Positions 1 through 64,000 of a stretch of DNA of 64,000 nucleotides are shown piece after piece. The stretch is from an uncultured Acidobacteriota bacterium. Its GTDB lineage: Bacteria > Acidobacteriota > Blastocatellia > RBC074. Under the pieces are notes generated by a model, which saw only the letters and a list, made by a program, of their open reading frames with translations, was not told the origin of the DNA and did no database searches. Both the position numbers and the translations under genes were made by a program. The stretch is taken from contig CAWCKY010000006.1 in NCBI GenBank assembly GCA_963796275.1, forward strand, positions 160,001 to 224,000, written 5' to 3'. How positions within the stretch are numbered: position 1 is the stretch's first letter; every line of letters starts with the position of its first letter.

Positions 1-28
1 AAAACGATGGACAGCACCCAATCGAGTA

Positions 29-3000
29 ATGGTGATGAAAGGTAAAGCATATATGTTCAGCTCTAGTGTAGAAGTACGAGATAAGAACATTGAAAAGGAA
101 AGCAAGGCGACGATCGAGGGATTCAGGCTGTCCCCGCAACAGGCGCATCTGTGGTTGTTGCAGCAAGAGGCCCAATATCCACCTTACAATTCCGAATGTG
201 TCGTGTTGATCAAGGGACCCCTGGATGCGCAGTTGTTAGAGGCGGTCCTCAATCAGGTCGTGAGGCGGCATGAAATCTTGCGTACCACCTTTCGCCGCTT
301 GCCCGCGATGACCCTGCCACTACAGGTCATCTCCGAAAAGGGGCAGGTGATGATGCGGACTTGCAATTTGAACGGCCCGGTGGCTCACGCGCAAGAAGGC
401 TCGATCGAATCATTACTTAAAGAGACCGGCCTTGACGAAGCCGGTCGGACGCCCTTCGATTTTGAACGGGGACCGATGTTGCAAACTACACTGGCGCGAC
501 TCACGCCGGAGACGCATCTGTTGTCGCTCAGGCTGCCGGCGTTGTGCGCCGATGCGGCGTCGCTCGAAAATCTGGCGCGGGAAATCAGCCGCGATTACGC
601 GGCTCACTTCAATGGCGCTGAGGCGCCCGATGAGCCGTCGCAATACGCCGATCTTGCCGAATGGCAGAATGAATTGCTGGAATCGGCGGAGACAAAGGCC
701 GGCCGGGATTATTGGCGCGAGCGATCGTTGGCTGCGCCTCTCGTCGCGCCTCTTCCTTTTGAAAATCGGCGCGCGGAAAAGAATAAGACCGGATCGGCGC
801 TGGGCCGCTTTACCCCGCGATCTCTGCCGGCCGCGGTGGATCCGGATCTGGCGGCGCAAATCGCAGCATTGGCTCATAGACACGGAACTTCAATCAAGAT
901 CGTACTGCAAGCCTGCTGGCAAATCCTGCTCTGGCGCGGCGCCGGAGAGATTCCCATCGGCGTCTCTTACGACGGTAGAAATTATGAAGGGCTGCAAGAC
1001 GCACTGGGATTGTTTGTACGCTTCCTGCCAATAAATTGCCACCTGGAAGAAGACTTCACATTCGTTGAGGTTCTGAACCAACTCGGTGAATCGGCGCGTG
1101 AGGCGCAGGCGTGGCAGGAATGCTACACCTGGGAACAGAAAGATGATAACGGTCTTACATTCTTCCCGCTTTGTTATGAATACTCGGACCTGCACACCGG
1201 CTATCAAGCAGGTTCGAGCGCTTTTTCAGTCGTGCATCTGTCCGCTTGCACGGACCGTTTTAAACTCAAGCTCGCCGCGCTCCATCATGCCGATCGCTTG
1301 ATCCTGGACATCCACTACGACGCCGACCTCTTCACGCGCGATGACATCGCCCTACTGGCTCGGCAGTATCTGACTTTACTCGGCAACGCCGTCGCGGCTC
1401 CCGGCGCCGCGCTCGAGGAGTTGAGCCTGCTCGGAGAGACACAGCGGGAGCGTATCCTGCGCCAGTTCAATCCGGCGCCCACCAGCTTCTCGCCCCGTCC
1501 CATCCATCATCTAATCGAGGCTCAGGCAGCGCTCAGGCCCGAAGCCACGGCGGTGGTGGTGGAAGACCAGCAACTGAGTTACGGCGAACTCAACCGTCGC
1601 GCCAACCAACTGGCCCATCACTTGCAAATGCTGGGCGTCGGTCCTGAAGAGGTGGTGGGCTTGAGCCTCGAACGCTCGGTGGAGTTGGTGGTGGGGATGC
1701 TGGCGATTCTGAAAGCTGGAGGGGCATACCTGCCGCTGGACCCGGCTCTGCCGGCCGAGCGGCTGGCGGGCATGATGGCGGCCGCGAGGCCGCGGGTGGT
1801 GGTGACGCAGGAGAGATTGCGGATAGGGGATTGGGCGGCCTCCACCACAGAAAATGATGACTGGGGATTGGGGGCTGAGGACTGGGAATGTACAGATATG
1901 TTGCGCCAGCTCCGAGTCCCCATATTCGTTGTATCCGGGCGTCGCGCACGAGCAGAAGGGTCCACGGCAATCCTCAATCCGCAATCTGCAAACCGCAAAC
2001 CCGTGATGGTTTGTCTGGATGCGGAGGGGGAGATGATAGGGAGTGAAAGCGATGAAAACCCCGGCAGCCAGGTGGGGCCGGAGCATCTGGTTTACGTGCT
2101 GTTCACCTCGGGTTCGACCGGGAGGCCGAAAGGAGTGGCGGTCGAGCACCGGCAGCTGCACGCATATCTGGAAGGAGTGCGGGAGCGGTTGGGACTGCCG
2201 GAAGAGGCGAGCTATGCGACGGTGACGACCTTCGCGGCCGATTTGGGGCACACGGCGATCTTTCCGGCGCTGTGCGGGGGAGGGACGCTGCACGTGGTGA
2301 GTAAGGAGCGAGCGGCAGACGCGTGGGGGATGAGTGAGTATTTCAGGCGGCATCGGATCGACTGCCTGAAGATAGTGCCGTCGCACTTGAAGGCGCTGTT
2401 GGGGGTGAAGGATGGGGCGCAGGCATTGCCTGGGCGGCGGCTGGTGTTGGGGGGAGAAGCGTCGAGCTGGGAGTTGATCGGGCGTGTGCGGGGGTTGGCG
2501 CCGGAGCTGAGGATAATGAATCACTACGGGCCGACGGAGACGACGGTGGGAGTGTTGACCTGTGAGGTGGAGCAAGAGGGAGAGCAAGAGAGTGGGAATG
2601 TGCCGTTGGGGCGACCGCTGAAGGGAGCGCGGGTGTACGTGCTGGACCGGCGGATGGAGCCAGCGGCGGTGTGGGTAGTGGGAGAGGTGTACGTGGGAGG
2701 GGAGCAGGTGGCGCGCGGCTATTTGAATGAAGCGGAGCAGACGGCGGTGCGATTCGTGCCGGATCCATACAGTGAGGAGGAGGGGAAGAGGTTGTACCGG
2801 ACGGGAGATTTGGGGAGGTACATGCCGGATGGACGAGTGGAGTTTCTGGGACGAGCGGATGATCAGGTGAAGATAAGAGGGTACCGGATCGAGTTGGGAG
2901 AGATCGAGGAGGCGCTCAAAGAGCATGCGGGAGTGGGAGAGAGCGTGGTGGTGATAAGCGAGAGCGCGGATGGGGAGAAGCGGCTGGTGGCGTATGTGGC

Positions 3001-4906
3001 GGCGAGAGAGGGGATGGAGATCGAGGGGAGCGAGTTGCGGCGATATATGAGTGAGAGATTGCCCGAGTACATGGTACCTGGAGCGATAGTGAAGTTGGAG
3101 CGGATGCCGTTGACGGCGAACGGGAAGTTGGATCGAGGGGCGTTGCCGGAGCCTGAGAGTGAGATGGAGGGAGAGTATGTGGCGCCGCGGACGCAGATCG
3201 AAGAACTGGTAGCCGGCGCCTGGGCCGAGGTTTTAAAGCTAGATGAGATTGGTGCTCACGATGATTTTTTCGAATTGGGCGGGCACTCTCTGCTGGTTAC
3301 CCGCGTCGCTTCTCGTTTGTCCGAAGCCATTCAGATAGAGATCCCTTTTCAAATCTTCTTCGAGAAGCGGACGGTGGCCGAGCTCGCCGAGAGCATCGAG
3401 GCAGCCCTTCGAGGAGAACAAGGTTTGCGAATGCCGCCCATACTGCCGGTAGCGCGAGATCGGGAATTACCTCTCTCTTTCGCCCAGCAACGGCTCTGGT
3501 TTTTCGATCAATTGGAGCCGAACAGCTCCGCCTACAACATTCAAGATGCGGTTCGCCTCGCGGGGCGGCTCGACTCGCGAGCCTTGGAGCAAACGCTCAG
3601 TGAGATCGTGCGGCGCCATGAGGTCTTGCGAACCAGTTTCCCGGCGGTCAACGGGCGTCCGGCGCAGGTGATCGCCGAAGCCAGGCCGATGAGGTTGCCG
3701 ATAGTCGATCTAAGCGATCTGCCGCAGTCGCAACGGGAGGCTGAAGCGAGTCGGCTTGTTGCGGAGGAGGCCGTGCGGCCCTTCCGCTTGGATCAGGGAC
3801 CGTTGTTGCGAGGCGGATTATTAAGGCTCCAGGAGGATGATCACATCCTGATATTCACAGTGCATCACATTATCAGCGATGCCTGGTCAATGGGCGCGCT
3901 GGTTCGAGAAGTGGCGGCGCTCTACGCGGCTTTCTCCGCAGGGAGCCCCTCGCCCTTGCTCGAGCCACGCGTCCAGTACGCGGACTACGCGCATTGGCAG
4001 CGCGAGTGGTTGCGCGGAGAGGTTCTGGATCGTCATGTGTCTTACTGGAAGGAACGGCTCGACGGCATTCCAGCGGCGCTGCTACTGCCCACCGACCGGC
4101 CCCGACCGGCGACGCAGACGTTTCGCGGCGAGCGGCATTTCCTGGAGCTTTCTCGACCGATGACCGATGCCATCAAAGCGCTGAGCCGCCACGAAGGTGC
4201 GACTCTTTTCATAACACTGCTGGCGGCCTTTAAAGTTCTGATGCGCTACTACGCTTCGCAGGACGACATCGTGGTGGGGACCAACGTCGCCAATCGCAAT
4301 CACTCTGAGACCGGGGACATGGTGGGGTTCTTCGTCAACCAGCTGGTGTTGCGCTCCGATCTGTCGGGCGATCCAGGGTTTCGAGAGTTGCTGAGCCGCG
4401 TTCGTCGCGTAGCGTTGGAAGCGTACAGTCATCAGGACCTGCCTTTTGAGAAGCTGGTTGAAGAGCTACAGCCGCGCCGAGATATGAGCCGCTCGTTGTT
4501 GTTTCAGGTCAAATTCGAGATGCAAGAAGGCATCAGTCGCATCCTCGAGCTTCCGGGCTTGACGCTGTCACCTATGGAGAGCGAGCACAAAGTGGTGAGA
4601 CACGATCTGCACCTTTCAATGTGGGAGCGCGAGCAAAGGTTGAGCGGCGCGTTGCAGTACAACATCGACCTCTTCAGCGCCGGCGCGATAGAGAGGATCG
4701 CGCGCGATTTCGTTGCCCTTCTTGAAATGATCATGGAAGAGCCGGACGCCAGGCTGAGTGTGTTGGAAGAAAGGCTGCTTGAAAAGGGCAGGCACCAAAA
4801 GATGAAGGAAGAGAAAGAATTGGAAGAAGCCAGCCTGAAGATGCTGAGAAGCAAGAGACGAAAAGCCGCATTAAGCGCGAAGGATAGCCAATATCCTATA
4901 TCTTGA
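29..4906 (+). CDS. NRPS1: interface-type C* - A(Asp) - T - C(terminal)
   Basis: 1625-aa ORF. The N-terminal C-like domain begins EGFRLSPQQ and has LPALCAD in place of HHxxxDG. A motifs YVLFTSGSTGRPKG, NHYGPTE, YRTGD; pocket residues read D-L-T-K-V-G-H-V-G-K (Asp-type). T motif GGHSL; final C domain HHIISDAWS with a basic C-terminal tail. The true start may be one of the nearby downstream ATGs. Confidence 0.93.
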   Translation: MVMKGKAYMFSSSVEVRDKNIEKESKATIEGFRLSPQQAHLWLLQQEAQYPPYNSECVVLIKGPLDAQLLEAVLNQVVRRHEILRTTFRRLPAMTLPLQVISEKGQVMMRTCNLNGPVAHAQEGSIESLLKETGLDEAGRTPFDFERGPMLQTTLARLTPETHLLSLRLPALCADAASLENLAREISRDYAAHFNGAEAPDEPSQYADLAEWQNELLESAETKAGRDYWRERSLAAPLVAPLPFENRRAEKNKTGSALGRFTPRSLPAAVDPDLAAQIAALAHRHGTSIKIVLQACWQILLWRGAGEIPIGVSYDGRNYEGLQDALGLFVRFLPINCHLEEDFTFVEVLNQLGESAREAQAWQECYTWEQKDDNGLTFFPLCYEYSDLHTGYQAGSSAFSVVHLSACTDRFKLKLAALHHADRLILDIHYDADLFTRDDIALLARQYLTLLGNAVAAPGAALEELSLLGETQRERILRQFNPAPTSFSPRPIHHLIEAQAALRPEATAVVVEDQQLSYGELNRRANQLAHHLQMLGVGPEEVVGLSLERSVELVVGMLAILKAGGAYLPLDPALPAERLAGMMAAARPRVVVTQERLRIGDWAASTTENDDWGLGAEDWECTDMLRQLRVPIFVVSGRRARAEGSTAILNPQSANRKPVMVCLDAEGEMIGSESDENPGSQVGPEHLVYVLFTSGSTGRPKGVAVEHRQLHAYLEGVRERLGLPEEASYATVTTFAADLGHTAIFPALCGGGTLHVVSKERAADAWGMSEYFRRHRIDCLKIVPSHLKALLGVKDGAQALPGRRLVLGGEASSWELIGRVRGLAPELRIMNHYGPTETTVGVLTCEVEQEGEQESGNVPLGRPLKGARVYVLDRRMEPAAVWVVGEVYVGGEQVARGYLNEAEQTAVRFVPDPYSEEEGKRLYRTGDLGRYMPDGRVEFLGRADDQVKIRGYRIELGEIEEALKEHAGVGESVVVISESADGEKRLVAYVAAREGMEIEGSELRRYMSERLPEYMVPGAIVKLERMPLTANGKLDRGALPEPESEMEGEYVAPRTQIEELVAGAWAEVLKLDEIGAHDDFFELGGHSLLVTRVASRLSEAIQIEIPFQIFFEKRTVAELAESIEAALRGEQGLRMPPILPVARDRELPLSFAQQRLWFFDQLEPNSSAYNIQDAVRLAGRLDSRALEQTLSEIVRRHEVLRTSFPAVNGRPAQVIAEARPMRLPIVDLSDLPQSQREAEASRLVAEEAVRPFRLDQGPLLRGGLLRLQEDDHILIFTVHHIISDAWSMGALVREVAALYAAFSAGSPSPLLEPRVQYADYAHWQREWLRGEVLDRHVSYWKERLDGIPAALLLPTDRPRPATQTFRGERHFLELSRPMTDAIKALSRHEGATLFITLLAAFKVLMRYYASQDDIVVGTNVANRNHSETGDMVGFFVNQLVLRSDLSGDPGFRELLSRVRRVALEAYSHQDLPFEKLVEELQPRRDMSRSLLFQVKFEMQEGISRILELPGLTLSPMESEHKVVRHDLHLSMWEREQRLSGALQYNIDLFSAGAIERIARDFVALLEMIMEEPDARLSVLEERLLEKGRHQKMKEEKELEEASLKMLRSKRRKAALSAKDSQYPIS
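1253..3225 (+). repeat. Near-identical direct repeat (Asp A domain), copy 1; copy 2 at 12283..14255
   Basis: Sequences align at constant offset 11030 with only a few substitutions seen (e.g. 1261, 1287-1288, ~2284). Confidence 0.95.
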
Positions 4907-4942
4907 AATCTATATCTTCATATCTCAGCCCTGAAAAGAAGA

Positions 4943-6757
4943 ATGTATATCCTAAGTATTTCCGGCCACCATCACGACGCGGCGGCTGCGCTTCTTAAGG
5001 ATGGCTGCGTCATCGCCGCCATTGAAGAGGAGAAACTCGCCCGCATCAAGCGCGTCGGAATGAATCAGTGCGGCGGCCTGCCCTATAAAGCTATTAAATA
5101 TTGCCTGGCGGAGGCCGAGATAGGGATCGAGGATGTCGATTACGTTACGTATTACCTCAAGCCACAGCGCTTATTGCGTCGGCAGTATAAGCTCAATGAG
5201 CGGTTTGCGCGGGGCAGCCTTTCTGAGTTGGGCGACCGCAACGCCGCCAGCGTCCATGAGTTTCGCGACAGGATGTGGACGCGGCGACTGATCAAGCGAT
5301 TGTTGAGCGAATCCTCGAAGGTCTTCGCCGTGGATCATCAGCTTGCCCATGCGGCCAGCTCTTTCTATATGTCCGGCTTTGACCGCGCCGCTATTTTGAC
5401 GCTCGGCGGGAGGGGAGATCTGACCCCGATCGCATCGGGGATCGGCGAAGGAGGGAAGATTCGTCTTTTCAACCGCATCGAATTTCCCAACTCCCTGGGC
5501 TGGGTCTACAGCCTGGTGACGGAATATCTCGGCTTTCATTCCAACGGCGGAGAGCACAAGACGCAATGGCTCAGCGTAACCGGCGAGCCGGAATTCCTTC
5601 CGGCCTTCGGTGACCTGATCAGACTTGATAAAACCGGCATTCCGGCGGTGGAGACTTCCTACTTTGCCACTTCCTTCGAAGAGCCGAGCGAAAAGCCGGG
5701 CGAAGGGCCGGATCCGTTTTCAGAGGCGTTCTATCGAAGATTTGGCGACTGTTTGCGGTGGAAAGATCGGCGGTTCAATGGAGCGAGGCGATGCTCCTGG
5801 GTGGAGAGAATCGAAGATTTGAGCCTGGAATCCCGAATTGGGCCGCGGGCGCCCAGCTATTGCCGGAACCTGGCTCACAGTCTTCAACAGCGCTTGGAGC
5901 AAGTCGTCCTGGCATTGGCGGAGAATGTCCGGTTGAAGTCGGGGGTGAATTCTTTATGCCTCGCCGGCGGAGTCGCCCTCAACAGCCTGCTCGTGTCGAG
6001 GCTGGTGCGAGAAAGCGGCTATAAACACGTGTTCGTTCAACCAGCGGCCGGGAACGCCGGTTGCAGCCTGGGCGCGGGGCTCTTCCTCTGGCATCACCAG
6101 CTTAACGGAGGCGAGCCCCATCCGCTGGAGCACGTCTTCTTCGGACCTCAGTATTCGGACGAGGAGGTGAAGCCGGTTCTCGACAATTGTAAGTTGATCT
6201 ATCGCTGCATTGTCAGCGATGAAAAGCTCCTGGGCGAGACGGTCGAACTGCTCAGGAAAGGAAACATCGTCGCGTGGTTTCAAGGCCGCGCCGAATTCGG
6301 GCCTCGCTCGCTCGGCGCCAGAAGCATCCTGGCCAGCCCGTTGCAGGATTACATGAAAGAGAACCTCAATCTGTTCGTGAAACATAGAGAGGCATTCTGC
6401 CCATTCGCGGCCTCGATCCCGGAAGAGAGGGCGGGGGAATTCTTCGAGAGCTGCGGCCCGCTGTCGCGGTTTCTCCTCACCGTCTCGCGGGTCAGAGACG
6501 AGAAGCGCCATCTGATTCCCGCCGCTTATTTTGCCAGCGGACTCGCACGCGTCCATACGGTGAGTCGTAAGACAAACCCGCTCTTTTGGCGGTTGCTCAA
6601 TAAGTTCGGTGAGATGACGGGTGTTCCTATTCTCCTCAACACGTCATTCAACCTCTTCGGCGAGCCGGTTGTTTGCACGCCTCGGGAAGCGGTTCGCGGA
6701 TATTCCTGTTCAGGGATAGATGCGCTGGTGATCAATAGATTCCTTCTCCGGAAATAA
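4943..6757 (+). CDS. NodU/CmcH/TobZ-family carbamoyltransferase, atypical (degenerate metal ligands)
   Basis: HDAAAAL..DG..IAAIEEEKL N-terminus, HQLAHA, LCLAGGVALN, WFQGRAEFGPRSLGARSIL and LLNTSFN are family motifs; several usual catalytic residues are altered. Confidence 0.9.
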   Translation: MYILSISGHHHDAAAALLKDGCVIAAIEEEKLARIKRVGMNQCGGLPYKAIKYCLAEAEIGIEDVDYVTYYLKPQRLLRRQYKLNERFARGSLSELGDRNAASVHEFRDRMWTRRLIKRLLSESSKVFAVDHQLAHAASSFYMSGFDRAAILTLGGRGDLTPIASGIGEGGKIRLFNRIEFPNSLGWVYSLVTEYLGFHSNGGEHKTQWLSVTGEPEFLPAFGDLIRLDKTGIPAVETSYFATSFEEPSEKPGEGPDPFSEAFYRRFGDCLRWKDRRFNGARRCSWVERIEDLSLESRIGPRAPSYCRNLAHSLQQRLEQVVLALAENVRLKSGVNSLCLAGGVALNSLLVSRLVRESGYKHVFVQPAAGNAGCSLGAGLFLWHHQLNGGEPHPLEHVFFGPQYSDEEVKPVLDNCKLIYRCIVSDEKLLGETVELLRKGNIVAWFQGRAEFGPRSLGARSILASPLQDYMKENLNLFVKHREAFCPFAASIPEERAGEFFESCGPLSRFLLTVSRVRDEKRHLIPAAYFASGLARVHTVSRKTNPLFWRLLNKFGEMTGVPILLNTSFNLFGEPVVCTPREAVRGYSCSGIDALVINRFLLRK

Positions 6758-6812
6758 CGGAAGAGGAAATTCTGCAAACCAACAACCTGGAGCAAGAAGG
6801 AGGAGAAAGACT

Positions 6813-7829
6813 ATGGTTAATACGGAGCAAATCAGACTGGACGAGCAACCGTCACAACGGCCCGTCCTTTACACCAATGCGAGAAATGGAGCGCCGGCGG
6901 TAAGACACCTGCTCTCCCTGGCGGAACTGGGGGAGGCGGAACTCGCCCGTCTGGTGGATCGATCCATAAAGTTCGCGGAGACCCGCGGCGAGGGGCCGAA
7001 ACCACTGACCGACAAGATCGTCGGTATATACTTTCGTAAACCGTCCACTCGCACCCGCAGCTCGTTTACCGTCGGGGCGATGAAACTCGGCGCGCGAACC
7101 ATCGCCTACGGCCCGAATGACCTGCAACTGGTCACTGGCGAAACCATCGAAGATACGGCTCGGGTCTTGTCTGGCTACCTGGACGCGCTCGTCATCCGCA
7201 CCAACGGCAGCATCGCCGAGATGCGGGATTTGGCCGATCAGAGCGAAATGGCTGTGATCAACGCCATGAGCGAGAATGAGCATCCCACGCAAGCGATCGC
7301 CGATCTGGCGACGATCAAAGAGCGGTTCGGCCGGCTGGCGGACATTCATATCCTCTACCTCGGCGAGGGCAACAATACGGCTACCGCGTTGGCGCTCGCC
7401 GTCGCCCAAACGCCTGGCATGAGGGTCACATTCGTGACTCCCGAAGGTTACGGCCTGTCGGAGCCGTTCCTGGAAGAGGCTTGCCAGTTGGCAGGCAAAC
7501 ACGGCGCAATGATCGAGCATCATCACAGCCCGGACGAACTGCCTAGAAACGTCGACGCCGTCTACGCCACGCGCTGGCAAACCATGGGCGAGACTCATTC
7601 CGATTTGAACTGGCGCGAGAAGTTCTGGTCCTACCGCGTCACTCCGGCAGTGATGGCGAAGGTCTCTCAACCCGACACAGTCTTTCTACACGACCTGCCC
7701 GCAGTGCGCGGCGAGGATGTTGATTCCGAAGTGCTCGACGGCCCGCAGAGCCTCGCCTGGCAACAGGCGCGCCATAAGATGTTCAGCGCCATGGCCGTCC
7801 TGGAATGGTGTTTGGCTGCCGGAGCCTAA
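6813..7829 (+). CDS. Ornithine carbamoyltransferase-fold enzyme, probably a VioL/CmnL-like diaminopropionate carbamoyltransferase
   Basis: Carbamoyl-phosphate motifs STRTR and HPTQ are present. Acceptor-site motifs differ from ArgF (TRWQTMG rather than DxxxSMG, HDLP rather than HCLP). Strong RBS (aggaggag); directly upstream of sbnA/sbnB-like genes. Confidence 0.85.
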   Translation: MVNTEQIRLDEQPSQRPVLYTNARNGAPAVRHLLSLAELGEAELARLVDRSIKFAETRGEGPKPLTDKIVGIYFRKPSTRTRSSFTVGAMKLGARTIAYGPNDLQLVTGETIEDTARVLSGYLDALVIRTNGSIAEMRDLADQSEMAVINAMSENEHPTQAIADLATIKERFGRLADIHILYLGEGNNTATALALAVAQTPGMRVTFVTPEGYGLSEPFLEEACQLAGKHGAMIEHHHSPDELPRNVDAVYATRWQTMGETHSDLNWREKFWSYRVTPAVMAKVSQPDTVFLHDLPAVRGEDVDSEVLDGPQSLAWQQARHKMFSAMAVLEWCLAAGA

Positions 7830-7915
7830 GGCCTGGGTAAGGGCCGTAGAAATTGGAAATGGGAGAAAAACTTTTTCCATTTCGCGGTCCGCTGAAGGTT
7901 GGGGTGAAGAAAATT

Positions 7916-8932
7916 ATGAGCGAAGGTATCTTGTCCACGATCGGTAACACTCCGTTGGTCAGATTGAAGCGGGTATTCAAGGATCTCCAATTTCAGCTCT
8001 TCGCCAAGCTGGAGGGGTTCAACCCGGGTGGCAGCGCCAAAGACAGGCCGGCCTTGAACATTCTCGAAGAAGCGATAGAAGCGGGAGTCATTGGGCCGAG
8101 AACCGTGATCGTCGAATCGAGTTCCGGAAATCTGGGCATCGGTCTGGCGCAGGTCTGCCGGTATTTTGGATTGCGCTTTATCTGCGTGGTGGATCCAAAG
8201 ACCACTCAACAAAACATCCGCATCCTCAGGGCTTATGGCGCCGAAATTGATCTCGTCTCGGAATCCGATCCTAAAACCGGGGAGTTTCTTCAATCCCGGA
8301 TTGATCGTGTCCGGACGCTCCTTCGAACGATCAAAGACAGTTTCTGGCCCAACCAATACGCCAATCTGGCCAATGCGGGCGCCCATTACAAAACAACCAT
8401 GCGCGAGATAGCCGAGGAATTGGGGGCATTGGGCGGGAAGATTGATTACCTGTTCTGCGCCACCAGCACCTGCGGCACGCTCAGAGGCTGCGCCGAATAC
8501 GCGCGAGATCACAATCTCGGCGCCAAGATTGTCGCGGTTGACGCGGTGGGCAGCGTGATCTTCGGCGGAAGGCCGGCCAAACGGCTCGTCCCGGGGCATG
8601 GCGCGTCGCGACGCCCCGCGCTTTATCGACCGGGACTGGCTGACGACCTCATCCGAGTCACGGATCTGGATTGTGTGGTCGGCTGCCGCCGCATTATGCG
8701 CACCGAAGCCATCCTGGTGGGCGGCTCATCGGGCGGCGTGCTGATGGCGGTGAATAAGATCAGGCCACGTATCCCACGCGGCGCGACGTGTGTCGCTATT
8801 TTTCACGACCGCGGGGAGCGTTACCTCGACACGATCTATTCGGACGATTGGGTCGAAGAGCATTTCGGTGAAGTGTCAAATCTCTGGCATAGCCAGGTGG
8901 GAGTGGAACAATGCACAGTTGCGACATTCTGA
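7916..8932 (+). CDS. sbnA: SbnA-family PLP enzyme (2,3-diaminopropionate biosynthesis)
   Basis: IGNTPLV, KLEGFNPGGSAKDR, ESSSGNLG, WPNQYAN, STCGT and DRGERYLDTIY motifs; paired with an SbnB-like gene. Start placed at ATG 7916 rather than the TTG at 7853. Confidence 0.9.
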   Translation: MSEGILSTIGNTPLVRLKRVFKDLQFQLFAKLEGFNPGGSAKDRPALNILEEAIEAGVIGPRTVIVESSSGNLGIGLAQVCRYFGLRFICVVDPKTTQQNIRILRAYGAEIDLVSESDPKTGEFLQSRIDRVRTLLRTIKDSFWPNQYANLANAGAHYKTTMREIAEELGALGGKIDYLFCATSTCGTLRGCAEYARDHNLGAKIVAVDAVGSVIFGGRPAKRLVPGHGASRRPALYRPGLADDLIRVTDLDCVVGCRRIMRTEAILVGGSSGGVLMAVNKIRPRIPRGATCVAIFHDRGERYLDTIYSDDWVEEHFGEVSNLWHSQVGVEQCTVATF

Positions 8933-9948
8933 TTTTGAAAGGTCCTGACGTCCAGACGCTGCTTGCCGGACGCGAGATCGAGATTATAAAGGCGGCGCAG
9001 AGCGCTTACGAGACGCACGCCCGAGGCGAGAGTTCATTGCCTCACTCCACGTTTCTGCGCTTTCCCGATAATCAGCGGGACAGGATCATCGCCTTGCCTG
9101 CTTACCTGGGCGGTCCATTCGGGGTCGCCGGCGTCAAATGGGTGGCCTCATTTCCCGGCAATCTGGAAAGAGAGTTGGAACGGGCTTCGGCGCTGGTGGT
9201 ATTGAATTCGACGGAAACTGGCAGGCCCCAAGCCATCCTCGAAGGATCCATCATCAGCGCGAAGCGAACCGCCGGGAGCGCTGCTCTGGCTGCGCAATGG
9301 TTGCACAACGGCAAAGACGCCAATCCCGCAGGCTTGATCGGATGCGGGTTGATCAATTTCGAAATCGCCAGGTTCCTCCTGGCGGCGACGCCTGAGATCG
9401 GTCATTTCGTCGTTCAAGATTTGGACCTGGCCCGCGCAGAGCTGTTCAAGGCCAGGCTCCAACAGACATTCGGTAAGGTCGAGGTGGAGATCGCCAAAGA
9501 CGTGAAGACAGTTCTGCGACGCTGCCCGCTCATCTCGCTGGCGACCACGGCGATAACGCCGCACATCGGCGACCTACGGGATGTCTCTCCAAACGCGACG
9601 ATCCTCCACGTCTCGCTGCGAGACCTCTCGCCCCAGGTCATTCTCTCCTGCGACAACGTGGTGGACGACATTGATCACGTCTGCCGCGCCCAGACTTCTA
9701 TCCACCTGGCAGAACAGCTCACTGGTGGTAGGGATTTCATCCGCTGCTCTCTGGCCGACATTCTGATGGGCAAGACCGCCGCCCGCAGCGACGCCGAGAG
9801 CATCGCCGTCTTCACCCCGTTCGGCCTGGGAGTGCTCGACCTGGCAGTTAGCCAGCTCGTCCGGGACCTTGCGCTCGAACAGGGATGTGGAACTTTCATC
9901 CGGTCGTTTCTGCCCGAACCATGGGTTGGGTCTACGCCGAACTGTTAG
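8911..9948 (+). CDS. sbnB: SbnB-family ornithine cyclodeaminase-like enzyme (2,3-diaminopropionate biosynthesis)
   Basis: LPHSTFLRFP, RIIALPAYLGG, GVKWVASFPGN, ISAKRTA, GCGLINF, LHVSLRD and PFGLGVLD motifs; overlaps the sbnA-like stop by 22 nt. Confidence 0.9.
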   Translation: MHSCDILILKGPDVQTLLAGREIEIIKAAQSAYETHARGESSLPHSTFLRFPDNQRDRIIALPAYLGGPFGVAGVKWVASFPGNLERELERASALVVLNSTETGRPQAILEGSIISAKRTAGSAALAAQWLHNGKDANPAGLIGCGLINFEIARFLLAATPEIGHFVVQDLDLARAELFKARLQQTFGKVEVEIAKDVKTVLRRCPLISLATTAITPHIGDLRDVSPNATILHVSLRDLSPQVILSCDNVVDDIDHVCRAQTSIHLAEQLTGGRDFIRCSLADILMGKTAARSDAESIAVFTPFGLGVLDLAVSQLVRDLALEQGCGTFIRSFLPEPWVGSTPNC

Positions 9949-10036
9949 TTGGCTTCTTTGGAAAGCCCATAGAAGATCAGTCGGTCTGGTGGCGAAAGCA
10001 GCGCGAACTAACAGTTCGCCAAACATCAAGGTAGTT

Positions 10037-11089
10037 ATGCAAAAAACAAAATCAACGGCGCCCGGCTTGGGAAAAATGGGCGCCGTCAAGCGTAAGACTG
10101 TCAGCGTTTCAACGGAAAGGTTGATTGTGATGGAACCGCTCAGGCCGGGCGTTTCGCTTCCATTGGTAATTAGCCCCGCTTATCCCGGGGTAGACATAAT
10201 CGAATGGGCGCAGCGTAATCCCGAGTCTATCGATATGTGGTTGCTCAAACACGGCGCAATACTTTTCCGGGATTGGCGGATGAACTCCGTTGACGAATTC
10301 GAGCGGTTTGCGGCTGCCGTCGCCGGGGAAGATTTGATGGATTATTCCTATCGCTCCACGCCCCGGAGCGCGGTGAGCGGCAAAATCTTCACTTCAACCG
10401 AGTACCCCGCAGATCAATCCATTCCTCTGCACAACGAGATGGCGTACTCGCGCGTCTGGCCAATGAAGATCTGGTTTCATTGCGTGAAAGCCGCCGAAGT
10501 GGGCGGGGAGACGCCGATAGCCGACAGCCGGGAAGTCTTCGCGCGCATTGACCCGCGAGTTCGCGAGCAGTTCATGCGGAAGCAGGTGCTCTACGTTCGC
10601 AACTATGGGGGCGGACTGGACCTCTCCTGGCAAAACGTGTTCCAGACCACAAGCAGATCGGAAGTTGAGGCGTTCTGTCTCAGAGCCGGAATCGAATTTG
10701 AGTGGAGGGGCGGAGACCGTTTGAGGACGCGCCAGGTCTGTCAGGCCGTCGCTAGGCACCCGAGGACTGGCGAGATGGTCTGGTTCAATCAGGCGCATCT
10801 CTTCCATGTGTCGAGCCTCACGCCGGAAATGCGCGACCTGTTTCTTGCGGAATTCAAAGAAGAAGAACTCGCGCGCAACGTCTATTACGGCGACGGATCT
10901 TCGATCGAACCGTCAGCCCTGGAAGCGATTCGTCAGGCTTACCGGCAAGAGACGGTCACCTTCCCGTGGCAATCGGGTGACATTTTGATGCTCGACAATA
11001 TGCTTGCCGCACATGGACGAACCCCATTCGCCGGCTCGCGAAAGGTCATCGTGGCAATGGCCGAGTCTTTCGCCAGCCAAGACATTTAG
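10037..11089 (+). CDS. Stand-alone TauD/SyrP-like Fe(II)/2-oxoglutarate dioxygenase, probable aspartyl-S-PCP beta-hydroxylase
   Basis: HGAILFR, STEYP, IPLHNEMAY (HxE), GGETPIAD, WFNQAHLFH and DNMLAAHGR motifs. Start placed at ATG 10037; the longer ORF overlaps sbnB. Confidence 0.9.
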   Translation: MQKTKSTAPGLGKMGAVKRKTVSVSTERLIVMEPLRPGVSLPLVISPAYPGVDIIEWAQRNPESIDMWLLKHGAILFRDWRMNSVDEFERFAAAVAGEDLMDYSYRSTPRSAVSGKIFTSTEYPADQSIPLHNEMAYSRVWPMKIWFHCVKAAEVGGETPIADSREVFARIDPRVREQFMRKQVLYVRNYGGGLDLSWQNVFQTTSRSEVEAFCLRAGIEFEWRGGDRLRTRQVCQAVARHPRTGEMVWFNQAHLFHVSSLTPEMRDLFLAEFKEEELARNVYYGDGSSIEPSALEAIRQAYRQETVTFPWQSGDILMLDNMLAAHGRTPFAGSRKVIVAMAESFASQDI

Positions 11090-11121
11090 GCTGATGCTGA
11101 TGAAGTGATGGAGTAAGTAAG

Positions 11122-14100
11122 GTGCATAAGAAAAACCACACAACCATAGAAGGATTTCGTCTTTCGCCTCAACAAGCGCGCCTCTGGATGTTGCAGCAGG
11201 ATGTCCGATCGGCGCCGTACACGGCCCGATGTTCCATCTCGATCGAGGGCGCGCTTGATGCGCAGCTTTTGGAGGCGGCGCTCAATCAGGTAGTTCAGCG
11301 GCATGAAATCCTACGCACCACATTTCACCGTTTGCCCGCAATGATGCTCCCGCTGCAGGTGATCGCGGGCGATGGCAGGCTGGTGATCCGGACGCAAGAT
11401 TATAGCGGATGGGCGGAGGAGGAGCAGAATGCCGGGCTCGAGTTGTTGGAGCGCGAGGCGGACCAGACGCCGTTCGACCTTGAGCGAGGGCCGCTGGCGC
11501 GTGCTCATCTCATCAAACTGGCGCCGGATCGGCACCTGCTACTTCTGCTGCTGTCGGCGTTGTGCGCGGATCGGGCGAGCTTGGAGAACCTGGCGCGGGA
11601 GATCGGGTTCTGTTACGCCGCTTACCTGAACGGCGACGAACTGCCAGCCGCGCCAGCGCAATACGCCGACCTGGCCGAATGGCAGAACGAGTTGCTCGAA
11701 TCGGAGGAGACGGAAGCCGGCCGGGAGTATTGGCGGCGGCGTGATCTTTCGAGCCTCTTGCGTATCAAGGCGCCGTTCGAGAACCGGCGCGGGGACGGCG
11801 AGGGTGAGCTGGCGGAATTTGCGCCGCGGCTTCTGTCCGCGACGGTAAATGCCGAACTGGCGGCGAAGGTCGAGGCGCTGGCCCGCGAGCTGCATAGTTC
11901 TGAATCGAACATTCTGCTGGCCTGCTGGCAAGCATTGCTCTGGCGACTTACCGGTCAGACAGAGATCATCGCCGGCGTCGCTTATGAGCAGCGGAAACAC
12001 GACGAACTCAAGGGGGCGCTCGGACTCTTTACCAAGTATTTACCGGTTCATTGCCTCCTGGGAGCGGACAGGCGATTGATCGACGTTTTAGAGCAGATCA
12101 ACAACTCAGCGCGCGAGCTATATAAATGGCAAGAGTATTTCACCTGGGAACAGATCGCCGGATCGAATGGACATCTCAATGCCACGCCTTTCTTCCACGT
12201 CTGCTTCGAGTTTTCAGAACAACCCGCGATTTACCGGGCGGGCGCAGGCGCCTTCTCGATCTCGCGTCAAGACGCCTGCGTTGACCGTTTCAAACTCAAG
12301 CTCGCCGCGCTCCATCGCGCCGATCGCTTGATCCTGGACATCCACTACGACGCCGACCTCTTCACGCGCGATGACATCGCCCTACTGGCTCGGCAGTATC
12401 TGACTTTACTCGGCAACGCCGTCGCGGCTCCCGGCGCCGCGCTCGAGGAGTTGAGCCTGCTCGGAGAGACACAGCGGGAGCGTATCCTGCGCCAGTTCAA
12501 TCCGGCGCCCACCAGCTTCTCGCCCCGTCCCATCCATCATCTAATCGAGGCTCAGGCAGCGCTCAGGCCCGAAGCCACGGCGGTGGTGGTGGAAGACCAG
12601 CAACTGAGTTACGGCGAACTCAACCGTCGCGCCAACCAACTGGCCCATCACTTGCAAATGCTGGGCGTCGGTCCTGAAGAGGTGGTGGGCTTGAGCCTCG
12701 AACGCTCGGTGGAGTTGGTGGTGGGGATGCTGGCGATTCTGAAAGCTGGAGGGGCATACCTGCCGCTGGACCCGGCTCTGCCGGCCGAGCGGCTGGCGGG
12801 CATGATGGCGGCCGCGAGGCCGCGGGTGGTGGTGACGCAGGAGAGATTGCGGATAGGGGATTGGGCGGCCTCCACCACAGAAAATGATGACTGGGGATTG
12901 GGGGCTGAGGACTGGGAATGTACAGATATGTTGCGCCAGCTCCGAGTCCCCATATTCGTTGTATCCGGGCGTCGCGCACGAGCAGAAGGGTCCACGGCAA
13001 TCCTCAATCCGCAATCTGCAAACCGCAAACCCGTGATGGTTTGTCTGGATGCGGAGGGGGAGATGATAGGGAGTGAAAGCGATGAAAACCCCGGCAGCCA
13101 GGTGGGGCCGGAGCATCTGGTTTACGTGCTGTTCACCTCGGGTTCGACCGGGAGGCCGAAAGGAGTGGCGGTCGAGCACCGGCAGCTGCACGCATATCTG
13201 GAAGGAGTGCGGGAGCGGTTGGGACTGCCGGAAGAGGCGAGCTATGCGACGGTGACGACCTTCGCGGCCGATTTGGGGCACACGGCGATCTTTCCGGCGC
13301 TGTGCGGGGGAGGAACGCTGCACGTGGTGAGTAAGGAGCGAGCGGCAGACGCGTGGGGGATGAGTGAGTATTTCAGGCGGCATCGGATCGACTGCCTGAA
13401 GATAGTGCCGTCGCACTTGAAGGCGCTGTTGGGGGTGAAGGATGGGGCGCAGGCATTGCCTGGGCGGCGGCTGGTGTTGGGGGGAGAAGCGTCGAGCTGG
13501 GAGTTGATCGGGCGTGTGCGGGGGTTGGCGCCGGAGCTGAGGATAATGAATCACTACGGGCCGACGGAGACGACGGTGGGAGTGTTGACCTGTGAGGTGG
13601 AGCAAGAGGGAGAGCAAGAGAGTGGGAATGTGCCGTTGGGGCGACCGCTGAAGGGAGCGCGGGTGTACGTGCTGGACCGGCGGATGGAGCCAGCGGCGGT
13701 GTGGGTAGTGGGAGAGGTGTACGTGGGAGGGGAGCAGGTGGCGCGCGGCTATTTGAATGAAGCGGAGCAGACGGCGGTGCGATTCGTGCCGGATCCATAC
13801 AGTGAGGAGGAGGGGAAGAGGTTGTACCGGACGGGAGATTTGGGGAGGTACATGCCGGATGGACGAGTGGAGTTTCTGGGACGAGCGGATGATCAGGTGA
13901 AGATAAGAGGGTACCGGATCGAGTTGGGAGAGATCGAGGAGGCGCTCAAAGAGCATGCGGGAGTGGGAGAGAGCGTGGTGGTGATAAGCGAGAGCGCGGA
14001 TGGGGAGAAGCGGCTGGTGGCGTATGTGGCGGCGAGAGAGGGGATGGAGATCGAGGGGAGCGAGTTGCGGCGATATATGAGTGAGAGATTGCCCGAGTAC

Positions 14101-17100
14101 ATGGTACCTGGAGCGATAGTGAAGTTGGAGCGGATGCCGTTGACGGCGAACGGGAAGTTGGATCGAGGGGCGTTGCCGGAGCCTGAGAGTGAGATGGAGG
14201 GAGAGTATGTGGCGCCGCGGACGCAGATCGAAGAACTGGTAGCCGGCGCCTGGGCTGAATTGCTGGGGTTGGAGCGGGTGGGGGTGAATAACAACTTCTT
14301 CGAGCTGGGCGGACACTCGCTGATGGCCACACAGCTCATCTCTCGCGTGCGGGAAGCCTGCGGTGTCGAGCTGCTGCTCCGCAGTCTGTTTGAGGCGCCG
14401 ACAGTGGCCGGTATGGCCGCAAGTCTTGAAGCGGCGATCAGAGCCGGAAAGTGGGCACCCCCCACCTCAATCGAAAGATATCCGAGGGACGTGGAATTGC
14501 CACTTTCATTCGCCCAGCAGCGGCTGTGGTTCCTTGATCAGTTGGAGTCGGGCAGCCCCTTCTACAACATCTTCGCACCCGTGCGGTTGAAAGGGCGGCT
14601 CGATCTACAGGCGCTGGAATGTACGCTCACGGAGATTGTACGGCGCCACGAAGCGCTGCGGACAACCTTCCGGACGGTGGAAGGGCGCGCCGTTCAGGTG
14701 ATCGCCGAGGCCAGACCGCTTAGTTTGCCGGTGACTGACTTGAGCTATTTGCCGCCGGAGCGAAGAGAAGCCGAAGCGCGGCGAATGGCCGAAGAGGAAT
14801 CGCAGCGGCCTTTCGATCTGGCTCGCGGTCCGTTGCTGCGGGCGCGGTTGTTACGGCTGGATGAAGACGAGCATCTGGCGATGCTAACTCTGCACCACAT
14901 CATTTCGGATGGTTGGTCGGCCGGGATTCTGATCCGTGAGCTCGCCGCGCTCTACCAGGCCTTCAATGCGGGGCTGCCCTCGCCGCTCGCGGAGCTGCCC
15001 ATTCAGTACGCAGACTTCGCCGCGTGGCAGCGTCGGTGGTTGCAGGGCGAGACGTTGGACATACAGCTTGCGTACTGGAAACGGAAGTTGGGCGGCGACA
15101 GGGCGGCGTTGCAACTGCCCACGGATAGACCGCGTCCGGCGGTTCAGAGATTTCGCGGAGCGCATGAAGCTTTGGCGCTGGGCGCGGGCCTCTCTCAGGC
15201 TCTCAAGGCGTTCAGCCAACAGGAGAATGTCACGCTGTTTATGACGCTGCTCGCAGCGTTCAAAGCGTTGCTCCATCGTTATACCGGGCAGGACGACATC
15301 ATCATCGGCTCGCCAATCGCCAACCGCAACCGCATCGAGATCGAGGGGATGGTCGGATTCTTCGTCAACACACTGGCGCTGCGCGGCGATCTATCAGGAG
15401 ATCCGAGTTTTCGAGAGCTGGTAAGCCGGGTGCGAGAGGTAGCGCTGGAGGCGTCCGCTTATCAGGGATCTGCCTTTTGAGAAGCTGGTTGATGAATTGC
15501 AACTCGCGCGTGACCTGAGCCGTGCTCCGTTATTCCAGGTGGTATTCGTGTTACAGAATGCGCCGAGGCAGGTTCTGGAGCTGCCGGGGCTGACTCTGAC
15601 TCCGATGGAGATCGAGGGCGAGACGGCGAAATTCGATCTGATTCTGGGCCTCAGCGAGACGGATCAGGGGCTGATGGCGAAGGTCGAATACAACACGGAC
15701 TTGTTCGAAGGCGCGACGATACGCCGGATGCTTACGCATTTTCAAAACCTGCTTGAAAGCGTGGTCGTTGAGCCACGCCAGCGACTCTCCGAATTGCCGC
15801 TGCTCGGCGAAGTCGAGCGCCGGCAATTGTTGGAATGGAACGCGTCGAGCGTCCGTTACCCGGCGAAGACTTGCCTGCATCAACTCTTTGAAGCCCAGGC
15901 GGCGCGAACGCCCAATGCTGTCGCGGTCACTTTTGATGATGAGCGATTCAGCTACCAACAGCTCAACGCCCGCGCCAATCAATTGGCCCACCACTTGCGC
16001 GCGCTGGGAGTTGGGCCGGATGTTCTGGTCGGTCTCTGCCTGGAACGTTCCCTCGATCTGGTTGTCGCAATCCTGGCCGTTCTCAAGGCCGGCGGAGCTT
16101 ACTTGCCACTCGATATGGCCTATCCCAAAGATCGGCTGGCCTTCATGTTGGAGGACAGTCAGGCGCCGGTGCTGTTGACTCAACAGCGCCTGCTGGAGCA
16201 ATTGCCTGAACATCGGTCGGGGGCGAACTGCCCGCATCTGATTTGTATAGACAGCGAATGGGAGTTGATTGAGCGGGAGAGTGCGGAGAATCCGACAAAC
16301 GAGGCGACGGCCGATAACCTGGCCTATGTGATCTATACCTCAGGGTCGACCGGCAGACCGAAAGGAGCGCTGGTCAGTCACGCCAACGTCGTACGCCTCT
16401 TTTCAGCAACGCAGGATTGGTATCACTTCGATGAACGCGATGTATGGACGCTCTTCCACTCATATGCCTTCGACTTCTCGGTCTGGGAGTTATGGGGTGC
16501 GCTGCTCTATGGCGGGCGGTTGGTTGTGGTTCCTTACTGGGTGAGCCGTTCGCCGGAAGCCTTCCACGAATTGTTGCGCCGCGAGCATGTGACCGTGTTG
16601 AACCAGACGCCATCGGCCTTCCGCCAATTGATTCGCTCGGCAGCGCTGCCGTCAGCCCCGGTGGAAGAGCAGGCCGAGACCGCGCCGGCGCTGGCGTTGC
16701 GGTTGGTCATCTTCGGCGGAGAAGCGCTTGAGCTGAACAGTCTGAAGCCCTGGTTTGACCGCTACGGAGACGAGCTCCCGCAACTGGTCAATATGTACGG
16801 GATCACTGAGACGACGGTGCACGTCAGTTTCCGGCCGATTCGGGCGGCAGATTTGGACGAAGGCAAGGGAAGCGTGATCGGCGGATCGATTCCTGACCTG
16901 TGGGTCTACGTGTTGGACGCGCATTTACGGCCCACGCCGATCGGCGTTCCAGGGGAGATGTATGTGGGCGGTGCCGGAGTGGTGCGCGGCTATCTCAACC
17001 GTCCGGAGTTGACCGTGGAGCGGTTCATCCCCGATCCATTCGGAGCTGAACCGGGGGCGCGTTTATACCGGACGGGAGAATCTGGCGCGTTACTTGGCGG

Positions 17101-19139
17101 ACGGCGATCTGGAGTATCTAGGCAGGATCGATCATCAGGTCAAGATTCGCGGCTTTCGCATCGAACTGGGCGAGATCGAAGCCATGCTCAATACACATCC
17201 GCTGATTGGCGAGGCTGTTGTTTTGGCTAGAGAGGACACGCCCGGCGAGAAACGCCTGGTCGCTTATCTTGTGACGAAGCCGGACACAGCGCCTTCGATT
17301 AGCGAGTTGCGCGAATTCCTGAGACAGAAACTGCCTGAGTACATGACGCCGGCAGCATTTGTGACGCTCGACGCCTTGCCGTTGACGGAAAACGGCAAGT
17401 TGGATCGCCGCGCGTTGCCCGCCCCCGACGTTACGAGACCCGAGTTGGAAGAAATCTATGCCGCTCCGAGCAATGCTCGCGAGGAAATGCTGGCGGAGAT
17501 TTGGGCCAAGGTGCTTGGGCTTGAGCGAGTCGGCATTCACGACAATTTCTTCGAGCTCGGCGGGGATTCCATCCTCAGCATTCAGATCATCGCCCGAGCG
17601 AACCAGGCAGGTTTCCGATTGTCTCCCAAGCAGGTCTTTCAATGCCAAACAGTCGCGGAGTTGGCGGCGGCGGCCGAGACGGTTCCGTCCATTGAAGCCG
17701 AGCAGGGCTTGGTTACAGGCCCGGCGCCGCTCACTCCGATCCAGCGCTGGTTCTTCGAACATCGGTTGCCCGAGCATGACCACTGGAATCAGGCGTTGTT
17801 GTTTGAAACGCGGCAGGCGTTATCACCCGCGCTACTGGAACAGGCGGTTCAGCGATTGATTGAGCATCACGACGCTCTGAGGCTGCGATTCACGCCGGAG
17901 GAAGCGGGCTGGCGCCAAACTATCGCCGAATCGGGCGTATCGACGACTTTCACCGTTATCGAACTGTCCGGCTTACCCGAAGCGGAACGATTATCAACCC
18001 TCGAAGCGAAGGCGGCCGAACTACAGGCCAGCCTGAGCCTGTCTGAAGGGCCGCTGTTGCGGGTCGTCTATTTTGATCTTGGGAATCAGGAAGCGGGCCG
18101 CCTGCTGATCATTATTCATCATCTCGCCGTTGACGGCGTGTCGTGGCGGATTCTGTTGGAAGACTTGCAGATGGCGTACCGGCAGTTGAGTCATGGCGAA
18201 GCGATCGCGCTCCCGCCCAAGACGACTTCATTCAAGCGCTGGGCTGAGAGACTCTCCGAATATGCGCGATCCGAAACGGTAATGGCGGAGCAATTTTATT
18301 GGCTGGACGAAATCCGCGCGCAAGCCGCCAGGCTGCCAGTGGACTATTCCGGCGGCGCGAACACTGAAGCGTCGGCGCGTAGCGTCGCTGTCTCGCTCAC
18401 CGTTGAAGAGACCAGAGCGCTTTTGCAGGAGGCGCCTGAAGCCTATCACACGCAGATCAACGATATATTGCTGACCGCTCTGGGACAGTCTTTAAGGGAG
18501 TGGACGGGCGCCCGCTCGTTGCTCGTGGACATGGAAGGGCATGGCCGCGAGGACATATTCGATAACGCTGACCTGTCGCGCACGGTGGGCTGGTTCACCA
18601 CGATCTATCCCGCATTCCTGCGATTGGAGAAGGCGTTCAATCCGGGAGAGGTTTTGAAGTCGGTCAAGGAGCAGTTGCGAGCCATTCCCCAACGCGGCCT
18701 TGGTTACGGATTGCTACGTTACCTAAGCGGAGATGAAGAGATTGCCCAGGCGTTGCGGCGCCTGCCGCAGGCCGAAGTGAGCTTCAACTATCTGGGGCAG
18801 TTGGATCAGGCGCTGCCGGCGGATTCGCTGCTGGCGCCGGCGCGCGAATCAAGCGGGCCGGTTCACAGCCCGCATGGGCTCCGCAAACATTTACTGGATG
18901 TGCGTGGAAGCGTCGCGCGGGGTCAATTGCATCTGGTCTGGACTTACAGTGAAAACGCACATCGCCGCGCCACTATCGAGCGCCTGGCCCGGAGCTATAT
19001 CGAGGCACTGCGGGGGCTCATCGCGCATTGTCAGTCTCCCGAAGTGGGAGGCCACACACCATCGGATTTCCCGTTGGCGCAACTCGATCAGGTCGAACTT
19101 GATCAGGCGTTCGCGGAATTTGAGTTTGAAGAGAGTTAG
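11122..19139 (+). CDS. NRPS2: interface C* - A(Asp) - T - C - A(Thr) - T - E (two +1 frameshifts, at ~15466 and ~17080)
   Basis: ORFs 11122..15480, 15497..17230 and 17094..19139 join into one NRPS once single extra bases are removed (restoring Q-D-L-P-F-E-K and RTG-D-L-A-R). Codes DLTKVGHVGK (Asp) and DFWNIGMVHK (Thr); T motif GGDSI followed by an E domain (HHLAVDGVSW, EGHGRE, RTVGWFT). Confidence 0.9.
12283..14255 (+). repeat. Near-identical direct repeat (Asp A domain), copy 2
   Basis: Matches 1253..3225. Confidence 0.95.
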
Positions 19140-19144
19140 ACCAA

Positions 19145-22100
19145 GTGAGCACAAAAAGCAGAACCATTGAAGATACCTATCCGCTCTCTCCGCTGCAGGA
19201 AGGGTTGTTGTTCCACAGCCTGCTCGCTCCGGATTCCGGCGTTTACGTCACTCAGGTCACGTGTACGCTGCGCAACTTGAACGTCCCGGCGCTGGAGCGC
19301 GCCTGGCGCCAGGTTACCGACCGGCAACCGATTTTGCGCACGGCCTTCGTCTGGAAAAATCTGGACCGACCGCTTCAGGTGGTGGGACGTAAAGTGGGCG
19401 TGCCGTTGGAACGGCAAGACTGGCGCGGCATGTCGGCGCTGGATCAGGCAGAGCGGTTCGCCGCCTATCTGGAGGCCGATCGTCGTCGCGGTTTTAAAAT
19501 CTCTAAAGCCCCGTTGATGCGCCTGGCCTTATTCCAGGTGGCTGAAGATACCTACCGCTTTGTGTGGAGCCATCATCACATCCTGCTGGATGGGTGGTCT
19601 GTTCATCACCTGATCAAAGAAGTATTCGTTTTGTATGAAGGCTTATGCCGCGGCCAAGCTATTCGCCTTGAACCAATCCGCACTTATCGCGACTACATCG
19701 CCTGGCTCCGGCAGCAGGATCTGGCTTTGGCTGAAAGCTACTGGCGGCGGGCACTGCGGGGCTTTCAGGCCCCGACTTCCCTGGGCGTGGGTCGAGCTAA
19801 TGGCTGCGCCTCTACCCGGGATGAGTCACCTGGCGAACAACGAGTCAGGCTCTCAGCAGATACCACAGCTGCTTTACAGTCCCTGGCGCGGCGGAGCCAG
19901 CTGACACTGAATACCCTGGTCCAGGGCGCTTGGGCGTTGCTGCTCAGTCGCTATAGTGGAGAAGAGGATGTGACCTTTGGAGCGGTTGTTTCAGGTCGCC
20001 CGGCGGAACTTCCAGGGGTTGAGAAGATAGTGGGGCTCTTCATCAATACGCTACCGGTGCGGGTAAAGGTAGAGCCCGGGGCGCAGCTCTTGAGCTGGTT
20101 GCGGGAATTACAGGAGCAACAGGTTGAGATGCGGCGATTTGAGTATAGTCCGTTGGTTCAGGTGCAGGGATGGAGCGGAGCCCCACGAGACTTACCGCTG
20201 TTCGAAAGCCTGTTCGCCTTTGAGAACTACCCGGTGGAGGCGCCAGCCCTGGGGAGTCAAATGAGTCTGGAGGCGTATGATTATCATGTTATTGAAAAGG
20301 TCAACTATCCCCTGGCTCTCATAGCCGGACCAGGCCAGGAATTGGCGCTCAAGATCCTTTACGATCCTCACCGTTTTGACTCAGCGACAACTGCGAGAAC
20401 GCTGAAGCATTTGCAAAATTTGCTGGAAGACATTGTGGCCAATCCTGAGCAGCGGCTCTCAGATATAAGACTCCTGACCGAGACTGAGCGGCGCCAGCTG
20501 CTGGTAGAGTGGAACGATACCGAGACTCACTACCCCAAAGATCGATGTATCCAGGATTTGTTTGAGGAGCAAGTCGAGCGCAATCCAGAAGCGATTGCGG
20601 TGGTCTTTCAGGACGAGCAGCTAAGTTATTACGAACTGAACCGCCGGGCCAATCAACTCGCCGCTTACCTCGGAAATCTGGGAGTCGGCCCGGAAACGCC
20701 GGTGGGCTTTTGCCTGGCGCGTTCCCCGGAGATGGTCGTCGGGATTCTCGGCATCTTGAAGGCCGGCGGAACCTATGTGCCGTTAGACCCGGCATATCCC
20801 AAAGAGCGCCTGGCCTTCATGCTCGAGGATACCCGGACGCCGGTGATCCTGGTTCAGCAAAAGTTGATCGAGCGCCTGCCGGAGCATCAGGCTCGTGTCG
20901 TTCGAATAGACGCAGACTGGGGATTGATGGCGCGGGAGAGCGAGGCGAACCGGGCGAGCGGGGCGACAGCCGGTCATCTGGCCTACGTTATGTACACCTC
21001 GGGCTCGACCGGCAGGCCGAAAGGGATCGCCATCCCGCACCGGGCCATCAACCGGCTGGTCTTCAATACCAACTACATCGAGATGACGTCCGAGGACCGG
21101 ATGGCATTGGCGTCGAATTCCGCCTTCGACGCGGCGACCTTCGAGCTGTGGGGCGCGCTGCTGCACGGGGCGCGGCTGGTGGGGATCAGCAGAGATGTGG
21201 CGTTGTCGCCCGCCGATCTGGCGACGGAGATTCGCGCGCAGGGGATCAGCGCGATGTTTTTGACCACGGCTCTGTTCAATCAAATAGCGCGCGAAGTCCC
21301 GGCGGCGTTCGGGTCGGTGAGGAGCGTGTTGTTCGGCGGCGAAGCGGTAGACCTCAATTCGGTGAAAGAGGTTCTGAAGCATAACCCTCCGGCACGATTG
21401 CTACATGTCTATGGGCCGACCGAGAGCACAACCTTCACCACCTGGTATCCGGTGCAAGGGCTGCCGGAAGGGGCCGTAACCGCGCCGATTGGCCGCCCGC
21501 TGGCCAACACGCAGGTCTACTTGCTGGATGGTAGTTTACAACCCGCGCCGGTGGGCGTCGGGGGCGAGTTATACATCGGCGGCGATGGACTGGCGTGGGG
21601 ATATTTCATGCGGCCGGAGCTGACGGCTGAGAAGTTCATTCCGAATCCGTTCAGCCAGGAACCGGGAGCGCGGCTCTATCGGACTGGAGACCTGGCGCGT
21701 TACTGGCCGGATGGCGCCATCGAGTTCCTGGAGCGGCTCGACCAACAGGTGAAGATTCGCGGCTTCCGGATTGAGCTGGGAGAGATTGAAGCCGTGTTGG
21801 ACGGGCATCCGGCTGTCCGGGAGACCGTGGTCCTTGCCCAGGAAGAAAGACCTGGGGAGAAGCGCCTGGTGGCGTATCTGATCGCTAACCAGAACGCTGA
21901 ATTGTCCATCAGTGAATTGCGCGATCTTGTCGGTGAGAAGTTGCCAGATTACATGATGCCTTCGGTGTTTATGACGTTGGAATCCTTGCCGTTGACGCCA
22001 AATGGCAAAGTGGATCGGAAAGCGCTGCCCCAGCCTGAGTGGACCCGGCCTGAATTGGAAAGCGCCTTTAAAGCGTCGCGTAACGCCACAGAGGAGATGT

Positions 22101-25100
22101 TGACGGGAATTTGGACCGTCGTCCTCGGACTTGATCGGGTAGGTGTCCATGACAACTTCTTCGAGTTGGGGGGGCATTCATTAGTTGCTATCCGGATTAT
22201 CTCCCGCGTTCGCGAAGCCTTTAAGGTGGAGCTAGCTCTGCGCGACCTGTTTGAAATACCTACTGTTGCCGGCCTGACCAAAAAGATCGAGACGCTGATG
22301 AGGGTCGATCAAGGTCTGCAGGCGCCTCCAATTGAGCGCGTTACACGGGACGGAAAGTTACCGCTTTCATTCGGCCAACAGCGGCTGTGGTTCCTCGACA
22401 AACTGGCGCAAGGTAGTTCTTTCTATAATGTTTCATCCCTATTCCGGGTAAATGGAAAATTGGATGTGGCAGCTATGGAGTGGAGTCTGAACGAGATCGT
22501 GCGGCGCCACGAAGTGCTGAGGACCACTTTTTCGAGCGTGGGCGGGCAACCGATTCAGGCCATCTCGCCGGCCGTGTCGCTGACGTTACCATTGATTGAT
22601 TTGACTGAGTTGTCGGAAGGCGATCGCGATGCAGAAGGGCGGCGGTTGACTGTTGAAAATACGAACCTCCCTTTTGATTTAGCTCGAGGCCCATTGTTCA
22701 GAGCTACCCTGCTACGTCTTGGAGCAGAGGATCACATATTTCTCTTTACCACGCATCACATTATCTTCGATGGCTGGTCCTCAGGAGTTCTCGTTCGGGA
22801 GTTTTCAACCCTCTACAAGGTTTTTACCGAAGGGAGTTCTTCACCGCTTCCTGATTTGCCGCTTCAGTATGCCGATTTTGCCCATTGGCAGCGCCACTGG
22901 GTGCAGGGCGAGGTTTTAGAAAATCTATTGTCGTACTGGAAAACGCAATTAAGTGGAAGCACACCCGTTTTGGAATTGCCGACGGATCGGCCTCGACCGG
23001 CATTTCAAACTTTTCGAGGCGCCACGCAACCGATAAATCTTCCCAAGGGATTGAGCGAGTCATTAAAAGAGCTGAGTCGTTGTGAGGGCGCGACCTTGTT
23101 CATGACGCTGCTGGCGGCTTTCCAGACCTTACTACATCGTTACAGTGGTCAGAACGATATCCTGGTGGGTTCTCCCATTGCCGGCCGCACCCAAGCGCCG
23201 ATTGAGGATCTCATCGGGTTTTTTGTGAATACCTTGGTATTACGTACTGACTTCTCCGGCGATCCGACATTTCAAGAAATGTTGGGAGAGGTACGCAAGG
23301 TAACGCTTGAGGCGTATGCCCATCAGGATTTGCCTTTTGAACAGTTGGTGGACGCCTTGCAACCCGACCGGGCTTTGAGCCATTCACCTTTATTTCAAGT
23401 CATGTTCGTTCTCCAGAACACGACGCGTCAGACATTAGAGTTGCCGGGTTTGACTTTGAGTAGTTTGCAGACAGAAGGAAGAACCGCGAAGTTTGATTTG
23501 ACCTTGTACTTGACCGACACCGAGCGAGGATTAAGCGGAATTCTGGAATACAACACCGACCTGTTTGACCCGGCCACGGCCACTCAGATGGAGAGACATT
23601 TCCAAACCTTGCTGGCCCACATCATTGCTGACCCGCAGCAGCGGATTTCAAACTTGACGCTGATGGCGGAACCAGAACAGCGGCAATTGATCGTCGAGTG
23701 GAATGACACCGAAAGCGATTACCCACTGGATCAGTGCATCCATCAATTGTTTGAAGCTCAGGTGGCGCGAACGCCTGAGGCCATTGCGGCAGTATTTGAG
23801 GATGAGCAATTAACCTATAACGAACTGAGCCAACGTGCCAATCAATTGGCGCGTCACCTGCAGAAGCTTGGGGTGGGGCCCGCGGCCCTCGTCGGAATTT
23901 GCGTGGAGCGCAGCCCGGAGATGCTGATAGGGCTTTTGGGGATTCTCAAAGCCGGAGGCGCTTACGTGCCTCTCGACCCGGCGTATCCGAAGGAGCGCTT
24001 AGCCTTCATGTTGCAGGATACTCAGGCACCGGTTTTGTTGACGAACCACCGGCTGGTTGAAAGGATGATCGAGGATCGAGGATCGAAGGTCGAGGGTAGT
24101 GATTCTCAATCATCGAATATCACGTCCATCCTCGATCATAGTTGCCAGGTGGTCTGCTTGGACAACGATTGGCAGACGATCTCACAAAATAGCCGGCAAA
24201 ACCTGGTCTGTGAGGTGAGGGCTGACAACCTGGCATACGTCATATATACGTCTGGCTCGACAGGTAAGCCCAAAGGGGTTCAAATTCCCCATCGTGCCGT
24301 GGCCAACTTCCTGGAATCCATGCGCAAGCAGCCTGGGCTGACAGCCATGGATACACTTCTTTCCGTCACCACCTTATCCTTCGATATTGCCGCGCTCGAG
24401 CTTTTCTTACCTATTACCGTGGGCGCTCGTGTGGTTGTGGTCAGTCGCGAAGTCGCCGCTGATGGAGACCGATTGAAGGAACTGATCGCTTCTGGTGTTA
24501 CGGTCATGCAAGCGACTCCGGCTACCTGGAGACTGCTTCTGGAAGCCGATTGGCAGGGCAGCAAACGACTGAAAATACTCTGCGGCGGAGAAGCGCTTTC
24601 GCGAGAATTGGCGGATCACTTGTTAGAGATGGGTCTTTCTCTGTGGAATTTATATGGCCCTACGGAAACCACCATCTGGTCCGCTGTTAATGAAGTCGGA
24701 CCCGGTCATGGCCTTGTCTCTATCGGACGTCCGATCCCCAACACGCAGATTTATATATTAGATCGCCATTTGCAGCCTCTACCAATCGGTGTGCCCGGCG
24801 AACTACACATTGGCGGCGACGGCCTTTCTGAAGGCTATCTCAAACGACCCGAGCTGACGGCCGAGAAGTTCGTCCCGAATCCTTATAGCCGCGAGCCGGG
24901 GGCGCGCCTGTATAAGACCGGAGATATGGCCCGCTTTCTCTCCAATGCCGATATCGAAGTCCTTGGCCGTATCGACCATCAGGTGAAGATTCGAGGCTTT
25001 CGCATTGAATTGGGAGAGATAGAAGCCACGCTAAGCCAACACCCGGCTGTTCAGCATGTTGTCGTCCTGGCTCAGGAGGATAAGCCTGGCGACTTGGCAT

Positions 25101-28100
25101 CCCATCCGGGTGGGATCGGAGCAAGCAAGCGCCTGGTGGCCTATGTCGTTCCAAATCAGGAATCAGTGCCCACTCCTGGTGAGTTGCGTAGCTTTCTTAA
25201 GGAAAAGCTGCCCGAGTACATGACCCCCTCGGCCTTTTTGATATTGGAGAAGTTGCCTTTGACACCCAACGGCAAGGTAGATCGGCATGCGCTACCTAAG
25301 GACGACGGAATCATATCGGACCAGAAAGGTTTAATAGCGCCGCGCAGCCCGGTGGAAGAGATGCTGGCAGAAATTTGGACGGAGGTACTTGGGCTTGAGC
25401 AGTTCAGCGTTCACGATAATTTTTTCGAGCTAGGAGGGCATTCCTTGCTGGCAACTCGAAGTGATCTCCCGGCTGCGCGATACTTTCCAAGTCGATTTGC
25501 CTGTACGCCGAATTTTTGAAGCCTCTACCATAGCCGGGCTGGCCGAGCGCATTGAAATGGTCTTGCGCGCAGGTGAGGATTCGCAGAATTCACCGATTGA
25601 GCGCGTTTCAAGAGACCAGGATTTGCCCTTATCCTTTGCCCAACAGCGCTTGTGGTTTATCGATCAGTTAGACCGCGGCAATCCCGCATATAATTTTCCC
25701 ATTGCCGTTCGCCTGACGGGCTCACTCAACGTGGCGGCGCTAGAACGAAGCCTTAATGAAATCGTGAGGCGTCATGAAGCGCTACGCACGATCTATAGTG
25801 AGCTCAAGGGCCAACCGGTCCAGATTATCGCTACCATTCTAACCCTGCCTCTACCGGTGCTGGATCTCAGGGCGTTGTCTGAGAGCAACCGAGAGGCGCA
25901 AGCCATGCGGTTGGCAGTGGAAGAGAGCAGGCGGCCTTTTAACCTCGCCCAAGGCCCATTGTTACGCGTTGGCTTATTGAAATTGGACGACGAGGAGCAC
26001 GTGCTGTTGCTGACTGTGCATCATATCGTCACTGACGGTTGGTCCATGGGGGTGCTCTTCCGGGAAATCGCAACGCTTTATGAAGCCTACGCAACTGGAA
26101 TCCCCTCCCGATTGCCTGAGCTTCTGATTCAGTATGCGGACTTTGCTCATTGGCAACGGCAATGGCTCCAGGACGAAGTTTTGCAGACGCAGCTTTCCTA
26201 CTGGAAGCAACAACTCAAAGGCATCCCTGCCATCTTAGAGCTGCCTACAGACTATCCGCGCCCAGCAGTTCGAACTTTCCGAGGCGCGCGTCAAGCACTG
26301 GCGCTGCCCAAGGCACTTTCCGAGGCGCTTAAAAGTTTGAGCCGCCAGGAAGGCGTTACTCTATTCATGACTCTGATGGCAGCATTCCAGACCTTGCTGT
26401 ACCGTTATACGGAACAAGAAGACATCCTCGTAGGCACGCCAATCGCCAATCGCAATCGGACCGAGATAGAAGGCCTTATTGGGTTCTTCGTCAATACCTT
26501 ACTCCTACGCGCTCATTTTTTCAGCAATCTGAATTTCCAGGAATTGTTGGCTCAGGTCCGCGAAACGGCGCTGGGAGCCTATGCTCATCAAGACCTGCCT
26601 TTCGAAAAGTTGGTGGAGGAGCTGGACCCGCAACGGGATTTAAGCAGCACACCACTGTTTCAGGTGATGTTCGTTCTTCAGAATGCTCCGCGGGAAGCGT
26701 TGGATGTACCCGGTTTAAAGTTGAGCATGCTGCCGTTTGATAATGAGCTGGCAAAATTTGACTTGACGCTATCGCTGGTCGATCGATCGGACGGATTGAC
26801 CGGGTCGTTTGAGTATAATGCCGATCTTTTCGACGCCACCACCATCAGCCGGATGATCGAGCATTTCCAGACTTTGCTGGAGGGAGTTGTCGCGGACCCG
26901 AAACGGCGAATCTCCGACGCCCCACTATTAACGGCGCGGGAGTTATCGCAAGAACTCGTCGAATGGAATAGCGCCCCGGCCGAATGTACCGAGAGTCAAT
27001 GCGTCCACCAGCGGTTTGCCGAAGTGGCGGGAGCGAATCCGCAGGCCACCGCCCTGGTTTACGAAGAGGAACAGCTCACATACGACCGGCTGAACGAGCG
27101 GGCCAATCAGCTGGCTCATTACCTGATGAAACGTGGAATCGGCCCGGACGTATTGGTCGGCATCTGCATGGAGCGCTCAATCGATATGGCGGTGAGCTTG
27201 CTGGGAATCCTCAAAGCGGGTGGGGCATTTCTACCGCTGGACCCGGCATATCCGAGCGAACGTCTGGCATACATGATCAAAGATAGCGAGGCGAAGGTGA
27301 TCCTGACGCGAGGAACGAGTGAAGGACGAATATGGGAAAGAGAGGAGGAAATGATCCGGCTGGAGAGTGAATGGGAAATGATCGGGCGGGAAAGCACAGC
27401 CAATCCGGAGGCGGGGGCGACGCCCGAGAATCTGGCGTATGTGATCTATACCTCGGGGTCGACGGGCCAACCCAAGGGGACGATGCTCCATCATCGAGGC
27501 CTGCGCAATCTGATCGAGGGGCAAAGGCGAGGGTTCAATCCGGGAGCGAGCGATCGAATCCTGCAATTCTCATCGCTGAGCTTCGACGCGGCGGTATGGG
27601 AAGTGGTGATGGCGCTGATGGCGGGAGGAAGCCTGGTATTGCCGAGGCGGGAATCGCTGGCAACGGGTCAGGGACTGGTGGGGACGATGAGGGAGCAAGG
27701 GATCACGATAGTGACGTTGCCGCCGTCAATGCTGGGAGTGATGCCGGAGGAGGGGCTGCCGGAGTTACACACGATCATCACGGCGGGAGAGAAATGTCCT
27801 GGGGCATTGGCCGGGATTTGGGGGAAGGGGCGGCGATTCTTGAACGCCTACGGCCCGACGGAGACGACGGTATGCGCGTCAATATATGAGCTGGGGGAGA
27901 AGGATGTGATAGGGAGAGAGGGGAGAGGAGCTAACCCCGAAAACCCGCCGATCGGGCGGCCGATCACGAATTTCCAGATATATGTACTGGACGGGCAAAT
28001 GAGACCGGCGGCGGTGGGAATAGCTGGGGAGTTGTATATCGGGGGAGTAGGGCTGGGGCGCGGGTATCTGAACCGGCCGGAGCAGACGGCCGAGAGGTTC

Positions 28101-28922
28101 ATCCCGCATCCGTTCAGTGAGGAAGTGGGGGCGCGATTGTACAAGAGCGGGGATTTGGTGCGACGGCTGAGTGACGGGAATGTGGAATATGTGGGGCGAA
28201 TCGATCATCAGGTAAAAGTTCGAGGATTTCGCATCGAGTTGGGAGAGATCGAAGCGGTGCTGAGAGGGCGGGAGGAAATACGTGAAGTGGTTGTGATGGC
28301 GAGGGAAGATGCGCCGGGAGAACGGCGACTGGTGGCGTATCTGGCGGTGGGACCTGGGCAATCTCCCCCGATAAACGAACTGCGAAACCTGCTGCGGGAA
28401 CGATTACCAGACTATATGGTGCCGTCGGCATTCGTCACCCTGCAATCTTTCCCCTTAACCCCCAGCGGTAAAGTGGATCGCAGTGCGCTTCCGAAACCGG
28501 AATACACCCGATCGGATTTGGGCGTTGAATTCGCCTCACCACGCACACCGATGGAAGAGCAGGTGGCCGAGATTTGGACTCAGCTTCTTGGCGTTGATCG
28601 GGTCGGAATCTATGACAACTTTTTTGAATTGGGCGGTCATTCGTTGTTGGCCACCAAAGTTGTTTCCCGCGTTCGCGAGACCTTTGAAGTCGAGTTGCCC
28701 GTGCGCAGCCTTTTTGAGACGCCGAGGATGGTGGATTTGACGACAACGATATCGCAACTGCAACTCGCCACGGGAACAGACGGCTCGCGAATAGAAAGAT
28801 CAGAACGGGGAGAGAAAAACATCGAGGAGCTTGTCGCCGAATTGGCCCATCTATCGGATGACGATGTGCAGGCTATGCTTGCTGAGGAAATGAATTTAGC
28901 CGGAGAAATCTATAATGACTGA
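19145..28922 (+). CDS. NRPS3: C(D-donor type) - A(Ile) - T - C - A(Gly) - T - C - A(Phe) - T (+1 frameshift at ~25460)
   Basis: ORFs 19145..25519 and 25461..28922 join inside a T domain (GGHSLLAT-R-V-ISR). First C begins IEDTYPLSPLQEG with HHILLDGWS, typical after an E domain. Codes read DAFFLGVTFK, DILQLGLIWK and DAWTIAAVCK. Confidence 0.9.
20637..21765 (+). repeat. Near-identical direct repeat (Ile A domain), copy 1; copy 2 at 30479..31607; more diverged partial copy at ~60660..61215
   Basis: Constant offset 9842 with scattered substitutions; 30301 onward also aligns with 60481 onward at offset 30180. Confidence 0.93.
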
Positions 28923-31900
28923 TATCGCCAGGACAATCTCTTCTCTGTCTCCGGAGAAACGGGCGCTGCTGGCGCTCAAACTCAAGGAGCGAGGCAGCCA
29001 GTTCAATACGTTTCCTCTCTCATTCGCCCAGCAGCGGTTGTGGTTCCTCGACCAGTTGACGCCCGGAAGCCCTGTTTACAACATTCACGCCGCGGTACGG
29101 CTCACCGGCAGCCTCGACTCGTGGGCTCTGGAGCGATGCTTTGACGAGATCGTCCGCCGCCACGAAGCTCTGCGGACCACATTTACCATCGTGGATGGAA
29201 ATCCAGCGCAAATTGTAGGAAGGCATCGACCAGTCAGACTGAGGCTGGTGGATTTGAGCGAACTGCCGCCTGATGAAAGCGAGGCGCAAGCTACACAACT
29301 GATCGCTGAGGAGAGCCAGTGGCCCTTCGATCTTACATCCGGCCCGCTTCTGCGAGTGACGTTGTACCGGATGAGCGAGGTGGATCATGTTCTGCTCTTT
29401 GGCGTCCATCACATTATCTCCGACGGATGGTCTACAGGCGTACTGATCCGGGAGGTGGCGGCTTTGTATAGCGCTTTTTTACTTGGCAAACCCTCGCCGC
29501 TCGGCGAACTGCCGATTCAGTACGCCGATTATGCCCGGTGGCAGCGCAAACATTTGCAAGGCGAGAGGATCGATTCGCTGCTCGATTATTGGAAGCGTCG
29601 CCTGGAAGGATACTCGCAGGTGTTGGATCTGCCGACCGATCGGCCTCGCCCGGCTGTGGCTTCTTTCCGGGGAGCGCATCGGTCGATAGCGCTGTCCAGG
29701 AAGCTTTCAGATGCGGTCAAAGCTCTGGGTCTGCAAGAAAAAGCCACGCCATTTATGACGCTCCTGGCGGCCTTACAAACGCTGCTCTATCGCTACACCG
29801 GACAGGAGGATATTTGCGTCGGGTCGCCCATCGCCGGCCGCAATCGAGGAGAGACCGAAGGACTGATCGGATTTTTTGTCAACACGCTGGTCATTCGCAC
29901 CGATCTGGGCGGCGATCCGAGTTTCTGCGATCTGTTGGGGCGAGTGCGTGAGAGCGCTTTAGGCGCTTACGCGCATCAGGAACTGCCTTTTGAGACGCTG
30001 GTGGAGAAGATCCAGCCGGAACGAAGCATGAGCCACACTCCAATCTTCCAGGTGGCTTTCGCTTATCAAAACGTGTTTACGGAAGCGTTAGAACTGCCGG
30101 GGCTGACGCTACGCCGCGTGGAACTGGAGCATCGGACGACGAAGTTCGATCTGACTGTGGCCGTGACTGAAACGCCGGATGGGTTGAACGTTTCAGTCGA
30201 GTACAACACCGATCTACTCAACGACGATACCATCGCCCGTCTGCTCGAACATTATCGAATTCTGTTGGAAGACGCCGTCGCATATCCGGATCGTCGTATT
30301 TCAGATTTGCCCCTCCTGAATGAGGCGGAGCAACGCCTGCTCTTGTCCACGTGGAATGATACGAGGACGGAGTATCCGCGCGACAAATGCGTGCATGAGT
30401 TGTTCGAGGCGCAGGTGGAGAGATGCCCCGACACGATTGCGTTGGTGGTCGAGGAGGAGCAGCTTACCTACCGGGAGTTGAACCGCCGGGCCAATCAACT
30501 CGCCGCTTACCTCGGAAATCTGGGAGTCGGGCCGGAAACGCCGGTGAGCTTTTGCCTGGAGCGTTCCCCGGAGATGGTCGTCGGGATTCTCGGCATCTTG
30601 AAGGCCGGCGGAACCTATGTGCCGTTAGACCCGGCATATCCCAAAGAGCGCCTGGCCTTCATGCTCGAGGATACCCGGACGCCGGTGATCCTGGTTCAGC
30701 AAAAGCTGATCGAGCGCCTGCCGGAGCATCAGGCTCGTGTCGTTCGAATAGACGCAGACTGGGAATTGATGGCACGGGAGAGCGAGGCGAACCGGGCGAG
30801 CGGGGCGACAGCCGGTCATCTGGCCTACGTTATGTACACCTCGGGCTCGACCGGCAAGCCGAAAGGGATCGCCATCCCGCACCGGGCCATCAACCGGCTG
30901 GTCTTCAATACCAACTACATCGAGATGACGTCCGAGGACCGGATGGCATTGGCGTCGAATTCCGCCTTCGACGCGGCGACCTTCGAGTTGTGGGGCGCGC
31001 TGCTGCACGGGGCGCGGCTGGCGGGGATCAGCAGAGATGTGGCGTTGTCGCCCGCCGATCTGGCGACGGAGATTCGCGCGCAGGGGATCAGCGCGATGTT
31101 TTTGACCACGGCTCTGTTCAATCAAATGGCGCGCGAAGTCCCGGCGGCGTTCGGGTCGGTGAGGAGCGTGTTGTTCGGCGGCGAAGCGGTAGACCTCAAT
31201 TTGGTGAAAGAGGTTCTGAAGCATAACCCTCCGGCACGATTGCTACATGTCTATGGGCCGACCGAGAGCACAACCTTCACCACCTGGTATCCGGTGCAAG
31301 GGCTGCCGGAAGGGGCCGTAACCGCGCCGATTGGCCGCCCGCTGGCCAACACGCAGGTCTACTTGCTGGATGGTAGTTTACAACCCGCGCCGGTGGGCGT
31401 CGGGGGCGAGTTATACATCGGCGGCGATGGACTGGCGTGGGGATATTTCATGCGGCCGGAGCTGACGGCTGAGAAGTTCATTCCGAATCCGTTCAGCCAG
31501 GAACCGGGAGCGCGGCTCTATCGGACTGGAGACCTGGCGCGTTACTGGCCGGATGGCGCCATCGAGTTCCTGGGGCGGCTCGACCAACAGGTGAAGATTC
31601 GCGGCTTTCGCATCGAATTGACGGAGATCGAAGCGGTATTGGCTCAACACCCGACCGTCCGGGAAGCCGCCGTGTTGGCTCGCGAGGACGTGGCCGGCGA
31701 GAAACGACTGGTGGCGTACGTCGCGCTCGATCCTATCGAGAGGGGTGCCGCGCCAACCGGCATAGAACTGAGAAGCTACTTACGGCAAAAGCTACCTGAG
31801 TATATGACACCTTCCGTCTTCGTCGAGTTGGACGCCCTGCCGCTGACGCCAAACGGGAAGGTGGATCGCCGGGCGCTGCCCGCACCCGACCCGGCTAACA

Positions 31901-33654
31901 TGGCGCGACCCGAGTTGGCGGGAGTCTATGTCGCGCCTCGAACCCTGGTCGAAGAGACGCTGGCCGGAATCTGGTCGAAGGTTGTGGGCGTCGCTCAAGT
32001 AGGGGCCCACGACAGCTTCTTCGATCTGGGCGGACATTCGTTGCTGGCCACGCAGGCAATCTCACGCGTGCGCGAGGCGTTCGGGTTAGAACTGCCACTG
32101 CGAAGCCTCTTTGAGGCGCCGACGGTCGCCGGGTTGGCGGAGAGCGTCGAGGCGGCGATGCGCGCCGCACAAGGGCTTCAAGCCCCTCCCATTGTGGCTG
32201 TTTCGCGGGACGGGCGCCTGCCACTCTCTTTTGCACAACAACGGCTTTGGTTCATGGACCAGTTGGAACCGGGCAACCCCGCTTACAACATACCCAGCGC
32301 CATTCGCCTGAGCGGGGAACTGGACATCACAGCGCTGGAGCAGAGCCTGAACGAAATCGTTCGCCGACACGAGAGCCTGCGGACGACTTTTGTAACGGCC
32401 GACGGGCAACCGGCGCAGATCATCACCCAGTATTCGCCACGGACCTTGCCACTGCTCGATCTCAGTGAACTCTCCGAGACCGAGCGAGGAGCGCAGGTCG
32501 GCAAGCTGGTCGCCGAAGAGGCTCTGCGACCGTTCGATCTGTCGCGCGGCTCATTGTTCCGCATCTACCTGCTCAAGTTGGATGAAACGGAGCACATCGC
32601 GCTATTTTCAATGCATCACATCATCAGCGATGAATGGTCCCTGGGAGTACTGGCGCGTGAGTTGGCGGCGCTTTATGCGGCCTTTCGTCATGGCCAGCCC
32701 TCGCCGCTCACGGAACCACCCATTCAGTATGCCGATTTCGCCCATTGGCAGCGAGAATGGCTTCAGGGGGAGGCGCTTGAAGCTCAGCTTGGATACTGGC
32801 GGGAGCGGCTTGGCGGTAAGCTCCCGGTGCTTCAACTACCGTTCGATCATCTGCGTCCGGCGGCGCCGTCCTATCGCGGCGCCACCCGTTCATTCGCCCT
32901 GTCTCCCGCAGTATCCGCCTCGCTCAAGGCCCTGAGCCGCGAGGAAGGCGCCACGCTGTTTATGACGCTGCTGGCGGCCTTGCAAACCATGTTGCATCGC
33001 ATTACCGGCCAGGATGACATCGTCGTGGGCACGGACGTGGCCAATCGCAACCGGCTGGAGACCGAGGGGCTGATCGGGTTCTTCGTCAATCATCTGGTCC
33101 TGCGGTCCGACCTGAGCGGCAATCCGGGGTTTCGCAGGCTGCTGAGGCAAGCCCGTGAAGTGACATTGGGAGCTTACGCTCATCAGGATTTGCCTTTCGA
33201 CAAGCTGGTGAGCGCTTTGCGCATGGAACGGAATCCTGGCCAGACGCCGTTATTCCAGGTCTTGTTCGTCTTCGGCAACCCGGCGCTGCCCACCTTGGAG
33301 CTCCCAGGGTTGACGTTGAGTCCCTTGCGATCCGATCTGATCTTATCGAAATACGATCTGACGCTGTTTATGAGCGATAAGGGACAGAGCATCGGTGGCC
33401 TCTGGCGATACAGCTCCGAGCTGTTCGAGGCCGCCGCCATTGCGCGAATAGGCCGTCACTTTGAGACTCTGTTGGGAAGTATCGCCGCCAATCCCGATGT
33501 CCGGCTTGATAGCCTGGAGATGCTCACCGAAGCGGAAAGGCAGCGACAGGATGGCGAGGAGAGGGAGCGGCGGGAGGATAGGGCCAGGAAGTTGAGAAGC
33601 GTCCGCCGGGAATCCGTTGATCTCGGGGACGCCGGTTCAGCGCCGAGCGCGTAA
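28915..33654 (+). CDS. NRPS4: C - A(Ile) - T - C(terminal)
   Basis: 1579-aa ORF; N-terminal LSPEKRALL docking helix; HHIISDGWS; code DAFFLGVTFK; GGHSL; final C domain HHIISDEWS with a basic tail. Confidence 0.93.
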   Translation: MTDIARTISSLSPEKRALLALKLKERGSQFNTFPLSFAQQRLWFLDQLTPGSPVYNIHAAVRLTGSLDSWALERCFDEIVRRHEALRTTFTIVDGNPAQIVGRHRPVRLRLVDLSELPPDESEAQATQLIAEESQWPFDLTSGPLLRVTLYRMSEVDHVLLFGVHHIISDGWSTGVLIREVAALYSAFLLGKPSPLGELPIQYADYARWQRKHLQGERIDSLLDYWKRRLEGYSQVLDLPTDRPRPAVASFRGAHRSIALSRKLSDAVKALGLQEKATPFMTLLAALQTLLYRYTGQEDICVGSPIAGRNRGETEGLIGFFVNTLVIRTDLGGDPSFCDLLGRVRESALGAYAHQELPFETLVEKIQPERSMSHTPIFQVAFAYQNVFTEALELPGLTLRRVELEHRTTKFDLTVAVTETPDGLNVSVEYNTDLLNDDTIARLLEHYRILLEDAVAYPDRRISDLPLLNEAEQRLLLSTWNDTRTEYPRDKCVHELFEAQVERCPDTIALVVEEEQLTYRELNRRANQLAAYLGNLGVGPETPVSFCLERSPEMVVGILGILKAGGTYVPLDPAYPKERLAFMLEDTRTPVILVQQKLIERLPEHQARVVRIDADWELMARESEANRASGATAGHLAYVMYTSGSTGKPKGIAIPHRAINRLVFNTNYIEMTSEDRMALASNSAFDAATFELWGALLHGARLAGISRDVALSPADLATEIRAQGISAMFLTTALFNQMAREVPAAFGSVRSVLFGGEAVDLNLVKEVLKHNPPARLLHVYGPTESTTFTTWYPVQGLPEGAVTAPIGRPLANTQVYLLDGSLQPAPVGVGGELYIGGDGLAWGYFMRPELTAEKFIPNPFSQEPGARLYRTGDLARYWPDGAIEFLGRLDQQVKIRGFRIELTEIEAVLAQHPTVREAAVLAREDVAGEKRLVAYVALDPIERGAAPTGIELRSYLRQKLPEYMTPSVFVELDALPLTPNGKVDRRALPAPDPANMARPELAGVYVAPRTLVEETLAGIWSKVVGVAQVGAHDSFFDLGGHSLLATQAISRVREAFGLELPLRSLFEAPTVAGLAESVEAAMRAAQGLQAPPIVAVSRDGRLPLSFAQQRLWFMDQLEPGNPAYNIPSAIRLSGELDITALEQSLNEIVRRHESLRTTFVTADGQPAQIITQYSPRTLPLLDLSELSETERGAQVGKLVAEEALRPFDLSRGSLFRIYLLKLDETEHIALFSMHHIISDEWSLGVLARELAALYAAFRHGQPSPLTEPPIQYADFAHWQREWLQGEALEAQLGYWRERLGGKLPVLQLPFDHLRPAAPSYRGATRSFALSPAVSASLKALSREEGATLFMTLLAALQTMLHRITGQDDIVVGTDVANRNRLETEGLIGFFVNHLVLRSDLSGNPGFRRLLRQAREVTLGAYAHQDLPFDKLVSALRMERNPGQTPLFQVLFVFGNPALPTLELPGLTLSPLRSDLILSKYDLTLFMSDKGQSIGGLWRYSSELFEAAAIARIGRHFETLLGSIAANPDVRLDSLEMLTEAERQRQDGEERERREDRARKLRSVRRESVDLGDAGSAPSA
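30479..31607 (+). repeat. Near-identical direct repeat (Ile A domain), copy 2
   Basis: Matches 20637..21765. Confidence 0.93.
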
Positions 33655-34180
33655 GCAAGCGGTGCTTGCGTGCTCAACTGCTCGCTGTCGCGCTCGGCGC
33701 CGTCGGTGAACTATGAAATGAGAAAGGGAGAGCATTTTCCATTTATCATATGAGATTTGCTGGTTACATCGGATTTTGTGGGTGACTTGAAATATGAAGC
33801 CTAGCGCTGCAAAGGTAGCCAGATAAAAGCCAGGGGTGAAAACCCTGGGAAAATTTCGGTGTTCTTCGACCACTGTAAGGGCGAAAACGGGTTCTCCCGC
33901 CCTTACAGGCTCGCATCGATTATGACATGTTTCCAGGGGCACCCCTGGCTATTATCTGGCTCACCTTCAGCGCTCCCAAATGAAACACCCACAAAATCCG
34001 CTGCGGCCAGGAGATTTGAGATTGCCCGCAGCCATCTCGGCCAATGCCCGATGAACATTGATCAACATCTCTCTTTTCAACACTAAAGGTCAAAGGCACA
34101 AAAGGTCAAAGAAAAATCGGGAAGGGAATGACTAACGACCTTTCTGAGACGTTGACCCTTTGAAACTTTGACCCCTTTGT
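33638..34180. repeat. Cluster of REP-like palindromes between NRPS4 and NRPS5
   Basis: Imperfect hairpin 33638..33701 (GCGCCGAGCGCG..CGCGCTCGGCGC); nested hairpin 33803..33974 (AGCCAGATAAAAGCCAGGGGTG / CACCCCTGGCTATTATCTGGCT with inner CTGTAAGGGCG / CGCCCTTACAG); AAAGGTCAAA / TTTGACCC short inverted repeats at ~34085..34180. Confidence 0.75.
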
Positions 34181-34216
34181 ATTTGAGCTCGATTTTTTCA
34201 TGCGCCAAAACGAAAT

Positions 34217-37200
34217 ATGAAAGGTTATCGAATTTCCTCGCAACAAAAACGCCTCTGGCTGCTGCCGCAAGGGAGCCCAGCTTATTGCGCTCAGTGCGCC
34301 ATTCTGATCGAAGGGGATCTGCATACCAGGAGTTTAAAGACGGCTCTGGAGAAAGTAATCGCTCGCCACGAGATTCTCCGGACATCTTTTTATCATCCGC
34401 ACGGAATGAAATTCCCGTTTCAGGTTATCGCAGACGAGGGAGCGCCATCGTGGCGGGAGCTTGATTTTAGATGGCTGGGCCCTGATCAACAGGAATCCCA
34501 GCTCGAAGCTCTATTACAGGAAGAATGGGACCGTCCTTTCGTTTTCGAGGATGGCCCACTTCTTCGCGTCTCGCTGCTCGCTCTGTCGGCGGACAGGCAT
34601 GCTCTGCTGATTACACTGCCCTCGCTATGCGCCGACGCAAGGACACTCGAGAACCTGACGCGGGAGATCGGCCATTTCTATGGCGCCTGTTTTCACGACC
34701 GACCGCCGCTCGCAGCGCCGTTGCAGTATGTTGATTACGCCGAATGGCAGCGCGAATTGTCTGAAACGGAAGACGTCGACGCCGCGAATGGCCGCGAATA
34801 TTGGAGCAGGCAGAATATATCTTCCCTGTCCGCGTTGAAGCTTCCTTTTGAGGTCGAGCCGGATAGCGCTGCGAGATTTGTGCCCGGCTCTTTCTCTCTG
34901 AAGATAGATGCAGATTTGGTTGCCGAGCTTGACGCGGCCGCGCTGAAGTGCGGGACCACGGCAGAGGTATTCCTGCTGGCCTGCTGGCAGACGCTGATCT
35001 GGCGGCTCACGGGCGAGCCGGACATTCTTACCAGCCACGTTCGCGACGGCCGAAGAGATAGCGGTCTGCAAGAAGCCTTCGGAGTTTTTGCCAGGAGCCT
35101 GCCGGTCAAATCTCATTTCGCGGAGGATACTTCGTTCAGCGAAATCCTGTCGCAAGTCAATGAGGCTTCGCTCAACAGTTACGAGTGGCAAGACTACCGC
35201 ACCTGGGAAGATCTGCCTGAAGACTCGACGGTCAGCCCAGACTCTCCGTTCGGCTTTGAATTTGTCGAATGGCCCGCGACCAATTCCGCGGTCGGCGTCT
35301 CATTCACGATCCATAAACTGCGCAGCGTCATTCAGCAATTTAAGCTGCGGTTGAGTTGCGCCCGCGCGGGCGTCTCTCTCACCGTCGTCGCGCATTACGA
35401 CCCTGCTCGCTACGAGCGCGAGGATGTCGAACGCCTCGTCCGACACTTCGCCATACTGGTCGGGAGCGCCGCCAGTGCCCCCGACACCCTGGCCACCGAG
35501 CTCGATCTGCTCGGCCCCGATGAGCGGCGACGACTGCTCCTTGAGTTCAATCAAACCGCCGCCGATTATCCCCGCGATCGGCTCATTCATCAGTTGTTCG
35601 AGCGGCAGGCGGCCTGGATTCCCAACCGGACGGCCGTGGTTTGCGCGGGACGGCGGTTGACCTATGCCGAGCTGAACGTGCAGGCCAATCGGCTTGCGCG
35701 CCATCTGCGCCGGCGCGGAGTGGGAGCGGGAGTCCGAGTCGGGCTGTGTGTGGATCGCTCCGTGGAGATGATCGTCGGCATCCTGGCGATCCTTAAAGCC
35801 GGCGGCGCTTACGTGCCGTTGGACGCCGAGCATCCACGATCGCGCCTGGCCGCGCAGTTGGAGGAGATCGCGGCGCCGGTCGTGCTGACGCAGGCGGCGC
35901 TGCTCGAAAAACTGCCTGAGTTCGCGGGCGAGGCGCTGTGTCTGGATCAGGATTGTGAGTTGTGGGCCGAGGAGGCAGAGACTGATCTGGAATGCGTGAC
36001 CGGGCCTGAAGACCCGGTCTATGTGATCTACACGTCTGGTTCGACCGGCGCGCCGAAGGGAGTGGTGGTCCGCCATCGCGGGTTGGTCAATTACACTCAA
36101 TACATCTGCGGGCGGTTAAAACTGGCTGACCCGAAGAACGCTGATGGATTGCGTTTCGCAACGGTCTCGACGATCACGGCGGATTTGGGCAACACATGTG
36201 TCTATCCGTCGCTGATCTCCGGCGGTTGTCTGCACGTGCTGACTATCGAGACGGCGACGGACGGGAGGTTGATGGCGAGCTATGTGGCTAAGTATCCGAT
36301 AGACGTATTGAAGATCGTGCCGTCGCACCTGAATGCGCTGCTGGCGTCGCAGCCCGCGGGGAAGAACATCCTGCCGAGGAAGTATCTGATATTGGGCGGA
36401 GAGGCGTTGTCGCGCGAGTTGGTGGAGCGGATAACCGCTCAGGCGGCCTGGTGCGAGGTGATCAATCACTACGGCCCGACGGAGACGACGGTCGGATCCT
36501 CTGACGGCGACTGTGAGCCAGAAAAAGGCTATGAGACGGGCGACGGCGACGATTCCGATTGGGCGTCCGATAGGGAACACCGAGGTATTCATATTGGACC
36601 GGCATCTGAAGCCAGTCCCGATCGGAGTGGCTGGAGAGTTGTACATCGGCGGTGCGGGCTTGGCGGAAGGATATCTGAATCAGCCTGATCGGACGGCGGA
36701 GCGGTTCGTGAGGAACCCATATTCAAACGATCCTGACGCGAGACTCTACAAGACGGGCGACCTGGTAAGGTATTTGCCGGATGGCCAGGTGGAGTTTCTG
36801 GGTCGGACGGACAATCAGGTGAAGATCCGAGGATACCGGGTGGAGCTGGAAGAGATCGAGGTGATCCTCGGACGACATCCATCTGTGCGGCAGGCGGTAG
36901 TTATAGCGCGGGATGAAGAAGCGGGACGCAAGCGGCTGGTGGGCTATGTGGTCAGGAAGAATGGAAATGTCCCGAGCGCGAGTGAGCTTCAGCGCTATGT
37001 CAGTGAGCGGCTGCCGGATTATATGGCGCCATCCACAATCGTGACCCTGGAATCGTTGCCATTGACGGCGAATGGAAAAGTGGATCGTAAGGCGCTTCCG
37101 GCGCCCGATCAAGCGAGGAGTGAGAGAGAGTACGTCGCGCCGCGCACTCCGACCGAAGAACTGTTGGCGAACATTTGGGCGCAAGTTCTCGGAGTCAACA

Positions 37201-38831
37201 AGGTGGGAATTCACGATAACTTCTTTTCGGCGCTGGGCGGAGATTCGATTCTCAGCATTCAAATCATCGCCAGAGCCAATCAGGCAGGTCTCAAGCTTAC
37301 CCCCAGGATTATTTTCGAGCGTCAGACGGTCGCCGGGTTGGCCGAGGTGGCCGGAGCCGGTGCGACCATTGAGTCGGAGCAAGGCCTGGTGACTGGCGAT
37401 GCTCCGCTCACTCCCATCCAACGCTGGTTCTTCGAGCGAAATTTTACCGACCGGCATCACTGGAATCAGGCTCTGCTGTTTGAAGCGCGACAGGCCATGG
37501 AACCTGCGCTGTTGGAGAAGGTGGTGCGGCGGCTACTTGCGCATCACGACGCGCTTCGATTGCGCTTCGTTAATGAAGACTTGGGATGGCGGCAGTTCAG
37601 CTCCGACCTGGAGGGACCGGCGCCCTTTGCGCATCTAGACCTGTCGTCGCTCTCCGAGTCGGAGCAAAAAACGGCGGTTGAGGTCGCCGCTGCTGCGCTG
37701 CAAGCCAGTATGAACCTGTCGGAAGGGCCGCTCCTGCGGGTCGCCTTCTTCGATCGTGGCAAGGAGAAACCGTGCCGTCTGCTGATAGCCATCCACCATC
37801 TGGCTGTTGACGGCGTGTCGTGGCGAATCCTGCTGGAAGATTTACATACGGGCTATCAGCAGTTGAGTAGCGGGGCGGAATTCAAGTTGCCGCCGAAGAC
37901 GACCTCGTTCAAGCGTTGGGCTGAAAGGTTGGAGGAATACGCGCAGTCGGAAGCTTTACGACAGGAGGCGGCTTACTGGCTGACGGAGTCTAGCAAACGA
38001 GTCCGCCGCCTGCCGGTGGATTTTCCTGGGGGCGCTAACACCGTGGATTCATCCGCTACAGTGACGGTTTCGCTCAGCCAGGAGGAGACGCGAGCGCTGT
38101 TGCATCAGGCGCCGGAAGCTTACCGCACTCAGATCAATGAGGTGCTGCTGGCCGCTCTGGCGCAAGGCTTCGCCCGGTGGACCGGAGCGCGCTCTCTGCT
38201 GATAGACCTGGAGGGACATGGGCGTGAAGAGATCATCGAGGATGTAGTCCTCTGGCGAACGGTTGGCTGGTTCACTACCCACTTTCCGGTATTACTCGAT
38301 CTTGGGATTAGCGCTGATCCGGGCGCTGCCTTGAAGATAATAAAAGAGCGACTACGGGCCGTTCCGAACCACGGGATTGGGTATGGTGTGTTGCGCTACC
38401 TTAGCAGGAAGGAGGAGATCGTTGAGCCGCTGCGAGCGGCGCCTCAACCCGAGGTGAGTTTCAATTACCTGGGTCAGTTCGATCAGGCTTTGCCCGACAC
38501 CTCTCCGTTCCGGCCGGCCGGTGAATCCATTGGCCCTCTCCAAAGCTCAGGGGGAGAACGCAGCCACCTGCTCTATTTCAGTGGAAACGTAGCAGGGGGG
38601 CAGATGCGCCTGACCTGCATCTACAGCCGCAACCTTTATCGCAGCGCCACGATTGAAGAGTTGACCGGGAACATCGTGGACGCGCTTCGATCGATCATCA
38701 CTCATTGCCAGTCGGCTGAAGCGGGCGGCTTTACGCCTTCCGACTTTACGCTGGCGAGACTGGATGAGCGGAAGCTGGATCGAATATCCAGCCTTCTTGA
38801 TGAAATTGATGACATGCAGGAAGCAGAGTGA
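34217..38831 (+). CDS. NRPS5: interface C* - A(Asp) - T - E (+1 frameshift at ~36499)
   Basis: ORFs 34217..36688 and 36513..38831 join just after NHYGPTETTVGS. LPSLCAD motif; code DLTKIGHVGK; GGDSI T domain; E domain HHLAVDGVSW; ends with an FTPSDF COM-like tail. Confidence 0.9.
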
Positions 38832-38894
38832 GAATAAATAACGTTTGAACAGTGCCGCGAGCGTAAGCAAGCGGTCAAATATCAGGAGGAAGGA

Positions 38895-40406
38895 ATGGTT
38901 CGCTTGACAAAATTAAGTTTCGGATTGGTTATCGGTTTAGTCCTATCTTTCGCCGGCTCTCCGCCCATTACTTCATCGAGCGCTTCGCAGGGCAGCGGAG
39001 TGATAGTAGTGAGTCCATTGTCCCATGATTTCGGCAGTATAGTGGAGCAAGTCCAGGAAGTAACCGGCGTGATTGAGGTGCTAAACGATGGGCCTTCAAA
39101 CCTGGTGGTGAATGAGCTTAGGATGGTGGGGCAGAACCCGATGGAGTTTCATTTTCTCGCCCAATGGCCGTTCACCTTGGCCCCGGGAGACCGACGCCAA
39201 ATTATAGTCAGCTTCGCGCCGACTTCTACAGGTCAAAAGGGGGCGGTGTTGCAGATCAGGAGCAGCGCCACGAACCAGGCGCAGGTGGATGTGCAGTTGA
39301 GTGGCAACGGTCTCAGTCTGGAGGGTTTGGGGCGGATTACTGCGTCAGCAACTTCAAACGTATCTAATCCGACCCCGGGCTCCTCGATTACGGTTGATGT
39401 CCGTGTTGATATGCGTGAGGCTAACCCGCCTGCTGATCTACTTCAATCCTACCAGGCCAGCCTGTCTTGGGATCCTGCGGTGTTGGATTTTCACGGATTT
39501 TCTCAAGGGGAACAGCCCTGGAGCAGTCCCGTGTCGATCAGTCAGTCAAGCGGCAATGCAACATGGCATGACGTAGCAACCGCCGCGGTGGGTGGTACGT
39601 TTTTGATTCTTCAACTCAAGTTCAGCGTGATTGGAGGGGCAGGTTCCAGCACTAACCTGAACCTGGAATTTTCGAGAATGGAAGGTAAAGATGTCGAGAG
39701 GCTTCTCCCCCTCTTAACCACTTCGGGTAGCACGGTCACGATATCGGCTCAGGCCGGTCCCCCGGACATCGCGGTTACTCCCGCCTCTTTCACTTACGGC
39801 GTTGTGACTGTCGGAGCGAGCAGCTTCCAGACATTTGTGGTCAGGAACGACGGCGCGCAGAGCTTGACGGTCAGTTCAACGGCGCTGGGAGGGCTGCATG
39901 CGAACCAGTTTTCGATCGAAATCGGAGGCGGATCATTCGTCTTGGCTCCCGGCGGGAGTCGAGAGGTGGTGATCGGTTTTAAACCGACTCGGACTGGGGC
40001 GAAGATGGCATTTTTGAACATCAGCAGCAATGATCCGGATGAACACACGTTCACCGTGACGTTGAACGGTAACGTTTCCGCGCCCGACATAGAGGCCACA
40101 CCATCCTCTCTCGCCTTCGGTAACGTGGTGGCAGGTTTACTCGTGACTAGGACTTTTACGGTGCGTAATCGAGGTACGGGCCTTCTTATTCTATCTATGT
40201 TCCAATTGGATGGGCATCAGCTTCAGTTCTCCTTCAATACCGCTACGCCAGTTATCCTGGGGCCAGGGAGTAGCAGGAACATCGTGATCAATTTCCACCC
40301 GAGCACAGTAGGAGCGAAGACCGCCGTTTTTGTTATAAGCTCGAATGACCCAGATGAGGGCACAGTCGAAATCCCGCTGAGCGGTAATGGAGTGACTGGT
40401 CAGTAG
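38895..40406 (+). CDS. Secreted protein with three ASH/choice-of-anchor-D Ig-like repeats and a cohesin-like domain
   Basis: N-terminal signal-like hydrophobic stretch; three repeats of the pattern P.S..(F/Y)G.....V.N.G...L...PG......F.PT..G.K.A, two of them ending SNDPDE; central domain with a LSWDPAVLDF cohesin-like motif; RBS aggagg. Confidence 0.75.
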   Translation: MVRLTKLSFGLVIGLVLSFAGSPPITSSSASQGSGVIVVSPLSHDFGSIVEQVQEVTGVIEVLNDGPSNLVVNELRMVGQNPMEFHFLAQWPFTLAPGDRRQIIVSFAPTSTGQKGAVLQIRSSATNQAQVDVQLSGNGLSLEGLGRITASATSNVSNPTPGSSITVDVRVDMREANPPADLLQSYQASLSWDPAVLDFHGFSQGEQPWSSPVSISQSSGNATWHDVATAAVGGTFLILQLKFSVIGGAGSSTNLNLEFSRMEGKDVERLLPLLTTSGSTVTISAQAGPPDIAVTPASFTYGVVTVGASSFQTFVVRNDGAQSLTVSSTALGGLHANQFSIEIGGGSFVLAPGGSREVVIGFKPTRTGAKMAFLNISSNDPDEHTFTVTLNGNVSAPDIEATPSSLAFGNVVAGLLVTRTFTVRNRGTGLLILSMFQLDGHQLQFSFNTATPVILGPGSSRNIVINFHPSTVGAKTAVFVISSNDPDEGTVEIPLSGNGVTGQ

Positions 40407-40407
40407 C

Positions 40408-40801
40408 TAGTACTGTGGAAACAAAGTTTTTGATGTTTAAATGACGCTTCAAGTTCGAAACAGTACCGCGAGCAGTAGCGATCATGTCTCAATCAACTGA
40501 AGCGTGTGCAAATTAAAATCCAACAGAATCAATAGTCTCGCATCTCAGCGCCGGAGGCGCGTAATGTCTATAGCTCACGATCCTAACCATAACCTGAGCT
40601 CCGGAGGAGCGATATATGAATGCCTACATGTCGCTCCTCCGGAGCTCGTGAAACTTTGGTGATCGAATACTATAAATATCCCGCGCCTCTGGCGCTTAGG
40701 TCCGAAAATACTGATTCAAATTATCTTTTATTTGCACAGTCTTCATTCAACTGGCTCGGGTACAACGCTCGCTACCGCTCGCGGTACCGATTCGAACTTG
40801 A
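40408..40801. mobile_element. Nested REP/MITE-like element A, copy 1
   Basis: Outer ~33-bp inverted arms (40449..40481 / 40769..40801) enclose an inner unit bounded by TGTGCAAAT / ATTTGCACA that contains GAGCTCCGGAGGAGCGA / TCGCTCCTCCGGAGCTC; repeated at 44113..44501. Confidence 0.8.
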
Positions 40802-40810
40802 CTCCCCGTC

Positions 40811-41222
40811 TATTGATATTCAGTTTGGTCGTTTAACGCCCATGCCGAATTGCTGCGTAGCGGCAGGGATGAGTCTAATCGGGCGTTTCAACGCCGGCAC
40901 CGGCATTCTTCGCCGCGTTAGCGGCGATTGAGTGTAGCCGTGGGTTTCAACCCACGGTAGACACGTGAGATTGTCCCCGCGTCGCGTCAGCGACGCTTGA
41001 CTCAACCGTCGCTGACGCGACGGGGAGCGTTTTCCTGGATTTCCGTGCGTTAAAACGCACGGCTACATTCACGCCGTCGCTACGCGACGAAGAAGGTGAA
41101 TATTTCGTACGAAAGTTTGGGCAATGATAAGGCGTTGAAACGCCGGGCTATATCCATAGCATCGCGTCGCGGCGGAAGCGGAGCAGGCAATCTTTGTAAA
41201 ACCGATTGCCTGAAGCCCAATA
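40811..41222. mobile_element. MITE-like element B, copy 1, with internal GTAG-type REP doublet
   Basis: Ends TATTGATATTCAG / CTGAAGCCCAATA; internal GTAGCCGTGGGTTTCAACCCACGG...CCGTGCGTTAAAACGCACGGCTAC (40934..41066) with CGTCGCGTCAGCGACG / CGTCGCTGACGCGACG. Confidence 0.8.
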
Positions 41223-41400
41223 AAACATCAAATAACTTAATTTACAAGAGTTTCTAGTACTTGCAAGAGCAGGAAAGCAAAAGGGCAAAAAAGGGGAGAC
41301 CTTCTCCCTTTCTTGCCCTTTTTGCTTCTCACGCTTCGGTTGTTTCATCCCCTGATGAAAATGAGGGTGAGTTTGAAGTCTTTGCAGGAGAGGCATCGCA

Positions 41401-43806
41401 ATGAAGAACGTTGAAGATATCTACCCTCTGTCGCCCGTGCAACAAGGGATGCTCTTCCATGCCGTGTATGATCCGAAGGGAGGCATGTATCTGGAGCAAA
41501 AGACCTGTACTTTGCACGGCGACCTTGATGTTACGTCATTTGAACGCGCCTGGCAGCGCGTGGTAGAGCGGCATCCAGTTTTACGGACTGCCTTTGTATG
41601 GCGAGGATTGGATGAACCGATGCAGGTTGTCCGCCATAAGGTAAAACTGTCCTGGACGCGGGAAGATTGGCGCAGGCTTTCGCCGGAGGAGCAGCAGGCG
41701 CAGTCGTCGGCTTTCCTGCAAATGGATCGAACGCAGGGCCTGGAACTATCCAAGGCTCCGCTGATGCGTCTGGCATTATTCCGTTTGGCTGATGACGCTT
41801 ACCAATTTACCTGGACTCACCACCACATACTTCTGGATGGATGGTCCATGCCCACCCTCTTTAAGGAAGTCTTCGCTTTTTATGAAGCGTTCCGGCAGGG
41901 CGCCGACCTGCACATGGAAAAGAGCCGTCCCTACCGGGACTACATCGCCTGGTTGCAGCATCAGGACCTCTCGCAAGCCGAGGCTTTCTGGCGGAATGAG
42001 CTTAAAGGCTTCACCACCCCAACTCCCTTGTGGGTTAGCCGGGATGGGTCGTCTGGCGATGATGAGATCTACGGCGAGCAACACTTGACATTATCCGAGC
42101 AGGAGACATTCGCTCTGCAGTCTTTGACGCAGCGGCATCAACTCACCATGAACACTCTGGTTCAGGGAGCTTGGGGGCTGCTCCTAAGCTGTTATAGCCG
42201 GCAAAAAGACGTGGTCTTTGGCTCTACCGTATCCGGACGTCCGGCTGAACTAGCCGGGGTCGAAACGATATTCGGGATATTCATCAATACCCTTCCTGTG
42301 CGAGTGCGGATAACAGCTCAGGCTCCACTACTACCATGGCTCAAGGAACTCCAGGCCCGGCAGGTCGAGATGAGGCAGTACGAGTATAGCCCGCTGGCGC
42401 AGGTTCAGGGCTGGAGCGAGGCGCCAAGGGGGCGCCCACTGTTCGAGAGCATTCTGGTGTTTGAGAACTACCCTGTAAATGGAGCCTCGGATGGGCAGAG
42501 TCCAAGCCTCAAGATAAGGAATTTTCAGGATCTCGCGAAGTTGAATTACCCGCTTGTGGTCAAAGCGTGGCTGAGTGCAACGCTCTCGTTGGGAACATTG
42601 CACGATGGCTATCTCTTTGACGACGCAACCATCGCTCGACTGCTGCGATGTTTGAAAATGCTTCTCAACAGCATGGCTGCCCGGCCCGAAGCCCAGCTTG
42701 GCGAACTAGAAAAAATCGTTATGGAAACGGAAAGGGGAGAGCGAGTTATGGAACAGAGAAAACGCAAAGAGGCCAATCTGGCGAGTTTCAGGCAGGTCAC
42801 GCCCAGGGCTGTCGGCCTGTCACGAGAAGAGGTGGTCAAGACCGGTTATCTAAAAGCCGATCAAACCTTCCCGCTGGTAATACAACCCGCGCTGGAAGAT
42901 ATCGATCTGGCGGACTGGGCCAAAGGCAACCTGAAATTTATCGAAGCGGAATTGCTGAAGCATGGCAGCATTCTTTTTCGCGGATTCGGCGTGAACTCGA
43001 CATCCGAGTTCGAGAGATTCGCATCGGCGATTCGCCCGGATCTGTTCGGCGAATACGGAGACCTGCCTCGCGAGGGAGTCAGCGACAAAGTCTACAAATC
43101 AACCCCTTACCCCGAGAACAAGACGATTCTGTTTCATAACGAAGGCTCGCACACGGACCGCTGGCCGATGAAGCAATGGTTTTACTGTGTGAAACCGGCG
43201 CAGGTGGGAGGAGAAACGCCGATCGTTGATTGTCGAAAGGTTTACCAGCGCCTCGATCCGAGGATCGTGGAAAACTTTAGGCGAAGGAAGCTGAGGTACG
43301 TCCGAAATTTCCACGAAGGCCTGGATGTGAGTTGGCAGACCTTCTTTCGCACAACCGAGCGGGCAGTGGTCGAGCAGGGCCTCCTCGCTCATTCGACGGA
43401 GTTTGAATGGACCAGCGACGGTGGGCTGCGTACCTATCAGATCAGTCCGGGCGTAGCCAGACACCCTAAGACGGGTGAAATGTCCTTCTTCAATCAGGTC
43501 CAGTTGCACCACATGGCTTTCCTGGATCCCGCGCTTCGTCACTCCGTCGAGTCTCTATTCAAGCCTGAATGGTTTCCGCGCAATGTCTCTTACGGTGACG
43601 GCTCTCCGATTGAGGATTCAGTTATGGAAGAGATTCTATCTGTGTACTGGGATACGGCGGTAGCCTTCCCCTGGAGTAAGGGAGACGTGTTGATGAATGA
43701 CAACATGCTGGTCGCGCACGCGCGCAACCCGTTTCAGGGGGAGCGGAAGATCGTGGTGGCGATGGCGGAAATGATGACGATTGATGATCTCCGCGATTCC
43801 TATTGA
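41401..43806 (+). CDS. NRPS6: C(D-donor type) - TauD fusion (integrated beta-hydroxylase), no A or T domain
   Basis: IYPLSPVQQG and HHILLDGWS C domain followed by HGSILFRG, ILFHNEGSH, GGETPIVD, FFNQVQL and DNMLVAHAR dioxygenase motifs. Confidence 0.92.
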   Translation: MKNVEDIYPLSPVQQGMLFHAVYDPKGGMYLEQKTCTLHGDLDVTSFERAWQRVVERHPVLRTAFVWRGLDEPMQVVRHKVKLSWTREDWRRLSPEEQQAQSSAFLQMDRTQGLELSKAPLMRLALFRLADDAYQFTWTHHHILLDGWSMPTLFKEVFAFYEAFRQGADLHMEKSRPYRDYIAWLQHQDLSQAEAFWRNELKGFTTPTPLWVSRDGSSGDDEIYGEQHLTLSEQETFALQSLTQRHQLTMNTLVQGAWGLLLSCYSRQKDVVFGSTVSGRPAELAGVETIFGIFINTLPVRVRITAQAPLLPWLKELQARQVEMRQYEYSPLAQVQGWSEAPRGRPLFESILVFENYPVNGASDGQSPSLKIRNFQDLAKLNYPLVVKAWLSATLSLGTLHDGYLFDDATIARLLRCLKMLLNSMAARPEAQLGELEKIVMETERGERVMEQRKRKEANLASFRQVTPRAVGLSREEVVKTGYLKADQTFPLVIQPALEDIDLADWAKGNLKFIEAELLKHGSILFRGFGVNSTSEFERFASAIRPDLFGEYGDLPREGVSDKVYKSTPYPENKTILFHNEGSHTDRWPMKQWFYCVKPAQVGGETPIVDCRKVYQRLDPRIVENFRRRKLRYVRNFHEGLDVSWQTFFRTTERAVVEQGLLAHSTEFEWTSDGGLRTYQISPGVARHPKTGEMSFFNQVQLHHMAFLDPALRHSVESLFKPEWFPRNVSYGDGSPIEDSVMEEILSVYWDTAVAFPWSKGDVLMNDNMLVAHARNPFQGERKIVVAMAEMMTIDDLRDSY

Positions 43807-44046
43807 CATTCAGTTCGGTCGTTTTAATGCCCATGCCGAATTGCCGCGTAGCGGCAGGGATGAGTCTTATCCGGCGTTCAACGCTGCACGGGCATCCATC
43901 GTCGCTACGCGACGAAGAAGGTGTACATTTCGTGCGAAAGTTTGGATATAAGAAGGCGTTGAAATGCTGGGTTACATCCATAGCATCGCGATGGGGCGGA
44001 ATCGAAGCAGACAATCTTTGATAATCCGATTGCCTGAAACTCAATA
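43801..44046. mobile_element. MITE-like element B, copy 2 (lacks the internal REP doublet)
   Basis: Aligns to both ends of 40811..41222; ends TATTGACATTCAG / CTGAAACTCAATA. Confidence 0.8.
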
Positions 44047-44112
44047 CATCGGAACAACCAAAAGAGGAAGAGCTGTTAGTCTGTTTTAAACCAAGCCAGA
44101 AACATAACAGCT

Positions 44113-44501
44113 TAGTACTCTGTAAACAAAGTTATTTGATGTTTCAATGCGCGCTTCAAGTTCGAAACAGTACCGCGAGCGGTAGCGAGCTTGTCTCAAT
44201 CAAACTGAAACGTGTGCAAATTAAAATCCAACAGAATCAATAGTCTCGCATCTCAGCGCCGGAGGCGCGTAATGTCTATAGCTCACGATCCTAACCATAC
44301 CTGAGCTCCGGAGGAGCGACATCTGATTGCCTACATGTCGCTCCTCCGGAGCTCGTGAGACTTTGGTGATCGAATACTATAAATATCCCGCGCCTCTGGC
44401 GCTCAGGACCGAAAATGCTGATTCCAATTATCTTTTATTTGCACAGTCTTCAATCAACTAGCTCGGGTACAACACTTGCTACCGTTCTCGGCACTGTTTC
44501 G
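44113..44501. mobile_element. Nested REP/MITE-like element A, copy 2
   Basis: High-identity direct repeat of 40408..40801. Confidence 0.8.
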
Positions 44502-44693
44502 TCGATTATCGAGAAACTTAGTTAACAGGTTACTCAGCTTATAGCGATTTTCAGTTACGCGGAGAATTATGGGATGGCGGGGTCTTTAGCATCAGCCCAG
44601 TCTGCATGCGCGACGCCGTACTCTAAAGGCTCTGCCATGCTACGACATACTTATTCACCAGAAAACTGCAGTTAGGGTAAGGGTGAGAGTGTT

Positions 44694-45671
44694 ATGCAAG
44701 CTTTACAAGTAGTTGAATTGAAGTCTTTTTCGAAGTTGCAAGTAAGCAATGCTATCGAATCCGTCCAGAGATTTTTCACCAACCCAGTTCCGGCCAATTT
44801 GATGAAAGCGTTCCGGATTTTCTTCGCGTGTCATATCTTTTTACAAAGTTTAAAGCTCTCTTGGGTACCATTTGGTATTAGCAGCCGGATCGTATTATTC
44901 GTGCAATTGGCGGCGCTTGCCGCTGTCTTCGCAAATTTTCACAGACGACTCTACTATCCTGGCCTCCTTTTGTTGTTGTTGCTTAAGTTATATGGAGTTG
45001 CCTATAAATTTCCAATGACAGCGAACCATCATTTTCTGGAGTTGTACGTGCTCCTTTTTCTGCTGTTGTGGCCTGATCGATCGATTGGTCAAGGGACCGA
45101 CAAACAAGAGACGAAACAAGTGAGTAGCGAATCTTGTCATCTCGCTCGGTTACTCGTCCTATCCGTTTATTTCTTCGCCGGTATCCAAAAACTTATTCAT
45201 GGAATCTGGCTTAACGGAGAATACCTTGCCCATAGCCTTATTGAGGTAACCAACGGCACACTTCTTACCACGCAATATATGCTTAGATTTATCGCGAGTA
45301 TTTCGGGATCACCGCTTGTTGAAATACCGCTCAACCTATCTCTGGACGCGCATATGGTCATGATAACGATTCCGAGCTGGGTAGTTGTTTATTTTCTTGG
45401 CATGAGTTGGGTTACGATCGCAAGTGAGATTGCTATTCCGCTGCTTGTCGTGTTCCGCCGGACCCGGAAAATCGGCCTGCGCTTGATGCTCGTTCTGACA
45501 ATAATTATTGGCCTCCTCGCTTTCGAAACGGAATTTATGTTTGCATCGGTTGGTTGCGCCCTTCTATTTTTCCACGACAAGGGGATACGTAACTACAGCA
45601 TGTTACTGGCAGCCCATATAGTTTGGTCGCTGTCTCTTCTATTCGCGGGCGTTCGCGTTGGAACGTTATAG
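44694..45671 (+). CDS. HTTM / vitamin-K-dependent gamma-carboxylase-like integral membrane protein
   Basis: Multiple hydrophobic helices; ANHHFL, LSVYFFAGIQKL...WLNGE and EIAIPLLVVFRRTRKIG segments match, by eye, the HTTM pattern NHxYL / VYFxAGxxKL..W..G / xxxFLL..xxTR. Confidence 0.7.
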   Translation: MQALQVVELKSFSKLQVSNAIESVQRFFTNPVPANLMKAFRIFFACHIFLQSLKLSWVPFGISSRIVLFVQLAALAAVFANFHRRLYYPGLLLLLLLKLYGVAYKFPMTANHHFLELYVLLFLLLWPDRSIGQGTDKQETKQVSSESCHLARLLVLSVYFFAGIQKLIHGIWLNGEYLAHSLIEVTNGTLLTTQYMLRFIASISGSPLVEIPLNLSLDAHMVMITIPSWVVVYFLGMSWVTIASEIAIPLLVVFRRTRKIGLRLMLVLTIIIGLLAFETEFMFASVGCALLFFHDKGIRNYSMLLAAHIVWSLSLLFAGVRVGTL

Positions 45672-45700
45672 TAACGAGCATTTAGCAAAGGCAGGTACTT

Positions 45701-46342
45701 ATGATAGATCGGTTGAGAGTCAAACTGGTCATAACACTAGCATGCGTTCTTCTTATCTGGCCAGTTGCGCATATAACGCTTTCGTTATTTGGGGGTCTTA
45801 ATTCCTGGAAGCTGGGAGGATGGGGGATGTATGCGAGCATACCTCCGGAAGATACATACATCAACGTGTTTCTGATCGGCGCGAATAGTGGACCTTTAAC
45901 GGAAATGAGGGTGAGCTCGCTTATTAAGCGAAATCGGCCGTCGCTATTTGTAAACGGTGAGACCATTGTCCTTGATGGACAGTCTTTTAATGGAGAAATA
46001 AAGTCCGTCGACTTCTCTTCATATACAAAGGATATAGTGGTGTTTCGCCGGGGAAGCGCTATCAAGGCCATGGTAGAGCAGATACAAAAGCACTTGCTTG
46101 ATCCGGTAGCGATAAGCCACACATTGGTTTTCATCTCGCAGCTACGGTTATCAATATCCAGCCGAATGGCTTATACCGAATCAGAGGTGTATTTGATAAG
46201 GAATGACTGTGTCGAGAAGCTCGGTGTTTATAGTAACGATAAGCATGAAATTAAGGAGATTCTCGACATGGTTGGAGCTCAAGTAGATCGAGAGTGTAGC
46301 AAAACCCCAAAGGGCAAGATTACGGTAGGAAGTTTGAGATGA
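45701..46342 (+). CDS. Single-pass membrane-anchored hypothetical protein, likely partner of the HTTM protein
   Basis: 213-aa ORF 30 nt downstream of the HTTM gene; N-terminal TM helix followed by WKLGGWGMYA, resembling the GW.MF/YA motif seen in HTTM C-terminal or partner domains; same AT-richer composition. Confidence 0.6.
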   Translation: MIDRLRVKLVITLACVLLIWPVAHITLSLFGGLNSWKLGGWGMYASIPPEDTYINVFLIGANSGPLTEMRVSSLIKRNRPSLFVNGETIVLDGQSFNGEIKSVDFSSYTKDIVVFRRGSAIKAMVEQIQKHLLDPVAISHTLVFISQLRLSISSRMAYTESEVYLIRNDCVEKLGVYSNDKHEIKEILDMVGAQVDRECSKTPKGKITVGSLR

Positions 46343-46424
46343 GTTTGCCAGGGAAGAAGTAAAAAAGGCTAAGCAGGGCAAAACAGGGCAAAAAACTTAT
46401 TTTATAAGTGGGCTCGGCACAACA

Positions 46425-49400
46425 ATGGAGAGACAGATGCAAACAAAAGCGGAAGGATTTCGGCTCTCGCCGCAACAGAAACTACTCTGGCAGTCACATT
46501 ACGATGGCCAGGCGTACTTTACCCAGGGTGCCTTACTTCTCGAGGGAGAGCTGAAAATCAAAGCTCTGAAAGGGGCTTTGCGAGAGGTCATCGCTCGGCA
46601 TGAGATTCTACGTACGACCTTTCACCGCTTACCTGGCATGAAGCTGCCAGTACAGGTCATCGGCGCCAAAAGCGCGATGGCTTGGCGGAGCAGAAAATTA
46701 GGCGAGCTGGATTCCAAGCGCCAGGCCGCCAGAATCGAAGAGCTTTTCCTGGCGGAGCGGCGCCATCCTCTCGACTTTGAACAAGGCCCTGTCTTACGTG
46801 CAACCCTGCTCATCCTGTCGGCGGGACGGCATATTTTGCTGATCACGCTGCCTTCGCTTTGCGCAGACAACCGGACGCTAAGGAACCTGGCGGACGAGAT
46901 CGGCCAGTTCTATGCCGCGTCTTTTGATGGCGGTTTGGCACCTGACAATTCGATACAGTATGTCCAATTCTCCGAATGGCGGAATTCAATGCTCGAAAGA
47001 GAGGATGCGGAAGAAGGGAAAGAATACTGGCGGCAACAAAATCTCTCCGCCCCGCATGCCTTGAAACTTCCGTATGAATGCGCATCTCCGGAAACATCAG
47101 GGTTTGAGCCGGAGTCGCTGGGTTTGATGATTGATGCTGAATCTGTATACAGGATAGAGGCGGCTGCCCAGAAATATGAGACTACGATGGAGACCTTCCT
47201 GCTAGCCTGCTGGCAGACGCTGCTCTGGCGGCTCACGGGCAAGCCGGATGTTCTCGTTGGCCACGTTCGTGACGGAAGGGAACATGAGATGCTGCAGGGC
47301 GCCATTGGGTTATTCGCCAAGTGGCTGCCGGTTAAATCTCGTTTCGAGAGCGACACTTCGTTCGTCGACATCCTGTCGCAATCCGGTGAGGCGGTCTGGG
47401 ATGGGTACGAATGGCAGGAATACTTCTCCTGGTCAGAAGAATTAGGGCTGGGATCCGAAAACTCGATTGCGCCGATCGGGTTCGAGTTCATGGAATTGGT
47501 CGAGCCACGCCGCGCGGCTAATCTCATAATCTCAATCTACAAGCAATCCAGCTTCACTCAGCGTTTCAAGCTACTGCTATCCTGCGATCGCGCAGGGGAC
47601 TGTCTGAACATCACACTTTACTACGACCCCGCCCGATACGAACGCGACGATGTCAAACGCATTGGGAGCCACTTCGCCGCGCTGACTGAGAGCGCTGCCA
47701 GCGATCCCGATGCTCTGGCCGGCGAGCTCGATCTGCTCAGCGCGGATGACCGAAGATTGCTGGTCGAGTTCAATCAAACCGCCGCCGTCGAGTGGAACGA
47801 TACCAAAGTTGAATATCCGGTGGAACACTCGTTGCCCGCCTTGTTCGAAGCGCAGGTTGAACGAACGCCTGAGGCTGTGGCGCTTGTTTATGAAGACACG
47901 CAAGTGACTTACCGGGAGTTGAATGATCGCGCCGATCGATTGGCTCATCATCTGCGGCGACTGGGCGTCGAGCCGGAGTTACTTGTGGGCGTTTGCATGG
48001 AGCGGTCGCTGGAGATGATGGTGGGGATTCTCGGAGTGTTGAAGGCTGGGGGCGCTTACGTTCCACTCGATCCGGCGTATCCGGCAGAGCGTCTGGCCTT
48101 CATGCTTGAAGATTCCCAAGCGCCAGTCTTGTTGACTCAGCAGCGGCTGCTCGAACTGTTGCCAGAGCATCATGCGAAAGTCGTGCTCCTTGACTCGCTA
48201 CCGTCCGAATCCGGCGCAAGCTCAGGTGACATTTTTACGAATGATGTCACAGATGCCAACCCGGCTTACGCCATTTATACCTCCGGCTCGACCGGCCGTC
48301 CGAAGGGCGTGATGATTTCTCATCGCGCGATCGTGAATCGGTTGTTGTGGGGACAATCGGCTTACTGTCTGACCGGAGATGACAAGGTATTACAAAGCGC
48401 CGCTCTCGGATTCGATTTCTCAGTTTGGGAGATATTCGGCGCGCTCATAGCGGGCGCTCAATTGGTCCTGCCGCAGCCGGAGGGACAAAGAGACAGTTTT
48501 TATCTCAGGAGACTAATTGCCGAGAGGGGGATCACAATCGCCCACTTCGCCCCCTCCATGCTCCGGCTTTTTCTGAATCAGCCGAGCGTCGAGACGTGTC
48601 ACTCTCTGAGATATGTTTTCTCGGGCGGCGAAGCTCTCTCCGTCGAGCTACAGGAATATTTTTTCGCCAAGCTGGAGGCGGAGCTATATAACCAATACGG
48701 CCCGACAGAGGCGTCTGTCGACGTCACGTTCTGGCGTTGCAAGAAGGAAGACGACAAGCAAACGGTGCCCATCGGCCGCCCGATCGCCAACACACAAATC
48801 TACCTGCTGAATTCTGAGATGCAGCCCGCGCCGGTGGGCGTTGCGGGCGAACTGCACATAGGCGGCGCCAATCTGGCTCGCGGGTATCTCAATCGGCCAG
48901 AGTTGACCGCCGAGCGGTTCGTTCCCAACGCCTTCAGTGAAGAGCCCGACGCACGGTTGTACCGGACGGGAGACCTGGCGCGATACCTGCCGGACGGGGC
49001 CATCGAATTTCTGGGACGGAGCGATCATCAGGTGAAGGTGCGCGGGGTGCGCATCGAACTGGGCGAGGTCGAGGCGGCGCTCAGCCAGCATCCCGCGGTG
49101 CGGGAAGCGGTGGTCGTGGCGCGGGACGAGGGTGAGGACGCGGCCGGAGACAAACGGTTGGTGGCTTATCTGGTCAGCGACCAGCAGCCGGCGCCGACAG
49201 CCGGCGCCTGGCGCGCCTTCCTGAAGGAGAGGGTGCCGGAGTACATGACGCCGTCGGCCTTCGTGACGCTCGACGCATTGCCGTTGACGCCGAACGGGAA
49301 GATCGATCGGCGCGCGCTTCCGGCTCCCGAAAAGGCGCGCCTCGACTTGGAGAGCGCCTTTGTCGCGCCGCGCAATCCGGTCGAGGAGTTGTTGGCGGAG

Positions 49401-52400
49401 ACCTGGGCCAGTGTCCTCGGGGTGGAGAGAGTGGGAATTCACGATAACTTCTTCTCGCTGGGCGGACACTCATTGCTGGCCATGAAACTGATCGCGCGGA
49501 AGCTGGAGGTCTTCCAGGTGGAACTGCCGCTGCGCCAACTTTTTGAAAAGCCGACGGTGGCGCAATTGGCGGCAGCGATCGTCGGGATGACGAAGCCCGG
49601 GCTGGATCTGCCGCCGATCACGCCGATCCCACGCGATCGGGAACTACCGCTCTCGTTTTCGCAGCAGCGGTTGTGGTTTCTCGATCAACTGGAGCCTGGC
49701 AACTCTTTCTACAACGTGCCCGCGCCGGTGCGCCTCACGGGCGAGCTCAATGTGGCGGCGCTCCGGCAAACCATTGGCGAAATCATCAGACGTCACGAAG
49801 TCTTGCGGACGGTCTATCAAACAGTCGAGGGGAGTCCGGTACAGGTGATCACAAACTCATACTCATTCACGCTGCCGGTGGTTGATTTGAGAGGGGTGGC
49901 GGAAGAGGAACGAGAGGCGACGGTCGCGCGTCTGGTCACGGAAGACTCCCTGCGGCCCTTCGATCTGGCCGAAGGCCCATTGTTCAGAGTCGCATTGCTG
50001 CAATTGGGGGCCGAGGATCATGTTTTGCTATTTACCACGCACCACATCATCTCCGACGTCTGGTCCAAGGGGGTGCTGACGCGAGAGGTTGCGGCGCTCT
50101 ATCAGGCATTCGCCGAAGGAAGACCGTCGCCGCTGCCGGAATTGGCGGTTCAGTATGCCGATTTCGCGCACTGGCAACGGGGATGGTTGCAGGGAGAGGT
50201 TCTCGATGAGCAGTTGTCATACTGGAAGCGGCAATTGGCGGGCAGCCCATCAGTTTTGCAATTGCCCACGGATCGTCCGCGGCCAGCCGTTCAATCATAT
50301 CGGGGGGCCGACCTGGCGATGGCGTTACCCGAAGGGCTGTCGCGGGCGGTGGTGGGATCTGAGCAGGCGCGAGGGCGTCACCCTCTTTATGACGCTGTTG
50401 GCGGCTTATCAAGCGATGCTGTTCCGCTACACAGGGGAGGAGAGCATCAATGTCGGCTCTCCCATCGCGGGCCGCACGCGCCCGGAGACGGAGGGGATGA
50501 TCGGGTTTTTCCTGAACACGCTGGTGTTCCGGACGGATTTTTCGGGCGACCCGAGCTTTCGCGAGTTGTTGCGGCAGGTGCGAGAGACATCGCTGGAAGC
50601 ATACGCCCATCAGGATTTGCCCTTCGAGCAATTGGTAGAGGCGTTGCAACCTGAACGGAAGATGAGCCACTCGCCGCTGTTTCAGGCGGCCTTCGTGATG
50701 CTCAATCTTGCAACGGAGGCGGTGGAGCTTCCGGGTCTGAAGATGCGGCCTGTGAGGGGGGAGGGAAATAGCGCGAAATACGATTTGACACTGTTCGTCA
50801 TCGAAGGCCGCGATGGACTGACGGCGAACGTGGAGTACAGCGCCGATCTGTTCGAGGCCTCTACCATGGCGAGGATGTTGGAGCATTTCTTCGTGTTGCT
50901 GGAAGGCTTGATCGCCAACCAGGATCAGCGTGTGTCATCCCTGCCGCTGATGACCGAGCGGGAGGAGGCGCAGGCGCTGGTCGAGTGGAACGATACCAAA
51001 GTTGAATATCCGGTGGAACACTCGTTGCCCGCCTTGTTCGAAGCGCAGGTTGAACGAACGCCCGAGGCTGTGGCGCTTGTTTATGAAGACACGCAAGTGA
51101 CTTATCGGGAGTTGAATGATCGCGCCAATCGTCTGGCCCATCATCTGCGGCGACTGGGCGTCGAGCCGGAGTTGCTGGTGGGCGTTTGCATGGAGCGGTC
51201 GCTTGAGATGATGGTGGGGATTCTCGGAGTGTTGAAGGCTGGGGGCGCTTACGTTCCACTCGATCCGGCGTATCCGGCGGAGCGTCTGGCCTTCATGCTT
51301 GAAGATTCCCAAGCGCCAGTCTTGTTGACTCAGCAGCGGCTGCTCGATTCGTTATCCGCAACGAGCAATTCGCAATGCCATGTGATTTGTGTGGATGCGA
51401 TAGAGGAGATGCTGGCAGAAGAGAGCGTAGAGAATCCGGCGAGTGGGCCGGACGCCGAGCATCCGGCTTACGTGATCTATACTTCAGGTTCAACGGGACA
51501 GCCCAAAGGCGTGCTCATCTCCCACGGCGCGATCTGCAATCATATGTTATGGCAGTTGAGCCATTTGTCCGTGACCGCGAACGATTGCGTTCTGCAAAAA
51601 ACGGCTTTCAGCTTCGACGCTTCGGGCACGGAGTTCTACCTGCCGCTGTTGGCCGGCGCGCGACTGGTTCTGGCCCAGCCGGGAGGGCATCAAGACGTCG
51701 CCTACCTGATCGATGCGATGATCGAGCGCCAGGTCACCATTCTTCAGTTGGTTCCATCATTGCTGCGAGCGTTGTCGGACGAGCCCAGGTTTGAGCGATG
51801 CGAGAGCCTGAGGCGCGTCATCTGCGCGGGCGAGCCTTTGCTACCCAAGTTACAGGCGCGGTTCAACGCCTGCCTCGGCGCGGAGTTGCACAATCTTTAC
51901 GGCCCGACGGAAGCGGCCATCGACGTGACTTGCTGGCCTCACCAGGATGCGCGGGGGGCGGCTATCGTTCCTATCGGCCGCCCGATCGCCAACACACAAA
52001 TCTACCTGCTGAACTCTGAGATGCAGCCCGCGCCGGTGGGCGTTGCGGGCGAACTGCACATAGGCGGCGCCAATCTGGCTCGCGGGTATCTCAATCGGCC
52101 AGAGTTGACCGCCGAGCGGTTCGTTCCCAACGCCTTCAGTGAAGAGCCCGACGCACGGTTGTACCGGACGGGAGACCTGGCGCGATACCTGCCGGACGGG
52201 GCCATCGAATTTCTGGGACGGAGCGATCATCAGGTGAAGGTGCGCGGGGTGCGCATCGAACTGGGCGAGGTCGAGGCGGCGCTCAGCCAGCATCCCGCGG
52301 TGCGGGAAGCGGTGGTCGTGGCGCGGGACGAGGGTGAGGACGCGGCCGGAGACAAACGGTTGGTGGCTTATCTGGTCAGCGACCAGCAGCCGGCGCCGAC

Positions 52401-55400
52401 AGCCGGCGCCTGGCGCGCCTTCCTGAAGGAGAGGGTGCCGGAGTACATGACGCCGTCGGCCTTCGTGACGCTCGACGCATTGCCGTTGACGCCGAACGGG
52501 AAGATCGATCGGCGCGCGCTTCCGGCTCCCGAAAAGGCGCGCCTCGACTTGGAGAGCGCCTTTGTCGCGCCGCGCAATCCGGTCGAGGAGTTGTTGGCGG
52601 AGACCTGGGCCAGTGTCCTCGGGGTGGAGAGAGTGGGAATTCACGATAACTTCTTCTCGCTGGGCGGACACTCATTGCTGGCCATGAAACTGATCACGCG
52701 AATGCGTGGGATCTTCCAGGTGGAACTGTCGCTGCGCCAACTTTTTGAAAAGCCGACGGTGGCGCAATTGGCGGCAGCGATCGTCGGGATGACGAAGCCC
52801 GGGCTGGATCTGCCGCCGATCACGCCGATCCCACGCGATCGGGAACTACCGCTCTCGTTTTCGCAGCAGCGGTTGTGGTTTCTCGATCAACTGGAGCCTG
52901 GCAACTCTTTCTACAACGTGCCCGCGCCGGTGCGCCTCACGGGCGAGCTCAATGTGGCGGCGCTCCGGCAAACCATTGGCGAAATCATCAGACGTCACGA
53001 AGTCTTGCGGACGGTCTATCAAACAGTCGAGGGGAGTCCGGTACAGGTGATCACAAACTCATACTCATTCACGCTGCCGGTGGTTGATTTGAGAGGGGTG
53101 GCGGAAGAGGAACGAGAGGCGACGGTCGCGCGTCTGGTCACGGAAGACTCCCTGCGGCCCTTCGATCTGGCCGAAGGCCCATTGTTCAGAGTCGCATTGC
53201 TGCAATTGGGGGCCGAGGATCATGTTTTGCTATTTACCACGCACCACATCATCTCCGACGTCTGGTCCAAGGGGGTGCTGACGCGAGAGGTTGCGGCGCT
53301 CTATCAGGCATTCGCCGAAGGAAGACCGTCGCCGCTGCCGGAATTGGCGGTTCAGTATGCCGATTTCGCGCACTGGCAACGGGGATGGTTGCAGGGAGAG
53401 GTTCTCGATGAGCAGTTGTCATACTGGAAGCGGCAATTGGCGGGCAGCCCATCAGTTTTGCAATTGCCCACGGATCGTCCGCGGCCAGCCGTTCAATCAT
53501 ATCGGGGGGCCGACCTGGCGATGGCGTTACCCGAAGGGCTGTCGCGGGCGGTGGTGGGATCTGAGCAGGCGCGAGGGCGTCACCCTCTTTATGACGCTGT
53601 TGGCGGCTTATCAAGCGATGCTGTTCCGCTACACAGGGGAGGAGAGCATCAATGTCGGCTCTCCCATCGCGGGCCGCACGCGCCCGGAGACGGAGGGGAT
53701 GATCGGGTTTTTCCTGAACACGCTGGTGTTCCGGACGGATTTTTCGGGCGACCCGAGCTTTCGCGAGTTGTTGCGGCAGGTGCGAGAGACATCGCTGGAA
53801 GCATACGCCCATCAGGATTTGCCCTTCGAGCAATTGGTAGAGGCGTTGCAACCTGAACGGAAGATGAGCCACTCGCCGCTGTTTCAGGCGGCCTTCGTGA
53901 TGCTCAATCTTGCAACGGAGGCGGTGGAGCTTCCGGGTCTGAAGATGCGGCCTGTGAGGGGGGAGGGAAATAGCGCGAAATACGATTTGACACTGTTCGT
54001 CATCGAAGGCCGCGATGGACTGACGGCGAACGTGGAGTACAGCGCCGATCTGTTCGAGGCCTCTACCATGGCGAGGATGTTGGAGCATTTCTTCGTGTTG
54101 CTGGAAGGCTTGATCGCCAACCAGGATCAGCGTGTGTCATCTCTGCCGCTGATGACCAGTGCGGAACGTAACCGCCTATTGTCAGAGTGGAATGGCACTG
54201 TGTCTGAGTATCCACGCCATGAATGCGTTCATGAGTTATTCGAGACGCAGGTTGAGCGTAGACCTGAAGCGATTGCGATAGTGGGCGAGGAAAATCACCT
54301 GACCTATGGAGAACTCAACCGACGCGCAAATCAACTGGCGCATTACCTGCTTAAGCATGGCGCCGGGCCGGAGACGCCGGTGGCTATCTGCGTTGAGCGT
54401 TCTTCGAAGATAGTTTTGGGATTCTTGGGCATACTTAAGGCGGGCGCCGCCTTTGCACCACTGGATCCAGCCTATCCTGAAGACCGCCTGGCCTTCATAC
54501 TCAATGATGTCCGGGCGCCGCTGCTCTTGACCCAGGAGCGGCTGGTCGAAGAATTACGAAACACCGGAAACGGAACGCACAATACGGAGAGTTATGCTCA
54601 AAACTCCATATTCAAACCTCAATACTCAATCTCCGATCTGCGCGCTGGAGACGGAAGGCGGAATGCGAGTAGTATCGCTCAAGACTCAATCTTCAATCCT
54701 CAAGACTCAATCTCCGATCTGCACGCTGGAGATGGAAGGCGGAATGCGAGTAGTATCGCTCAAGACTCAATCTTAATACCCCACCACCCAACCTCCGAAC
54801 CGCATTCCGCATTCCGCGTTCCCGAAGCGGTCTGTCTGGACTCAGACTGGGAGTTCATCGCCCTGGAAAGCCAGCAGAATCCAACCTGCATAGCTGCGCC
54901 TGAAAACCTGGCTTATGTCATCTATACCTCGGGTTCAACTGGCGCTCCTAAAGGTACGCCGATAACACACAGGAATCTCAGCCCACTAATGCACTGGAGC
55001 AAGGAATATTTCAACCTCGGCGAGTGCACGAAGGTACTGCAAAATCTCAACTGCTGTTTTGATTTTGGCGTTTTCGAGCTATTAACCACAGTCCTATTTG
55101 GCGGGACATTACATTTTGTGGATGGAGATGGGCTGAGTGATTTTTCAGAGTATGCCAGCTATATCAATAGACATCGAATTAATACCATTCATTCTACTCC
55201 GTCATTCGTTAGGAATCTTCTCCCTTTTAGTGATGAACTGGAGAATCTGGAAACGATTCACCTCGGCGGCGAGCCGTTAACGGGGGATTTGGTTGATAAG
55301 GTATTCAATAAAGTCGGAGGCGATTGCGTACTCTACAACGGCTACGGCCCTACTGAAGCCACCGTCAATTGTTCCATCTTTAGAATCGGTAATTGGTCAA

Positions 55401-56341
55401 CCTGGATTGATAGAGCTTTGACGAATATTCCGATTGGGAAAGCGTCAGCCAATAATCTTCTCTATATCCTCGATAAGAATTGCGAACCTGCGCCTATAGG
55501 TATCCCTGGAGAACTATATGTTGGCGGCGGAGGGTTGACTCGCGGCTACCTCGATCGAGCCGCGTTGACCGCCGAAGCATTCGTCCCCAACCCCTTCAGT
55601 CATGAACCAGGTGCGCGGCTATACAAGACTGGCGACCTGGCTCGATACCTGTCCGACGGGAACATAGAGTTCCTGGGCCGCAGCGACCATCAAGTCAAAG
55701 TCCGCGGCTTTCGTATCGAATTGGCGGAGATCGAAGCGGTATTGGCTCAACACCCGGCCGTCCGGGAAGCCGTCGTGTTGGCCCGCGAGGAGGTGGCCGG
55801 CGAGAAACGACTGGTGGCGTACGTCGCGCTCGATCCTATCGAGGGGGGCGCCGCGCCAAACGGCGTAAAACTGAGAAGCTACTTGCGGCAAAGGCTGCCT
55901 GAGTACATGACGCCGTCCGTCTTCGTCGAATTGGGCGCCCTGCCGCTGACGCCGAACGGGAAGGTGGATCGCCGTGCGCTTCCGGCTCCCGAGAAGACGC
56001 GCCCGGATTTGGAGAGCGCATTCGCCGCGCCTCGCAATCCAATAGAAGAAAAGCTGGCCGAAATCACCGCGCAGATTCTCCGGATCGAAAAGCCAGGGAT
56101 TCACGACAATTTCTTTGAATTGGGCGGGCATTCGTTATTGGCGACTCAGTTCATATCCCGCGTGCGCAACGCTTTCCAGGTGGAGTTGACTCTGCGGAGC
56201 GTTTTTACCGGACCCACGATCGCCGAACTTGCCGAAGCGATTGAGAAGGCCAGGGATGGCGGACTTGAGCCGGCCGCGCCCGCGATGAAAGCAATTCCCA
56301 GAGAGACAAGACGGGTCAAAACCACAACATTATCCAAATGA
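46425..56341 (+). CDS. NRPS7: interface C* - A(X) - T - C - A(Y) - T - C - A(Z) - T (+1 frameshifts at ~50355 and ~53557)
   Basis: ORFs 46425..50654, 50089..53856 and 53291..56341 join when one G is removed from GTGGGATCTG in each C domain (restoring AVV-D-L-SRREG). LPSLCAD; three A domains with unusual codes DFWHFGQVDK, DATQIALIDK and DFFHHGGVNK; three GGHSL T domains. Confidence 0.88.
48771..50955 (+). repeat. Duplicated A(C-terminal part)-T-C block, copy 1; copy 2 at 51973..54157
   Basis: Constant offset 3202, nearly identical, including the same extra G. Confidence 0.95.
51973..54157 (+). repeat. Duplicated A(C-terminal part)-T-C block, copy 2
   Basis: Matches 48771..50955. Confidence 0.95.
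54596..54774 (+). repeat. In-frame 81-bp (27-aa) tandem repeat, about 2.2 copies
   Basis: ACTCAATCTCCGATCTG at 54624 and 54705; translation repeats SISDL.AGDGRRNASSIAQDSI. Confidence 0.93.
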
Positions 56342-57621
56342 ATAGAGGGCACAGGATGAGCGCCGCACAAGAAAACCGCCAAAGCTCCGTTTCGTTTTAT
56401 CTGGACGCAGTGGGGATGGCTTTGCAGGAGATATTGGCCCATAAACTGCGCGCCTTTTTGACTTTGATCGGGATCATCATCGGGGTGTCCTCAGTAGTGC
56501 TGGTGGGCGCCGCCATCAGCGGGCTGAACGCTTATATCTCGAAGCGGATTTCGGAACTGTTCGGGCCCAACCACTTCATGATTGCCCGGATCGCTTACGC
56601 GGGAAAGATAAGCCAGGAACGGTTGGAAGAGATGTCCCGTCGGAACAAGCAGATCGAGTGGGATGATTACGAGTGGCTGAAACGTCATTGCGCGTCGTGC
56701 GCCGAGGTTGGGGCGGCGGCCCGGCTTCGGGTTGATCTAGATCACGAGGGGCGGGAACTGACCGGCGCGTGGATCGTCGGCGTGACCGACAATATGAAGG
56801 ATATCGAGAACAAGACGATCGTTGACGGGCGTTTCATCGTCCCTCACGAAGTCGAACACGCCTCTCTCGTGTGTGTCATCGGAATGGACTTGCGTGAGAA
56901 GTTCTTCCCCGACCGCGATCCTCTCGGCCATACGATCAAGGTCAGCGGCTTGCCGCTGCGGATCGTGGGCGTGGAGAAGAGACGCGGGGCGTTTCTGGGC
57001 GATTCGATGGATAACCAGGCCTACATCCCGCTGACGACTTTCGGACGCTTGTTCGGCCGGCGGCTGAATTTGGAGCTGCATGGTCGCGCTGCGAATCGCG
57101 AAGAGCTCGACACGACGATAGAAGAGGCGCGTATGAGTATGCGTAACCGGCGCCAACTGGCGCCCGGTGAGGAGGACAATTTCGCCATTGCCAACGTGGA
57201 AGAACTCAGCACTCAAGTTGATCAGTTCACCAGAATCATCACCCTGGTGGTGACGCCTCTCACGCTCATCTCGCTCCTCGTGGGCGGGATCGTAATTATG
57301 AACATCATGCTGGTCAGCGTCACCGAGAGAACTTTCGAGATCGGACTGCGCAAGTCCATGGGCGCGCGGCGCAAACATATCCTGCTGCAATTTTTGATCG
57401 AATCGGCGCTGCTGGCTTTCTTGGGCGGAGTGTTGGGGTTGTCCCTCGCGGCCGCCGTCGCATGGATGATGAACGTGGCGACCACCGTGCCGATGAAGAT
57501 CACGCCTTTTTACATTATTCTGTCGCTTTTGGTTTCGGGAGGCATTGGATTGATCTTCGGCGTCTACCCCGCCTACAAGGCGGCGCGGCTTGATCCGATA
57601 GTGGCGTTGAACAAGGAATAA
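56338..57621 (+). CDS. ABC transporter permease, MacB/FtsX family
   Basis: KLRAFLTLIGIIIGV and SLLVGGIVIMNIMLVSVTERTFEIGLRKSMGA, AARLDPIVAL motifs; ATGA overlap with the NRPS7 stop suggests translational coupling. Confidence 0.93.
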   Translation: MNRGHRMSAAQENRQSSVSFYLDAVGMALQEILAHKLRAFLTLIGIIIGVSSVVLVGAAISGLNAYISKRISELFGPNHFMIARIAYAGKISQERLEEMSRRNKQIEWDDYEWLKRHCASCAEVGAAARLRVDLDHEGRELTGAWIVGVTDNMKDIENKTIVDGRFIVPHEVEHASLVCVIGMDLREKFFPDRDPLGHTIKVSGLPLRIVGVEKRRGAFLGDSMDNQAYIPLTTFGRLFGRRLNLELHGRAANREELDTTIEEARMSMRNRRQLAPGEEDNFAIANVEELSTQVDQFTRIITLVVTPLTLISLLVGGIVIMNIMLVSVTERTFEIGLRKSMGARRKHILLQFLIESALLAFLGGVLGLSLAAAVAWMMNVATTVPMKITPFYIILSLLVSGGIGLIFGVYPAYKAARLDPIVALNKE

Positions 57622-57707
57622 AGTTGTTTAAGCAGTGAGGCGAAAGCTGCGCGGTAAAACCGTTACACCTTTGAAAATTTTGCCTGCGCACTTAAGAGGG
57701 GAAGAGC

Positions 57708-58961
57708 ATGAAGTCCTATAAATTTAGGTTAGGCGAAGCGGTCGTGATCGCGCTGGGCAGCGTGCGGGTGCACAAGTTCCGCAGCTTTCTGACCATTCTC
57801 GGGATCGTTATCGGAGTGATGACCGTGATCGTAGTCGCCTCGCTGCTCACCGGCATGCGCAAAAGCTTGGTGGGCCTGATAGAACAGTATGGCGCCAGCA
57901 ACATCTACGCATTCCACTATTCGACTGGGCCCAGTATCAGATCAAGGGATCGCAGCGAGATCAGACGAAAACCGCTGCGGCCGGAAGATGGCGAGGCGAT
58001 CCTCGCGCGGGCGGACGCGGTCGAGGATGTCGCTAACATCGGTTACGTCTCGCGAATAGATCGCACCCTAGGTTATCAGGGAGCGACTTACAAACGGGCG
58101 TACCTGCAGGGCGTCACGCCCAGTTATGCGCGAGTTGCCGGTCTGAATTTGCGGGAGGGGCGCTTCATAAATGAGCTTGATGACGTACACAGGCGCGACG
58201 TCATTGTCGTCGGCGTCAACGTGGTCGAAGCCCTCTTCCCGCATCTGAGCCGGATCGTCGGGCAGCGGATAGTTTTGAGCGGCAAGATATTTGAAGTTAT
58301 CGGCGTGCTGGAGCAGAGAAAGAGCGGCTTCTTCATCGAGAACGAGGAGGACAACGTCGCGTTCATCCCTTATCAGACAGCGCGTAAGTTGTCGCCTGAA
58401 GACGAGTCGTTGATGCTGATGATCCGCGCCAGGGCTGGAGAACTGAGGCAGGCGTTGAATCAGACCGAAGAGATTCTGCGCCGCCAGCGGGGAATCGGAT
58501 TCGACGAGCCGAACAATTTCGATCTGAAAACGGCGGACAGGTTCGCGGAGCAGTTCGACAACATCACGGGAACCGTGGGTCTGGTGGCTATCGCGATCTC
58601 CGGCATCTCGCTGCTGGTCGGCGGGATCGGGGTTATGAACATTATGCTAGTAACCGTGACGGAGCGCACGCGAGAGATCGGCATCCGCAAGGCTGTCGGA
58701 GCGCGCCGTCGTGACATCGCGGGGCAATTTCTGTTCGAAGCCATGACGTTGACTTCTCTGGGCGGAATACTGGGAGTCGCGCTCGCCTTGGCGATCAGCT
58801 CCGCCGCCAGACTTTTCCTCCCTGAGCTTCCGGCCTCGATACCTCTGTGGGCGGTCGGCGCCGGAGTAGCGGTCGCGACCGTTACGGGCCTCGTCTTCGG
58901 CGTCTGGCCGGCGAGGAAGGCTGCCCGTCTGGAACCGACTGAATGCCTGAGTTACGAATAA
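57708..58961 (+). CDS. ABC transporter permease, MacB/FtsX family
   Basis: [15 protein letters not shown] and [39 protein letters not shown] motifs. Confidence 0.93.
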
Positions 58962-59010
58962 GTACCACATCAAGTAAGACTAAGTTATTCGATGTTTAGA
59001 TGGCGATTCG

Positions 59011-59080
59011 ATCAGTACCGCGAGCGGTAGCGAGCGGGTTGATTGCGAAAGATCCGCTCGCTACCGCTCGCGGTACTGAT
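59011..59080. repeat. Perfect 27-bp inverted repeat (REP-like hairpin, simple form of element A outer arms)
   Basis: ATCAGTACCGCGAGCGGTAGCGAGCGG (59011..59037) is the exact reverse complement of 59054..59080, with a 16-nt loop. Confidence 0.92.
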
Positions 59081-59136
59081 TCGCCGTTCATCAACTAAGC
59101 GTGTAGGCAAAAATTCTGAGGTGTGATCAAAATCAT

Positions 59137-62100
59137 ATGGATATTTCGGATCAGATTTCGGATCAGGATGTTTATGTCTTCCCAGCCTCTTTCGCACAGC
59201 GAAGGATGTGGTTCCTGGATCAATTCCAGCCCGGAAGCCCTTTCTACAATGTTCCAATGGCGGTTCGCATTAAAGGCGCGTTGCGCGTAGCTGCGCTGGA
59301 ACAGGTGATTAAGGAGATCGTCCGGCGGCACGAGTCCTTGCGCACCACTTTCGCCGTCATGGACGGCGAGCCGGTTCAGGTGATCCATAAAGACGGGCCG
59401 GCGATGGACATCGTCCTGGACCGAGTGGATATTCATCGTTTGCCGGCACCTGAGCGAGAGGCTGAAATCCATCGCCGGGTAATGGCGGAAGCTCAACTGC
59501 CTTTTAACCTCTCTGAAGGGCCTTTGTTGCGGGCGACGTTACTGAAACTGGGAGAGCGAGACCACGCGTTCCTGCTGACAATGCACCACATCGTCTCTGA
59601 CGCCTGGTCGCAGGGAGTCTTTATCCGGGAGATGGCGATTCTCTACGACGTGTTCTCCAAAGAGAAGCCATTGCCACTTCCCGATCTGCCTCTTCAATAC
59701 GCCGACTTCACGGAATGGCAGCGGGATTGGTTGCGGGGCGAGGTGATGGAGGCGCAGCTCAATTACTGGCGCGGGCGGTTGGGCGACAATCCTCCGCCGC
59801 TGATGCTTCCCACCGATTATCCTAGGCCGTCGGTGAATACCGCGCGCGGCGCCAAACTATCCCGCTCACTCTCGAAACCTCTGGCGAATACGCTGCAAAA
59901 GCTAAGCCGGCGCGAGGGCGCCACCCTGTTTATGACCTTGCTGGCTGCCTTCCAGGTTCTGCTGCATCGCTACACGGGCCAGGACGACATCAGCATAGGG
60001 ACGCCGGTCGCCAACCGCAACCGGGCCGAGATCGAAGGCCTGATCGGCTGTTTCATCAACACATTGGTTATGCGAACCAATCTCTCGGGCGATCCGAGCT
60101 TCCGCGAACTGTTGTGGCGCGCGCGTGAAGTGGCTCTAGGCGCTTACGCCCATCAGGACCTGCCTTTTGAAAAACTGGTTGAAGATCTCAAGCCCGAGCG
60201 GAATATGAGCCGCCAATCGTTCTTCCAAGTCATGCTAATTCTGCAGAACGTGCCCAGAAAGGTTGAAATCGGCGAGCATGGGCTGACGCTGAGCGTCTTG
60301 AAGATAGATAAGGGAACCTCGAACTTCGATCTGACCTTGACAATGGTGGAAGACTTCAAGGGGTTGATCGCGACGGCGGAATACAACACCGATCTTTTCG
60401 AAGCCGCGACCATCGAACGCCTGCTCCGACATTTTCAGACTTTGCTGGAAGGCGTTGTCGCCGACCCGGACCGGCGTATTTCAGATTTGCCCCTCCTGAA
60501 TGAGTCGGAGCAACGCCTGCTCTTGACCGCGTGGAATGATACAAGGGCGGCGTATCCGCGCAACAAATGCGTGCATGAGTTGTTCGAGGCGCAGGTGGAG
60601 CGAAGCTCCGACGCGATTGCGCTGGTGGTCGAGGAGGAGCAGCTTACCTACCGGGAGTTGAACCGCCGGGCCAATCAACTCGCCGCCTACCTCGGAAAGC
60701 TCGGGGTCGGGCCGGAAACGCCGGTGGGCTTTTGCCTGGAGCGTTCCCCGGAGATGGTCGTCGGTATCCTCGGCATCTTGAAGGCCGGTGGAACCTACGT
60801 GCCGTTAGACCCGGCGTATCCCAAAGAGCGCCTGGCCTTCATGCTGGAAGATACTCGGACGCCAGTGATCCTGACTCAGCAAAGGTTGATCGAGCACCTG
60901 CCGGAGCATCAGGCCAGTGTCGTTCGAATAGACGCAGACTGGGAATTGATGACAGAGGAGAGCGAGGCGAATCGGGCGAGCGGGGCGACAGCCGGTCATC
61001 TGGCCTACATCATGTACACTTCAGGCTCGACCGGCAGGCCGAAAGGGATCGCCATCCAGCACCGGGCCATCAACCGGCTGGTCTTCAATACCAACTACAT
61101 CGAGATAACGCCCGAGGACCGGATGCTGCTGGCGTCGAACTCGGCCTTCGACGCGGCGACCTTCGAGTTGTGGGGCGCGCTGCTGCACGGAGCGCGGCTA
61201 GTGGGGGTCAGCAGAGAGGCGGTCATATCGCCTCGGGAGCTCGCCGCCTCCATCCGGGATCACGGAATAAGCGCGATGTGGCTGACGGCGGCCCTCTTCA
61301 ATCAAATGACGCGCGAAGTCCCCAAGGCTTTCGGCGCCGTGAAACACCTGCTCATTGGGGGCGAGGCGCTTGATCCCCACCGGGTGCGAGAGGCGCTCAA
61401 GAATGACCCGCCCGCTCGGTTGGTGAACGGGTATGGGCCGACGGAGGGCACGACCTTCACTACCTGGTACCTGGCGCAAGAGGCGGCGGAAGGAGCGAGC
61501 TCCATTCCCATAGGTCGACCTATCTCTAACACGCAAACATATTTGTTGGATCGTAACCAACAGCCCACGCCCATAGGGATTGCGGGCGAGTTATACATCG
61601 GTGGGGATGGACTGGCGCGCGGTTATTTCAATAGGCCGGAGCTGACGGCGGAGAAGTTCGTCCCGAATCCATATAGCGAGCGGCCGGGCGCGCGGCTCTA
61701 CCGGACGGGAGACCTGGTCCGTTACCTGCCGGATGGCGCGATTGAGTTCCTGGGGCGGCTCGATCATCAGGTGAAGCTCCGCGGTTTCCGCATAGAGTTG
61801 GGCGAGATCGAGACCACGCTACAACAGCATCCGGCGATTCAGGAAGCAGTAATTCTGGCCAGGGAGGATGAGCCTGGTAATAAGCGCTTAGTAGCTTATC
61901 TAGTAAGCGTAGGGGATGCGGCGCCCACCATTGAGGAGTTGCACAGTTTTCTGCGGCAGAAACTGCCCTGGTATATGGCGCCGAGTGCTTATGTCTGGCT
62001 GGAGTCCCTGCCGGTGACTCCGAATGGGAAGATTGACCGGCGCGCCCTGCCCGCACCGGATAAGACGCGGCCGCAGTTGGAAGCAGCCTTCGTCGCGCCT

Positions 62101-62391
62101 CGCACCCCAACGGAAGAACAGTTGGCCGCAATCTACGCAGAGGTTCTGGGTCTTGAGCGAGTGGGCATCAGCGACCATTTCTTCGATCTTGGCGGTCACT
62201 CGCTGCTTGCCACGCAGGTGATTTCCCGCGTTCGTCAGTCTTTCGAGATAGAACTCCCTTTGCGCTCCCTCTTTGAAACTCCCACGGTAGCCGGACTTGC
62301 CGAAAACATTGAATCAATCCTGTGGGCGGCGCATCGCTCACAGTCCACCCTCGACTCCGCGGCAGATGACCGGGAAGAGGGAGAAATCTAA
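59137..62391 (+). CDS. NRPS8: C - A(Val) - T
   Basis: 1084-aa ORF; HHIVSDAWS; code DAFWLGGTFK (Val-type); GGHSL; acidic C-terminal motif DDREEGEI. Confidence 0.92.
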   Translation: MDISDQISDQDVYVFPASFAQRRMWFLDQFQPGSPFYNVPMAVRIKGALRVAALEQVIKEIVRRHESLRTTFAVMDGEPVQVIHKDGPAMDIVLDRVDIHRLPAPEREAEIHRRVMAEAQLPFNLSEGPLLRATLLKLGERDHAFLLTMHHIVSDAWSQGVFIREMAILYDVFSKEKPLPLPDLPLQYADFTEWQRDWLRGEVMEAQLNYWRGRLGDNPPPLMLPTDYPRPSVNTARGAKLSRSLSKPLANTLQKLSRREGATLFMTLLAAFQVLLHRYTGQDDISIGTPVANRNRAEIEGLIGCFINTLVMRTNLSGDPSFRELLWRAREVALGAYAHQDLPFEKLVEDLKPERNMSRQSFFQVMLILQNVPRKVEIGEHGLTLSVLKIDKGTSNFDLTLTMVEDFKGLIATAEYNTDLFEAATIERLLRHFQTLLEGVVADPDRRISDLPLLNESEQRLLLTAWNDTRAAYPRNKCVHELFEAQVERSSDAIALVVEEEQLTYRELNRRANQLAAYLGKLGVGPETPVGFCLERSPEMVVGILGILKAGGTYVPLDPAYPKERLAFMLEDTRTPVILTQQRLIEHLPEHQASVVRIDADWELMTEESEANRASGATAGHLAYIMYTSGSTGRPKGIAIQHRAINRLVFNTNYIEITPEDRMLLASNSAFDAATFELWGALLHGARLVGVSREAVISPRELAASIRDHGISAMWLTAALFNQMTREVPKAFGAVKHLLIGGEALDPHRVREALKNDPPARLVNGYGPTEGTTFTTWYLAQEAAEGASSIPIGRPISNTQTYLLDRNQQPTPIGIAGELYIGGDGLARGYFNRPELTAEKFVPNPYSERPGARLYRTGDLVRYLPDGAIEFLGRLDHQVKLRGFRIELGEIETTLQQHPAIQEAVILAREDEPGNKRLVAYLVSVGDAAPTIEELHSFLRQKLPWYMAPSAYVWLESLPVTPNGKIDRRALPAPDKTRPQLEAAFVAPRTPTEEQLAAIYAEVLGLERVGISDHFFDLGGHSLLATQVISRVRQSFEIELPLRSLFETPTVAGLAENIESILWAAHRSQSTLDSAADDREEGEI

Positions 62392-62407
62392 TAAGTTCAG
62401 AGTAGAT

Positions 62408-64000
62408 ATGAAAACCATTGAGCTTCTGTCCCGCCTTCGCGGTCTCGACGTTAAACTTTGGACCGAGGCTGAACGACTGCGCTATAGCGCGCCTGACGGC
62501 GTGATAACACCGGCCCTGCGCGCGGAGATGGCTGAACGCAAGACGGATATTCTTGCATTTCTGCGCCGGGCGGAAGCGGCAGTGAAGCCCGCCGCTCCCG
62601 CCATCCTGCCGGTCTCACGCAATGGCGAGGCGCCGTTATCTTTCGCTCAGCAGCGGTTGTGGGTTCAAGAACAACTGTCACCAGGCAGCGCTCTCTACAA
62701 CATCTCCCAGGCAATTCAAGTGAATGGTGGGCTCAATGTAACCGCGCTCGAGCTAACTTTGAACGAGATCGTGCGGCGACACGAAATTTTGCGCACGACT
62801 TTCGCGGCGCCCGATTTCCAGGTGAGCGGAAATCCCGTTCAAGTTATCGTTCCAACGCTTCGTCTGGCGCTGCCGATAGTAGACCTCCAGGAATTCCGGG
62901 AGACGGAACGAGAGGCGGAAACCTGGCGTCTGGCCGCGAGTGAGGCCGGTCGGCCTTTCGATCTTTCCCGAGGGCCGCTCCTGCGCGCCGTCTTGTTGCG
63001 GCTGGGTCGGAAGCGCCACGTGGTTCTCTTCACCCTGCACCACATCATCAGCGACGGCTGGTCAATGGGCGTGCTGGCGCGAGAAATGGGAACGCTTTAC
63101 GAATCCTTCGCCGACGGCCGCCCTTCGCCATTGCCGGAGTTGCCTATCCAGTATGCGGACTTTGCGTACTGGCAGAGGCAATGGCTACAGGGAGAGACGC
63201 TCGCGGCTCAGCTCTCTTACTGGAGGCGGCATCTGGGGGGCGCCCCTGCCTCCCTGGAATTGCCTACGGATCGTCCGCGACCGGCGGTTCAAACCTTTCG
63301 GGGGGCGCATCAACCACTGGCGCTGTCCGCTACTTTATCCGGCTCGCTCAAGGAGCTAAGTCGCCGGGAAGGCGTGACGTTATTCATGACATTATTGGCA
63401 GCGTTCAATACGCTGCTCTATCGTTGCACGGGCCAGGAGGACATCGTTGTCAGCACGCCCACTGCAGGTCGCGCCAATGTCGAACTCGAAGGGTTGATTG
63501 GTTTCTTTATCAACAAGCTGATGCTGCGCGCCGATCTTTCGGGCGATCCGAGTTTCAGTGAATTGCTGGGTCGGGTGCGCGAGATGGTCTTGGGAGCATT
63601 CGCCAACCAGGACGTCCCATTCGAAAAACTGGTGGACGAACTACAGCCGGAGCGGGACCAAAGCCGCACGCCCTGGACTCAGACGGCATTCGTTTTACAG
63701 AGCGCCTCGACCGCATCGCTTGCGGCTCCGGGCCTGATCTTCAGCCCGCTAAAAATCGAAAGCGCGACGGCCAAGACGGATTTGATCCTATCTCTGTCGG
63801 AGCGCCCAGCCGGACTCCAAGGCTCGTTCGAGTTCAACACGGATATTTTCGAGGCTTCGACCATCGCTCGGATGGCCGGCCATTTCCAAACAATGTTGGA
63901 GAGCATCGTCGCTGACCCGGAGCAACGCATCTCGATGCTCGCTCCCTCGCCTGGGATGCTGTTATCTTCGGTCAAACCGTCCCGCATGGATGAACTCGAT
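62408..64000 (+). CDS. NRPS9 (runs off window): TubC_N-type beta-hairpin docking domain - C
   Basis: Not in the ORF track because no stop is reached. Manual translation from ATG 62408 gives MKTIELLSRLRGLDVKLWTEAERLRYSAPDGVITPALRAEMAERKTDILAFL, then PLSFAQQRLW, RHEILRTTF and HHIISDGWS. Confidence 0.88.
   Translation, partial: MKTIELLSRLRGLDVKLWTEAERLRYSAPDGVITPALRAEMAERKTDILAFLRRAEAAVKPAAPAILPVSRNGEAPLSFAQQRLWVQEQLSPGSALYNISQAIQVNGGLNVTALELTLNEIVRRHEILRTTFAAPDFQVSGNPVQVIVPTLRLALPIVDLQEFRETEREAETWRLAASEAGRPFDLSRGPLLRAVLLRLGRKRHVVLFTLHHIISDGWSMGVLAREMGTLYESFADGRPSPLPELPIQYADFAYWQRQWLQGETLAAQLSYWRRHLGGAPASLELPTDRPRPAVQTFRGAHQPLALSATLSGSLKELSRREGVTLFMTLLAAFNTLLYRCTGQEDIVVSTPTAGRANVELEGLIGFFINKLMLRADLSGDPSFSELLGRVREMVLGAFANQDVPFEKLVDELQPERDQSRTPWTQTAFVLQSASTASLAAPGLIFSPLKIESATAKTDLILSLSERPAGLQGSFEFNTDIFEASTIARMAGHFQTMLESIVADPEQRISMLAPSPGMLLSSVKPSRMDELD

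Follow-up and report, generated by a model that had tools for sequence, protein, structure and literature searches.

Results

Organization of the locus

The DNA comes from an uncultured soil acidobacterium of the Blastocatellia type, and the window is the analyzed stretch of 64,000 nt on contig C6 (positions in it carry the prefix w). In a Pfam search of the window, 15 raw ORFs on the + strand contain Condensation, AMP-binding and PP-binding domains, and these become nine proteins once the frame breaks are read through. The nine colinear NRPS proteins of the original prediction are borne out in this way, with 12 A, 12 T and 19 C-family domains. Its extent of "12+ modules" holds for the A domains of the window, but the window covers just the middle part of a hybrid cluster of ~114 kb (C6:121,606-235,914), for which domain searches including the flanks find three PKS modules and 17 A domains.

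The NRPS, hydroxylase, diaminopropionate, carbamoyltransferase, Ig-like and MacB-type genes given below with coordinates are all on the + strand. The protein at w29-4906 begins with a His-less, C-like domain of the interface type (128-1459), followed by an A domain (1517-2725; DLTKVGHVGK, Asp/Asn type), a T domain (3206-3391) and a C domain (3461-4762). The protein at w11122-19139 (three raw ORFs; frame breaks at ~15465 and ~17079) has an interface-type domain (11158-12489), an A domain (12547-13755; Asp/Asn type) and a T domain, and then a second module of C (14494-15832), A (15887-16996; Thr), T (17490-17672) and E (17724-19106). It is followed by the protein at w19145-28922 (two raw ORFs; frame break at ~25460, at the T domain after A(Gly)), in which a C domain of the post-E clade (19169-20503) precedes A(Ile)-T-C-A(Gly)-T-C-A(Phe)-T, and by the protein at w28915-33654, with C-A(Ile)-T and a terminal C domain (32215-33543). 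The protein at w34217-38831 (two raw ORFs; frame break at ~36497, at the A domain) consists of an interface-type domain (34226-35539), A (DLTKIGHVGK, Asp type), T (37161-37346) and E (37395-38786). A C-TauD fusion (w41401-43806) joins a post-E-clade C domain (41410-42711) to a TauD domain (42895-43761). The protein at w46425-56341 (three raw ORFs; frame breaks at ~50356 and ~53558, within an internal duplication of 2.2 kb) has an interface-type domain (46464-47762), A (DFWHFGQVDK), T, C, A (DATQIALIDK) and T, and a last module of C, A (DFFHHGGVNK, with an 81-bp tandem repeat insert) and T. A C-A-T protein (w59137-62391; DAFWLGGTFK, Val type) and the start of the next NRPS protein (w62408-64000; TubC_N-type docking domain and C domain, 62624-63937), which runs past the window end, complete the series.

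All three PKS modules (KS-AT-ACP) lie upstream of the window and none inside it, and each KS domain retains the Cys and two His residues. The flanks were read for starter and release domains, as had been proposed. Ahead of the first KS there is no A, CAL or FAAL domain and no recognizable loading module. The final protein of the line terminates in an E-clade domain, no TE or R domain is built into the line, and the thioesterase family PF00975 occurs only as a stand-alone gene downstream.

Adenylation domain codes

The nine pocket residues of each A domain were taken from our own alignment, and the substrates are predictions from these codes. In gene order, the codes in the window are DLTKVGHVG (twice), DFWNIGMVH, DAFFLGVTF, DILQLGLIW, DAWTIAAVC, DAFFLGVTF, DLTKIGHVG, DFWHFGQVD, DATQIALID, DFFHHGGVN and DAFWLGGTF. 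This reading agrees with the string Asp-Asp-D-Thr-Ile-Gly-Phe-Ile-D-Asp-X-Y-Z-Val proposed earlier with respect to its nine assignable substrates, the module order and the D-residues. In the literature, DFWNIGMVHK is linked to Thr and DAFFLGVTFK to Ile, with Val variants, and two codes that each differ by one residue from those of this cluster, DILQLGMIWK and DAWTIAGVCK, are linked to Gly and N-methyl-Phe, respectively. DLTKVGHVGK is linked there mostly to Asp, as had been assumed for the first two residues, but also to Asn. A literature search found no published match for the codes of X, Y and Z (DFWHFGQVDK, DATQIALIDK and DFFHHGGVNK).

Junctions and interface-type domains

The tree of the C-family domains has four clades at 100/100 support. 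The C domains after an E domain fall into one separate clade (four of four, 100/100, covering all E domains that precede another module). The carrier domains (T or ACP) before an E domain have the motif GGDS[IVM] (5/5), the NRPS T domains without a following E domain have GGHSL (n = 13), and the other two PKS ACPs have GGDSL and GLDSI.

At four junctions of the window, a C-terminal C domain is followed in the next protein by an N-terminal C-like domain without the HHxxxD motif. The place of the HHxxxDG motif reads (P/S)(S/A)xCAD (LPSLCAD-like) in all four, and in the five members of this clade across the cluster (100/100). The predicted fit of the junctions, with E followed by a D-donor C domain and a terminal C domain followed by an interface domain, is confirmed by the post-E clade and by these four pairs. 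The A domain after the interface-type domain has the code DLTK(V/I)GHVGK in three of the four cases and DFWHFGQVDK, which we take to be Glu-like, in the fourth, and the interface-type domain upstream of the window precedes DAKDLGVVDK, of the Glu type. Two interface-type domains therefore precede Glu-like codes, not Asp. One of these Glu-code interface-type domains is also the only C-like domain that comes after a PKS ACP, which strict gene order cannot explain.

A TauD domain is fused at one of the four junctions (w41401-43806), a stand-alone Fe/2-oxoglutarate hydroxylase of the TauD family (w9869-11089) lies just upstream of another, directly 5' of the interface-type-A-T gene, and the other two have none adjacent. 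Cluster-wide, three TauD enzymes face five interface-type domains. The H, E and H positions that fit a 2-His-1-carboxylate iron site are invariant in the eight aligned TauD sequences. The suggestion of up to four β-hydroxylated residues is consistent with the four junctions able to carry hydroxylation, but only two TauD enzymes are present for them in the window. Myxacorys, Herpetosiphon and a Pyrinomonadaceae MAG have the same triad of C, TauD and His-less domain-A (Asp-like); in Myxacorys almedinensis, the identities to the proteins of this cluster are 45% (C), 45% (TauD) and 38% (His-less domain).

Accessory genes

Diaminopropionate and ureido chemistry, as predicted, is represented by four genes. 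The SbnA-family PLP enzyme (w7853-8932; TIGR03945, 442.6 bits, cut-off 349.95) and the SbnB-family dehydrogenase (w8911-9948; TIGR03944, 410 bits, cut-off 326.9), both of L-2,3-diaminopropionate synthesis, are above the NCBIfam equivalog cut-offs, and their genes overlap at w8911-8932. Of the two carbamoyltransferases, one is of the NodU/CmcH type (w4943-6757; Carbam_trans_N and Carbam_trans_C), and the other belongs to the OTCase family (w6813-7829), stays under the ornithine carbamoyltransferase cut-offs (268.3 bits versus 306; 262.3 versus 280.85) and is a candidate diaminopropionate transcarbamylase. A secreted Ig-like "choice-of-anchor D" protein (w38895-40406) has a counterpart with 65% identity at the same place in a relative's cluster. 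The MacB-type permeases noted earlier are present as two MacB/FtsX-type genes (w56338-57621 and w57708-58961), with HlyD and ABC ATPase genes downstream.

The gene at w44694-45671, described earlier as encoding a carboxylase-like enzyme, has no match to any Pfam family even at E ≤ 10, so that this part of the original prediction is not supported. The gene lies within a low-GC insertion that is missing from the syntenic relative. For an identity as a vitamin K-dependent γ-carboxylase-like (HTTM) protein there is no match to PF05090. The sole HTTM lead is an Atlas feature match (rank 13, score 0.87) to a cluster with HTTM in 13% of its members.

A syntenic cluster in a related genome

A Blastocatellales MAG (genome G001, contigs C60 and C13, locus L001) has a syntenic, diversified cluster whose proteins are 63-87% identical. 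The order of the TPR gene, PKS1-3, the tailoring block, the Ig-like protein, C-TauD, the MacB pair and the MFS gene is the same, and the codes in common are Phe, Glu, Asp (four times), Thr, Ile and DATQIALIDK. In the G001 cluster, the middle residues have codes of the Ala, Gln, Orn and Asn types, C-TauD is followed by two modules instead of three, the DFWHFGQVDK and DFFHHGG(V/I)NK domains and the DUF3326 and low-GC insertions are absent, and a further C-A-T gene, without counterpart in this genome, comes first, ahead of the first KS. Among named genomes, the matches reach at most 45% identity for the one protein searched. No named relative of high identity was found, in line with the earlier description of the peptide as uncharacterized, and the syntenic cluster is not characterized either.

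Frame breaks

Seven frame breaks fall within domains, the six of the window given above and one upstream of it (w-1648). It could be argued that these are real frameshifts in a decaying pseudogene array from which no product is made: seven breaks occur over ~110 kb of coding sequence, the first C-A-T gene appears to be lost relative to G001, MITE-like repeats and the low-GC insertion lie within the cluster, and one A domain is split by a DUF3326 gene. However, all seven breaks are at the single motif GATC (one of them at GAATC); GATC lies within 6 nt in five of the seven break intervals compared with an expectation of 1.1, a count of five being reached in 31 of 20,000 random draws. The G001 cluster reads through five of the seven sites uninterrupted. 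Public contigs have one letter fewer at w15465 in all four runs and at w17079 in both runs with depth there, and some of the contigs without the extra letter are otherwise identical to the window; this comparison gives a result for two of the seven breaks, and its best run may share a sample with the assembly. There are no in-frame stops in the domain matches within the window. The catalytic motifs checked are intact except in the interface-type domains, with the A10 lysine kept in 12/12 A domains of the window and 17/17 of the cluster, the carrier Ser motif in all of the T and ACP domains checked, and the TauD residues as described. The DUF3326 and truncated-A arrangement is also found in another acidobacterial MAG, at 80% identity. 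Decay is therefore very improbable. Because the extra letter is missing from the independent contigs at two of the three testable sites, the frame breaks are very probably assembly or sequencing errors, arising in basecalling or assembly at GATC, and the genes would then be intact in the organism. The assembly thus carries motif-linked indels, and annotation pipelines would wrongly split or drop these genes.

Discussion

Assembly of the predicted product

This is a real orphan cluster, of a known kind of design and with no characterized counterpart found. The window is probably the central 64 kb of a single, ~114-kb hybrid PKS-NRPS line; the domains present, their order and the way the junctions fit together are read directly, and the further steps, of which colinear extension, interface-TauD hydroxylation, ureido formation, export and intact genes are part, we infer. 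A single line rather than several is favored because G001 has the whole stretch between the TPR and MFS genes in synteny, at 63-87% identity. The nine proteins, in gene order, would extend a chain begun upstream by three PKS modules and the Val, Phe, Glu and D-Asn modules, adding ...(Asp/Asn)-(Asp/Asn)-D-Thr-Ile-Gly-Phe-Ile-D-Asp-X-Y-Z-Val... At the four junctions, a working C domain would close one protein and a catalytically dead interface-type domain would open the next; this domain would offer the acidic residue on its carrier to a TauD hydroxylase, which would generate the β-hydroxy residue. SbnA and SbnB would make L-diaminopropionate, which the OTCase-like enzyme would convert into β-ureidoalanine, to be loaded by one of the A domains X, Y and Z; our best guess is Y, because DATQIALIDK is the only unusual code in common with G001. 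The product should be a large peptide with polyketide parts, acidic and in part hydroxylated, and it would exit via the MacB-type pump and/or an MFS exporter. Against this reading are the absence of a loading module and of a built-in thioesterase, the presence of three TauD enzymes for five interface-type domains, the two interface-type domains before Glu-like codes, one of them behind a PKS ACP, and the lack of a published match for the codes of X, Y and Z.

It is quite possible, although with somewhat less than an even chance, that upstream of the window the gene order is not the assembly order and the line is colinear only on entering the window, the route being PKS2 (fully reducing), C-A(Phe)-T, PKS1, C-A(Val)-T-C-TauD, interface-A(Glu)-T, PKS3 and then the window. 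PKS2 has an ordinary DTACSSS KS motif, and PKS1 and PKS3 are of the (S/T)ACSTS type, which we take to be peptide-accepting; the first KS, with its catalytic Cys kept, looks to be of this type. By gene order, another His-bearing C domain comes after C-TauD, and the interface-type domain ahead of A(Glu) has no working C domain upstream. G001 has two copies of C-A(Phe)-T, an intact one beside PKS1 and a broken one at the position that C-A(Phe)-T occupies in this cluster, and therefore each genome retains one intact copy. However, the broken G001 copy may be an assembly error, and the matter concerns DNA outside the window.

The lean towards an exported bioactive peptide rather than a siderophore is favored by the MacB permeases and by the lack of a TonB receptor nearby, but it remains a lean, not a result. 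A large peptide metallophore, with several β-hydroxy-aspartates as Fe(III) ligands like those of cyanochelins, cupriachelin and pyoverdines and with uptake genes elsewhere in the genome, is unlikely. Three Asp-type interface modules could form a hexadentate set, the downstream MFS transporter matches PF05977 (MFS_3), presumably the family of the enterobactin exporter EntS, and an Nramp metal transporter lies 3.6 kb upstream. On the other hand, no TonB receptor is found in the window, as stated originally, or among the 17 flank ORFs scanned; the nearest PF00593 matches on C6 are at 35.7 kb and 293.7 kb, ~85 kb upstream and ~58 kb downstream of the cluster (121.6-235.9 kb). By contrast, at three further NRPS loci of this genome (C1:1226515, C7:1045865 and C4:195256) a strong receptor match lies 4-10 kb away. 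To our knowledge, no siderophore comes near the size of 17 residues and three ketide units. The antiSMASH 8 paper describes interface-type domains with TauD hydroxylases as siderophore-associated, and the cyanochelin C preprint as "β-OH-Asp-specific", but β-OH-Asp lipopeptides that are not metallophores, such as turnercyclamycin, also exist (PMC12971057).

Returning to the exported peptide, it is possible, if doubtful, that it represents a new structural class: a peptide of ~17 residues broken by polyketide units, with four or five acidic residues hydroxylated during assembly (one of Glu type) and a ureido residue derived from diaminopropionate, acting as a metal- or calcium-dependent antibiotic, with the interface domains as general sockets. 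If so, a small number of trans-acting hydroxylases would act, through the His-less interface domains, on several modules and kinds of residue. Few known natural products come from Acidobacteriota. The line is near-complete and long-read-resolved, with a readable peptide core, so that, after correction of the GATC errors, it is feasible to synthesize the predicted peptide chemically or to express the line in a heterologous host. It also provides a natural experiment on the unsettled role of the interface domain, with five sockets, three hydroxylases and two sockets not for Asp, and the diversified sister cluster of G001 is at hand for comparison.

Comparison with known systems

Interface-domain β-hydroxylation units of NRPS siderophores were reportedly described by Reitz et al. 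in 2019. For cyanochelin C (ccsJK/ccsL), an arrangement of C and TauD followed by the next ORF is described for β-OH-Asp. The present junctions resemble such units, in which C and TauD close one NRPS and a C-like domain without HHxxxDG, an Asp-type A domain and a T domain open the next. Unlike known interface units, this arrangement recurs, with four instances in the window and five over the whole cluster for just three hydroxylases; in two instances the A domain after the interface-type domain is Glu-like, and in one the interface-type domain stands behind a PKS module. Unlike the known siderophore hosts, the line is a 17-residue hybrid without uptake genes. An OTCase-family transcarbamylase beside diaminopropionate synthesis genes in an NRPS cluster is like the diaminopropionate-to-β-ureidoalanine route of the viomycin and zwittermicin A clusters, with diaminopropionate transcarbamylases of this family (PMC4581275), but here diaminopropionate would come from SbnA/SbnB-type enzymes and there is a second carbamoyltransferase, of the NodU/CmcH type, the substrates being predicted. 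A likeness by description also exists to the turnercyclamycin-type lipopeptide antibiotics, which are NRPS products with β-OH-Asp made by TauD-type enzymes (PMC12971057).

Extent and content of the assembly line

In addition to the present cluster, the assembly of the source genome (G000; 7 contigs, 9.46 Mb) has at least four large NRPS loci, on C1, C2, C4 and C7, of which three adjoin a TonB-dependent receptor. The present cluster extends on contig C6 from C6:121,606 to about C6:235,914, with 3 PKS modules and 17 A domains in total; the window corresponds to C6:160,001-224,000, and coordinates within it are prefixed w. Every long ORF of the window is on the + strand, and the GC content is 55-61% except for one dip to 49%. 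Exact domain coordinates are from Pfam and TIGRFAM model scans of the whole genome, in which Condensation, AMP-binding, AMP-binding_C and PP-binding domains are spread across 15 raw ORFs of the window. Six raw ORF boundaries lie inside domains (three in a C domain, two in an A domain or between its subdomains and one in a T domain), and when the breaks are read through, the nine NRPS proteins of the original prediction are obtained, carrying twelve modules in the window. Between the NRPS ORFs are found a NodU/CmcH-type carbamoyltransferase and a stand-alone TauD (both family matches), an OTCase-family transcarbamylase, SbnA and SbnB, a secreted Ig-like "choice-of-anchor D" protein, a C-TauD fusion, two MacB/FtsX permeases and two ORFs with no family match. 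An Rfam scan of the entire window gives 0 matches at the gathering score.

The upstream gene order is: a TPR protein, KS-AT-KR-ACP, C-A(Val)-T-C-TauD, C-A(Phe)-T, KS-AT-DH-ER-KR-ACP, interface-type-A(Glu)-T, KS-AT-KR-DH-ACP with an E-like domain after it, and C-A(Asn)-T-E-C; the Val, Glu and Asn assignments of the cluster are predictions from the pocket codes. The E-clade domain after the third PKS ACP (C6:152276-153763) has HN for HH, the second His being Asn, and an insert of ~31 residues; it probably serves, without activity of its own, as an adaptor for the post-E type C next to it. Downstream, the docking-domain protein continues and includes a second C-like domain, which is divergent; also on this side are a DUF3326 gene that splits an A domain, an A-T-E-like protein, and genes for an MFS_3 transporter, an MbtH-like protein, HlyD and an ABC ATPase. 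In this region, past the end of the window (C6:224022-229859; w64022-69859), the DUF3326 gene has its own ribosome-binding site and ATG and separates the first ~41 profile positions of the A domain from its remainder. Another Acidobacteria MAG (L094) has DUF3326 with an N-terminally short A-T-C unit, at 80% identity, and DUF3326 occurs away from NRPS genes in three cyanobacteria. When considering the flanks as the place of the starter and release domains, as had been proposed, the cluster has neither a loading module ahead of the first KS, which retains its catalytic Cys, nor a thioesterase within the line; a stand-alone thioesterase is encoded downstream. Of the outer flanks, one carries central metabolism genes and the other DNA repair genes.

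Junctions between the NRPS proteins

In a maximum likelihood tree, the 28 C-family domains of the cluster form four clades, each with 100/100 support: five E domains, four C domains, five low-scoring C-like domains and thirteen ordinary C domains, with one more domain on a long branch. All members of the four-member C clade (4/4) come directly after an E domain. HHxxxD is missing from the five low-scoring domains, which have (P/S)(S/A)xCAD at the motif position; four of them open window proteins, each after a protein with a terminal working C domain. The carriers preceding E domains have GGDS(I/V/M) in 5/5 cases, and GGHSL is found in all 13 NRPS T domains that have no following E domain. Because of these clades, the missing HHxxxD and the carrier motifs, both junction types of the original prediction, E followed by a D-donor C and a terminal C followed by an interface domain, are upheld, the latter at four window junctions. 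The possibility of two adjacent clusters is rejected, since from C6:153,975 onward the proteins fit each other at all junctions (E with post-E C, or C with an interface-type domain) and the stretch as a whole is syntenic in G001, a Blastocatellales MAG. A PDB sequence search with one interface-type domain ranks the teixobactin synthetase proteins Txo2 (E 1e-41) and Txo1 (9e-40) highest, which is uninformative about function.

Substrate codes of the A domains

The pocket positions are read from an alignment of the 17 A domains of the cluster with FDxS, PS, GGE and NxYGPTE as landmarks, and the A10 lysine is present in 17/17. The order in the window is DLTKVGHVGK at positions 1 and 2 (Asp, with Asn also reported), DFWNIGMVHK (3; Thr, then E), DAFFLGVTFK (4; Ile), DILQLGLIWK (5; Gly), DAWTIAAVCK (6; Phe), DAFFLGVTFK again (7; Ile), DLTKIGHVGK (8; Asp, then E), DFWHFGQVDK (9; X), DATQIALIDK (10; Y), DFFHHGGVNK (11; Z) and DAFWLGGTFK (12; Val). 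In passages of two papers, DFWNIGMVHK is linked to Thr and DAFFLGVTFK to Ile, with Val variants; codes near-identical to the Phe and Gly ones of the cluster belong there to N-methyl-Phe and Gly, and DLTKVGHVGK belongs to both Asp and Asn domains, chiefly Asp. The twelve codes thus fit the predicted order Asp-Asp-D-Thr-Ile-Gly-Phe-Ile-D-Asp-X-Y-Z-Val, but the pocket codes of the two DLTKVGHVGK positions may denote Asp or Asn. The X, Y and Z codes have no match in the literature searched, and in G000 they occur in 4/65 A domains, all within this cluster.

The DFFHHGGVNK A domain has a low-complexity insert encoded by an 81-bp tandem repeat (w54596-54798; 2.2-2.5 copies, 88-92% matches). Four pairs of A-domain-centred stretches within the cluster are 96.9-99.8% identical (w1253-3225 and w12283-14255; w48765-50961 and w51967-54164; w20592-21800 and w30434-31642; w26850-28493 and C6:133562-135205), which points to modules having recently been duplicated or undergone gene conversion with one another.

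Proposed beta-hydroxylation and diaminopropionate chemistry

A junction arrangement of this type is described for cyanochelin C, and the antiSMASH 8 paper treats interface domains and their hydroxylases as siderophore-associated. The triad of C, TauD and His-less domains is also found, at 32-52% identity, in Myxacorys, Herpetosiphon and a Pyrinomonadaceae MAG, and the H, E and H positions, which would fit an iron site, are invariant in 8/8 aligned TauD sequences. It is on these grounds that the four window junctions are read as putative sites of on-line beta-hydroxylation by TauD. The predicted presence of up to four beta-hydroxylated residues is matched by the four candidate junctions, but a hydroxylase gene lies beside only two of them. 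The whole cluster has three TauD enzymes versus five interface-type domains, two of which precede Glu-like codes. A complex prediction of an interface-type domain with a TauD domain, made without control runs, has a score of 0.00, which gives no verdict on the pairing.

The predicted diaminopropionate/ureido genes are confirmed, as SbnA and SbnB both score over their equivalog cut-offs and adjoin the OTCase-family enzyme, which scores below the OTCase cut-offs. Together these enzymes would supply diaminopropionate and convert it into beta-ureidoalanine, which is consistent with the route reviewed in PMC4581275. Our guess is that Y (DATQIALIDK) is the A domain loading beta-ureidoalanine, because G001 has the same tailoring genes and, among the unusual codes, only this one.

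Exported peptide or metallophore

The absence of a TonB receptor from the window, noted in the original prediction, extends well beyond it, the closest matches on C6 being ~85 kb upstream and ~58 kb downstream of the cluster. A metallophore would agree with the beta-hydroxyaspartate chemistry, the MFS_3 exporter in the cluster and an Nramp gene nearby, but no receptor is near, unlike at three other NRPS loci of G000, where a strong match lies within 4-10 kb, and the size of the product also argues against this function, which we consider unlikely. Because of the distant receptors, when compared with those other loci, and the product size, an exported non-siderophore is favoured.

Frame breaks

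It is very probable that the frame breaks are errors and not real indels. The G001 proteins are continuous across 5/7 break sites, and in the DNA six of the sites have GATC and one has GAATC. With break intervals derived from overlapping alignments, GATC is within 6 nt in 5/7 intervals (random mean 1.1; at least 5 in 31/20,000 draws), two of the sites being copies of one repeat. GATC occurs 72,083 times in G000 versus ~36,400 expected from base composition, twice as often. Nanopore basecalling is known to be prone to motif-linked indels where sites are methylated.

Contigs of four public sequencing runs (X1-X4) were aligned to w15300-26000, which includes a third break at about w25460; among the alignments listed, which cover the first two breaks, one letter fewer is found at w15465 in 4/4 runs and at w17079 in two runs, the sole ones with depth there. 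The contigs lacking the letter are close to the window for w15465 in X1 and X3 and for w17079 in X1, and in the X3 contig over w15465 the missing letter is the sole difference from the window. X2 and X4 are not informative on this strain, since they contain only relatives 90-95% identical. The best run was possibly made from the assembly's own sample and would then be a second reading, not a second organism.

The insertion next to the C-TauD gene

The gene at w44694-45671, predicted to encode a carboxylase-like enzyme, does not bear out that assignment: its product is a multi-pass membrane protein of 325 aa with no Pfam match at E<=10 and a weak Atlas lead to HTTM. Together with w45701-46342 (213 aa, without Pfam match) it lies in a 2.6 kb insertion (w43806-46425), within the 4-kb bin of lowest GC (w44001-48000; 49%). 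It is rejected as a pathway member because the syntenic G001 cluster lacks the entire insertion. The C-TauD gene (w41401-43806) has a non-coding, 390-bp element on either side, in two direct copies that are 92% identical and contain internal palindromes and inverted ends: one is upstream (w40405-40794) and one between this gene and the insertion (w44109-44501); neither copy is present in G001. A blastn search of G000 gives 77 matches, 15 of them of at least 240 bp over a core of ~250 bp (85-100% identity), and the element looks like a MITE family.

Relatives and known systems

In a search of one genome per species (185,579 species), the relatives of the C-TauD protein are in two uncultured Acidobacteriota MAGs (84% and 72%) and one more (52%); in named genomes identity is at most 45% among full-length matches to both domains. 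In the G001 cluster, two in-frame stop codons within a few bases of each other interrupt the Thr A domain (C13:9602-9610; L087), and a frameshift divides the second C-A(Phe)-T gene. The passages covered of the erutacidin/trigintamicin paper hold nothing relevant to the cluster, and the listings available for Acidobacteria natural products contain no matching compound. The G001 cluster is a diversified sister of the present one, not a copy. The design of the cluster is already known, and its triad is common to it and the Myxacorys, Herpetosiphon and Pyrinomonadaceae genomes.

Follow-up and report, generated by a model that had tools for sequence, protein, structure and literature searches.

A two-gene cassette inside a non-ribosomal peptide synthetase cluster of an uncultured Acidobacteriota bacterium encodes a divergent HTTM/GGCX-superfamily protein and its predicted second subunit

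Layout of the locus

The window is the whole 64,000-nucleotide stretch of DNA that was analysed (assembly GCA_963796275.1, contig CAWCKY010000006.1, positions 160,001 to 224,000). Two genes lie in it between a Condensation-TauD (C-TauD) gene and a non-ribosomal peptide synthetase (NRPS) gene, all on the same strand; the ORFs and the Pfam assignments of the flanks bear out the sequence-only reading, in which this two-gene cassette had been described. The features are as follows.

41401-43806, plus strand: Condensation-TauD protein, the upstream flank (Pfam Condensation 7e-98, TauD 1.9e-45); context, outside the cassette
43807-44693, no strand: non-coding leader from C-TauD to P0001, 887 nt, 47.4% GC
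44113-44543, plus strand: MITE-like palindromic repeat, multicopy, upstream of P0001 and within the leader
44694-45671, plus strand: P0001, 325 aa (ORF and translation), candidate catalytic subunit, a polytopic membrane protein in which N111, H112, E116, K166, W172, E245 and F281 are the key residues
45701-46342, plus strand: P0002, 213 aa (ORF and translation), partner subunit
46425-50654, plus strand: NRPS7, C-A-T-C, the downstream flank (Pfam); context, outside the cassette

According to the ORF list, P0001 and P0002 are spaced by 29 nt, and P0002 is followed after 82 nt by the next NRPS gene. Both ORFs of the cassette are intact, and the conserved residues are all present. In the ORF list the leader is free of ORFs with at least 80 aa, those starting inside it reaching at most 72 aa, and a 140-aa minus-strand ORF (43622-44044) extends into its 5' end. 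Between P0002 and NRPS7 (46343-46424), no terminator-like site was found by the promoter/terminator scan, which returned fewer sites than it did in its shuffled sequences. The shared strand, the short distance to the NRPS gene, the lack of a terminator-like site in between and the intact ORFs speak against a mere passenger. One soil-metagenome DNA run shares a tenth of the words with the sequence. Parts of 41000-48000, among them 44689-44932, are matched by its short contigs, none of which bridges the cassette junctions; no RNA run with the sequence was listed.

P0001 belongs to the HTTM/GGCX superfamily

P0001 had been read as a vitamin-K-carboxylase-like (HTTM) protein. It has no Pfam family at E ≤ 1 and no NCBIfam match, and PF05090 (HTTM), run against all six frames of the genome, gave no match at E ≤ 1. 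The HTTM HMM match that the sequence-only reading had named as a check is thus absent for P0001 itself, and the kinship becomes visible only by profile-profile and fold comparison. In hhalign, the P0001 family profile aligned with 27 bona fide HTTM+VKGC_lumenal proteins at 98.0% (E 2.1e-13, 227 columns) and with one bona fide HTTM protein at 94.5% (E 8.2e-8); P0001 alone matched this same single protein by BLASTP at E 3e-7, over the Lys region. The alignment of the 27 proteins with human GGCX reaches E 1e-77 and puts their invariant Lys in the K218 column. A PDB sequence search with two P0001-family profiles returned no match at E ≤ 10.

The fold points in the same direction. Ranks 1 to 15 of the Foldseek search of the P0001 model against the PDB were all human GGCX (E 1e-4 to 6e-3, prob 1.00), followed at rank 16 by E 0.11; the TM-scores to GGCX were about 0.5 (TMq 0.46-0.51), from a structure model of moderate quality (pLDDT 72.7). 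In VIA, GGCX was matched with Z 12.9-14.1 and an rmsd of 4.2-5.1 Å over 231-249 aligned residues at an identity of ~16-17%, the next chain having Z 5.6, and the fold matches span the entire 8-helix core of GGCX. By profile-profile homology and fold, P0001 is a divergent HTTM/GGCX-superfamily protein, and the earlier assignment holds.

The P0001 family comprises 167 representatives at E ≤ 1e-3 (clusters at 50% identity). Pfam matches among 150 of these were scarce: HTTM in 7 (best 1.3e-7, at E ≤ 0.01), MauE in 10 (best 3.9e-5) and DoxX in 2 (best 3.3e-3). DoxX and MauE belong to the same Pfam clan. The MauE matches, among those listed, span only ~45 residues, and P0001 itself matches neither the DoxX nor the MauE model.

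Conserved residues of P0001

The sequence-only reading had likened two segments of P0001, NHHFL (residues 111-115) and VYFFAGIQKL (residues 158-167), to segments of vitamin-K-dependent carboxylases. Both motifs are present and conserved in the family; P107, N111, H112, K166, G170, G175, E245 and F281 are each conserved in at least 90% of 150 family representatives, and, judged from this conservation, the motifs are not chance resemblances. In addition, P0003, which is 88% identical to P0001, retains every invariant residue. Chained sequence alignments place K166 at K218 of GGCX, E245 at D263, N111/H112 at N159/H160, W172 at W223 and F281 at F299. The lysine proposed earlier as the equivalent of the catalytic base is thus the one that falls in the K218 column in the chained profile alignments. 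On the other hand, N290 of GGCX, which is quinol-binding, is not conserved, the column aligned with it by hhalign being hydrophobic in the P0001 family consensus. P0001 also carries an extra C-terminal helix (297-317) that is apparently absent from the fused forms described below.

In GGCX, roles have been assigned to K218, D263, N159/H160, W223 and F299 (PMC12589487, PMC12647623, bioRxiv 10.64898/2026.03.26.714578; as given in the available parts of these sources). As far as the available parts of PMC12589487 and PMC12647623 describe it, N159, H160, W223 and F299 form the pocket for the substrate carboxylate and CO2, and they are required for carboxylation beyond epoxidation.

P0002 and the predicted two-subunit enzyme

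The second protein had been noted for a TM anchor and a GWGMYA motif, and both can be located: residues 2-30 of P0002 form one long helix in the model, the N-terminal TM helix, which is followed by an alpha/beta domain, and GWGMYA occupies residues 40-45. In an alignment of P0002 with 14 relatives, the invariants are W20-P21 and G40-W-G-M-Y44. None of these 15 sequences has a Pfam family at E ≤ 10 beyond chance-level matches, and P0002 has no NCBIfam match; consequently, P0002 cannot be recognised as a DUF5819 or SdpA protein, and the SdpA likeness drawn earlier found no counterpart, SdpA being absent for 15 of 15 partner sequences at E ≤ 10. Nor does P0002 resemble a VKGC counterpart by sequence, since VKGC lumenal (PF22777) is not matched by Pfam and the partner profile reaches only 0.8% against HTTM+VKGC_lumenal proteins in hhalign. 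When the partner was trimmed to its TM-linker and compared with TM9 and linker 374-418 of GGCX (Y395, W399, M401, M402), E was 0.39. The fold of P0002 had no PDB match at E ≤ 0.001 in Foldseek (best E 0.065) and none at Z ≥ 5 over 48,161 chains in VIA (best Z 4.5, GGCX not listed), and the nearest clusters of the partner in the protein Atlas are unnamed hypothetical proteins only.

The relation between the two proteins is clearer from their homologues. The partner profile matches the C-terminal parts of P0080, P0096, P0097, P0035 and P0085 (E 2e-23 to 1.5e-11), ORFs at two homologous loci (L002 and L003) join an HTTM-like part to a partner-like part, and a partner-like sequence is fused or adjacent in 9 of 13 homologous loci. 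The model of the P0001+P0002 complex gave a median ipSAE of 0.85 (0.76, 0.88, 0.85), compared with 0.00 for the best of three controls; of 80 solved complexes, 58 attain the ipSAE mark, as do 2 of 110 mismatched pairs. Since GGCX structures have been solved, the predictor may in part be reproducing them here. The runs agree in at least 90% of their contacts, and the partner has a pLDDT of at least 81. In this model, residues 6-29 of P0002 lie against 111-126 and 146-169 of P0001, and residues 35-51 lie against 161-189 and 215-226. The GWGMY motif is placed over the active site of P0001, and W36 is also found within the loop 35-51. Fused homologues and the complex model together predict that P0001 and P0002 are the two halves of one enzyme. 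This agrees with the earlier suggestion of an enzyme split in two: fused homologues exist, and the predicted binding of the two proteins brings GWGMY to the active site.

Distribution, base composition and signs of insertion

The family is rare around this bacterium: none of 40 relatives carries it, and across the phylum it was seen in 12 of 401 genomes. Thirteen homologous loci were gathered with a narrower P0001-family alignment (A1); the closest homologues P0003 (88%), P0008 and P0010 are not among the placed contigs. An NRPS match occurs in none of the 13, the homologous cassettes lying outside NRPS clusters; this goes most of the way towards what the sequence-only reading had named as refuting it, namely homologues found mainly outside biosynthetic clusters. 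No conserved neighbour was seen in these loci except the partner. At one of them (L007), a fatty-acid hydroxylase/desaturase-family gene is directly 3' of the partner, and this is the only one of the 13 with a lipid enzyme beside the pair. Among the loci seen, only the copy of this soil bacterium sits inside an NRPS cluster.

The cassette was also correctly described as AT-richer: its GC is 45.1% versus 54.3% for the genome, the 0.78th percentile of 1650-bp genome windows, and its GC3 is 0.49-0.50 versus 0.64-0.66 in the flanking NRPS genes. Membrane-protein composition could partly explain this low GC. In the MITE-like repeat of the leader, a perfect 20-nt hairpin (44303-44354) lies between outer inverted arms at 44163-44189 and 44475-44501, and the repeat has 78 matches over the contigs of the genome, both strands counted. 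It belongs to no Rfam family, the Rfam scan of 43700-46500 being without a real match. In one relative (G014), a KAS III gene lies between the orthologues of C-TauD (73% identical) and NRPS7, on a syntenic contig of only 7 kb, and the genome of this relative has no member of the P0001 family. With its low GC, the MITE-like repeat, the variable slot in G014 and its rarity in relatives, the cassette looks like a recently acquired insert, and we infer that it entered a variable position of the cluster by horizontal transfer.

The NRPS cluster and cofactor supply

A crude check of the Asp-rich character named in the sequence-only reading looked at the A5 motifs of nine A domains: the pattern D-L-T...H...V-G, which we take to be the Asp code of A domains, occurs in three of them, clean code extraction being achieved for only part of the nine. 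The assembled NRPS genes of the cluster also show apparent frame breaks. Pfam matches further show two TauD hydroxylases and MacB-type exporters in the cluster, as well as SbnA/SbnB-like genes (PALP and ornithine cyclodeaminase). The genome has two MqnA-family matches and two VKOR matches, and no match to MenA TIGR00751. In peptide natural-product pathways elsewhere, HTTM-type enzymes do act, as with MloH and in linaridin clusters (PMC9927463, as far as its available text goes).

Proposed mechanism and alternative functions

It is our leading view, held with some confidence, that P0001 and P0002 are one divergent HTTM/GGCX quinol-dependent enzyme in two pieces, and that the cassette is a recently landed, self-contained accessory, not an ancestral tailoring function. 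By homology, P0001 would be the catalytic membrane core, in which K166, assisted by E245, deprotonates a reduced naphthoquinone (menaquinol here). Oxygenation of the quinol would then give a strong base, while N111/H112, where the adjacent helix ends on the outer side, may hold the group to be deprotonated. P0002 would take over the part played in one-piece relatives by the ninth helix and the linker after it: its TM helix is predicted to pack on the two catalytic helices, its GWGMY loop would cover the active site, and its extracytoplasmic domain probably selects the substrate. The quinol chemistry of the pair is what we infer from these comparisons, and an outward-facing topology is suggested by homology, by the basic N-terminus of P0002 and by a basic loop (255-259). 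The substrate could well be an envelope component or another non-NRP molecule, at somewhat short of an even chance; an exported peptide is a less likely but realistic candidate, and a role in self-protection would be unlikely. Action on acidic residues of the peptide is not favoured, and the link of the cassette to the NRPS is weak. The sequence-only reading has thus survived in part: in its superfamily, its lysine and its split enzyme, the cofactor genes of the genome being in line with it; it has not in the HTTM model match, a likeness of P0002 to the VKGC lumenal domain or the association with NRPS.

The location of the cassette invites a different view, which we regard as possible but doubtful, that the pair tailors the peptide as a menaquinol/O2/CO2-dependent carboxylase (or a related C-H activating modifier) of Asp or beta-hydroxy-Asp, probably acting at the membrane while the peptide is exported or thereafter. 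The cassette sits inside the cluster, on its strand and immediately before NRPS7 with no terminator-like site, yet the same kind of cassette stands apart from NRPS genes at all 13 homologous loci, with the partner as the sole conserved neighbour seen; the orthologous cluster in G014 has KAS III in the slot in a genome without a family member, and the cassette itself is a compositional outlier beside a mobile-looking repeat. As for the chemistry, N111/H112, W172 and F281 align with residues that, in the available accounts, GGCX needs for carboxylation beyond epoxidation, the Trp-x-Met-aromatic loop of the partner is at the active site in the complex model, and the genome carries menaquinone-pathway and VKOR genes; against this, no VKGC lumenal domain is recognised by sequence. 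A suitable peptide is also conceivable, given the three A domains of Asp type by the above pattern, the two TauD hydroxylases, the MacB-type exporters and the precedent of MloH, which is reported to carboxylate an Asp-derived residue in malonomycin. However, the active site probably faces outward, whereas NRPS assembly is cytoplasmic. In its most specific form, a two-subunit menaquinol/O2/bicarbonate carboxylase would work on the outward side of the membrane and put aminomalonate- or Gla-like dicarboxylates on Asp or beta-hydroxy-Asp of an Asp-rich lipopeptide after its export, and this we hold to be unlikely.

The occurrence of the free-standing pair in varied contexts suggests a substrate common to every cell, and it is from this that self-protection or envelope remodelling draws its appeal: the target of the pair would be one of the producer's own membrane lipids, quinones or envelope components, and the pair would be kept because sensitivity to the (lipo)peptide drops. 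The hydroxylase/desaturase gene after the partner at L007, a parallel in giant viruses (bioRxiv 10.64898/2026.03.26.714578, in its available part) and the lipid-related KAS III gene in the G014 slot fit this idea, but with a lipid enzyme beside the pair in only a single locus we consider it improbable. It is very improbable, finally, that P0001 is not of GGCX type in function, being instead a DoxX/MauE-like redox accessory, a fold-sharing structural membrane protein or a decaying, functionless passenger. The weak matches of relatives to MauE and DoxX alongside those to HTTM, the failure of P0001 to match any of the three and the loss of the N290 equivalent would suit such a role; however, the listed MauE matches are short, the HTTM-specific NH and Lys motifs occur in at least 90% of the 150 representatives, the ORFs are intact, the 88%-identical homologue keeps all invariant residues, and the fold matches run across the whole 8-helix core of GGCX. 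The two-piece quinol-dependent enzyme, arriving as a self-contained accessory, remains our preferred reading.

Implications

In GGCX, oxygenation of the quinol produces a base of such strength that a carbon without activation can be carboxylated. To our knowledge, one natural-product pathway, that of MloH, is known to use this chemistry outside animals. The P0001 family, with its 167 representatives, has been missed by curated models while keeping the catalytic and substrate-pocket residues, the N290 equivalent aside. It brings its own second subunit, split or fused, with a probably extracytoplasmic domain for which no fold match was found, and it offers a tractable bacterial system for roles of HTTM proteins beyond blood clotting, in which the linker or clamp of GGCX is supplied in trans. 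As the only copy seen inside an NRPS cluster, the cassette is a natural place to test recruitment to peptide tailoring; at the same time, comparison with the other loci cautions that its presence there may be that of a bystander. If peptide carboxylation were true, a captured 'blood-clotting' chemistry would make a non-ribosomal peptide a sharper binder of Ca2+ or Fe3+, and the enzyme family and its substrate-recognition domain would be ones as yet unnamed in databases. An HTTM/DUF5819 preprint dataset (bioRxiv 10.64898/2026.08.19.745780) may bear on whether the P0001 family has already been modelled.

Comparison with known systems

Human GGCX shares with the pair the membrane-core fold (Z 13-14), profile-level homology and the aligned catalytic residues, and the pair is predicted to be completed, like GGCX, by an extra TM helix, then a Trp-x-Met loop and an extramembrane domain. 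The differences are that P0001 lies under every curated HMM threshold, that P0001 and P0002 are two genes, that the extramembrane domain of the partner is not VKGC lumenal by sequence, and that the N290 equivalent is absent. P0001 can also be compared with the truncated GGCX-like epoxidases of giant viruses, which are fused to or beside desaturases and for which lipid modification has been proposed (bioRxiv 10.64898/2026.03.26.714578). Like P0001, they have the catalytic Lys, a Glu for D263 and a hydrophobic residue for N290; as described in the available part of the same preprint, they are without the 374-418 region and without a partner ORF, whereas P0001 has a conserved or fused partner.

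The HTTM proteins of linaridin RiPP clusters (e.g. CrdG; PMC9927463, in its available text) are likewise HTTM-type membrane proteins in a peptide natural-product cluster, but the standard HTTM model does detect them and their pathways are ribosomal, the likeness being one of description only. MloH, reported to carboxylate an Asp-derived residue in malonomycin (Law et al. 2018, as cited in other papers), is an HTTM-superfamily enzyme inside a (hybrid) NRPS cluster; malonomycin is made from Asp and diaminopropionate, and the cluster of the window has SbnA/SbnB-like genes. According to the accessible text of bioRxiv 10.64898/2026.08.19.745780, MloH is a one-piece enzyme with HTTM fused to a DUF5819-like region; this comparison too is by description only. 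In the P0001/P0002 pair, on the other hand, neither a DUF5819 nor a VKGC domain could be detected, and the related cluster of G014 lacks an orthologue of the pair.

SdpB/SdpA of Bacillus subtilis is a pair of an HTTM protein and a single-pass partner. From this pair and from the HTTM/DUF5819 pairs, our two proteins differ in that P0001 lies outside Pfam HTTM and that they have no DCC1-like domain. The HTTM/DUF5819 pairs, as the available part of bioRxiv 10.64898/2026.08.19.745780 presents them, have in common with P0001/P0002 an HTTM protein next to a small-domain protein with one N-terminal TM helix, fusion of the two elsewhere, and a partner predicted at the clamp/lumenal position of GGCX. 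It is this split arrangement of HTTM protein and partner that P0001 and P0002 fit, being adjacent or fused at most of the homologous loci and reaching the high interface score of the complex model.

Organization of the cassette and its surroundings

As judged by Pfam, the window is a single long NRPS cluster, and it carries the following features (+ strand where stated).

4943-11089: precursor/tailoring block with a carbamoyltransferase, an OTCase-like enzyme, a PALP enzyme plus an ornithine-cyclodeaminase-like enzyme, and a free TauD
40408-40794: palindromic MITE-like repeat, copy 2
41401-43806, +: Condensation-TauD gene (C-TauD), upstream flank (Pfam)
44113-44543: palindromic MITE-like non-coding repeat, copy 1, just 5' of P0001
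44694-45671, +: P0001, HTTM-like protein, 325 aa (ORF and translation)
45701-46342, +: P0002, partner protein, 213 aa (ORF and translation)
46425-50654, +: C-A-T-C NRPS gene (NRPS7), downstream flank, 82 nt from the cassette (Pfam)
46425-50654 / 50089-53856 / 53291-56341: example of broken NRPS frames
56338-58961: two MacB/FtsX permeases
62297 onward: TubC-type docking domain

The sequence-only reading had described an AT-richer cassette of two genes between C-TauD and NRPS7, on their strand, and this observation is confirmed by the ORFs, the Pfam assignment of the flanks and the GC content, which is 45.1% in the cassette versus 54.3% in the 9.46-Mb genome (0.78th percentile of equal-sized genome windows). 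The GC3 of the cassette is 0.49-0.50, versus 0.64-0.66 in the adjoining genes, and 887 nt of non-coding DNA lies 5' of P0001. The motifs reported from the sequence are all found in the translations, namely NHHFL (residues 111-115) and VYFFAGIQKL (158-167) in P0001 and GWGMYA (40-45) in P0002. The database form of the window's own partner (P0009, 171 aa) starts at M43, directly 3' of GGAGG; this start would leave P0002 without its conserved TM helix and without the GWG portion of its motif (window 45701-45829). Since the N-terminus is conserved in homologues and fused forms, the ATG at 45701 is likely the true start.

In the precursor block, the PALP and ornithine-cyclodeaminase-like pair presumably follows the SbnA/SbnB pattern for diaminopropionate. 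A crude reading of the A-domain pockets gave nine A5 motifs, three of which have an Asp-code-like pattern that we take to be the Asp code. The NRPS frames are broken at 11122-19139, 34217-38831 and 46425-56341, where Condensation or adenylation domains are interrupted and resume, in a different frame, in an overlapping ORF; such breaks would stem from frameshift errors in a long-read assembly (7 contigs, 9.46 Mb) or from genuine decay of the cluster.

P0001 is a GGCX-like protein

P0001 had been read as an HTTM protein related to the human vitamin-K-dependent carboxylase (GGCX). In direct searches it matched no family in Pfam, HTTM included, or in NCBIfam, PF05090 had no match in the whole genome, and profiles of the P0001 family found no PDB sequence; the kinship appears in deeper comparison. 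An exhaustive search gave a family of 167 representative clusters at E<=1e-3 (71 at <=1e-10), and among 150 of these representatives Pfam matched HTTM in 7 (best 1.3e-7), MauE in 10 and DoxX in 2. The family profile aligned with a single bona fide protein of the HTTM+VKGC_lumenal type (Pfam 1e-89, 5e-41) at 94.5%, E 8e-8. Against 27 of these proteins aligned together it reached 98.0%, E 2.1e-13, with 227 columns covering the whole domain. The same 27 proteins match human GGCX at E 1e-77, and chaining the two alignments gives the residue equivalences below.

Residue equivalences of P0001 and GGCX (chained alignments)
N111/H112: N159/H160
K166: K218
W172: W223
E245: D263
F281: F299

P107, N111, H112, K166, G170, G175, E245 and F281 are each retained in at least 90% of the 150 representatives. 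The lysine proposed earlier as the equivalent of the catalytic base does fall in the K218 column. According to passages of a preprint, K218 of GGCX is the base, D263 its helper and N290 binds the quinol (bioRxiv 10.64898/2026.03.26.714578); unlike GGCX, the P0001 family is hydrophobic in the N290 column. Parts of two other reports state that the Glu carboxylate is held by N159/H160/Y395, with M401/M402 as the wall between pockets (PMC12589487), and that N159A, H160A, W223A, F299A and Y395A impair carboxylation (PMC12647623).

The fold agrees with this assignment. The AlphaFold model of P0001 (pLDDT 72.7, pTM 0.71) retrieved only GGCX at Foldseek ranks 1-15 against the PDB (E 1e-4 to 6e-3, prob 1.00), rank 16 falling to E 0.11 and prob 0.12; VIA matched it to GGCX with Z 12.9-14.1 (rmsd 4.2-5.1 Å, 231-249 residues aligned), the next chain scoring 5.6.

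P0002 as the second part of a split enzyme

A word-indexed search found few relatives of P0002. At 9 of 13 loci with P0001 homologues, a partner-like sequence adjoins the HTTM-like gene, downstream (L004, L005, L007, L008, L026, L027) or upstream (L028), or shares one ORF with it (L002, L003); of the other four, L006 and L009 stop at a contig edge, L010 is a genuine HTTM+VKGC protein and L029 is a distant match. In five longer members of the family (P0080, P0096, P0097, P0035 and P0085) the partner profile also matches the C-terminal region, at E 2e-23 to 1.5e-11, and WGMY occurs in four of the five. All 15 partner sequences keep W20, G40, W41, G42, M43 and Y44, and P21 is nearly invariant. 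In the fused P0080, at most about 12 residues separate the HTTM core from the partner helix, which implies a GGCX-like plan of core, ninth helix and then outside domain.

L002 1770-3131 and L003 689-1840, from Candidatus Binatia MAGs, encode one-piece enzymes of 453 and 383 aa. Beside each lie two large opposite-strand ORFs (about 800 and 1203 aa), which have no Pfam matches.

The predicted P0001+P0002 complex scored 0.85 (runs 0.76, 0.88 and 0.85), with the three controls at 0.00 at best. Of 80 solved complexes, 58 reach this mark, as do 2 of 110 mismatched pairs. The runs agree on at least 90% of contacts, and P0002 has a pLDDT of at least 81. In the model, P0002 helix 6-29 runs along the P0001 helices bearing N111/H112 and K166, and P0002 residues 35-51, including GWGMY, lie on P0001 161-189 and 215-226. 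Since solved GGCX structures exist, the score may partly be memory, and the prediction shows likeness, not binding. Based on these several independent lines, which agree, a GGCX-like enzyme with an aligned lysine and split in two, as had been suggested, is supported.

None of the 15 partner sequences, P0002 included, matches a Pfam family. P0002 does not resemble the VKGC lumenal domain in hhalign (0.8%), and a comparison of its TM-linker region with that of the GGCX type lent no support either (E 0.39). Its own model (pLDDT 69.2) matched no solved structure (best Foldseek E 0.065, best VIA Z 4.5).

Relation of the cassette to the NRPS pathway

It had been proposed that the pair may carboxylate or otherwise modify acidic residues of this peptide. 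In favour of a role in the pathway, the cassette is co-oriented with NRPS7 across a short gap with no terminator-like site, both of its genes are intact, and precedents exist in MloH and, from part of one report, in HTTM proteins of linaridin clusters (PMC9927463). However, the comparative data lower the odds of peptide carboxylation. A tblastn search with the C-TauD and NRPS7 proteins had no match in any of the 13 homologous loci (nine of them 6.8-20 kb long), and the gene neighbours vary between loci. The family is present in none of 40 relatives and in 12 of 401 genomes of the phylum. On a syntenic 7-kb contig of a relative (G014), the preceding NRPS gene is joined at its end directly to the C-TauD orthologue (73% identical), and the slot before the NRPS7 orthologue holds, in place of the pair, a 333-aa gene of normal GC for a FabH-like KAS III (ACP_syn_III 3.7e-34; L050 4630-5631, G014:C127). 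In the genome of the window, the nearest counterpart of this gene is only 43% identical and lies on another contig. This KAS III is a hint of a lipidated product in G014 and of a variable slot.

The MITE-like repeat (roughly 250-430 nt, 27-nt outer inverted arms, perfect 20-nt inner hairpin) has 78 matches in the genome, both strands counted, at 66-95% identity on contigs C1-C4, C6 and C7, and no Rfam family. Its two copies here occupy intergenic gaps of the cluster, one on each side of C-TauD. Together, the 0/13 loci, the varied neighbours, the scarcity in relatives, the KAS III and the repeat disfavour an ancestral pathway role; a role in the NRPS pathway, with carboxylation of this peptide, is the less likely reading, and the cassette is probably a recent acquisition into a variable cluster slot.

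Compared with G014, about 2.55 kb of additional DNA is present at 38847-41400 of the window, encoding a 503-aa protein (38895-40406) with repeated Ig-like domains (Cep192_D4/ASH/DUF1573 matches); the repeat copy in it overlaps a 103-aa ORF.

Quinone supply and comparison with known systems

The genome has two matches to the MqnA family (futalosine-type menaquinone pathway), both on C1, and none to MenA (TIGR00751). Two VKOR-family genes are present, at C3:797930-798292 and C6:247659-248054, the latter on the same contig as the cassette, about 42 kb further 3' and about 24 kb past the window end.

At the metagenomic locus L007, a fatty-acid hydroxylase/sterol-desaturase-family gene (3753-4736) lies directly 3' of the partner gene. 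This adjacency recalls the GGCX-like epoxidase-desaturase fusions of giant viruses, reported in part of a preprint (bioRxiv 10.64898/2026.03.26.714578).

The pair represents an HTTM clade invisible to databases, with its own partner domain. P0002 is not recognisable as DUF5819, but P0001 and P0002 share a common logic with the HTTM+DUF5819 pairs described in passages of a 2026 preprint, where MloH is their fused form (bioRxiv 10.64898/2026.08.19.745780).
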